Part shown: positions 1 to 35,580 of the stretch, one piece after another
How the letters are laid out: each line of letters begins with the position of its first letter
How positions within the stretch are numbered: the stretch's first letter is position 1
From: a virus
Taxonomy: Duplodnaviria > Caudoviricetes
Virus record (IMG/VR): IMGVR_UViG_3300044681_000033
Span: 1 to 35,580 of that record
Direction: 5' to 3' (one strand)
Length of the DNA stretch: 35,580 bases
Notes under the pieces: model-generated
What the model saw: the letters and a program-made list of their open reading frames with translations, nothing else
Databases searched by the model: none
Told to the model about the DNA's origin: nothing
Made by a program: the position numbers and the translations under genes

Positions 1-129
1 CTAAGGCCGATTTTTTTGATCTTTTCTTCACGGATTAGCCTGTTCAAAATTTGATACATACCAGACTTGTTATGGCCTGTGAGATCCATAATCTCAGCCG
101 CAGACATACTCCTCGTAATTATCTTTTCT
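1..129. repeat. Terminal overlap, left copy (matches 35452-35580); circular/permuted genome of ~35451 bp
   Basis: Positions 1-129 equal 35452-35580 except position 3 (a) vs 35454 (g). Confidence 0.95.
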
Positions 130-149
130 ATTTCTGAGTCACGCTTCAT
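1..149 (-). CDS. 5' part of a winged-helix-like protein that continues across the circular junction to 35238
   Basis: ATG at 149 with GGAGG RBS at 154-158; reads MKRDSEIEKIITRSMSAAEIMDLTG, in frame with ORF 35238..35558. Confidence 0.75.
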   Translation of the reverse strand, partial: MKRDSEIEKIITRSMSAAEIMDLTGHNKSGMYQILNRLIREEKIKKIGL

Positions 150-162
150 AAGCCCTCCTAAA
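145..162. repeat. 18-bp direct repeat, copy 1 (TTCATAAGCCCTCCTAAA)
   Basis: Exact match to 747-764; on the - strand it reads TTTAGGAGGGCTTATGAA (RBS+ATG). Confidence 0.95.
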
Positions 163-751
163 CGGTATCCGCGATAATAATTTTTCTATACTGCTCTAAA
201 GATTTGCCCCTGTTAAAGCCAGTAATAAGGCCAGTCTGTTTATTTTTTCTCCAGATAGTTGCGTTTGTCTTTCCAACAGCAGGCTCCATACCAACCGTTT
301 CAAATAATTCTGGCAGCAATTGTTTTCTCCAGACATTGATCTTCCTCATCCTTCTAACGCCACCATCTACAATTGCGACAACCTCATACCCCAACGCTTT
401 CCAAAATTTATTGGCATCAATATCGAACCCGCAACGCAAAGAAACAGATGTTGCGTGACCTTCGTTTGCGTACTCCTCAAGAGCAGCAACTAGAGCAGCA
501 CCATAAAGTTTCAGCCTAGCATCGTATTGAATACAAACTTGATGGCATTTCACCGTATGTCCTTGCGCCCCAACATAGATATACCCGCATGGTTGACCAT
601 TTAATAACCCAAGAAAAAGCCTCCTCTTTTCTTTTTCGCGTTCAAAAACTTGCTTGGGATAAAAAGACAATGATTCAGCGTTTTTCTTTTGTAAGAAATC
701 AATGTAGACCAGCATATCTGGGTGGTCTTGCACCACAACAAAATCATTCAT
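158..751 (-). CDS. GNAT-family acetyltransferase
   Basis: GNAT motif A-like QVCIQYDARLKLYGAALV and motif B-like ANKFWKALGY; strong RBS; AT-richer than the rest of the genome. Confidence 0.8.
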   Translation of the reverse strand: MNDFVVVQDHPDMLVYIDFLQKKNAESLSFYPKQVFEREKEKRRLFLGLLNGQPCGYIYVGAQGHTVKCHQVCIQYDARLKLYGAALVAALEEYANEGHATSVSLRCGFDIDANKFWKALGYEVVAIVDGGVRRMRKINVWRKQLLPELFETVGMEPAVGKTNATIWRKNKQTGLITGFNRGKSLEQYRKIIIADTV

Positions 752-1049
752 AAGCCCTCCTAAATTTAGCCAGCTTCTCCTCGCTTGGCGTTGGTCTGTA
801 AGTTAATTGTGGTGAGTCAAAATACTGTGGAGCCTTCTTGCAAAGTTCTTTGAACTGTATAAGGTTGGGTGGGCGTTCTCCAAGCATACTCAGGCCGTAT
901 TTGATCTGTTCTACAGAATAGCCGCGCAATTCGTCTGCCCACGCACCCTTTACTTCATCCAAAGGCATACCATCAAACTTGCGAGTCCACTCCTGACCGT
1001 AGACAACTAACATCTTGTTCCACAGCGCATCTATCGCGGATAGGTTCAT
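744..1049 (-). CDS. Replication protein P-like (helicase loader/initiator partner)
   Basis: Directly downstream of the initiator with ATGA overlap; YG..W...W...L.......I..GL......PPNL.QF..LC pattern of phage P-like proteins. Confidence 0.65.
   Translation of the reverse strand: MNLSAIDALWNKMLVVYGQEWTRKFDGMPLDEVKGAWADELRGYSVEQIKYGLSMLGERPPNLIQFKELCKKAPQYFDSPQLTYRPTPSEEKLAKFRRAYE
747..764. repeat. 18-bp direct repeat, copy 2 (TTCATAAGCCCTCCTAAA)
   Basis: Exact match to 145-162. Confidence 0.95.
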
Positions 1050-1768
1050 AGGATCATCAACCTTTCTACAGGTTGCCCAGGTTCAGGCCACTTTCTCCCT
1101 GTCATCTCTTCCCATTTCTTTCGTTTGGCAAGCTCATCTCTTTCCGCGAATGTTAACAGTTTATCCTGCGGCTTGTCTTTCACCCACTCAGCCTTAAACC
1201 CTCGCCAACCACGAGCCACAATCTCGGAAAGGGCGTTCTCTAAAGACCAGCCCGCAAGATCAGCTTCCTTCTGGATTGTCTTTATAACCGTCTCAGTTAC
1301 TACTGCCCGCGCCTTTTGTCTTTGCTGAAGAAAAGAGTCCCATACCTCTGAAGACACGCCTTCAGGCGCAGGTAGTTTTTTTATTGGTTTATGGTTATTG
1401 GTTAATGGTTGTTGGTTATTGGTTGGTTGAACGGTCGTTGAACGGTCGTTAAGCCTTCGTTCAGCAGACGCTTTACCAGCCCTAGAAGCCGCCTCAGACT
1501 TAGACCTAAAATGCGCGATTTCTTTTTCTGCCCGCTTGCTTATCCAGCCAGCATCTTCAAGAACGAAAAATGTCTGCAAAACAAACTCAACAGAGTCTTT
1601 GTGTTCTGCCATTCCGATCTGTCGTGCAACGGTCGTTGAACAGGCGTTGAACGGACGCTCGTGCAGATAGTATTCGTCTAGCAATCTGCGGTAAGCGAGG
1701 TCTTCTAAGAGGCTAAGATTTCGGGTATGACTAGCGTAGTCACCGATATTAAATTGATAGTAGTGCAT
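1046..1768 (-). CDS. DUF1376/YdaU-family phage replication initiator
   Basis: N-terminus MHYYQFNIGDYASHTRNLSLLEDLAYRRLLDEYY is typical of DUF1376; internal iterons; ATG at 1768 preferred over the upstream TTG at 1774. Confidence 0.85.
   Translation of the reverse strand: MHYYQFNIGDYASHTRNLSLLEDLAYRRLLDEYYLHERPFNACSTTVARQIGMAEHKDSVEFVLQTFFVLEDAGWISKRAEKEIAHFRSKSEAASRAGKASAERRLNDRSTTVQPTNNQQPLTNNHKPIKKLPAPEGVSSEVWDSFLQQRQKARAVVTETVIKTIQKEADLAGWSLENALSEIVARGWRGFKAEWVKDKPQDKLLTFAERDELAKRKKWEEMTGRKWPEPGQPVERLMIL
1381..1470. promoter_or_regulatory. Probable replication origin: six 7-bp TT(A/T/G)(T/A)TGG repeats followed by four 11-bp iterons
   Basis: ttattgg/tttatgg/ttattgg/ttaatgg/ttgttgg/ttattgg at 1381-1422; ttgaacggtcg x2, ttaagccttcg, ttcagcagacg at 1427-1470; lies inside the initiator gene like lambda ori in O. 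Confidence 0.7.
1625..1657. repeat. Second iteron cluster (3 x 11 bp)
   Basis: tgcaacggtcg, ttgaacaggcg, ttgaacggacg in tandem; same consensus as 1427-1448. Confidence 0.7.
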
Positions 1769-1770
1769 CA

Positions 1771-1901
1771 CCAATTCCCTTTAGGTCGACCCGCATGAAG
1801 TGGAAATCCAGCGGGAGGCCTACATTGCGTAAAAAACTGGCAGCGGGCCGATCTAAAAGGAACTGGCTAACTGCCTCCACTTTTGTGCTTTCCACGGCAC
1901 A
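1771..1901 (-). ncRNA. Candidate cis-regulatory 5' leader RNA of the initiator (24-bp RBS-sequestering stem plus loop-loop pseudoknot)
   Basis: Arms 1843-1866 and 1771-1794 pair on the - strand with 3 G-U pairs and 1 mismatch; the loop of hairpin TGTGC-CGTGGAAA-GCACA is complementary to TTTCCAC (1800-1806) inside the large loop. Confidence 0.65.
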
Positions 1902-1907
1902 GATAAT

Positions 1908-1935
1908 AAGATACCACAGAACAACTAAAGTTCAA
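1908..1935 (-). promoter_or_regulatory. Putative sigma70 promoter for the replication operon
   Basis: TTGAAC-N16-TATCTT with an extended -10 TG; predicted start ~1901 coincides with the first leader hairpin. Confidence 0.5.
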
Positions 1936-2873
1936 GCAATCTTGCAAGACCTGAAGAACGCTTCTCCGTTTACAACCTCGCACAACTCAGGAGGCAGCAG
2001 TACGCCATTACGGAAGGTAAGCACCGCAAACCCACTCGCCCACGGGACTGGGTTGTGTTCCAGATACATAAACTGTGGCCCATCTATCTCCGCAAGGGTT
2101 CCTGTATCTACACCGTATCTACGCCCCGTGTAGTCTCCCCAAGCAGTTACTTGTAGCCTATGTAAGTGACCTGTGCAGAAGTTAACGCCCGATTTTAAAG
2201 CATTGTTATAGGTGCTATGAATTCCGTTGTGCCACCTGTGTTTTATTACAGTATTCCCGTTGACATCTATTGCGTAACAAGTGTGCCAGCTAGGAAAGAA
2301 GTCATAAAGGTCTGTGTTTGGCATACCAGAGACTTCTGGGGCGTTGGTTCTGATGTACCGCCATAACCTCGTGTCGTGGTTTCCGTAAGTCCAGATCTTC
2401 TTAGCGTTCTTACAGGCTTTCTCTATCTCGCCCATTCGTTCTTGGCAAGCCTCTACCTCTTCTTTTGGTGAGGGCGTTTCGTGCCTATAAAGTGCGTCAT
2501 GCCGCGAGACCCTAGCTCCGTCAAACACATCACCATTAGCCACCACAATATCTACAGGCAGGTTTTTCAGGACTTCTAATAGTGCCTTGTGAGCTACGGT
2601 TGCAGGCCCAGGCCAGTAATGAGCATCGCTAAAAACCACAATAACCCCGTCCGCAAGCTCTACATACGCTTTTTGCTCGTGGACTACATTGGTCATGGAA
2701 ACTTGTTTGGCATTGAAAGAAAGCAGGTCAATACCGTACCTTTTTTCAAGCCTGTTCCTGCGGTCATAGACTGTTCTAACTGTCACCCCAAGATGCTCGG
2801 AAATCTTTTGCGGGCTACCCAAATCTTTGAACAACTGAATAAATTGCTCATCCGTACAAGCTGCTGCTGTCAT
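1932..2873 (-). CDS. Calcineurin-like metallophosphoesterase with N-terminal HTH-like segment
   Basis: Motifs SDAH, NGDVFD, GNHD, KH, GHLH in canonical order. Confidence 0.85.
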   Translation of the reverse strand: MTAAACTDEQFIQLFKDLGSPQKISEHLGVTVRTVYDRRNRLEKRYGIDLLSFNAKQVSMTNVVHEQKAYVELADGVIVVFSDAHYWPGPATVAHKALLEVLKNLPVDIVVANGDVFDGARVSRHDALYRHETPSPKEEVEACQERMGEIEKACKNAKKIWTYGNHDTRLWRYIRTNAPEVSGMPNTDLYDFFPSWHTCYAIDVNGNTVIKHRWHNGIHSTYNNALKSGVNFCTGHLHRLQVTAWGDYTGRRYGVDTGTLAEIDGPQFMYLEHNPVPWASGFAVLTFRNGVLLPPELCEVVNGEAFFRSCKIA

Positions 2874-3214
2874 TACAACTCCTTTGGGTCAAACCCCAAT
2901 GTGTGAGAAACTTTTGCCGCAGCATCCAAGAATGTTTTGGTGTGCTTATCCCAGTTGGGATCTTTGCGGAGAAAAAGATGGAGGTGGATCATCTCGTGAG
3001 CCATCGTTCGTATTACAGTATCGAGGTGCGCGTGTTTTGCGCTTGAGATGGTAATTTTGTGCGGGCCTGGCTCGTATTCACCGTAGAAGTCTGGGAGATG
3101 CCGCACAGAGAAAATGATGTCTGCGGAGGGAGGTAAATGCCACGACTTAATAGGGGGCAACTGGATAAGCAGTTCGTAAACTGCGATGCAAGTAGATCTT
3201 GTCACCAGTTTCAT
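2873..3214 (-). CDS. SprT-like/zincin HExxH metalloprotease-domain protein
   Basis: TMAHEMIHLH motif and downstream H...F; ATG at 3214 preferred over GTG at 3223. Confidence 0.7.
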   Translation of the reverse strand: MKLVTRSTCIAVYELLIQLPPIKSWHLPPSADIIFSVRHLPDFYGEYEPGPHKITISSAKHAHLDTVIRTMAHEMIHLHLFLRKDPNWDKHTKTFLDAAAKVSHTLGFDPKEL

Positions 3215-3223
3215 GCCACGCAC

Positions 3224-3368
3224 CTTATCACAATATGTTTACAAAACAAAGACTTGAACAATAAAGTTAAACTGTTGCATTTAAGCAACTAAGGGTTTTC
3301 CCTAATAACAATATCTTGCACAACTAGGCAAACTAGAGTTGTGGTTAAACACAAACGAGGAGAATTAG
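3224..3368. promoter_or_regulatory. AT-rich divergent control region with several inverted repeats
   Basis: Only divergent gene junction in the genome; GTTG-N8-CAAC at 3274-3289, AGGG-TTTT-CCCT at 3292-3303, CACAACT...AGTTGTG at 3319-3343; GAGGAG RBS at 3357-3362. Confidence 0.65.
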
Positions 3369-3500
3369 ATGGACGAAACAACTACCCAGTCGGAGATTCG
3401 CGACTTCAACAATGTTTTGGAATCACGCAGGTCAGAAGTTGATTTTCTGGTTGATTACAGCGAGCCTTTTTACGATTGGACAGACGATGGAGGACTATGA
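3369..3500 (+). CDS. Small acidic early protein (43 aa), not in ORF track
   Basis: GAGGAG RBS 6 nt before ATG; MDETTTQSEIRDFNNVLESRRSEVDFLVDYSEPFYDWTDDGGL. Confidence 0.65.
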   Translation: MDETTTQSEIRDFNNVLESRRSEVDFLVDYSEPFYDWTDDGGL

Positions 3501-3648
3501 CGATGCCGCTGGGCAAGCTCACCAAACCGACCTTCTTAGGCAGCAGGAACTTGAAGAGGCTCTTGGTCTTTACGCGCCTGTTTATGTTTTACCAAGCCAG
3601 CAACTTACCGCTGAATTACTCTATTTCAAAAGCATGGAGGTTATCTAA
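3487..3648 (+). CDS. Small hypothetical early protein (53 aa)
   Basis: MEDYDDAAGQAHQTDLLRQQELEE...; fills the gap between neighbours and its stop abuts the next ATG. Confidence 0.55.
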   Translation: MEDYDDAAGQAHQTDLLRQQELEEALGLYAPVYVLPSQQLTAELLYFKSMEVI

Positions 3649-3819
3649 ATGGACTTGACCGTTCACAACACAGAAGAATTGTGCTTAGTTCAGCACCGCA
3701 AAGATGGTAGCCAGAGCAACTACACAACGCTTGTTATCAAGCATAAAGATGGCGAGTTGCGGATAGATATGTTCAGCAAAGAACCACTCACATTTACACT
3801 AGGAGAATCAGATGACTAA
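3649..3819 (+). CDS. Small hypothetical early protein (56 aa), not in ORF track
   Basis: GGAGG at 3636-3640; MDLTVHNTEELCLVQHRKDGSQSNYTTLVIKHKDGELRIDMFSKEPLTFTLGESDD. Confidence 0.65.
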   Translation: MDLTVHNTEELCLVQHRKDGSQSNYTTLVIKHKDGELRIDMFSKEPLTFTLGESDD

Positions 3820-4321
3820 TGGCAAAGTGAACATCCACGGCAAAGAATACTCAACCGTAGCCTACCGTATACACCAGTTTCGTAGCGACCATCCCGACTG
3901 GCAGATTCATACTGAGGTCATTGAGTTGGACGCAGACCATGTTGTCATGCGCTGTGACATCTGTGATGCCGCTGGTGTCCACCAGGCTACAGGCCACGCA
4001 CTAGAGACCCGCAACGCCTCTAAGATGCACCAGACCAGCTATGTCGAAATAGCGGAGACGAGTGCTGTCGGTAGGGCTTTAGGATTCTTGGATTATGGCT
4101 CTCAGGAAATGCAGATCGCTTCTGCGGACGAGGTTATCGCGGCAATCTCCAGCCAGTCTGACCCGCGAGTAGAAAAAATGACTAAAGCAGTTATGGCTTG
4201 CACGACATTAGATGAACTCAAGATTGTCTGGGGCGGGATGAACGAGAAGGACAGGAAGGTTATGCAGGAAACTTTTACTAAGAGAAAGGAAGAAGTATGT
4301 CGAACCACGGAGCAAATGTAG
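3812..4321 (+). CDS. Rad52/Sak-like single-strand annealing protein
   Basis: GKEY..VA.RI..F and AETSAVGRAL motifs; same operon as the YqaJ exonuclease and SSB-like gene. Confidence 0.65.
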   Translation: MTNGKVNIHGKEYSTVAYRIHQFRSDHPDWQIHTEVIELDADHVVMRCDICDAAGVHQATGHALETRNASKMHQTSYVEIAETSAVGRALGFLDYGSQEMQIASADEVIAAISSQSDPRVEKMTKAVMACTTLDELKIVWGGMNEKDRKVMQETFTKRKEEVCRTTEQM

Positions 4322-4539
4322 TCCGCATTACCGCGCTATGTGCGGAATTACGAGAACTAACAGCTAAATCACTTTTAGAAACACGAGAACTTGAGGAGGT
4401 AATTACAAGATGCATCGAGATACAAAAAGAAGCGTTCCATCTCCAAGAATGGGCTATGACATCTTTAGATATGGAGTATGCCAAAGCCTTAGACGCGAGG
4501 AAGCAAAGGCTGCAACGCTTGACGGACTTGGAACAGTAG
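4297..4539 (+). CDS. Hypothetical helical protein
   Basis: ORF in operon orientation with an amphipathic heptad pattern. Confidence 0.55.
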   Translation: MSNHGANVVRITALCAELRELTAKSLLETRELEEVITRCIEIQKEAFHLQEWAMTSLDMEYAKALDARKQRLQRLTDLEQ

Positions 4540-4580
4540 CAGTCCTGATGATCCTCTTTTTCGGGTTGATGTTCTTATGA
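4449..4580 (+). CDS. Possible 43-aa membrane peptide overlapping the previous gene
   Basis: MGYDIFRYGVCQSLRREEAKAATLDGLGTVAVLMILFFGLMFL; C-terminal hydrophobic helix; its stop forms an ATGA overlap with 4577. Confidence 0.4.
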   Translation: MGYDIFRYGVCQSLRREEAKAATLDGLGTVAVLMILFFGLMFL

Positions 4581-4789
4581 ACTGGCTACTGGGATTTACT
4601 ATGGGGGTTCTTCTCTGCCTGATCTATGGCAGGGTCACAGAGAAAGAGCCTGTCCACCACTCCACAGAGGTCGCAGATGTTATCCAAGCATATAAGCAAG
4701 GCTCTAAAGACTTATTGCGGCTTAACCCTGTAGACCCACGCTTGGAGTCCACCTGTATTCAACTGTGGGGAATGAAGCAGAATGATTGA
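4577..4789 (+). CDS. Hypothetical protein with N-terminal transmembrane helix
   Basis: MNWLLGFTMGVLLCLIYG hydrophobic N-terminus; overlaps the next gene. Confidence 0.6.
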   Translation: MNWLLGFTMGVLLCLIYGRVTEKEPVHHSTEVADVIQAYKQGSKDLLRLNPVDPRLESTCIQLWGMKQND

Positions 4790-4982
4790 AATAAAGTTAA
4801 AATGTGAGTCGCCCGAGGAAGCCGCGATGTACCTAGAAGCTCCCAGGGTACGAGGTGGGCTAGATTCTTATGCTTACTGGCTGCGGAGTAAGATTAAACA
4901 CGCAGACCTGTCGCCAGAAGTATTGGCGTTTGCAGAAGAAGCCCAAAAAGAGTTTTACGAAAACTTAGGAGAAATGTTGTGA
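4782..4982 (+). CDS. Hypothetical protein
   Basis: Operon-embedded ORF, GTGA overlap with the exonuclease gene. Confidence 0.65.
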   Translation: MIEIKLKCESPEEAAMYLEAPRVRGGLDSYAYWLRSKIKHADLSPEVLAFAEEAQKEFYENLGEML

Positions 4983-5608
4983 GAGAAGAAAACAAGCTGC
5001 AAGGCACAGGTGCTTGGCATAACCAGAGGTGCGGGAAGGCCACAGCTAGTCGCGCAAAGGCCATAGTAAAGAAGCTCAAGAATGGGGATGATTCCGCAGA
5101 GCGTAAAGCCCTAAAGGTAGAAATCCTGTGTGAGCGTCTTACAGGCGATGTGGTGGACAAGTTCGTTACTCCCGCCATGACACGCGGTATAGAGGAGGAG
5201 CCGCGGGGCAAGGAAGCCTACGAACTCAAGACTGGTCGTCTAGTAAAGGACATTGGTTTTGTAGATCACCCGCGCATAGAGTATTGCGGGGCCAGCCCTG
5301 ACGGTCTCGTGGATGACGGTCTTATTGAGATCAAATGCCCCAACACTACGACTCACATAGGGTGGGTGCTTGCGGGTGTCGTTCCTGAAGAACACAAACC
5401 CCAGATGATCTTGCAATGCGCCTGTACGGGCCGCAAGTGGGTAGATTTCGTTTCCTACGACTCTAGGCTACCAGAGGCCCAACAACTCTTTATAAGGCGT
5501 TATACGCCCTCTCAAGAGGAAATAGACTGGTTAGAAGAGGAAATAACCAAGTTTCTGGCTGAAGTTGACCAGATGTTTGACCAACTAACACAAACGGAGA
5601 TGCTATGA
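4979..5608 (+). CDS. YqaJ/lambda-exonuclease family recombination nuclease
   Basis: QGT..W...R.G..TAS, AM.RG.E.EP, GASPDGLV, IEIKCP, Q...Q motifs. Confidence 0.92.
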   Translation: MREENKLQGTGAWHNQRCGKATASRAKAIVKKLKNGDDSAERKALKVEILCERLTGDVVDKFVTPAMTRGIEEEPRGKEAYELKTGRLVKDIGFVDHPRIEYCGASPDGLVDDGLIEIKCPNTTTHIGWVLAGVVPEEHKPQMILQCACTGRKWVDFVSYDSRLPEAQQLFIRRYTPSQEEIDWLEEEITKFLAEVDQMFDQLTQTEML

Positions 5609-5868
5609 GCTACGACAACACCAACAGCGGGATGCTGGCCCGCAACGATAGGAAAGAGAAAGACACCCATCCCGATTTCAAAGGGGCTATAAATGTAGAC
5701 GGAAAGGATTACTGGCTGAGTGCCTGGGTGCGGGAAGGCAAGCCTGGGGGGAAGATGGAGGGCAAGAAATACTTTAGCCTGTCTGTAAGCCCGAAAGAGC
5801 AAGCTCCTGCGCCCAAACCTAAAGCAACATCGTTCGACCAACTGGATGACGATATTCCAGCTTGGTAG
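5605..5868 (+). CDS. DUF736-like putative single-stranded DNA-binding protein
   Basis: N..K....HPDFKG.I.VDG..YWLSAW...YFSLSV core and SSB-like acidic tail LDDDIPAW. Confidence 0.7.
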   Translation: MSYDNTNSGMLARNDRKEKDTHPDFKGAINVDGKDYWLSAWVREGKPGGKMEGKKYFSLSVSPKEQAPAPKPKATSFDQLDDDIPAW

Positions 5869-5897
5869 TTGTTTTTTTACAACAGTTAGACTATTAT
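5868..5897 (+). promoter_or_regulatory. Putative promoter overlapped by a GTTG-N8-CAAC operator
   Basis: TTGTTT(5869-5874)-N17-TATTAT(5892-5897); operator at 5868-5883. Confidence 0.5.
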
Positions 5898-5903
5898 AGA
5901 GTT

Positions 5904-5999
5904 ACACCGCAGGCCACCACAGCGCGGCACAGCAGCGAGCGAGTGACTGGCATCCAGGTAACTGGTGAATACTCTGTGACGACAGAGGACTACTGCGGG
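5904..5999 (+). ncRNA. Candidate structured non-coding RNA (multi-stem junction)
   Basis: Closing stem CCGCAG(5907-5912)/CTGCGG(5993-5998); GCCA/TGGC arm; CCAG-GTAA-CTGG GNRA hairpin; CTCTGT-GACG-ACAGAG hairpin; upstream promoter; no ORF. Confidence 0.55.
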
Positions 6000-6003
6000 C
6001 TTC

Positions 6004-6375
6004 CTAATACGACCAGATAGTGGGGCGTAGCTCCCCTTCTAGCGTATCTAAATGCAGAAATCTGCCTGAACCCTTCTGCTGAACACCCACCCCACTAAAA
6101 CCAGCTTCTAGGGCCATTCTGAGTAGCCTGTGCGCCTCTGCACCCTGTATGCCTATATCCGCAGCTTGACCGCTTGCGTGTGCGCCAGGGCGGGCTTTCT
6201 TGGCCTCTATGGGGTGGTCAGGACAACGGTAGCCAGAAGTCACCTTCATAGGTGCGCCATAAACAGTACGCAACTGTTGCAGCTTAGCCATAAACTCGGG
6301 TTTCATCTCGTTAGCCCCGCAATGCGTACAGTTAAATTCTTGCGCGGAGAAATTGGGGTAATCAGACCAGTTCAT
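6004..6375 (-). CDS. Endolysin, peptidase M15A family
   Basis: NFS..EF.C.HCG, VTSGYRC..H, H..GQAADI, FLHLD zinc-peptidase motifs. Confidence 0.9.
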   Translation of the reverse strand: MNWSDYPNFSAQEFNCTHCGANEMKPEFMAKLQQLRTVYGAPMKVTSGYRCPDHPIEAKKARPGAHASGQAADIGIQGAEAHRLLRMALEAGFSGVGVQQKGSGRFLHLDTLEGELRPTIWSY

Positions 6376-6767
6376 TTCTTCCTCATATCAATAATCTTCT
6401 CAAGCGTCCGTCCACCAAAGTAAAAGGACATAATCAGCATCCCCCATTGGCCTAACAGTTCTACATAGGCTTGATTCGCGTCATAGTCAAACGCAGACAT
6501 GAGCGCAAATAAGAAGTAGGCAAACAGAATCGCAATGAGGGTCATGGGACGGATGTTCTTGGATAACCAAGAGTCCGAGGACATATCTGCTTGGAGCCGC
6601 TTGGTAAGCTCTTGCTGTTCAGTTACATCTGCCTGAAGTTGAGCCAGTTCGCCCCTCTGTTGCATCTCAAGCAGTTGAACTTGTGCGCGGGCTTTAGCCT
6701 CTGGGTCTGGTATGAGTTTGTCTATGAGTTTAGAACCCACATCCAACAAAGCAGCAATAGGAATCAT
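6372..6767 (-). CDS. Holin of 3TMs (GTA-holin-like)
   Basis: KLIDKLIPDP, SDSWLSKNIRP, FYFGGRTLEK motifs; start MIPIAALL at 6767 (ATGA overlap). Confidence 0.85.
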   Translation of the reverse strand: MIPIAALLDVGSKLIDKLIPDPEAKARAQVQLLEMQQRGELAQLQADVTEQQELTKRLQADMSSDSWLSKNIRPMTLIAILFAYFLFALMSAFDYDANQAYVELLGQWGMLIMSFYFGGRTLEKIIDMRKK

Positions 6768-7225
6768 CTGTTCTCCAGAAATAAATACAGGCCAAAACTT
6801 GCTATAGAAAGAATTGTGACGACCAGAACGATCATCCAAAGGGTCAGCATAATGTTCTCTAGGAGCTTCTTTCTGCGGGCTTTCTCTGCGAGTTCCGCAC
6901 GAATCTTTTCTCTTTCCTCTGCTTCTCTCTGCTGTCTGGCCTTAACTCTAAAGGCCTGAAAGTCATCCCACATTCCAGGGCGACCTTGATAGATCAGAAG
7001 CTCTTTTAGTTCTTGTTCCTGTTTTCTAAGTTGCTCAAGGGCGAGAAACTCTTCCAGGTCGGAGCGTTTTCTCTCTGGCGTTTTCTTGACTTCTTCTTCA
7101 ATCGCGCTGGTCGCAGAGAAGTAGTCGATGACAGATTTACCCGCAGAGGCGATCTCCCCTGAGTTCTTTATAGCTGTCTTGATGACTTGGAAAGCCGCAT
7201 TTGCCGCAGCTATTTCGGCAATCAC
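6764..7225 (-). CDS. Coiled-coil protein with C-terminal transmembrane helix (lysis cassette)
   Basis: GTG at 7225 (GTGA overlap) gives MIAEIAAANAAF...; C-terminal hydrophobic IMLTLWMIVLVVTILSIASFGLYLFL. Confidence 0.65.
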   Translation of the reverse strand: MIAEIAAANAAFQVIKTAIKNSGEIASAGKSVIDYFSATSAIEEEVKKTPERKRSDLEEFLALEQLRKQEQELKELLIYQGRPGMWDDFQAFRVKARQQREAEEREKIRAELAEKARRKKLLENIMLTLWMIVLVVTILSIASFGLYLFLENR

Positions 7226-7446
7226 TTGCCACCTGTAATAAATCCCCAGATAGCGATGAGAACAGCCCAGAAGCAAGAAACAGTAATTGCAATGCCAGCA
7301 CCTAGACCCTTCCACTTGGTAAGGGCGGCCTTGACCTCGTGCATATCATCGCGGATCTCTTTCATGTCCTCGCGGGTTTCTTGCAAGAGACGCATTAGCT
7401 CTTGATGCTGCGCCTCCAGTCTGGCTATTCGCTCTACATCTTCCAT
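7222..7446 (-). CDS. XhlA-like small membrane protein (holin-associated)
   Basis: ERIARLE coiled coil followed by KWKG and one transmembrane helix. Confidence 0.65.
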   Translation of the reverse strand: MEDVERIARLEAQHQELMRLLQETREDMKEIRDDMHEVKAALTKWKGLGAGIAITVSCFWAVLIAIWGFITGGK

Positions 7447-7448
7447 TT

Positions 7449-7829
7449 TTATACCTCAACGGCTACCCAAGAAGTTGTGGCCTCGTCCCAAGAATACATC
7501 TTAGGAGGCTCACCCGTACCAGCGTCTTCAGGCATTGCTACTGGTGCTTCCCATTGTGCCAAATCGGTATTAAGAATCCAAGAGTTAAAAGGCTTGGGAG
7601 GAACAAAAGCATCAATGTCGGCGTTGTAGGTGTAGCCGATCCCCGCATAGTTCTTGCGGATGTTGCCGTTGTAGCTGGTCTGCTTCCAGTTTCCACCAAA
7701 GAGCTTTTCTAGGAAGGCTTGACCAATGTATTCCTTTTCAACACCGTTAGCGTCAGAAGTGTCCTTGTTAGCGACCACATGAACCTCAGTCACTACATTG
7801 TTTTCATCCAGTTTTGCAAAGTGCGCCAT
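7449..7829 (-). CDS. Conserved tail-fibre-associated protein (chaperone-like)
   Basis: MAHFAKLD, WKQTSYN..RKNYAGIG.TY....DAF.PPKP..SW, WEAPV.MP motifs common downstream of Gly-rich fibres. Confidence 0.65.
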   Translation of the reverse strand: MAHFAKLDENNVVTEVHVVANKDTSDANGVEKEYIGQAFLEKLFGGNWKQTSYNGNIRKNYAGIGYTYNADIDAFVPPKPFNSWILNTDLAQWEAPVAMPEDAGTGEPPKMYSWDEATTSWVAVEV

Positions 7830-7831
7830 GT

Positions 7832-8443
7832 TTATTCCTTTACAGATTCAAGTTTAAGTCCAGTTAAATCCATTTCTTCTCCAACAACACCAACTGGGAA
7901 AGTGTTGAAAGAAAGACTGATCCTTGTCTGATCGCCCTGCACAGTTTCAACCATGTGAGTAAGTGACGATGGGAAAAGAATCAGATCACCCGTACCGACT
8001 TCAAACCACCAGCTTTCAGAGTTCCAGACATTCCACTCCTCTGGCGGTAGCTTAATCATCTGGAAGCCATCACGGTAGAAATAAATCTTGTCCGTCTCTT
8101 TGTTAGCTTGCGGATAAAAGACACCTGATACAAACGAATTAGGGTGTGCGTGTTTGTGATGCCATTGCCCCGGCTCGGTGTAATTGCACCAGCTTTGTGT
8201 GATGCGGAGGCTTACATTGTGCTTGGGGTTATGGATCGACTTAAAGTAATCCGCAACAGATGTCTCAACAAAGTCCCGCAGTTTGGTTAACTCTTTGTTC
8301 CGCAGGATGGTGTTGTCCTCTGAGGTCGTATTGCCCTGATTAGGCCGAGTCTTCTGGCCCTTGATAAACCCAAGTTCTTTCTCGGTCAGGTCACGATCCA
8401 GCTTGTAGATGCCAACAGGTGTGGGGAATAGGTTGTGAATCAT
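7832..8443 (-). CDS. 2OG-Fe(II) oxygenase, TIGR02466-like
   Basis: LFPTP, SWCN, H.H.H.NS..SGVFY, GDLILFPS.L.H.V, RISLSFN; start MIHNLFPT at 8443. Confidence 0.85.
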   Translation of the reverse strand: MIHNLFPTPVGIYKLDRDLTEKELGFIKGQKTRPNQGNTTSEDNTILRNKELTKLRDFVETSVADYFKSIHNPKHNVSLRITQSWCNYTEPGQWHHKHAHPNSFVSGVFYPQANKETDKIYFYRDGFQMIKLPPEEWNVWNSESWWFEVGTGDLILFPSSLTHMVETVQGDQTRISLSFNTFPVGVVGEEMDLTGLKLESVKE

Positions 8444-8685
8444 GCGGCTTCCTTGGGTTGGCCTGTCAGTTCTGCCCATTGCTCGGGCAACCAGATGGTG
8501 TTAATGGATTCTTCAAACGCCTTAATCTTTTCCATCGTTGCGTCTATTTCTTCCCAAGACGGAATCGGTCTAGGGTCATCCCACCGGGTAATAATCCGAT
8601 TTGAGACTTCCCATTTAGCGCCGGGGCGAAGTAACTCCATCGCCGTGTTGATGCCGTAAAGCCTGAAGATCTTTGCGTCTGACAT
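8440..8685 (-). CDS. XkdW-like small tail-fibre-associated protein
   Basis: A...LRPGAKW.......W.DPRP.PSWEEI pattern; directly follows the fibre gene. Confidence 0.55.
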   Translation of the reverse strand: MSDAKIFRLYGINTAMELLRPGAKWEVSNRIITRWDDPRPIPSWEEIDATMEKIKAFEESINTIWLPEQWAELTGQPKEAA

Positions 8686-8698
8686 TAACTCTCCTTTT

Positions 8699-11600
8699 TT
8701 ACCAACGAATGATTACGATACCTGAACCGCCAGAGCCACCCGCAGAGCCGGTGTTACCATTATTAGCGTTTGACGCACCGCCACCGCCACCGCCTCCTGT
8801 GTTTACCGTTCCAGCCGTACCCGCAGGGGTAGTCCAACCATTGCCAGCCTGTCCCGTAGCGCCAGCACCTCCTCCACCTGCACCCCCAGAACCGCCTGTA
8901 GCAAGATTTTGGTACACTCCACCGCCACCTCCACCAGCATAAGTTACCGACAATCCAGATATGGTAGATGCCGCTCCTGCGCCACCGTTGCCTCCAGCAG
9001 ATCCACTTCCATTGCTGCCTGTAGCAGAAGCACCGCCGCCGCCTCCACCACCGTAGCCCGGTGCAGATAATGGAGCATCTCCGCCGTTATTCCCCTGCGA
9101 AGGAGAAACAGATGGTGTATTTCCAGCACCACCTGTAGCAGTTGGCCCACCTCCAACAACTTGCCCACCACCTCCAGAACCGCCTGCGGAGCCATTATCA
9201 TAAGTTGCAGATGTTGCGCTACCGCCAGCACCACCGCCTGCGGATGTAATGGTGCTAAATATCGAGTTAGACCCATTGCTACCGGGGTTTCCTGATGTTG
9301 GGCCTGTACCACCTGCACCTACGGTAATAGAGTAAGTCGTTCCTGCGGAGACAGAGAAGCCTGTGCCAGTTCTGTAACCACCAGCACCGCCACCACCTGC
9401 GCCACCAACGCCACCAATTCCAGCACCTCCTGAACCCCCGCCGCCCACTACGAGGTACTCGACCTCCGTGATACCAGCAGGGCAAGTCCATGACCCGTCT
9501 GCTTGGAAGATTTGGTAATTGGGTTTGGATAGGTATTTTAGGATGACGATGCCTGAACCGCCTGAACCGCCACCAACATCAGCAGGGAAAGAACCATTCG
9601 TACCGCCAGCACCGCCGCCGCCACCCGTGTTAGCAGTTCCAGCTATACCAGCAGAAGCAGATCCTGCGTCCCCACCACCGCCTGTTCCTCCTGTTCCAGC
9701 AGTTCCCCCGTTATAGGTAGAACCACCACCACCCCCTGCGTAAGTTACAGAAGACCCTGTGATTGTTGAAACAGAGCCATTACCACCATTACCGCCAGTT
9801 GTAGTGGTAGCGTTTCCTCCTGTATTGGATGCTCCACCACCACCGCCTGATCCGTAATTAGGTGCACCTGCGCCATTACCGCCGTTGTTACCTTGAGTTG
9901 CGTTTGTATCTGGAGGTGAAGAAGATGCTGGCGTATTTCCAGTTCCTCCAGTACCGGGGCCACCAAAACCAGTTCCCCCGCCACCGCCTCCAGAACCCCC
10001 ATTACCACCAACGGTTCCTGTACCGCCGCCAAGCGCACCATATCCACCACCTGCGGAGGTAATAGTTGAAAAAACGGAGTTTGAACCAACAATACCACTT
10101 GCACCATCGCCGCCACTCGGGCCACCTTGTCCACCAGCACCACCAGCACCTACGGTTATAGAGTAAGAGGTTCCAGAAGTAACTGCCAAGCCTGTGCCAG
10201 TTCTAAATCCACCTGCACCGCCCCCAGCACCCGAACCACCTTGTCCACCAGAGCCAGACCCCCCGCCACCACCCCCTACTACGAGGTAGTCTACATAGTT
10301 CACGCCTACAGGAGCCGTCCAGTTTGTAGAGGACTTAAATGTTTCTACTGTGGATAAAGGGACTGCGTATTTGAGAAGGACAACACCAGAGCCGCCTGTG
10401 CCACCACCGCCACCAAACGCCGCACTCCCGCCTCCGCCTCCGCCCGTATTTACTATTCCAGAAGTAGCCGCACTTGAGCCAGTAGATCCTGCGCCACCGC
10501 CTCCAGAACCTCCGCTACCAGCGGTTCCTGCATAAGATCCGCCGCCCCCTCCGCCCGCATAGGTTACAGAAGACCCTGAGATTGTTGAAACGGAGCCATT
10601 ACCACCGTCACCACCATGAGAAGGACCATCAGTATCATAATTTTCACCCGCTTGACTAGCTCCACCCCCACCACCAAATCGTTGATTATTTGGTACCGAA
10701 ATACCAGAGCCGCCATTATTGCCTTGAGTGGCATTTGTATCTGGTGGAGAGGCTGAGGCTGGTGTATTTCCAGAACCACCGGGTCCATCTCCTCCTCCTC
10801 CGCCAGAACCGCCGTTTTTACCAGTCCCGTTTGGAGCATATGTTCCACCGCCTCCGCCACCAGCGGAAGTAATTGTTGAAAACACAGAGTTGGAACCATT
10901 ATTTCCTGCCCCACTTGGGGCGGTACCTCCCGCACCAACAGTTACTGTGTAATCGGTTCCAGCAGTAACACTAAATCCCGTACCAGTTCTAAAACCGCCG
11001 GCTCCTCCACCTCCGCCATCGGTACCACCTCCTCCGCCACCAGCAACCACAAGGTATTCCACCTCGGTCACTCCTGCGGGGCAAGTCCAAGTACCGTCTG
11101 CGTTGAATTGCTGAACAACATCAACCGTTGTGGCGGGTGTTACTGTGTATTTGATAATGACGATGCCAGAGCCGCCTGCTCCTGATATAGATGTTTCTGC
11201 GCCACCGCCACCGCCACCACCTGTGTTAGCGGTTCCATTACTACCCGCAGTTGTTGGGTTATATGTCCCGCCGTTTCCTCCACCATCGGTTGCTGTTCCA
11301 CCCGGTTGACCAGTTGACCCACCAGCACCAGCACCACCGCCAGCATAAGGAAGGGTAGACCCGGATAGTGTAGATGTTAGACCGCTACCACCATTTCCAC
11401 CTGCGTTTGTAGTGACATCACTTCCTGCTGATCCAGCACCGCCACCGCCACCGCCGCCCGCACTAACAATATTATCCGAATCACCACCATCGTTCCCTTG
11501 TCCTGCTGTTCCTGTACCACCTGTAGTTGCGGCAGGGCCTCCTCCTGCTCCACCGCCAGAACCACCAGATGATCCATTTAGTTGATCTTTTCCACCCCCA

Positions 11601-11965
11601 CCACCGCCAGTAGAAGTGATTGTGCTGAAAACAGAATCTGATCCATTGTTTCCTTGAAACGCTGATGTGCCAACTGATGCCCCGCCTGCACCAACTGTAA
11701 CCGTGTAAGAAGTTCCAGCTACAACAGCCAAAGCAGTTCCTGTGCGGAAGCCACCTGCACCACCACCCCCACCACCACCAGATGTTGAGCCTACATTTAC
11801 TGAACTACCACCCGAACCACCACCGGCAACAACCAAATACTCCACCTCTGTTACACCCGCAGGGCATACCCATGTCGTAGAAGAAGTAAAGGTCTGGATG
11901 ATTGTGTAGGGGCCAGCACCACCCGGCTTTAAGAACCCTAGTAAAGCATTAAGAATACCTGTCAT
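8699..11965 (-). CDS. Glycine-rich tail fibre/adhesin with four tandem ~260-aa Gly-rich domains
   Basis: Four units, each opening F....W..P.G...V.YLVV.GGG and closing NTGGGGG...GGSG.V...; Trp codons at ~11871, 11088, 10320 and 9489. Confidence 0.85.
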   Translation of the reverse strand: MTGILNALLGFLKPGGAGPYTIIQTFTSSTTWVCPAGVTEVEYLVVAGGGSGGSSVNVGSTSGGGGGGGAGGFRTGTALAVVAGTSYTVTVGAGGASVGTSAFQGNNGSDSVFSTITSTGGGGGGKDQLNGSSGGSGGGAGGGPAATTGGTGTAGQGNDGGDSDNIVSAGGGGGGGAGSAGSDVTTNAGGNGGSGLTSTLSGSTLPYAGGGAGAGGSTGQPGGTATDGGGNGGTYNPTTAGSNGTANTGGGGGGGAETSISGAGGSGIVIIKYTVTPATTVDVVQQFNADGTWTCPAGVTEVEYLVVAGGGGGGTDGGGGGAGGFRTGTGFSVTAGTDYTVTVGAGGTAPSGAGNNGSNSVFSTITSAGGGGGGTYAPNGTGKNGGSGGGGGDGPGGSGNTPASASPPDTNATQGNNGGSGISVPNNQRFGGGGGASQAGENYDTDGPSHGGDGGNGSVSTISGSSVTYAGGGGGGSYAGTAGSGGSGGGGAGSTGSSAATSGIVNTGGGGGGSAAFGGGGGTGGSGVVLLKYAVPLSTVETFKSSTNWTAPVGVNYVDYLVVGGGGGGSGSGGQGGSGAGGGAGGFRTGTGLAVTSGTSYSITVGAGGAGGQGGPSGGDGASGIVGSNSVFSTITSAGGGYGALGGGTGTVGGNGGSGGGGGGTGFGGPGTGGTGNTPASSSPPDTNATQGNNGGNGAGAPNYGSGGGGGASNTGGNATTTTGGNGGNGSVSTITGSSVTYAGGGGGSTYNGGTAGTGGTGGGGDAGSASAGIAGTANTGGGGGAGGTNGSFPADVGGGSGGSGIVILKYLSKPNYQIFQADGSWTCPAGITEVEYLVVGGGGSGGAGIGGVGGAGGGGAGGYRTGTGFSVSAGTTYSITVGAGGTGPTSGNPGSNGSNSIFSTITSAGGGAGGSATSATYDNGSAGGSGGGGQVVGGGPTATGGAGNTPSVSPSQGNNGGDAPLSAPGYGGGGGGGASATGSNGSGSAGGNGGAGAASTISGLSVTYAGGGGGGVYQNLATGGSGGAGGGGAGATGQAGNGWTTPAGTAGTVNTGGGGGGGASNANNGNTGSAGGSGGSGIVIIRW

Positions 11966-11974
11966 GGTTTTGCC

Positions 11975-12664
11975 TTAAGTAAGACCGTTGCCAGAAATAA
12001 TCCAAGTCGTACTAGCGACCTTCACCGCAGAGGCGACACCGTAAGCCGCAAGGGTGCGAGAACTCGTATCTCCATCGCCAGCCAAATACATTGTGTCGTC
12101 CGTAATCGCAATCGTGACATCGTTTATCAGATTCACAAAAGTTAACACCGTACCTACAGGATAAGCCACGCTTGAGTTGGCAGGGATTGTAAATGTACGG
12201 GCGTTGTCATCTGCAATCGGGTGGAGAATTGTTTTACCAGAGTCCGCAAGAACGGCTGTGTAATCCGCAGACTGTGAGTTAACAGGGGTGTTTCTGAATC
12301 CAACCGCATCTGTTCCATCCACCGTAAGAGTGTTCGCAGACCCGCTAATAGTAGAGCCTGTAATAACGCCCATTGTAGCAGTATTGGTAACATTTAAGGT
12401 AGACGACATAACAACCGCAGAGTTGAATGTCGCAGTTCCCGTTACATCCGCACCAGATAGGATTTCCGCTGTGGTCGCTACGATCTTGGCAGTTGTAATG
12501 GTGTCACCAGAAGACCCGTCTATAAACTCACGAACCTGACTAAGAAAAGCTCTGAGCGAATTATTTACATCCGAAGGGGCCATGCCCTCCCCGATGTTAA
12601 TACCATCTATATCGGTATTGTCGCCTGGGGTTGCTGAGTATTCTGAAAATTTAGTGCGTGGCAT
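11975..12664 (-). CDS. Tail fibre/tail-associated structural protein
   Basis: N-terminal NTDIDGINIGEG..PS.VNN..R anchor and C-terminal TIPANSSVAYPVGT...WIISGNGLT domain. Confidence 0.7.
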   Translation of the reverse strand: MPRTKFSEYSATPGDNTDIDGINIGEGMAPSDVNNSLRAFLSQVREFIDGSSGDTITTAKIVATTAEILSGADVTGTATFNSAVVMSSTLNVTNTATMGVITGSTISGSANTLTVDGTDAVGFRNTPVNSQSADYTAVLADSGKTILHPIADDNARTFTIPANSSVAYPVGTVLTFVNLINDVTIAITDDTMYLAGDGDTSSRTLAAYGVASAVKVASTTWIISGNGLT

Positions 12665-12667
12665 TTG

Positions 12668-14560
12668 TTACTCTCCTAAAAGTCCGCGTATTTGTCCTTG
12701 CTCTGCATACAGCCTTGCAAGATCACCTAAACCAAATCTAACCGCCTCTGGGGTTCGTGTTTCAAACTCACGCATACCCCTAGCAAGGATTCCCTCATCT
12801 GGGGCAATCGCTCCCAACTGCCTTCTTGCAACTACAGACCGCACAGGCTCAGATGTTGCAATCCTAGCCGCAAGAGCAGGAAGCGTCTGTGCCGCACCAG
12901 CAGCCATTAGTGCCGCATAAGGGTCTTGTGTATAAGCACCAGCAGCACCAGCACCTAATACTGGAAGAGCAGCCGCCTGCGCCATTTGCTTAACAGCACC
13001 AGCCGCCTCTGCTCGTTCTGCCGTTCCAGATGAAGGCAAGGCACGAGGGAAAGCACGAACCGCAAGAGCCGCAGTTTCTAATGGGGTATTTCGTCCACCA
13101 AAGTTAGATTTTCGTGCAAGAGATCCAGCCAACTTAGGCCCACTTAATTCGCCCGTAGCGGGATTAAATGCCTCATCAACTGTAAACCAGTTAGACATTT
13201 GAGTTCTGCCCTCGCGGAACTTCTTAACCACATCATTGCTAACAAGACCCTTTTTAGCTGGCGATGTGATGCTTCTTTCAATTGCGTTTTCAAATGCATT
13301 TCTAAGGTCTTTGAGCGCACCAGCACCAATCTTCCCAGACTTCTGAGCAGTAAATAATTGGTCGCTTAACGCTTTTAATCCGTAATACATTGTCTCGCCA
13401 TCTATAGCGTTCTTAACAAATGTCTTGTATTCCTCTAAAACAGACTCAACCTCTGGAACACCAAGCTGTTGCCTTTGTGTCTCAGGTACTTTTTTGAGGT
13501 CTTTAAGAATGGCATCTATTTGTTGCCCAAACGCTTTGTCGAGCTTAATTGACGGAACGGCTTGCAAAGATTGGTACTTTGCTAATGCGTTTTGATAAGC
13601 GTCAGACATAGCTTGCGGAGTAAAAGGAACCCCAGATTTAAGCCCAATTGCGTTAGCCGCAATACCTTGTAATGCTTCTTGGTTTGCATCCTCTAACTTA
13701 GTAAACGCACCACGAGCCAAAGGAAGAGCCTTAATTCCTTCTTCTATAAACATTCCAGTTCGCGAGCCAGTCATCTGCGCTGGAGTAAATTGGAAACCAG
13801 CTTCTACAGCCCGTCTTGCGGCCTCTTGTTGTGCGGCAGGAAGTTCGCTCTCCAAAGCTGGAGTAAGGCCCATAGCCCGCAAAGCTGGTTGTGCAACTCC
13901 AGCCATTCCTGCGCTCAGAACAGCAGATCCAGCCGCCTCTTGACCTGACTCATAAGGGAATGTCTGTGAATACAAAGCACCGCCAAGAGCAGCCTGTGGA
14001 ATGGTTCTAGGGGATGTTATGGCCTGCCTTCCGTACTGTATGCCACGCTCAACTGTTGGGCCTATTCGTGGAACTAGACCAGCGGCAGCTTGGACGGGCC
14101 TTAGTGCAGCACCAACGCCATACATAGAGGCTAAGTCTAAGCCAAGGCCACCAAGAAGCTCTGTCCCTGTTGCGGGACTAAACCTTCTAAACTCAGGCGA
14201 CAATTCACCAGATGGCCCCATTCCAGGCATAACCTGTCGAGTCCTAGCGACCTCTTGCTCATACTGCGCTAATTGTTCAGGAGATGTAATTCCAAGTGCA
14301 GCACCAGCCCGCAAGCCAGCCCCACGCAATCCCATGCCCATTTCACTCAACCGCTTGCCAGCACCAGCTTGAAGTTGCTCCGCAACAAACCTACGGTCTT
14401 CTGGTTGTGGTTGTGCAACAGGGGTTGGAACAGGTGCTTCCATGCCACGCTTTGCGCGTTCAGCAGCAACTCGATCTTTTAACCTTTGGTCATCTTGAGG
14501 TATGTCATCAGGGATATTCCGCAAAGTTATCCCATCTTTGGTTGTGATTGAGTATGGCAT
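12668..14560 (-). CDS. Internal virion/DNA ejection protein (large)
   Basis: Ala/Gly-rich helical protein with TPAQMTG and SGTAER motifs; position after the nozzle as in podovirus ejection operons. Confidence 0.7.
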   Translation of the reverse strand: MPYSITTKDGITLRNIPDDIPQDDQRLKDRVAAERAKRGMEAPVPTPVAQPQPEDRRFVAEQLQAGAGKRLSEMGMGLRGAGLRAGAALGITSPEQLAQYEQEVARTRQVMPGMGPSGELSPEFRRFSPATGTELLGGLGLDLASMYGVGAALRPVQAAAGLVPRIGPTVERGIQYGRQAITSPRTIPQAALGGALYSQTFPYESGQEAAGSAVLSAGMAGVAQPALRAMGLTPALESELPAAQQEAARRAVEAGFQFTPAQMTGSRTGMFIEEGIKALPLARGAFTKLEDANQEALQGIAANAIGLKSGVPFTPQAMSDAYQNALAKYQSLQAVPSIKLDKAFGQQIDAILKDLKKVPETQRQQLGVPEVESVLEEYKTFVKNAIDGETMYYGLKALSDQLFTAQKSGKIGAGALKDLRNAFENAIERSITSPAKKGLVSNDVVKKFREGRTQMSNWFTVDEAFNPATGELSGPKLAGSLARKSNFGGRNTPLETAALAVRAFPRALPSSGTAERAEAAGAVKQMAQAAALPVLGAGAAGAYTQDPYAALMAAGAAQTLPALAARIATSEPVRSVVARRQLGAIAPDEGILARGMREFETRTPEAVRFGLGDLARLYAEQGQIRGLLGE

Positions 14561-15654
14561 TAGTAGTCCACCTCTATATTTCGATTCGCCTGAACTGGTT
14601 GCACCCCAGTAGCTTTAATAACATCTTGTGGAAGCTCCTTGTACCTATTGTTCCACTTGCGTATGGTTCCATTAGCAACCTTCTCTTCAATTTCAATTTG
14701 ACGCTTCAAAGAATCTATAGAGAATTCAATGTTACCCAATACGGCTTTTTCCAAGAATTCTCGATCTTTGTCTGTAAAGCCTTGTCCAGCACCAAGCCCA
14801 GAGTTTTTAACATTGTCTAATGTTGCTTTTGCCCTGCTTGCAAATAACTGCTCTGTATTTGCAATCAATTCGTCTGTAGTTTTCCCTGTCAGTCCAAGTG
14901 ACTTGCCAGCAGCTGCAATGGCTAATCGTTTATTAGCAAACGCCCCAGTAAATACCTTGCCCTCATCTAACAACTTTTTGGTTGTTTCAATGGTTCGCAA
15001 TGAGTCTGGTGCAGATAACGCAGCGTCTCTCAACTTAACATCTTCTTGTGCAACCTGGGTGGCAAATGCTTCTCCGTATTTCTTTTCTGTAGACAGACTA
15101 ACTGGAACAGTTACGCTTACACCACCGCCACCAAGCTCAGACACTTTTCCAGTCTTAGAGCTTACTTGGTATGTCTTATTTGCTGGCAACCCTCTTGCAG
15201 TTACTTCTTCAGTTGTAAGCTGCCTAAATGACTCTGGTTGCTCCCTAAACTGAGACTCTATGCGCTTACCAATAAACTCACTAGGAGCAGCCTCAAACAA
15301 AAGCTGATCTTGCTCAGATAATGTCGGGCGCAACTTCTCAATAGCAGTTTGTCGCTGAATCTCTGCCTTTCGCTTCCTCTGCATCTCTTGTATCTGCTGA
15401 CCGCGCACAATGTTTTGCAGGGTTTCATCAAAAGCACCTTGGTAGGCTTGACCAAACGCAGGGCCAGCTTGTGCGATGATCTGCCCAAGTCTCGGCTTAC
15501 CTTGCCCAGGTTGACCTTGTGAGGCTTGCAAAAGAGCGAACCCAAGGTTTAACAATCCCTGAGACTTAGCTCGCTCTTGTAGTGCTTGCTCTTGTTGGGG
15601 GTCTAACAATCCAGCAGGAATACCTGCACCCATTAAGTCTTGTAGTGTTGCCAT
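14560..15654 (-). CDS. Internal virion/DNA ejection protein (P22 gp20-like position)
   Basis: Gln-rich N-terminus; G.G.GFTDKDREFL motif typical of DNA-transfer proteins. Confidence 0.7.
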   Translation of the reverse strand: MATLQDLMGAGIPAGLLDPQQEQALQERAKSQGLLNLGFALLQASQGQPGQGKPRLGQIIAQAGPAFGQAYQGAFDETLQNIVRGQQIQEMQRKRKAEIQRQTAIEKLRPTLSEQDQLLFEAAPSEFIGKRIESQFREQPESFRQLTTEEVTARGLPANKTYQVSSKTGKVSELGGGGVSVTVPVSLSTEKKYGEAFATQVAQEDVKLRDAALSAPDSLRTIETTKKLLDEGKVFTGAFANKRLAIAAAGKSLGLTGKTTDELIANTEQLFASRAKATLDNVKNSGLGAGQGFTDKDREFLEKAVLGNIEFSIDSLKRQIEIEEKVANGTIRKWNNRYKELPQDVIKATGVQPVQANRNIEVDY

Positions 15655-15663
15655 ATCTTTACC

Positions 15664-16749
15664 TTAGATAAGAGACCTACGATAAAGCTCCGCGCCTGGG
15701 AGCAATCCGACAATCGTGTTTCTGTATAACGGAGAAAAATCCACTCCGCGAGGTTGTCCACCACCGCCTAGTAACCCAGACTGCTGTGGAATAGCGGGCG
15801 GGTTAAGCAAGGCATTTGCGACTGCCGCTGTTCGTAATGCTTCACCAACACCTATTCCAGCAGATGCCGCAGTACCGCTTAACAAAGAAGGTGCGGCAGC
15901 TTGGAACGAACCTGGGGCCGCAGTAAACGGAGCAGCACTAGCAGCCGTTTCTATACCCATCCCAGGCAAAGCGGCCTGAAATGATGTTGGGGCAAGGGAG
16001 GCATTTGGAATTGCCGCAACTTCTACAGCAGGGTAAGCAAGTTGCCCTGCTGGAACGGCTGTTGCTGTGGAAATTGGTGCGCCACCAGATGCTAACGCTG
16101 CATCTGCCGCCAAAAGACTACCAGTTGCGCCAGCGGCTTGTGGAGCTAATGTAGACACGCCTATAGATGGGGTTGCTACAGGAGTAATTGTAGATACGCC
16201 TGGAGTCCCAACAATAGCACCCGTTTCAGCCGCACCAGCCGCAGCCGTTTCTGGGCCTAGTAAATACTGTCCACCATAGTAAATAGCCGCAATAGCCGCA
16301 GCGGTCTTAACCGCATCTTCTACGCTAAAGTTTTGCGTGTCCTTCCAGTAAGGCGTGAACACAGGCTTGTTATCTACAAAGGTAAGTCCGTAGTCGCCTT
16401 GTCCTGTTACCGAAAGGTCTTTACCCCATCGCGTGTATTTACCACCGCCACGCTCTTCTAACTCTACCGTGTCTCGGAACTTATACGCCTCTGGGTCTGT
16501 TTCCCAAGAGGGTCGCAACACAACATCTTTTATTGGCTCATTCGTAGCCGTGTTGATAATGTTGCCATCTTGCTGTTGGACATCGTAGATACTGCGGACA
16601 TTGTTAGCCGCAAGTTTAGCCGCCTGTGCGCGGAAGAACTTAGGAAGCTGCTCCTGATAAGGATAAGGGTCTAGCCCTGCCGCAACCTGTTGCTCATACT
16701 GCTGGCGTAACTGGTCAGCAAGGAAGTCTACTGTTTGGTAGTTGAGCAT
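15664..16749 (-). CDS. Internal virion/ejection protein, Ala-rich
   Basis: Hydrophobic AAAIAAIYYGG segment and a low-complexity Ala/Gly/Pro C-terminal half; operon position. Confidence 0.6.
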   Translation of the reverse strand: MLNYQTVDFLADQLRQQYEQQVAAGLDPYPYQEQLPKFFRAQAAKLAANNVRSIYDVQQQDGNIINTATNEPIKDVVLRPSWETDPEAYKFRDTVELEERGGGKYTRWGKDLSVTGQGDYGLTFVDNKPVFTPYWKDTQNFSVEDAVKTAAAIAAIYYGGQYLLGPETAAAGAAETGAIVGTPGVSTITPVATPSIGVSTLAPQAAGATGSLLAADAALASGGAPISTATAVPAGQLAYPAVEVAAIPNASLAPTSFQAALPGMGIETAASAAPFTAAPGSFQAAAPSLLSGTAASAGIGVGEALRTAAVANALLNPPAIPQQSGLLGGGGQPRGVDFSPLYRNTIVGLLPGAELYRRSLI

Positions 16750-18143
16750 TAGAATAACAGTCCAGCCAATGCACCAAGGCCCGTACCGATTTGTCCACCA
16801 GTAAAGCCGCCAGCACCACCAAAGAGACCGCCCAACTGTGAGCCTATAAGCGCACCGCCTAGTGTCTGACCAAACCTATTTGTTTGCGCCCCTTGTGGTT
16901 GTGCAAGATTGCCCAATGGCGAACCGTAGATAGAAGATAAGTAACCAGAGAGTTGCGAGTAAGGAAGCTGCTGACCGTACTCAAACCGCTGGATGGCTTC
17001 TTGTAAAGGCTGGCCCGCAATAGCCTCTCGCTGTGCGCCAACTTGAGCCAATGCCGCAGAAGGAGCAAGCGTCCCCTGCATAACGCTTGGAAGTTGACCA
17101 AGGAATGTCGGAAGGGCTGTCTGAGCCTCTAACATCCGTCCCTGCTGTTGTTGCGCGACCTGTGCAGTTACATCACCTAAAGCCCTTGTTCCCAACTCTG
17201 TAGCCCTGCCTGTGGCTTCTGTCATAGCACCAGAACCATAGCGTCCAGCCGCAGAATACTGAGAAGCAATGCTAGGTAGGATCTGTTGGGTAATTTGCTC
17301 TGTAACGGGTCGCGTTACGCTCTCTAAATAACGCTGGTACTCAGGAGACTGTAAATAGTCACCCGCAGCCATAGACTGAAGACCGCCTAAAGCAGTACCG
17401 TAGGCTTGCAAACCTTGTTGTCCTAAAGCCTGTGCTTGAGGGGAGGTCGCAAGTGTCTCTGCCTGTTGGAGGGCTTGCAGGGTTTGTGCAGAAGGCGAGA
17501 CATACATCTGGCCTGGATAAAGTTCTGGGCCTGGGCCTTGTAAAAACAAATTACGAGCTACCCCTAAAGCCTCTGTGAGGTAGGGAGCAATCGCAGGGTC
17601 TATACGAGATTCGCCTGTGGTGGGCAATCCAGCAGGGGTAAGTCCCTGTGTAGAAGCCGCCCTAAACGCATTTGTAAGTTGCGTCATAGGATTAGACGCA
17701 GACAGCACATCTGGGTTAGTCCGCGAGAAGTTCATCCACCAGTTAATATCCGACTCAGAAGGATTAGGAAGGCCAATAGAACGGTAGAGGTCTACGATCT
17801 GATCTCTGGTTGCGCCTTGGAAGCCCGCAGGAAGGTTCACCGTAGCACCGCCAGTAGTTGTGGTGGGCAAGTTAATTGTTTGCGTGGTCATCTGCGGAAT
17901 GTTTATTCCAGTCGTTCCACCTAAGTCTGCGCCGCCAGTAAGATAGTTAAACTGACCAAGATCATATACATCAGGAGCAGCCGCTAAAATGGCGTTAACA
18001 ACCTGTTGTTGTGGGTTTGGCGAGTAAACAACATCTGGAGTTTGAGCATAAGTCTGCGTCCAGTATTGGATGTCTTCCGCAGTAGGAGGAGGAAGTCCAG
18101 CCGCTGCATACGAGGCTTGAACATCTTGTGCTGAGATTGCCAT
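16749..18143 (-). CDS. Internal virion/pilot protein with two N-terminal ~53-aa repeats
   Basis: IDP.I.PYL...L..A, YSAAGRYGSGA, RFEYGQQLP..L..Y motifs and a Gly-rich hydrophobic C-terminus. Confidence 0.7.
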   Translation of the reverse strand: MAISAQDVQASYAAAGLPPPTAEDIQYWTQTYAQTPDVVYSPNPQQQVVNAILAAAPDVYDLGQFNYLTGGADLGGTTGINIPQMTTQTINLPTTTTGGATVNLPAGFQGATRDQIVDLYRSIGLPNPSESDINWWMNFSRTNPDVLSASNPMTQLTNAFRAASTQGLTPAGLPTTGESRIDPAIAPYLTEALGVARNLFLQGPGPELYPGQMYVSPSAQTLQALQQAETLATSPQAQALGQQGLQAYGTALGGLQSMAAGDYLQSPEYQRYLESVTRPVTEQITQQILPSIASQYSAAGRYGSGAMTEATGRATELGTRALGDVTAQVAQQQQGRMLEAQTALPTFLGQLPSVMQGTLAPSAALAQVGAQREAIAGQPLQEAIQRFEYGQQLPYSQLSGYLSSIYGSPLGNLAQPQGAQTNRFGQTLGGALIGSQLGGLFGGAGGFTGGQIGTGLGALAGLLF

Positions 18144-18146
18144 AAG

Positions 18147-18932
18147 TTACCCCACTAGAATATAGGCATAAGTCTTGTCTGCTGTGTCATTGGCGTAATG
18201 AGATATGGTCGCCTGACCCGCAGACTGAGATGAAACATAAATGTTGGAATAAGCCTGTGGTGCTATGTATTCCACGGTCATAATTTTGCAGGGCGTTTCT
18301 GGTCTTGTAGGACTTGTCTGCGCCCCTGTTGAGTGAAAATTTACTAATGTGCTGCTCGTACTCCAGTAACTCTCCAAGTAGTCACCCGCATCCATTTCCT
18401 GATCTATATTTACAGACCCAACGGAATACCCATAAATAGATGCGCTCTTTCTTGCTGGAACAGTCACCAGCCGATTAGAGTACGCAACATCTGTCCCATT
18501 CTTTTTGTTCCAGATGCTAACTTCATGCTGTGAATTGTCTGTGTTCTCTAGCTGGAACGAGAATGTAAAATTGTAAACGCCTGGGCTTGTTACCGTAATC
18601 TTGGTGTTGTCTACAACCGTAATGCCGCTTGAAAATGTTGTGGTGTTGTATCCCAAGGCATATGCAGTATTGATAGCAGCCGCAGTCTGTCCTGCCGTAC
18701 ACACAAACTGACCGTAAGGTGCTGTGTCATCAAATGCCGCACTACTAAACGGGAGAATTACTATCTTTGTGTCCGCAGAGATACGCTCATCATACAGAGT
18801 CGTACTCGTTGCATCGCCAGTATTTAGCGTGATCGTGCCAGTATTGTTGGTCTTACCGTCTATGGTGTTGTTCAGGATCTCCGCAACTTGTCTGGGAGTC
18901 CCACCGAGTGTAGGTAGCCTACGAAACTGCAT
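18147..18932 (-). CDS. Tail structural protein with a probable inserted beta-sandwich domain
   Basis: DGKTNNTGTITL N-terminus and ATISHYAN...KTYAYILVG C-terminus flank a C1q-like PGVYNFTFSFQL segment. Confidence 0.6.
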   Translation of the reverse strand: MQFRRLPTLGGTPRQVAEILNNTIDGKTNNTGTITLNTGDATSTTLYDERISADTKIVILPFSSAAFDDTAPYGQFVCTAGQTAAAINTAYALGYNTTTFSSGITVVDNTKITVTSPGVYNFTFSFQLENTDNSQHEVSIWNKKNGTDVAYSNRLVTVPARKSASIYGYSVGSVNIDQEMDAGDYLESYWSTSSTLVNFHSTGAQTSPTRPETPCKIMTVEYIAPQAYSNIYVSSQSAGQATISHYANDTADKTYAYILVG

Positions 18933-20362
18933 TAACGACCACCTGCTTGCTGAATATCAACCTCAAACCCGATTGCAGTTGTCCAATTTCCAGACGGAAT
19001 TACTCGAACTCTATGATACCGCCCTAAAGACCTTACGCCAACCCTATTTTCAGAATCAGCCGCAGTTTCTGTAGGAAATGTCACCGCTTCACTTAGATTG
19101 AACCGAGAATCCACAGCCACGCTTGCAGACCCGTTATCGACTATTGGCTTAACCAAAGTCACCATACTCATGTTTGCGCCAGTCTCAAGATCCGCAGAGG
19201 TAATCCTTGCCTCTTTGTTTGGGCCAGTAAAGGTAATAATCTTGGCTCCAGATATACCCGCTGTTAACAGTTTCCCACCTAGCCATTGCCTAGAATCTAA
19301 GGAAATCTGTAGGGCATCCAGAGAAGCAGAATAGGCATCTAATCCCTCTAGCGTCACCGCAGGAGTCGCAATATCACCCACCCTGTTTATGCCTGTATCC
19401 GCAAACGACCACTTCTTAGTCGGGATGTGGTACATCAGAATCCTGTAGGTGTCGTCAATCGTAGGATAACCCCACATGACCAAAGCTCGGAAGGGGTCTA
19501 TAGCCGCAGACATATTAGAGATCGAGGACTCTTGGAGCGTGTCAAAGAAGTGCCTGTTGACCTTCTCCGCGCCTATGCCCTCTATCGTCTCACCGTTACA
19601 GGCATAAAACCCATCGTCCGCAAGCCAGTAAGTAATACCCTGCCATTGGATAACCGAGTTAGGCTCATAACAGCCTAGATTTCTAGCAATGTTGTCAAAC
19701 TGGAAGATGATAGGAGAACCAACATAGGACATTCTGATAACAGAACGCTCTAACAGTATCAGTCCAAACTCACCACCCGTGATCCCTCTGACCTCACCGC
19801 CATCAGGAACAACTTGATTGTCGGACTGAGTAATGGAGGTATTACCCCAAGTATTCGGGTTGTTGATCCCTGACCAGACAACCTCGTTGGGCGCAGTATT
19901 TGTGTTGCCCACCACAACAAAATCTCGGACAACCGTTAAGAATCGTGCTGTAGGCGCAGATGCATCTATATCAGCAAATGAGATTGTGGTGGACGACATA
20001 TCCGCATACTGAACCCTGTCTTGCCCATTTGTGGCAATCATATAGTCGCCAAACTGCACGAAACGCCACCTGTCTGAGCTTGTATAAGTTGTCCCTGATA
20101 CATCATCTAAAGACAGGTCTGCGGAGTCTAAGAGAAAGAGTTTCGTGTTACTACCCGCAAAGATTCTCGTGCTACCGCCAGAGTCAATCCCTGCCGCGAT
20201 ATTGTTTAAGTCTTCACTTGCCGCTAGAGAGTAATCTTCCTCTTCAGGGAAAGGCCCATAACCGACAGCTTTAGGAAAGACATTGCGGGCATTGGTTAAC
20301 GCTCCGACTACCCCAGGCTGGTCAGGAAGCCACTCTGTAAAAGTTACTTTGCTTAAAGCCAT
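18932..20362 (-). CDS. Tail nozzle/packaged-DNA stabilisation protein (P22 gp10-like)
   Basis: EWLPDQP, WRFVQFGD, VVRDFVV.G, WSGIN, FQFD.I motifs; beta-propeller-like composition. Confidence 0.75.
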   Translation of the reverse strand: MALSKVTFTEWLPDQPGVVGALTNARNVFPKAVGYGPFPEEEDYSLAASEDLNNIAAGIDSGGSTRIFAGSNTKLFLLDSADLSLDDVSGTTYTSSDRWRFVQFGDYMIATNGQDRVQYADMSSTTISFADIDASAPTARFLTVVRDFVVVGNTNTAPNEVVWSGINNPNTWGNTSITQSDNQVVPDGGEVRGITGGEFGLILLERSVIRMSYVGSPIIFQFDNIARNLGCYEPNSVIQWQGITYWLADDGFYACNGETIEGIGAEKVNRHFFDTLQESSISNMSAAIDPFRALVMWGYPTIDDTYRILMYHIPTKKWSFADTGINRVGDIATPAVTLEGLDAYSASLDALQISLDSRQWLGGKLLTAGISGAKIITFTGPNKEARITSADLETGANMSMVTLVKPIVDNGSASVAVDSRFNLSEAVTFPTETAADSENRVGVRSLGRYHRVRVIPSGNWTTAIGFEVDIQQAGGR

Positions 20363-21198
20363 GTGCTTGCTTCCACCTCAGAAGTTGTCCAAGTGTTAGA
20401 TCCCGCAGGAATGGTTGACCAAGTATTAGAACCTTCTGCAACCTGAGTCCAAGTATTAGACTCCGCAGGAACCGCTGCCCAAGTATTTGCCTCATCCGCA
20501 ATCTGTGACCACTCCTCCCCGTACTTGTAGAGAGAAGAAATAAGGTTAGCCACACCGTTTACTTGGGCTTGAATGTTTGCTACTACATTTGTAGCTGATG
20601 TCAGAGAACCGACACCCGCAATTTCTGCTGTACCCTCTGCGGTAAAGCCAGCAAGCGCAGAAAGTGATCCTGTGCCTGTTATAGACCCAGAGACCAATCG
20701 TTGCTTAAACGCTCCCGCAGTCAGGCTTCCTGTACCTGTAATCGCACCGTCTACAAACTGAACTCGTGTTCCGTCTGCTGTCAGCGTTCCTGTGCCTGTA
20801 ATTTCTGCGGCTGCGCTTTGTATACGCACCGCGTTACTACTGAGGCTTCCTGTGCCTGTTATGGCACCTTCTGCGAGTCTGTTTAGGAAGGCTTCGCTTG
20901 TAAGCGTTCCAACCCCTGTAATGCTTCCAGAGACCAGAATAGGTAATCTGAAGTCCGCAGTTGCTATTAGCGTTCCCGTTCCTGTGATCTCCGCATAAGC
21001 GACCTTTGCACAGGTGGTGGTGGACAGCCAGATGTTGTCGTCTAGGCTAAATCCAAGTGAGTCTATACTGCCAAACGCATCTAAACCTTCTAGCGTAAAT
21101 GGCCCGCAGACACCCTCATCCGTCCAGTTGTTATCCAGACTGAATGGGAGGGAGTCAAGCGTACCAAACTGGTCTAGTTGCTCAAGCGTGAGGGACAT
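20353..21198 (-). CDS. Repeat-rich virion structural protein
   Basis: About nine 19-aa ITGTG.L repeats, five to six 10-aa Trp-spaced repeats, two N-terminal TLE.LD..G..DSL.FSLD motifs. Confidence 0.7.
   Translation of the reverse strand: MSLTLEQLDQFGTLDSLPFSLDNNWTDEGVCGPFTLEGLDAFGSIDSLGFSLDDNIWLSTTTCAKVAYAEITGTGTLIATADFRLPILVSGSITGVGTLTSEAFLNRLAEGAITGTGSLSSNAVRIQSAAAEITGTGTLTADGTRVQFVDGAITGTGSLTAGAFKQRLVSGSITGTGSLSALAGFTAEGTAEIAGVGSLTSATNVVANIQAQVNGVANLISSLYKYGEEWSQIADEANTWAAVPAESNTWTQVAEGSNTWSTIPAGSNTWTTSEVEASTWL
20356..20512 (-). repeat. Degenerate 30-bp tandem repeat encoding W-x9 units
   Basis: ccaagt(g/a)tt recurs at 30-bp spacing; protein WSQIADEANT/WAAVPAESNT/WTQVAEGSNT/WSTIPAGSNT/WTTSEVEAST. 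Confidence 0.8.
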
Positions 21199-21585
21199 TT
21201 AGTCCAGACTTGCGGTAAGGCTACCAGTCGAGATCTTGAGGACATCGCCTGTAGAAATGGTCTTAGAGGTGGTCAACTCGGTATGCATCAGCAGATTCCC
21301 AGAAGACACCGCATCCAAGATACCAATGTGGGAGATCGTTCCCCAATCATCCGTAGCCTGTGGGAAAGTTACATCCGCAGAAGAAGTCACAATGCCACCA
21401 GAGGCAGTCGTAACAGAAAGCTCCTGCCGAGCATAAGCACCACCCGTACATTCTGTGCCTGAGTTGTCATCGCCAGGGTCAGAAGTGTAGAGACCGACAT
21501 AGACCGTGCTAGGCGAGGTATAGCTTGTGCCACGCAACACATGGTCTAACAGTTTGTTTTCCAGATAGTTTGATAGTTCAGCCAT
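21199..21585 (-). CDS. Small virion structural (tail-fibre-like) protein
   Basis: SNYLENKLLDHVL..Y.GL.T.DP...E..GG.YARQ...FP.AT..WGT..H.GI.DA...GNLL motif family. Confidence 0.75.
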   Translation of the reverse strand: MAELSNYLENKLLDHVLRGTSYTSPSTVYVGLYTSDPGDDNSGTECTGGAYARQELSVTTASGGIVTSSADVTFPQATDDWGTISHIGILDAVSSGNLLMHTELTTSKTISTGDVLKISTGSLTASLD

Positions 21586-21587
21586 AG

Positions 21588-22208
21588 TTACCTCGATGTG
21601 ACGGACATGGTAAGTGGAACCCCTGCGTATTCAGAGGTGTTGTCGGATTCCGCAAGGGCAGACACCGCATTTCCATAAAGCTGCGTCCAAACAACTACCC
21701 TTGCATCGTTCATAAGATAAGGCTCGGCCTCCAGTAAGGCTCCGTACAGAAGCGCATCTGGGCAGACCGCCATAAACTCGTTACTCGTATTGCTGTCAGA
21801 TAAAGCCTCGGGTTTTGCGTAATACAGCATTACCAAGGTGTAGTTCGTGTCAGGGATAGGAGCAAGCTCAATTTCTGATCCCTTTTGTGTGTAGAACACA
21901 GGTAGCCCTGATTCCGCAGCCCTAGCATCCCTCGTAAACGCAGAAGGAGACAGGTAGGAAAGGCTCTGCCGTGGGTTCTGGTCTATGTAAATGTCCCGCA
22001 TAGACAGAAAGTCTGATGGAAGTCCTACTGTGCTTGTGCCGCCTGTGGTGGACGAACTCACCGTCTTTAACATCTGCCGCAGTCGTAACTGGCGGGACAG
22101 ACGAATCTCAGCTAAAGCGATAAAGTCTGGAATAACGCTAGTTAGATCGCTTCTTCCTAGATAATTTGCGACTGTTGTTTTTAGGTCGCTGTAGTTGGTC
22201 AGAGCCAT
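21588..22208 (-). CDS. Head-tail adaptor protein
   Basis: MALTNYSDLK..VA.YL.RSDL...IPDFI.LAE and PDALLYGAL.EA.PYL.ND.R...W; ATG at 22208. Confidence 0.8.
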   Translation of the reverse strand: MALTNYSDLKTTVANYLGRSDLTSVIPDFIALAEIRLSRQLRLRQMLKTVSSSTTGGTSTVGLPSDFLSMRDIYIDQNPRQSLSYLSPSAFTRDARAAESGLPVFYTQKGSEIELAPIPDTNYTLVMLYYAKPEALSDSNTSNEFMAVCPDALLYGALLEAEPYLMNDARVVVWTQLYGNAVSALAESDNTSEYAGVPLTMSVTSR

Positions 22209-22833
22209 CCTTAATGTCACTCCATGAATAAGTGTATTGGCCTATATGCCCGATCTCGTTACTCAGGCCATGATCTACCCAAGTCTCAAATCCAGCATCG
22301 TGAGCCGCAATGCAAAAGTGAATGTCCTCTCCCAGAATCTTGCCTGACTTGAGAGGATGAAACCAGTACCAAGGTTGAGGTGTCTGTTCAAACACCTTGC
22401 GCTTTACTAAAGCCACTCCGCAGCCTATAGCCGCAACCTTCTCTATTCCTGTCTTGTTCTTACTGTTGACTGGTATCCAAGTCGAGGTGTTCTTATCAAA
22501 GTCACACTCTAAATGCTTGGCAGTAGGGCTAACAGGGTAGTTACGGGTTGTCGCATTTACCCCCACTATGTCTTTATCGTGGGCCAGTAAACGCTCGATA
22601 GTGTTCTTAGGAAACCGCATATCCGCATCCAACCAGAGGATGTAATCTGCACCCTCGTTTAATGCGACTTCTGCTAACTTGTTGCGTTGGTCAAATATCA
22701 GCGTACCCGCAACGGTATAAAGAGCCTGAGTACCATCCCGAAACCGAGAGTCGTAGCCAGTCATGGTTGCTAGGTCAAACGCTGTCCCCATCATCATATC
22801 CCCTCGTGAAGGGATACATATTGCTACGCGCAT
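22138..22833 (-). CDS. Glycosyltransferase, GT-A fold (GT2-like)
   Basis: VAICIP, RN.L...AL, LWLDADM (DxD), G.G..LVKR.VF, GEDI.FC, GHIG motifs. Confidence 0.85.
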   Translation of the reverse strand: MRVAICIPSRGDMMMGTAFDLATMTGYDSRFRDGTQALYTVAGTLIFDQRNKLAEVALNEGADYILWLDADMRFPKNTIERLLAHDKDIVGVNATTRNYPVSPTAKHLECDFDKNTSTWIPVNSKNKTGIEKVAAIGCGVALVKRKVFEQTPQPWYWFHPLKSGKILGEDIHFCIAAHDAGFETWVDHGLSNEIGHIGQYTYSWSDIKDGSDQLQRPKNNSRKLSRKKRSN

Positions 22834-23153
22834 TAAATCCTCCCAGGTCGAGTTCTAAAGAAACGGTTGTCAGGATCGTTAATCCACTTTTTCATAGCTT
22901 TTTGGTCAACGATATGAAACCCGCGCAGAATCCCTTTTTTGTTCAACTCTTGAATGACCGCAAAAGGAATACTGGCAATCTTTGTAAACTCTCCCCATTT
23001 CGCCCGCTCATCTATCTGGGCATAAGAGGCTTTATTCTGTTCTAAGAAGGGCTGAACATTCTGTTTGGTCTCTATGATGAGACCGCCTTCTCCGTCTTCA
23101 TGTGCAATCTGTACCGTTTGGGTGTCCAGGTCTTGCGCGAATATCTTAGGCAT
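22833..23153 (-). CDS. Conserved hypothetical protein downstream of capsid
   Basis: Q.V.P.LE.NK, IASIP, KW.NDPDNR.FRT..G motifs; AGGAG RBS. Confidence 0.7.
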   Translation of the reverse strand: MPKIFAQDLDTQTVQIAHEDGEGGLIIETKQNVQPFLEQNKASYAQIDERAKWGEFTKIASIPFAVIQELNKKGILRGFHIVDQKAMKKWINDPDNRFFRTRPGRI

Positions 23154-23164
23154 ATAACTCCTAA

Positions 23165-23192
23165 ATTGGGGGGCAGTTACCCACCCCCCATT
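23165..23192 (-). terminator. Hairpin after major capsid gene (weak terminator/stabiliser)
   Basis: TGGGGGGT-GGGTAACT-GCCCCCCA followed by only ATTT and then the next RBS. Confidence 0.55.
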
Positions 23193-23202
23193 TTACAGCA
23201 GT

Positions 23203-24165
23203 TTAGTTCGTGTTGAGGTCAGCCACGATACCGTGGGCAGCTTCGTTACGAACCGTAAGCGTCAACTCAGCAAGAATCTGCGAACGCTCGGAGTCACCAG
23301 TAATGGCGAGATCCTTGGTCTGGAAAGGACGCAGATAGGACAACTCAGCGTACTCAGGATCAAGGATAAGGCACTCACGGTCTTCCGAACGCATAAAGCG
23401 ATCACTTACTAACTGGAGAATTCCGAAGTCACTTTGATAGAGATCGGCCCCTGCAACGACTGTTACATTGCCAACCGAGTTGTCGGTATTGACACGATAA
23501 GCAGCGTTACCAGTAAAGCCAGAGACTTTCTGCTTAAGAGCAGGACGCATAACAGCCAGCGTGGGAGTACCACCAGAAACGAACACTTCCTGAATGACAT
23601 CCTTAAGGAGGGCTTCAGTAAATGTACGAGTCGTACCGTCTGTACGGGTAGAAACACCAATCGTGGTGGGATCAACACCAGTTACGGAAGTGCCGTTAAC
23701 TGAGGAGTTGGTCTTAATCCAAGAAAGGAGCGAACCCATCGTGCGGGGAGTCGTAGTGCTACCAGCACTTCGGCCTTGGTTGGCAGTAATGATGGTCTCG
23801 ATGTCGCGCTTAAGCTCGGCAGAGGCTTTAGCCATCTGATAAGCCTTCTCCGACTTACGACCAGCTTTGTCTACAGACTCAAGCGTACCCGAGACACGAA
23901 CGGTCTTAGTTACGATCTGAGTGTAGTTACCAAGGCGAGTAGTAGGCGTTACAGAAGCGTCCGTAGCGTCAGCACCTTCAACCGCAGCGTTGGCAGTAGT
24001 AGCCGCAGCCAGGGAGTCCGTCTGCCACTCATGGTAAACAGCGCGGGCAGAACCCTTACCGATAGAGGACATGATAGGAGTGTCTTGGGGCGAAATGTCA
24101 TAGATGACATCAATTAGGTCTTCGCGTTGACCGATAACGGTATGCGATGAAAAGGTAGCAGCCAT
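23203..24165 (-). CDS. Major capsid protein (DUF5309/SU10-like)
   Basis: G.REDL.DVIY.ISP.DTP, HEWQTDSL, R.GNYTQI..K, ELKRDIE, Y.SDFG, TGDSE motifs. Confidence 0.9.
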   Translation of the reverse strand: MAATFSSHTVIGQREDLIDVIYDISPQDTPIMSSIGKGSARAVYHEWQTDSLAAATTANAAVEGADATDASVTPTTRLGNYTQIVTKTVRVSGTLESVDKAGRKSEKAYQMAKASAELKRDIETIITANQGRSAGSTTTPRTMGSLLSWIKTNSSVNGTSVTGVDPTTIGVSTRTDGTTRTFTEALLKDVIQEVFVSGGTPTLAVMRPALKQKVSGFTGNAAYRVNTDNSVGNVTVVAGADLYQSDFGILQLVSDRFMRSEDRECLILDPEYAELSYLRPFQTKDLAITGDSERSQILAELTLTVRNEAAHGIVADLNTN

Positions 24166-24176
24166 TTTAATTTCCT

Positions 24177-25133
24177 TTACAAAAAGCGTTCAAATAGAGA
24201 AGCCGCGTCTTTAGCCTTACCAGACTTTTTGAGGCGACCTCGTAACTGTTTTACTTCTTGAGACTGCCTTGCCTCTGGCGTGGAAGTCCCAGGTTTTAAC
24301 ATCTTCGGGGCTTGCTGAACCTTCTTAGTCGCATCGCCCTTGCCTGACATTAGTTTGTCGTATTGCATCGCTTTATAGAGTGCCGTAACCGCACGAGAGT
24401 CATAAACCTGTGACAACTCTTGTTCTGAGTAGCCCAGTTTCTGTGCAAAGTTTCTGATGTCTGTACGGATGGCTTGACCCTTCGCAGGATCGTTCATCTC
24501 AGGTATTGCTTCAGCCAACTTCTGAGCTTCTTGTGCAAGATACGACTTTAATCGTTCCTGTTGCTCGGACTGTTGCTGTTGAGCGATACGCTGTTGTTCC
24601 GCACGAACCGCAGACAACTGCTTTTCCCTCTCGGCCTGCTCTGCGACTTTCACCGCATAACCAATTGGGTCGGTCTCTTTTAGTGATGCCAGATCCTCGC
24701 CTGAGTCTTGTTGCTTAAGCATTTGCTCGATAATGCCAAGTCTCTGTGCGTAGGTGTCTCGGAGTTTTGACGCTTCCTCAATCTTTGCCTTCTCAGCCTC
24801 TACAGCCTTACGCTGATCCGCAATCTCTTGAGTCTTGCGCGTATAGTCAGCAGTTCGCGAGTAACCTTTGAGAAGCTCATCAAGAGGAACCTCGACCTCT
24901 TCCTTGCCTACTCGTACTTTGTAGGTGGGGGTGGGTTCTTCTTCAGTAGCCTCTTCTTCAGACTCATCCACAACTTCAGACTCGTCCTCGTACTCTGCTT
25001 GTTCTACAGCCTCCGTCTCTAGTTCTTCCTGAACCTCGGGTTGGGCTTGCGCCTCCTCTGGCTCCATCATTCCTAGAAAAGCGTTGGCTGCATCGCTAAC
25101 GGTTTTAACACTCCCTTCAGGGTTGGTGTCCAT
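24177..25133 (-). CDS. Capsid scaffolding protein
   Basis: Acidic N-terminus, V.LDEL.KGYSRTADYTRKTQ, D.R.V..L.KAM.YD; immediately upstream of the capsid gene. Confidence 0.85.
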   Translation of the reverse strand: MDTNPEGSVKTVSDAANAFLGMMEPEEAQAQPEVQEELETEAVEQAEYEDESEVVDESEEEATEEEPTPTYKVRVGKEEVEVPLDELLKGYSRTADYTRKTQEIADQRKAVEAEKAKIEEASKLRDTYAQRLGIIEQMLKQQDSGEDLASLKETDPIGYAVKVAEQAEREKQLSAVRAEQQRIAQQQQSEQQERLKSYLAQEAQKLAEAIPEMNDPAKGQAIRTDIRNFAQKLGYSEQELSQVYDSRAVTALYKAMQYDKLMSGKGDATKKVQQAPKMLKPGTSTPEARQSQEVKQLRGRLKKSGKAKDAASLFERFL

Positions 25134-25148
25134 ACTGACTCCTAGTAA

Positions 25149-25379
25149 TTAAAAAATCTTCCAGCGTTTCCCTTCCACCAGCTTGTTATCCGCAATGGAC
25201 TGGATTGACGCTATAAATTCATCTAGTACCCGCAGCTTTAGGTAGTTGACTTCCCTACCCTCCACATCTTCTTGGGTACTGTTAACAATGTTGCTAATAT
25301 ACAACGAGCGTTGTTTTTCCACAACACCTAAGAAAAACTCGTCTTGTAGGTAGGCTTGCGCCCGTTCTGCTTCGTTCAA
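25149..25379 (-). CDS. Small head-module protein
   Basis: Between portal and scaffold with ATGA overlap; A...L.DE.F...RE..Y pattern. Confidence 0.65.
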   Translation of the reverse strand: MNEAERAQAYLQDEFFLGVVEKQRSLYISNIVNSTQEDVEGREVNYLKLRVLDEFIASIQSIADNKLVEGKRWKIF

Positions 25380-27490
25380 ATTCTCTGCTCTCCAGGGATC
25401 TCGACATTGGCTGTGATCTCAGCACCGACCTTTGCGGCCTTCATCTGGGCTTCTGCTTGGAACTCCGCAACCTTCAACTGTAGGTTGGCTTCTGCCTTCT
25501 CACGCTCCAACTGGATACTTGCCGCAGCTTTCTCTCGTTGCAACGCAATATCGGCTTGAGCCTTCTGTTGCTCTAACTGGATGTCCGCTTGCAGTTTGGC
25601 TTGTGCGGCCTGAATCTGCGCCTGGACTTGAGCCATCATTGCCTGGGCCTGTGGATCGCCCTGCGCTCCAGCCTGTTGTTGCATCTGCTGGAGTTGTTCT
25701 GGAGATACTTCTCGGAAGAACTCTGCTGAATCCGCAAATCCAGCACTCTCGACAAATCTGCCAAGGACGGATCTATATTGTTCGATGCCAACCAGAGCTT
25801 GACCAATTCCAGGCGTTCCAAGTAATTGCTCCTGTTTCTGAAGAACCATAGAAAGCATAGCCAACTGCTGTTCTCTGCTTCCTGTTCCTAGTCCGACATT
25901 GATGTATACATCGTATTGAGACTTCCACTCACGGGGGTCTACGCTCACATATTTGCCCGCTAAACGCACAATACGCGCCTTATCTTGGTACTTACAGACG
26001 AGGTGCAACATACTTAAAAACAAATCTCTTACACCCGTTTCCGCAAAGGTACGAGCCACCAACTCGATCCTGCCAGCCGCAGCGTTCTGCATAGCCGCAA
26101 CAGCCGCTGCCGTGGTGTTTTGTAGGATGTTGGGGTCTAAACCTTGTGAGTTTGCCGTAATCCCTGTGCGCTTCTCTTGAATCCTGTCCAAGTATTCCAG
26201 CATGGGGAACGATTGACCCGCAACTGGGGGAACCGTAATCGGGGTAACTGCGTTTGCAGACTTAACCCGCACCACTCCACCTGGAGTGACGGTTAAAAGG
26301 TCGTCTAGGTTTACTGCGCCATCTATGGCAGTAACCCGCGCATTGTTGGTCAGATAGAGGTTGTCTAGGATCTGTCGGGTAATCGTGGACTTAATAAGCT
26401 GTAAGTCCATCGTCCTGTCAGCCAGCGAGTGACCAAAGAACTTGTGCGGCATGGGAATCGGGCAGATAGAGCAAAACGGCACATAGTCTATCTCTTCGTT
26501 ATCCAGAATCTCATTGCCCGCATAAAAGACCTTACGGAGTTCCGCAATCCCGTCATCATCAAAGTCTGTACGGATGTAGCACTCAAAGGTCTCAACCTCT
26601 TCCATGCTCTTATCTATAGCCGCAGACTGATCCATAGGCTGCTCGCCCTGGGTGTATCTGGCGACCCTCTCAGGCGTAAAGTCTAGGTCTTGGTAAGCGG
26701 GAAGGTTGTCCACCACATCTGCATCAAACCCCATCGCAATCAGTTCTGAACGGGTTGTGAGCTTCCTGTGGGCGCAGAAGGGTGTATCCGAAATGGTACG
26801 CGCCTTCTTGCTGATGATGAACTCTTCAGGAGGCACATTCTCAATCCTGACCTGACCAAACTTCTTAACCCGCTTAATCTTCACATCGTAGACATAGACT
26901 GGCTCAGTACGGGGAACAGGAGGAACCCCAGTCTGTTGGGCCATCATCATCTCTTCAGGGGTCGGGGGAACCTGCACCTCACCAACCTGACGCTGATCTT
27001 GCTCTACGACTTCTACAGTCTCATCCGCAAGCATGAGAGTAAGTTCTTCCTCTGTGAGGTTCTCGTACTCCTCAGAGTTGACCTGCTTCTCATCGTCCCA
27101 CCAGCATTTAACAATTCCGTTCTTCTGTAGCAGAGCGTCCTTGAACCAGATGTTCAGGATGGAGAAGCCAGGGTTGTCGCGGTAAAAGATGTAGTTCAGG
27201 TATTGCGTGATCTGTTTAGCGATTTCCTCATCGCCTGGGCCTTCTGGCTCCGCACGAACAATATCATCGCCTTGTGTGAAAACACGGAGCAGCGCAGGCA
27301 GAGCCGCATCCACAGCCTCGGCAACCTCACCCGTAACAATGGTGGAGCGACCCTCTACCTCGTTGCCATAGGGCGCACGATTGTAGTAATTGATCGCCTT
27401 CCTACGCTCTTCCGTAGTCTCTGTCTCGATATATCCAAGAGCATTGTCTATCTCGCTCTGGACTACCGTTTTTAACTTTAGATCATCCAT
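25376..27490 (-). CDS. Portal protein (podoviral type, Gln/Ala-rich C-terminal barrel)
   Basis: GNEVEGRS.IV, FKDALLQKNG, ENVPPEEF, PHKFFG.S.AD, RQILDNLYL.NN, NVGLGTG motifs. Confidence 0.92.
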   Translation of the reverse strand: MDDLKLKTVVQSEIDNALGYIETETTEERRKAINYYNRAPYGNEVEGRSTIVTGEVAEAVDAALPALLRVFTQGDDIVRAEPEGPGDEEIAKQITQYLNYIFYRDNPGFSILNIWFKDALLQKNGIVKCWWDDEKQVNSEEYENLTEEELTLMLADETVEVVEQDQRQVGEVQVPPTPEEMMMAQQTGVPPVPRTEPVYVYDVKIKRVKKFGQVRIENVPPEEFIISKKARTISDTPFCAHRKLTTRSELIAMGFDADVVDNLPAYQDLDFTPERVARYTQGEQPMDQSAAIDKSMEEVETFECYIRTDFDDDGIAELRKVFYAGNEILDNEEIDYVPFCSICPIPMPHKFFGHSLADRTMDLQLIKSTITRQILDNLYLTNNARVTAIDGAVNLDDLLTVTPGGVVRVKSANAVTPITVPPVAGQSFPMLEYLDRIQEKRTGITANSQGLDPNILQNTTAAAVAAMQNAAAGRIELVARTFAETGVRDLFLSMLHLVCKYQDKARIVRLAGKYVSVDPREWKSQYDVYINVGLGTGSREQQLAMLSMVLQKQEQLLGTPGIGQALVGIEQYRSVLGRFVESAGFADSAEFFREVSPEQLQQMQQQAGAQGDPQAQAMMAQVQAQIQAAQAKLQADIQLEQQKAQADIALQREKAAASIQLEREKAEANLQLKVAEFQAEAQMKAAKVGAEITANVEIPGEQRI

Positions 27491-28747
27491 TTACACAATC
27501 CAATTAGTTTTGATGTTTATGGGTTTATCCCAGGTAGAGTTTGTCTCTATGCCAAGCGCGAGGTAACGAAACGAGTCTGCACCGTGACTTGACCAGTCGT
27601 GAAGGGGACGAGCAAAGAAAACTTGTCGCTTCTCATCAAACTCCCTCCTGTAATTCCGCAGGCAGTCCAAACCCTGTTTTACCGCAGGTAGACTGAACCA
27701 GCACCTCGGCAAGAGCCTTCTAACGGCCTGTATGCCATCGTCTACATTTAGCCTAGCCACCACCGTACAATCTAAGCCAGCCTCTCTGAGGACTTCTAAA
27801 CGGCTTTTGCCTGTGGTTAGCTCTCTGACCTGCACATCGTGTGGAAGTAAGTGAGTGGCCTTATGCCAGTCTCTATGCGTTAACTCCCGCACATACCAAT
27901 CTAAACCCTGACCGTGGTTCTCAATATAGTCAACAAGCCTAACTTCCTGACCCGCGACTTGAGCAATCCATATTGCCGTAGAGTCGCCCATCCCCAGATC
28001 CCACGCCGCAAAGGTTTTGCAGAGGTCGTCCCTTGGGATTTCCTTATAGCGTTCTTCTGGGAGGTCGTTAAGAATCTGCCCGTAGTAAGAACCCTCAACC
28101 GCAGCGGAAAACGAACACTCAAACTCTTGAGCGTACTTATCATCCCCCATCTCTCGCTTTGCCGCCTCAAGCTCGGCTTGGTCAACGATGCCAGTCTGCG
28201 AAGCCTTAAACTCCAGTAATGACCACCCATCTTCCGTCTCGGCACGATCTCTTAGCTCTTTGAAATGGTTAGCACCCTTTGGGGTTCCGATAAATAACGC
28301 CCATCCCTGCCTATCCGTAAGCGCAGGTCTTATGATCTCGTTCCAGATCTTAGGGTTCATATCCCCTACTTCATCCAGAACCACACCGTCTAAATAGATG
28401 CCCCGCAAGCTGTCGGGATTGTCTGCACCGTAAAGTGAGATGCGCCTACCTAGAAAGTCCACCCGCAGTTCACTAATGTTGACCTTGGGTTCTAAAGGCC
28501 TCGTGTAATGCGTTAAGTAATCCCAGGCGACTCTCTTGGCTTGCGTGAATGTGGGCGCGATGTAGGCATAGCGAGGATTCTCCCGTCCGCACAGCACCGA
28601 AGCCTTAATAAGCTGGTTGATTGCCGAAACTGTCTTGCCAAACCTTCTATGGCAGACTGCAACTGAAAATCTGTGAGTATCAACTGCCTCATGGATCGCA
28701 AGCTGTTTCTCCCTCGGCTTGTAAGGAATCGTGACTACTTTATCCAT
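27491..28747 (-). CDS. terL: Terminase large subunit
   Basis: Walker A HRRFGKT, Walker B VVLDE, GTPKG coupling motif, nuclease WDLG...D and SHGADSFRY. Confidence 0.95.
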   Translation of the reverse strand: MDKVVTIPYKPREKQLAIHEAVDTHRFSVAVCHRRFGKTVSAINQLIKASVLCGRENPRYAYIAPTFTQAKRVAWDYLTHYTRPLEPKVNISELRVDFLGRRISLYGADNPDSLRGIYLDGVVLDEVGDMNPKIWNEIIRPALTDRQGWALFIGTPKGANHFKELRDRAETEDGWSLLEFKASQTGIVDQAELEAAKREMGDDKYAQEFECSFSAAVEGSYYGQILNDLPEERYKEIPRDDLCKTFAAWDLGMGDSTAIWIAQVAGQEVRLVDYIENHGQGLDWYVRELTHRDWHKATHLLPHDVQVRELTTGKSRLEVLREAGLDCTVVARLNVDDGIQAVRRLLPRCWFSLPAVKQGLDCLRNYRREFDEKRQVFFARPLHDWSSHGADSFRYLALGIETNSTWDKPINIKTNWIV

Positions 28748-29022
28748 CCAACCCCAATGTTGAGAGGCTGATCTGGGTCGCCCACCACCTTCTGCTCTAT
28801 CGGAGCCAGCCTAGAGTAGAACCTGTAAAACTCTGTCTGATTCTTGGGGTCTGACTTTGCCCAGTTGACCATCTCTTCTAGTCCACCTAGCTCATCAAAG
28901 ACCGCAACGATGTTCTCTTTTACTTGCTTGGGGATCTTATTAGTCGCCCCTTTGGGTCTACCTGCTCCTGCTCTGGAGCCGCCCCAACTTGATTTTGCTT
29001 CCTCTAAATTTTCATGTTCCAT
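28735..29022 (-). CDS. terS: Terminase small subunit
   Basis: GG.R.GAGRPKG..NK DNA-binding motif; overlaps the terL start. Confidence 0.8.
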   Translation of the reverse strand: MEHENLEEAKSSWGGSRAGAGRPKGATNKIPKQVKENIVAVFDELGGLEEMVNWAKSDPKNQTEFYRFYSRLAPIEQKVVGDPDQPLNIGVGWIK

Positions 29023-29052
29023 TTGTCGAATCCTCTACGGGGTGTTCGTGAT

Positions 29053-29068
29053 GTTGCTATATTACAAC
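29053..29068. promoter_or_regulatory. GTTG-N8-CAAC operator upstream of terS
   Basis: gttgctatattacaac; same palindrome as 3274-3289 and 5868-5883. Confidence 0.55.
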
Positions 29069-29071
29069 AGT

Positions 29072-30349
29072 TTATTTCGGACTGTATAACCAGTAAGTTG
29101 GTGAATACTTCCTAAAGCTACTTCCTGGTACTGTTTCGCCCGCAATCGGTTCTTGCTTCTGAAACCCTAAACGCTCATAAAAACTTACCAGTCTTTCAGG
29201 GTCTACATTCTTAGCAATGTTGGGATCTGGGATAAGTCTGATCTGCTTGCCAGTCTGATCCGCATAATCTATTAAGTCTTGCATAGCTTCTGTGCCTAGA
29301 CCCTTACCCCTTTTTGGTACTTTTATCAGGCCAACATCTATAAGGTTGCCAGACTCAGATACTTGTAAATCTATATTCTTACTTTGTGCTTTTTCAACAA
29401 TCGACTGTAGATTTACACTCTGTGCTGGTTGGTCTAGGAGGCCAGCCATTTGCTCATCACTTAGTGCAGACCGAATGTTTTGCTTATCAAAAGCCACATA
29501 AATGTCAGATGGTTCTAATGCCTCATCTGTTGAGAACCTACCCGCAGGGCCGTGATCCACAACATTCCTAACAACAAGACCGTCATACCCTTGTTGCTTT
29601 GCATACCGCGCAAGATCGTCTGTAGAGGCGTAGTCGTCTACATACCGCAACTCATCGCCAAAAATCCTACCTAGCGTAGTTTGTTTAGCATCAGGCAAGT
29701 CCACCTTTGCCTTCTTGTTTAACCTATTCCAGTTTGCACCTTGAGCATCTACAACCATTGGCCTCTTGAAGTCTAAGTAGGCAGGGATAACATTAGGAGA
29801 CTCACCAAGAGCGTAAGTTGACGCTGTATATGGGTTGGAAGAAAAGAAAGTGCCACTACCCGCAGATTTGCCAGAAGCCATCGTAGGATCTAACTGGTCA
29901 ATCTCTTTGCCTGTGGCGTGATACGCAACAATGGGCTTATTGGTGTCTGATACCACCTTAGTCTCAGGTAACACCCTAGCCGCAATCTCTGGGCTAATAG
30001 CACCCGTAGGAGGTTCTGTCTGTATCTGCCGCACTAAGTCCTGTATGCCCCTAGATGTCGGTCTAGCCGCAGGCGCACCAAAAGGAATCATCCCCGCTAT
30101 GTCTGCTAGGTATTCCCTGTCCGCAGTAATGGGGATGTTGGACTGCATGGGCATCCTAAACAGAGGATCACCATAAGACATCTTCTCTACTGTTTCCGCA
30201 GAGGGAAGCATAAGCTGGCGAACCAGACCCATAACATCTAACTGGCGAGGCAAGAACTCTGGAGCCGCAATGTCGCCCTCTGTAGCCCGTAGCATATTCG
30301 CTAACTGGCCTAAGAGCCTATTCTGTTGCGGTGCGGTAAGTTCAGCCAT
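29072..30349 (-). CDS. Polyvalent-type protein: ART-PolyVal-like ADP-ribosyltransferase domain plus C-terminal GNAT domain
   Basis: AYHAT, G.FFS....AS.YA, V.PAYL....P, GYDGL...N, YVAFD..NIRS (ART-like); RGKGLGTEAMQDL...AD and LVSFYERLGF (GNAT). Confidence 0.75.
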   Translation of the reverse strand: MAELTAPQQNRLLGQLANMLRATEGDIAAPEFLPRQLDVMGLVRQLMLPSAETVEKMSYGDPLFRMPMQSNIPITADREYLADIAGMIPFGAPAARPTSRGIQDLVRQIQTEPPTGAISPEIAARVLPETKVVSDTNKPIVAYHATGKEIDQLDPTMASGKSAGSGTFFSSNPYTASTYALGESPNVIPAYLDFKRPMVVDAQGANWNRLNKKAKVDLPDAKQTTLGRIFGDELRYVDDYASTDDLARYAKQQGYDGLVVRNVVDHGPAGRFSTDEALEPSDIYVAFDKQNIRSALSDEQMAGLLDQPAQSVNLQSIVEKAQSKNIDLQVSESGNLIDVGLIKVPKRGKGLGTEAMQDLIDYADQTGKQIRLIPDPNIAKNVDPERLVSFYERLGFQKQEPIAGETVPGSSFRKYSPTYWLYSPK

Positions 30350-30884
30350 TTCCTTTTACCAAAATAACAGACATGGAATCTACAGCCCTCGGGGTGTAAG
30401 GTAACGCCTCCGCAGGGACATCCATGTCAGGGTTTGCGTTGAAGACAAGCTCTTTCATGTAGAACCTGTCCTTCCAATTGAGATACCAATGCCAGTCCGT
30501 ATAGTAGAGCCAGCTTCGTTCATTAAATGCCCGCACATGAGTGGGGTCTTGCCACGCACCAAAACTGAGGTCATACGGCACATGGATGTGAAACTCGCCA
30601 CCATCCCGCAGTAAATCCTTGCAGTTGGTCATCGCCTTGACTAAGTCGGGAATATGCTCCAGAACATCGTTGGCAATGATCTGGTCGAACATCCCGCGCT
30701 CTACTGTAAATATACCCAGTCTCGTGTTGAGCTTTTCACCCCAAGGTACATTCTGAATGTCTAGCACCCAGTCTGGGTTCTTCTCTGGCTGGATGTCCGC
30801 ATTGAGACAATCCTTGCGCCAGTCTTTACCAGACCCGAGGTTAAGAATCTTTGGGCTTGTATCGTGCTTTGAGTCTTGCGCCAA
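30342..30884 (-). CDS. Class I SAM-dependent methyltransferase (small-molecule/glycan type)
   Basis: ILNLGSG motif I, NAD, DVLEHI, LL..GG...I.VP, DPTH.R.F; start codon uncertain. Confidence 0.85.
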   Translation of the reverse strand: MAQDSKHDTSPKILNLGSGKDWRKDCLNADIQPEKNPDWVLDIQNVPWGEKLNTRLGIFTVERGMFDQIIANDVLEHIPDLVKAMTNCKDLLRDGGEFHIHVPYDLSFGAWQDPTHVRAFNERSWLYYTDWHWYLNWKDRFYMKELVFNANPDMDVPAEALPYTPRAVDSMSVILVKGNG

Positions 30885-31185
30885 GGGCTTTTAGCTCTCT
30901 GAGGTCGTCTTGGTTCTGGGGAACTTTTGCTGCCCACCTTTTGAATTGGAGAGCCGCTGGCGTTGGTTCGCCCTTATCGTTTTTGAGTGGATGGCCCGCT
31001 GTGATCGCTTGCGCGGCCTTTCGGTAGATGAATTTGGCTCTATCGTACTTGTCAGCGGTACTTGCATTTTTGGTGCTACGAACTGGCTTACGGACTGAGC
31101 CACCCTCGCGATTGTGTTCAGCCATCGCAGATGTAGTCTTACGATCATACTTCTCAAAGATTTTAGCTGCATCTCGTACCTTCAT
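30841..31185 (-). CDS. Basic hypothetical protein
   Basis: K/R-rich ORF, PLKNDKGEPTPAAL..KRW motif; ATGA overlap with the upstream gene. Confidence 0.65.
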   Translation of the reverse strand: MKVRDAAKIFEKYDRKTTSAMAEHNREGGSVRKPVRSTKNASTADKYDRAKFIYRKAAQAITAGHPLKNDKGEPTPAALQFKRWAAKVPQNQDDLRELKALGARLKARYKPKDS

Positions 31186-31343
31186 TTTTTCTTCTTCTTT
31201 TTCTCAGGTAGCCCTTTCATCGAACCCATGTCCGCAGTAAATTCTTTGGCTACTTTCTGAGAAATACCAGTTTCCTTGGCTAACTTAGGATTGTTGGCAA
31301 CCGCATACATCAGCCTTGCTTGGCTACGACTGGTGGGAGGCAT
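31182..31343 (-). CDS. Small basic protein (53 aa), not in ORF track
   Basis: MPPTSRSQARLMYAVANNPKLAKETGISQKVAKEFTADMGSMKGLPEKKKKKK; ATGA coupling to the next gene. Confidence 0.7.
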   Translation of the reverse strand: MPPTSRSQARLMYAVANNPKLAKETGISQKVAKEFTADMGSMKGLPEKKKKKK

Positions 31344-31521
31344 TTTTTAACCTTTCCTTGACTTGTAGGCATTGGCCCGCAACCGTTGTCTCAGGGTGCG
31401 AGTCGATAATCTCTATGACTTTTGCAACCGCCTGAATACAGTCTTTCTGGCTGTTATATGCGGCATCCGTCCAGAATTGACAAGAACCAGTCGCGCAGAA
31501 AAACACGACTGGCAGCCACAC
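31324..31521 (-). CDS. Small Cys-containing, possibly exported protein (65 aa)
   Basis: GTG at 31521 overlapping the upstream TAG; MWLPVVFFCATGSC...C...QC pattern. Confidence 0.55.
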   Translation of the reverse strand: MWLPVVFFCATGSCQFWTDAAYNSQKDCIQAVAKVIEIIDSHPETTVAGQCLQVKERLKNASHQS

Positions 31522-31853
31522 TATTCTTCTTCTTCCATCGAGTCCCAAGCATCGCAGACATTCTTTTCCGCACACTTGAACTCAAAGATGTCGCAGAACA
31601 CTTCGCCTTTCTTAAGGCCGCAACCCTTCAGCTTCATGCCGTATTCACAGTTGCCGCACATCTTTTCATCTTCCGCAGGGCCATAGCTTGCGGTAAGGAT
31701 AGCTTTCTGTTTGTTGCCCTTGTTGACAATCTCATCCTGTGCCGCAAGTGGACACTCGGACATATCATCCTCTAACAGGGAATCAGCTTCTTTACCCATC
31801 TGCTTACCTGGGCCAAGTAAGCCAATCATTACGGTAATGCCTTTGTCCTTCAC
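31521..31853 (-). CDS. Cys-rich putative metal/Fe-S-binding protein
   Basis: CGNC...C...FCDIFEFKC.....CDAW; GTGA overlap with the upstream micropeptide. Confidence 0.65.
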   Translation of the reverse strand: MKDKGITVMIGLLGPGKQMGKEADSLLEDDMSECPLAAQDEIVNKGNKQKAILTASYGPAEDEKMCGNCEYGMKLKGCGLKKGEVFCDIFEFKCAEKNVCDAWDSMEEEE

Positions 31854-31900
31854 TTCTTCTTACCTTTCCCAGGCATGGGCTTTTTCTTTTTGCCGTACAT
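31850..31900 (-). CDS. 16-aa Lys-rich micropeptide
   Basis: TAAGGAG RBS 6 nt before ATG; MYGKKKKPMPGKGKKK; its stop overlaps the next start (GTGA). Confidence 0.6.
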   Translation of the reverse strand: MYGKKKKPMPGKGKKK

Positions 31901-31947
31901 GGTTGGCTCCTTACGAAATTTTAGGGTAGACTTCCCCGCCTTTTAGT

Positions 31948-32292
31948 CTAGTCGTTTTTCAACTTTCTCGCAACCATTTCGTGCGCTTTTTGAAGCTCGG
32001 ATTTGTACCTGTCTGTGCTGATCCTGAGACGCTGTGCAATGCTGTGTTCAGAATGGTAGGGATACTGGACATAGGCGGCCTTGAGTACGATTCTCGAAAA
32101 ACTAGGAAGATTTCTGACAATTTCCTCCACCCTTTCCGCAGCCAAGGCATCAGGCTCGTATCTAGCTTCCTGTCCTTCCCAGATTTCCTCGGAAACATAA
32201 TTACCCTCCGCAGATGCGGCTTTATCTTGCACAGGTGGGCCAACATACCCTGCCAGCCACCAACTCCAGTTCTTTAACTCGTCTTGAACCAT
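31948..32292 (-). CDS. Q-like late antiterminator/activator
   Basis: L.NW..W N-terminus, VE..V..LP...R.VLK..Y and C-terminal HTH (IAQRLRIS...Y..EL); sits just before the late/packaging genes; ATG at 32292. Confidence 0.6.
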   Translation of the reverse strand: MVQDELKNWSWWLAGYVGPPVQDKAASAEGNYVSEEIWEGQEARYEPDALAAERVEEIVRNLPSFSRIVLKAAYVQYPYHSEHSIAQRLRISTDRYKSELQKAHEMVARKLKND

Positions 32293-32957
32293 GTTGCCGC
32301 AAGTTCTGGTCTGTTGGCTTGTATCCAAGGCTTCGCGTCCTCTATGCATTGCTTAAAGTCTGACCCGCAGGTCTGGCTCCCGACATGGTGGACATACGAT
32401 CTGGAAATATAGTGCTTGCCACCCGTAGACTGTAAGTCGAGGCATTGAATATCGTCTGAAAACCAGTTCAAGGGAGGGAAATTTATCCAAGCGTTCTTGG
32501 TTATGTGAGCGAATATCGGGGCTATGACATCCACCTCAATAATGGAATCTTCTGAGGCATGGCGTATGGTTCCATTCCTGTCTCCGTCTTGTTGATAGCG
32601 GATGTTCTGCATCCCCCTGGCGTAGTCAGATCGAGCAGCAACCCAACAACGGTTTTTCTCTGGGATGATCTTCAGGTCTTCAGCCATCATCTGCCAGGTG
32701 TAAGGCGTAAGAACTACATCATCGTTACAGACAATAATGTCCTCGTGACCATCCTCAAAAGCCTGTAATGCCACAGCATTGTAGGCATCCCCAAAGTTGT
32801 CCGCAGTATTATCACTTGTGATAGTCCTATGTTTGGGCATGATCATGCCCGAACCTGAGATATAGACTGTAAAAAACTCAGGTAAGTAAAAGGTTATGCT
32901 TGCCGCAAGCATTGGTAAGCATTTGCTGTTCTTTGTGGCTATGACTATCGCGGACAT
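32274..32957 (-). CDS. Glycosyltransferase, GT-A fold (GT2-like)
   Basis: NFG.AYN, IVCNDDV, WFSDD..C, YVHHVGSQT motifs. Confidence 0.8.
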   Translation of the reverse strand: MSAIVIATKNSKCLPMLAASITFYLPEFFTVYISGSGMIMPKHRTITSDNTADNFGDAYNAVALQAFEDGHEDIIVCNDDVVLTPYTWQMMAEDLKIIPEKNRCWVAARSDYARGMQNIRYQQDGDRNGTIRHASEDSIIEVDVIAPIFAHITKNAWINFPPLNWFSDDIQCLDLQSTGGKHYISRSYVHHVGSQTCGSDFKQCIEDAKPWIQANRPELAATWFKTS

Positions 32958-33559
32958 ATTTTGTAGCCCTCCCCTCTGTGGCCTGTGTTTAGCTGAACCA
33001 TGTTGCTAGGAAACGAGCAAGGCAGGTCGTAAATGGTCTCTTTATGCTTCCACAGGACATAGGGAAGCGAAATCTGGTCTTGGAATGACCACTTGTTGAT
33101 TTCTGTCCACCAGTCCTCGTTTATCTCTTTACCCCACCGTGACCGCGCAATCATCGTGCAGGCATATAACCCAAAGTTCTCTGGAAAGCCCTCAGAACGG
33201 TAGTGAGCCATCTGCTCTCGTGTCGGGCAGTTGTAATACTTCTTCATGTCCTGGGCGAACTCAGCCTCTTTATAGGCGCATTGCCTGTTGGGATGTCGGA
33301 ATATCGCCCACTTGTCTTTAGCCGCATCCACGCACCATTTGGCAAAGTGAGGCGACTTGATACGAACAGATGAGTCTATCCAGATGGTGTAGTCGTAGTC
33401 TTCAGACGGATGGAGCTTGTACCATTTGGCCTCCAACATCGAACTCATGCCAAACTGGGGTTCCTCGTAATACTTAAAGTCTACGGGAATGCTCTGCTCT
33501 GTATGGGCATGGCGATGGTCATACCCGCCCACATTTGCGGAATAGATTAATACCGACAT
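32945..33559 (-). CDS. DUF616 (TOD1/MUCI70-like) glycosyltransferase-domain protein
   Basis: IYSA..GGYD, K..K..P, IWIDSS, F.HP.R.C.Y.EA, WW.EI....QDQISLPYVLWK motifs. Confidence 0.8.
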   Translation of the reverse strand: MSVLIYSANVGGYDHRHAHTEQSIPVDFKYYEEPQFGMSSMLEAKWYKLHPSEDYDYTIWIDSSVRIKSPHFAKWCVDAAKDKWAIFRHPNRQCAYKEAEFAQDMKKYYNCPTREQMAHYRSEGFPENFGLYACTMIARSRWGKEINEDWWTEINKWSFQDQISLPYVLWKHKETIYDLPCSFPSNMVQLNTGHRGEGYKICPR

Positions 33560-33750
33560 AAATAGAAGTATTCCTGCTTCGGGCCTTTTCCTGTGCGGTC
33601 TTTCTTCTCTCGGTTTACATATCCCCTGTTCCAGCAGTAAAGCAGCGTGACTTTTACCAACTGTTTAGGCATCTCAAGTAGGGTCGCAATCTCGGTTGCG
33701 CTTCTGGCCTGATCTCTACAGGCGTTCATAACTCGGTCTTTGTTGCTCAT
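33547..33750 (-). CDS. Small winged-helix DNA-binding protein
   Basis: SATEIATLL...V...L......GYV.R....G.GP...Y.Y pattern; GGAG RBS. Confidence 0.7.
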   Translation of the reverse strand: MSNKDRVMNACRDQARSATEIATLLEMPKQLVKVTLLYCWNRGYVNREKKDRTGKGPKQEYFYLCRY

Positions 33751-33759
33751 CGTTTCTCC

Positions 33760-33785
33760 AAAAAAAAGCCCGCGAGTGGCGGGCT
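33760..33785 (-). terminator. Intrinsic terminator
   Basis: AGCCCGC-CACTC-GCGGGCT stem followed by a run of T on the - strand. Confidence 0.85.
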
Positions 33786-33831
33786 AACCCCTATGACGGG
33801 GAGGAGGAGAAATGCCTCGGAGGTTGAGGCA
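33760..33831 (-). ncRNA. Candidate ~72-nt anti-Shine-Dalgarno sRNA/leader
   Basis: Extended -10 TGCTATTCT at 33837-33845; hairpin TGCCTC-AACCTCC-GAGGCA, linker TTTCTCCTCCT, hairpin CCCC-GTCATA-GGGG, then the terminator. Confidence 0.55.
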
Positions 33832-33868
33832 CACTCAGAATAGCACACCACTTCGTTAAACAGTATAC

Positions 33869-34183
33869 CTAAGAAATGTCCACCAGTTTGTGAACCCACC
33901 TGTTATCTTTCTTCTTCCAGCCTATAACCCAGATATTCCAATTGGCTTTCCTGACTGGGCCTACGGTATCGGATTCTTCTATCTTTCTTACCCTGCTAGA
34001 AATGTTGTCCCAACTCGTACATTGCACCGCAACAGTTTCACCATCTCGGATAGCTACGATGTCAGTCCACCCCCACAGGTCTTTCCTGATGTTCGCCCCT
34101 GGTATCCACTTTTCCACTACCTCGGCTAGATAGCCCTCCTTTTTTAGCCAAGCCAGAGATAATTGTGTTGGGGACATAGCCAT
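33869..34183 (-). CDS. PD-(D/E)XK-fold nuclease (resolvase-like)
   Basis: L...GY....VE.W, DLWG..DIVA.......VQ.TS motifs. Confidence 0.65.
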   Translation of the reverse strand: MAMSPTQLSLAWLKKEGYLAEVVEKWIPGANIRKDLWGWTDIVAIRDGETVAVQCTSWDNISSRVRKIEESDTVGPVRKANWNIWVIGWKKKDNRWVHKLVDIS

Positions 34184-34286
34184 AGATCACCTTAAAACAA
34201 GGGTTGCAGTATTTTCTTGCTCGTGCCTTGCGGATTCTGCCCGCACATCGTTTGCAGGTCGTCCACTTATGTTTTAGCTCGTACAT
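34062..34286 (-). CDS. Possible small zinc-finger protein
   Basis: CKRC...CNPC pair in the part that does not overlap neighbours; the tail overlaps the nuclease gene. Confidence 0.4.
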   Translation of the reverse strand: MYELKHKWTTCKRCAGRIRKARARKYCNPCFKVIYGYVPNTIISGLAKKGGLSSRGSGKVDTRGEHQERPVGVD

Positions 34287-34563
34287 CCACTAACCCCCTA
34301 TCGAACAGTTCAAACATCGTTTTTCTCCAAGCCCGCAGCCATAGTTCTTCTCTTTCCCACTTAGCCAGATCCTTGCCAGAATCGACCATTGCGTGACAGG
34401 AAATGCACAGCGCACAACTATATACATCGTGTGCCTTAAGGCCCATGCCTTTTCCAGACCAAGACCCCCAGTTAGCGTGACTGGCCTGAGTCTGCCCCTC
34501 TATACCGCAATGCTGGCAGGGCAGAGAGGCAACGGCTTTTAGGAGTTTAGGGTTGCGATACAT
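34267..34563 (-). CDS. DUF1364/Ref-like HNH-type Zn-binding nuclease
   Basis: R..KLL..V..LPC..CG....QASH.N....KGMGLKA.D...ALC..CH..VD. Confidence 0.8.
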   Translation of the reverse strand: MYRNPKLLKAVASLPCQHCGIEGQTQASHANWGSWSGKGMGLKAHDVYSCALCISCHAMVDSGKDLAKWEREELWLRAWRKTMFELFDRGLVDVRAKT

Positions 34564-34993
34564 TCCTAGCCTTTAGTTCGGCCTCTATAGCCCTGGCAAA
34601 GATCATCGCGCAATTCATATCAAATGTTCCGTCATCCACGCACTCGCAAGTCATACCCATGATCTCAACATCATCAAGCCCGACCCATTTTCTTTTTTTC
34701 CTGCGTGGCTCTGAGGATGGTTTGCCGCCAGTATTAGGAAGAACTCGGTAACGATATAAACCGTCTTTAACCATCTCGCGCTCTACTTCGTAGCCACCAA
34801 AGCGAGGCTTCCGCAAGTGCCTTAGTTGTGCGCTAATGCTTGCCTCTGGGTCTCCAGTTTTTGCCGAGATTTCAGCAAGCGTTTTCCACCTTCCGCTTTT
34901 AACAACATCCCAGATTCTTAGAAGTTGCCCAGTAAGGCGTGGATTGTCCCTTTCGGGAACATAGTCTGCACCAGCAAATTTGTATGCTTTCAT
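34547..34993 (-). CDS. Winged-helix protein fused to a WVGL-type phage C-terminal module
   Basis: W.TL.EI...TG.PEASISAQLR.LRK.RFG wHTH, then KWVGL...EI...FARAIEA.LK.RN. Confidence 0.65.
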   Translation of the reverse strand: MKAYKFAGADYVPERDNPRLTGQLLRIWDVVKSGRWKTLAEISAKTGDPEASISAQLRHLRKPRFGGYEVEREMVKDGLYRYRVLPNTGGKPSSEPRRKKRKWVGLDDVEIMGMTCECVDDGTFDMNCAMIFARAIEAELKARNVSQP

Positions 34994-35238
34994 TTTTTAC
35001 TCTCCTCGTGTTCTATCAGCTTGTTTAGGAAGTGTCGGCATTTGTAGAGATCCTCCAGCCCGTTCTTATTCTTCCAGCGGGAAATGTATTTAATTACCGA
35101 GCCTTCCATGTAGCCAAGCTCGTTAGCCAAGACATAATCCCACGGTTGTATCGTGAGGCGTTTATAGTGCTGACCGCCTATTTGCCCTTCGTTCGCAGGT
35201 TCTTTCACAGCCACAATTGTTGGTTTTCCAGTCTCCAT
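34990..35238 (-). CDS. DUF3310 (SaV-like/T7 gp1.7-like) protein
   Basis: QIGG.HY....IQPWDY......Y.EG.VIKY.SRW..KNGLEDL.K..H.L. Confidence 0.85.
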   Translation of the reverse strand: METGKPTIVAVKEPANEGQIGGQHYKRLTIQPWDYVLANELGYMEGSVIKYISRWKNKNGLEDLYKCRHFLNKLIEHEESKK

Positions 35239-35404
35239 CAGGCTCCCCGTATCTGAATAAAATTGAGTCCCTTATCTGCTGCCGCAGCACCTTGCATTGT
35301 TCCGTAACGAGAATTCTTAGTCTGCATCGCCCGCAGTTTAGATTGAATACGCCTATGCTTTCGCAGTCCAGACAGGTTGAAGGGGTCTGCGGAGAAGTAT
35401 TCAT
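35162..35404 (-). CDS. Cys-rich putative zinc-binding protein, entirely overprinted on its neighbours
   Basis: MNTSPQTPSTCLDC...CGRCR...QCK...CGCERTC; ordered CxxC/CxxC/CxCxxxC pattern. Confidence 0.5.
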   Translation of the reverse strand: MNTSPQTPSTCLDCESIGVFNLNCGRCRLRILVTEQCKVLRQQIRDSILFRYGEPDGDWKTNNCGCERTCERRANRRSAL

Positions 35405-35580
35405 CTCGTTTGTTGGAGATGGGTTTGTCAGAATATCCAGTTGGGGCGTATCTGAGGCCGATTTTTTTGATCTTTTCTTCACGGATTAGCCTGTTCAAAA
35501 TTTGATACATACCAGACTTGTTATGGCCTGTGAGATCCATAATCTCAGCCGCAGACATACTCCTCGTAATTATCTTTTCT
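35238..35580 (-). CDS. 3' part of the winged-helix-like protein that starts at 149 across the junction
   Basis: MSAAEIMDLTGHNKSGMYQILNRLIREEKIKKIG HTH-wing pattern; stop overlaps the DUF3310 start (TGATG). Confidence 0.7.
   Translation of the reverse strand, partial: EKIITRSMSAAEIMDLTGHNKSGMYQILNRLIREEKIKKIGLRYAPTGYSDKPISNKRDEYFSADPFNLSGLRKHRRIQSKLRAMQTKNSRYGTMQGAAAADKGLNFIQIRGA
35452..35580. repeat. Terminal overlap, right copy
   Basis: Matches 1-129 with one mismatch. Confidence 0.95.

Follow-up and report, generated by a model that had tools for sequence, protein, structure and literature searches.

The window analyzed here, the whole stretch of 35,580 nucleotides, is a complete 35.6-kb podovirus genome with a lambda-like gene order, belonging to a freshwater bacterial virus. 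A family match places an O-like replication initiator (DUF1376) on the − strand (1046–1774), next to a P-like helicase loader (744–1049, − strand) that gave a weak match in the family search. Within the initiator gene, a region of 11-nt direct repeats and AT-rich 14-nt repeats (1381–1659) is the probable replication origin; its repeated unit differs from TGCGG (CCGCA on the complementary strand), the pentamer considered below. The + strand carries a probable single-strand annealing protein with a dsRBD-like fold (3812–4321), probably of the Rad52/Sak type judging from its position and general family features, together with a RecE/YqaJ-like recombination exonuclease (4979–5608) and a single-stranded DNA-binding protein (5605–5868), both recognized by family matches. 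The terminase large subunit (27491–28747, − strand, family match) is preceded by a small ORF (28735–29022) that is probably the small subunit, by position only. The tail module (7449–11965, − strand) contains the genome's full set of 13 CCGG sites and was probably acquired recently; it already carries 13 TGCGG and 11 CCGCA, against 0 and 3 in the homologous ORFs (2.9 kb) of a word-negative phage (G061). No integrase was found in the phage, and several small ORFs have no assigned family. No primase was found among the 53 ORFs scanned and Toprim_2 was absent from all four phage records searched, which speaks against the phage primase signal entertained in the initial annotation of this sequence; nor did family searches of the phage ORFs match any DNA methyltransferase, to the detriment of the DNA-modification target it also listed. 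The Gam, Abc2 and Mu-Gam families had no match among the phage ORFs, small fast-evolving inhibitors being of a kind that can be missed.

The initial annotation had counted about 175 CCGCA and about 55 TGCGG on the + strand, and the recount gives 176 and 54; four of its five example sites are exact or within one base, the fifth (~21986) sitting at 21996. Its roughly five-fold enrichment holds for CCGCA over base composition (36.5 expected, 4.8-fold; 29.0 expected for TGCGG), but over a protein-preserving null the fair figure is about 3.5-fold in sense and 2.1-fold in antisense. Synonymous-codon shuffling (n = 200) gives 51.1 expected TGCGG on coding strands, with 66 in the largest shuffle, against 177 observed (z 19), which is rank 1 of the 1,024 pentamers; in antisense there are 50 against 24 expected, and between genes 6 against about 1.5. 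The excess is present in every one of the three reading frames, with 136 of the 177 sense sites in the main frame, so that the occurrence in all frames and in antisense is borne out and codon-preserving shuffles do not remove the enrichment. When the first base of the next codon is preserved as well (n = 300), 77 sites are expected (largest shuffle 98), and a dicodon-chain estimate yields 107 of the 136 main-frame sites, much being absorbed while a remainder stays. A maximal-order Markov model puts CCGCA at rank 1 for the + strand (z 6.8); with both strands taken together it comes second (z 7.5), behind ACGCT/AGCGT. One-mismatch neighbours are far scarcer and not equally enriched (CCGCT 32/18, CCGCG 26/15, ACGCA 32/39); a joint fit of all 512 pentamer pairs suffered from collinearity and gave no information. 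The pooled count of TGCGG over its protein-preserving expectation is 968/309. Sites are irregularly spaced without clustering (mean 155, sd 162), and the base ahead of TGCGG is a pyrimidine at 168 of 230 of them, so the flanks do not vary freely as had been supposed.

The alanine codon GCG is used at 136 of 238 positions (57%) in the T_G context, compared with 0–31% in the other 15 contexts. Per unique site, GCG is changed at 11 of 55 TGCGG sites versus 25 of 67 matched synonymous positions (p 0.046), and the T at 4 of 35 versus 66 of 256 matched positions (p 0.089). Variants are abundant in the assembled contigs of all four runs, which carry no genome-end information; the 40 variant rows covered, of about 1,630, are too small a sample for testing selection. 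We read the context bias, the retention of sites and the presence of the word in a probably imported module as signs of selection. Selection at the DNA level through synonymous choice, as originally proposed, agrees with the excess in all frames, in antisense and between genes, and with an orientation that depends on position.

In lambda orientation the − strand, that of the late genes, is the top strand; its 176 copies of TGCGG span positions 98–35553, and the 54 bottom copies (+ strand, 1–35580) are densest from the tail and lysis genes to the initiator. The polarity first given as about 139:25 at 12–35 kb and 17:17 at 1–6 kb becomes 137:24 and 17:17. A strongly polar zone comprising the ejection, neck, head, portal and terminase genes (11975–28700, − strand) has 101 top versus 16 bottom sites (pooled log-odds 1.75 and 0.36), and the interval from the replication genes to the terminase (28701–35580, − strand) has 39 versus 9 and the strongest top preference of the three zones (2.07 and 0.95). 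The third, a two-way zone, takes in the initiator, the opposite-strand module, lysis and tail (1046–11974), with 33 top versus 29 bottom sites (1.42 and 1.46). The orientation ratio is about 6:1 in the late genes; between the tail genes and the origin the two orientations are roughly balanced. The top-strand excess is nearly genome-wide and peaks between origin and terminase (log-odds 2.0–2.4); it is still high immediately left of the origin (2.21 versus 1.36), so that no clean switch occurs there. Bottom-strand sites reach 1.4–1.5 left of and at the origin and range from −1.1 to 0.65 in the late genes. Since most genes lie on the − strand, much of the strand polarity follows gene direction: the log-odds are 1.77 in sense and 0.70 in antisense, and when either factor is modelled by itself, gene sense gives a better fit than genome strand (LL −69304 versus −69326). 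Among genes pointing the same way, antisense log-odds are nevertheless 1.43 left of the origin versus 0.36 in the late core; polarity is partly gene direction and partly position. The longest site-free gap (14519–15867, 1,348 bp) is probably due to chance; the gene at 14560–15654 has an expectation of about 3.3 sense sites, and its homologs have 4–10. The major capsid gene is also poor in sites (2 versus about 6 expected).

The TGCGG excess characterizes two adjacent capsid lineages (13 of the 80 relatives) in a quick capsid tree built without bootstrap from 85 of 88 rows. Compared with 348 kb of word-negative relatives, which served as controls for the form of the word, only TGCGG (3.14 versus 1.02) and weakly CGCGG (1.03 versus 0.45) rise, and positions 2–5 are strictly GCGG; AGCGG lies under expectation here (0.65). 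Seeming secondary preferences for TGCGC, TGCGT and TGCTG were gone after the comparison with control phages. The helicase loader is 69–98% identical in word-positive loci and 23–44% in negatives. In the G060 phage lineage copies of the word gather in the final late-operon genes; neighbouring phages have lineage-specific words with a GCGG core (GCGGGT, DGCGG), and in one word-negative lineage it is the opposite strand that is enriched in GCGG words. Two known Chi words were discarded: the E. coli Chi GCTGGTGG has 10 top-strand copies, 7 of them in the glycine-rich gene (about 5 expected), and the Caulobacter word GCGGTGGT has 9, with 6 in that same gene (about 5 expected); the relatives share neither.

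The only lead to a host is a phage contig of 1.9 kb that forms part of a MAG with the title 'Bordetella sp.' (G001). A capsid-protein scan of the species genomes turned up 9 loci, of which one was close; a genus-wide DNA search returned only the 1.9-kb contig plus two 31-bp matches, neither in a CRISPR array; and the loader protein matched none of 59 genomes of the family. The skewed TGCGG looked for in a candidate host chromosome did not appear, as the 436 kb of this MAG, whose assignment as host comes from one short contig, have neither excess nor skew (leading 1.02, lagging 0.98); two complete congeners give 1.03/1.02 and 1.31/1.21. A screen of TTGCGG against the reversed word in 401 genomes of the same order was too noisy, and nine high-ratio genomes picked from it by eye had no TGCGG excess in samples of 4–49 kb; one of the 401 (G350), which carries an unpublished flag, enters only into that total. 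No bacterial chromosome enriched in TGCGG was found among the screened and candidate genomes. Matches to PD-(D/E)XK occur in 38 of the 41 genomes around G001, with none in G001 itself, often in adjacent frames of about 900 and 1,100 aa that are presumably addAB; the candidate-host protein matched no solved structure in the PDB for a comparison of Chi-reading residues.

The reading that we favor, tentatively and with somewhat less than even confidence, is that TGCGG is a putative Chi-like site of a host AddAB-type helicase-nuclease. Phage replication would start at the origin in the O-like gene, and free DNA ends would arise from packaging cuts, rolling-circle tails and broken forks; at TGCGG the host enzyme would stop degrading such ends and would pass them to recombination. 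Top-strand sites would be oriented toward an enzyme arriving from the right, like active Chi in lambda, and the bottom-strand sites left of the origin may serve leftward forks. This reading is suggested by a strict five-base word with the GCGG core common to AddAB Chi words, by the peak of top-strand excess between origin and terminase, by the want of any Gam, Abc2 or Mu-Gam family match and of a Toprim primase, and by the signs of selection on the sites. As a calibration with two phages only, the B. subtilis Chi AGCGG stands at 1.7-fold in SPP1 (rank 7 of 1,024) and at 0.81-fold in phi105, which is annotated with a Mu-Gam-like gene. Named already in the initial annotation, the Chi-like site thus remains the best reading, but it is weakened by the sole host candidate, which rests on one contig and shows no TGCGG excess, by the phage having its own exonuclease, annealing protein and SSB, by the enrichment of both orientations with no clean switch at the origin, by the better fit of the gene-sense model, and by the word-negative lineage that enriches GCGG words on the opposite strand. 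Moreover, any pentamer occurs by chance about once per kb per strand, which makes the benefit of tripling TGCGG less obvious.

Known AddAB Chi words (B. subtilis AGCGG, S. aureus GAAGCGG and C. crescentus GCGGTGGT, according to the available parts of PMC4614115, 10.1101/2021.07.08.451572 and PMC5443536) are, like TGCGG, short, asymmetric and strand-biased with a strict GCGG core, and that of B. subtilis also has five bases, each of them read by AddAB; the phage word differs in its first base, T, and is known from sequence alone, no host chromosome match having been found. In the accessible text of Bobay et al. (PMC3784561), Chi in lambdoid phages is concentrated between origin and terminase, and recombinase-positive, inhibitor-negative phages have a median Chi O/E of 2.5; in that of Zheng et al. 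(PMC12315714), phages with recombination proteins plus an inhibitor are mostly without Chi and the Chi-rich class is without them. As far as these portions go, the Chi-rich lambdoids (PMC3784561; LLS and MD8, PMC12315714) share with the present phage the lambda-like gene order, an enrichment of about 2–3.5-fold, no inhibitor found, a preference mainly for the late-gene strand and a maximum between origin and terminase. They differ in that their word is an octamer with 20–50 sites, whereas here a pentamer has about 230 sites genome-wide with the second strand also enriched, and in that LLS and MD8 are without a recombination module, which this phage has (3812–5868). The Pasteurellaceae uptake signal sequence AAGTGCGGT (PMC5217627, available in part) includes TGCGG, but its nine-base core has 0 copies in the window and a pyrimidine rather than G is favoured ahead of the phage word. 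The Chi-like proposal cGCCGAAc for Ralstonia (from the part of PMC2013936 at hand) does not match TGCGG. A computational search, in its available portion, reports no Chi for most Proteobacteria (10.1101/2020.08.13.249359). In the open-access literature no paper was found that connects either TGCGG or CCGCA with phages or Chi, and nothing specific on primase words or on AddAB Chi in Betaproteobacteria.

It is also conceivable, if rather unlikely, that TGCGG is a new, widely shared stop word of AddAB/AdnAB-type enzymes on which phages of different hosts converged, revealing a Chi without chromosomal excess.

Another host or phage DNA-binding protein or translocase might read TGCGG with a partial strand preference, in coating, ejection, packaging or defence evasion; we regard this as unlikely, though it accommodates a strict and lineage-bound word, the enrichment of both strands, the failure to find a bacterial chromosome with the word, the several small phage ORFs without family and the concentration in the last late-operon genes of the G060 lineage. 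The irregular, unclustered spacing argues against it. The coating by wHTH proteins put forward earlier finds little backing, as tblastn finds no counterpart of the wHTH-like ORF at 35238–35558 in G056 (97% complete) or G051, nor of that at 33547–33750 in G051, both phages carrying the word. The only small ORF present in all three near-complete positives (4577–4789) has a hydrophobic start and is presumably membrane-bound. The GNAT gene (158–751), present in 0 of 38 related records, was rejected as reader.

As a quite unlikely alternative, TGCGG (or CCGCA) may be a priming signal of the host DnaG on the lagging-strand template of forks from the O gene; with respect to forks, priming sites share their strand with Chi. 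A phage with initiator and loader but no primase of its own would use the host primase, and the bottom sites peak left of and at the origin, being low in the late genes. Primase recognition sites such as GTC in T7 and GCA in SP6 are likewise dispersed, strand-biased and short, and CCGCA ends in GCA. DnaG-type primases, however, read a three-base core, and just one of the 16 TGCNN (NNGCA) words rises relative to controls, the other 15 being unenriched; a host priming word should also be skewed in the chromosome, a skew that the candidate host lacks, and the origin shows no sharp switch.

It is improbable that a DNA methyltransferase or biased mismatch repair acts on TGCGG and that the word accumulates via protection or mutation. 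The genome does avoid many restriction-type words (ACGT 0, CACTG/CAGTG 0, CGWCG 0, AAGCTT 0), which probably reflects a host population with numerous modification systems. Yet no methyltransferase family was matched, the C-to-T neighbours TCGCA, CTGCA and CCGTA are not specifically depleted relative to control phages, and a double-strand modification target would not account for a polarity that changes with position. A signal acting in mRNA (UGCGG) or a codon-pair preference, very improbable in our view, would explain why sense exceeds antisense and why one frame holds most sense sites, largely recovered by the dicodon chain, but not the enrichment of all three frames and of the antisense strand, the unequal antisense log-odds of same-direction genes, or the paucity of sites in the major capsid gene. 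That the excess is a by-product of restriction-site avoidance or base composition is largely refuted and scarcely credible: all 4-mer terms plus the avoided words do cut the motif coefficient (sense 2.16 to 1.44, antisense 1.02 to 0.28), but L027, L031, L039 and L045 are examples of relatives that lack both ACGT and CCGG and show no TGCGG excess, word-positive relatives retain ACGT (L004–L006, L008, L040, L041) or CCGG (L014), and only 2 of 79 viral loci chosen for triple TGCGG reach two-fold, each with z < 3, so that the excess is largely independent of such avoidance.

Chi-like words are known in only a handful of bacteria. If this lineage selected the Chi of its host, TGCGG would be a specific five-base candidate, and Chi words, perhaps even hosts, could be read from phage sequence alone; if the shared stop-word reading were true, GCGGGT, DGCGG and the like would form a catalogue of Chi variants of uncultured bacteria. 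If TGCGG is not Chi, another sequence-reading machine would have left its mark on the choice of synonymous codons throughout a phage genome.

The excess of the word TGCGG (CCGCA on the opposite strand) in this podovirus is a real, selected and lineage-bound signal. A recount of the + strand yields 176 CCGCA and 54 TGCGG, in keeping with the approximately 175 and 55 copies of the initial annotation, for 36.5 and 29.0 expected from base composition. Coding-strand statistics were computed on 54 curated ORFs; under synonymous-codon shuffling, which preserves the amino acids, TGCGG occurs 177 times for 51.1 expected (z 19.4; maximum among 200 shuffles, 66), and the best non-overlapping word after it reaches a z of only 7.5. 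The claim that the word is raised in all three frames and in antisense holds as well, the same null giving 14/27/136 copies per frame vs. 8.7/4.0/38.5 expected, and 50 antisense copies vs. 23.6. The excess persists when the first base of the next codon is also fixed (77 expected; maximum among 300 shuffles, 98). Alanine is written as GCG in 136 of 238 T_G contexts vs. 0–31% in the remaining 15 contexts, the 1,158 non-coding bases hold 6 sites for about 1.5 expected, and the intervals between sites appear randomly distributed (mean 155, sd 162). The codon null does not generally inflate TGCGG, since only two of 79 viral loci chosen for three close copies of the word (80 listed, one removed for too little coding DNA) reach a 2-fold excess.

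The form of the word was compared on pooled genes, 201 kb from relatives with the excess (positives) and 348 kb from relatives without it (negatives). The observed/expected ratio (O/E) is 3.14 vs. 1.02 for sense and 2.07 vs. 1.41 for antisense TGCGG, the negatives themselves showing a slight antisense excess. As to whether neighbouring words are equally enriched, a point raised by the initial annotation, a clear rise among the 15 single-base neighbours is seen for CGCGG alone (1.03 vs. 0.45), and AGCGG is lower in positives (0.65 vs. 1.02). The base after the word is free, and a pyrimidine before it is mildly favoured (3.6–3.7 vs. 2.0–2.7).

Among related phages the excess is restricted to a lineage. 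TGCGG outranks all other pentamers in 13 of 80 capsid-related loci and in 3 of the 83 members of an exonuclease set (80 loci and three GenBank phages); 14 of 49 initiator-related loci have a combined O/E of at least 2.4 with TGCGG or CCGCA on top, five of these looking like one phage. The 212 loci classed, which are not independent, divide into 27 clear positives, 19 intermediates and 166 negatives, and in a quick version of the capsid tree the positives form two adjacent groups with good support, one of 11 rows and one of 4. In one phage group (G058–G060; loci L109, L213–L215) GCGGGT stands at 38 vs. 9 and TGCGG is also over-represented, in G060 mainly in the last late genes; GCGGG/GCGGGT is among the top leading-strand-specific words of the bacterial genomes G001 (a MAG titled Bordetella sp.) and G005, a possible phage-host Chi match. 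In another lineage (G071, L064, L072, L073) coding-strand CCGCC, CCGCA and CCGCT, which are GCGG-core words in opposite orientation, are up 2.9×, 2.2× and 1.7×. Other phages with an O-like initiator (L252–L257, L263–L265, L258, L266, L250) have their own dominant words, namely TCTGT(T) (hexamer 46 vs. 5), CGTTA (123 vs. 51), GCCGT, CGTTC and TGCGT, to which repeats may contribute.

The window is the entire record, of 100% estimated completeness, with a lambda-like gene order and a single short opposite-strand module at 3.4–5.9 kb. Genes for lysis and for terminase, portal, scaffold, capsid and ejection proteins are present, together with those for an exonuclease, SSB, an O-like initiator and a P-like loader. 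Iteron-like 11-nt direct repeats and AT-rich repeats within the initiator gene (1381–1659) probably mark the origin; their unit differs from TGCGG. Neither an integrase nor a DNA methyltransferase family was matched by any of 53 ORFs searched against PHROGs and 30 against Pfam, family searches of the phage proteins gave no Gam-family match, and none of four records searched has a Toprim primase. A GNAT acetyltransferase gene 3′ of the loader gene (158–751, − strand) occurs in none of 38 related records, and a gene directly upstream of the terminase genes (29072–30349, − strand), also found in G047, G056, G046 and G061, encodes a fusion of an ART-PolyVal (ADP-ribosyltransferase-like) and a GNAT-like domain. 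Restriction-type words are very strongly avoided (no ACGT, CACTG/CAGTG, CGACG/CGTCG, AAGCTT or TGCGCA); GGWCC (2) and CCGG (13) are scarce, and CATG, GCGC and TGCA are also low. The three runs matching the window best are freshwater metagenomes, perhaps with the source of the record among them, and relatives are present in one freshwater and one estuary sample.

Strand preference was analyzed with a codon-choice model on 320 pooled genes (35 near-duplicates removed), whose standard errors are too small, the relatives not being independent. Gene-sense terms (LL −69304) fit better than genome-strand terms (−69326) or a single symmetric term (−69416), and the best fit is obtained with position terms added (−69277, four extra parameters). 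Log-odds for the top (−, late-gene) strand are 2.08 from origin to terminase, 1.75 in the late core (11975–28700) and 0.96 in the opposite-strand module, and those for the bottom strand in same-direction genes are 1.43 from the tail genes to the initiator vs. 0.36 in the late core. Top-strand preference thus extends over nearly the whole genome, and some 11 kb adjoining the origin also favour the bottom strand; in finer bins the origin does not mark a sharp change, top-strand log-odds still standing at 2.21 immediately to its left.

Relatives approximately 50% identical at fourfold-degenerate positions have roughly half of the sites in common with this phage (49 of 105 for G047), and thus density is maintained while positions turn over. 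In alignments at 88–100% identity, GCG changed in 4/102 in-context comparisons vs. 20/148 elsewhere and T in 0/68 vs. 63/661, both being pseudo-replicated counts; when each site is counted once, GCG changed at 11/55 vs. 25/67 (p 0.046) and T at 4/35 vs. 66/256 (p 0.089). The tail module (7449–11965; a 2OG-Fe(II) oxygenase and a 1,088-residue glycine-rich repeat protein), common to the word-negative G061 only among 20 records compared, was probably acquired recently, since every one of the genome's 13 CCGG sites still lies within it; its TGCGG/CCGCA count is already 13+11, vs. 0+3 for the homologous but shorter ORFs in G061. The major capsid gene (23203–24165, − strand) is site-poor here and in relatives (1–4 sense sites), which suggests that, in the gene expressed most strongly, the demands of translation take precedence over the word.

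A 1.9-kb contig in G001 carries a capsid gene 89% identical, and may reflect co-binning. Genomes around G001 have PD-(D/E)XK matches in 38 of 41 cases, many in paired genes that we infer to be addAB-like. The skewed TGCGG sought in a host chromosome was not found in G001, a candidate through this one short contig, where the word is neither enriched nor skewed (1.02/0.98); the same holds for one complete congener (1.03/1.02), and a second is mildly up (1.31/1.21). When 401 genomes of the same order were screened, the nine examined further yielded no better candidate host.

The reading we favour, tentatively, is a Chi-like role, already a candidate in the initial annotation. In the available text of PMC4614115, 10.1101/2021.07.08.451572 and PMC5443536, the AddAB Chi words AGCGG, GAAGCGG and GCGGTGGT have a strict GCGG core in common with TGCGG; its five-base length also counts in favour, as do orientation and peak region, which match those of Chi in recombinase-bearing lambdoid phages that have no inhibitor, for which the accessible part of PMC3784561 gives a median O/E of 2.5. 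In a calibration on two phages only, the B. subtilis Chi stands at 1.7× in SPP1 and 0.81× in Gam-bearing phi105. AGCGG lies on the top strand through most of SPP1, but is bottom-biased (14 vs. 5) over the initial 4 kb, next to the terminase genes. Counted against a Chi-like role are the absent signal in the chromosome of the candidate host, the enrichment of both strands, the opposite-strand GCGG words of a neighbouring lineage, and the phage's own recombination module, in contrast to the Chi-rich phages described in PMC12315714. On sequence evidence TGCGG resembles a working Chi site, yet is not assignable as one.

A binder other than a Chi-reading nuclease is a less likely explanation, and a host primase signal is unlikely, as only one of 16 TGCNN words is raised in positives. 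Methylation or repair bias at the word seems improbable, and an RNA or codon-pair effect slightly more so: a dicodon chain explains 107 of the 136 main-frame sites, but the remainder is in excess and all frames and the antisense orientation are raised. A by-product of avoidance is the least credible, because ACGT or CCGG persists in positives and the excess is missing from several relatives that have neither word, the trait thus being independent of restriction-site avoidance.

Chi accumulation by phages is already known; TGCGG is not among the words described in the accessible parts of the literature examined, and a search of the open-access literature yielded no publication that connects it with phages or with Chi. 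With regard to the Chi-like role, a preprint proposes that RecBCD-blocking phage end-binding proteins expose phages to Gabija, which would make dependence on Chi mimicry advantageous, although the preprint also counts exonuclease-plus-annealing pairs, as in the present phage, as sensitising.
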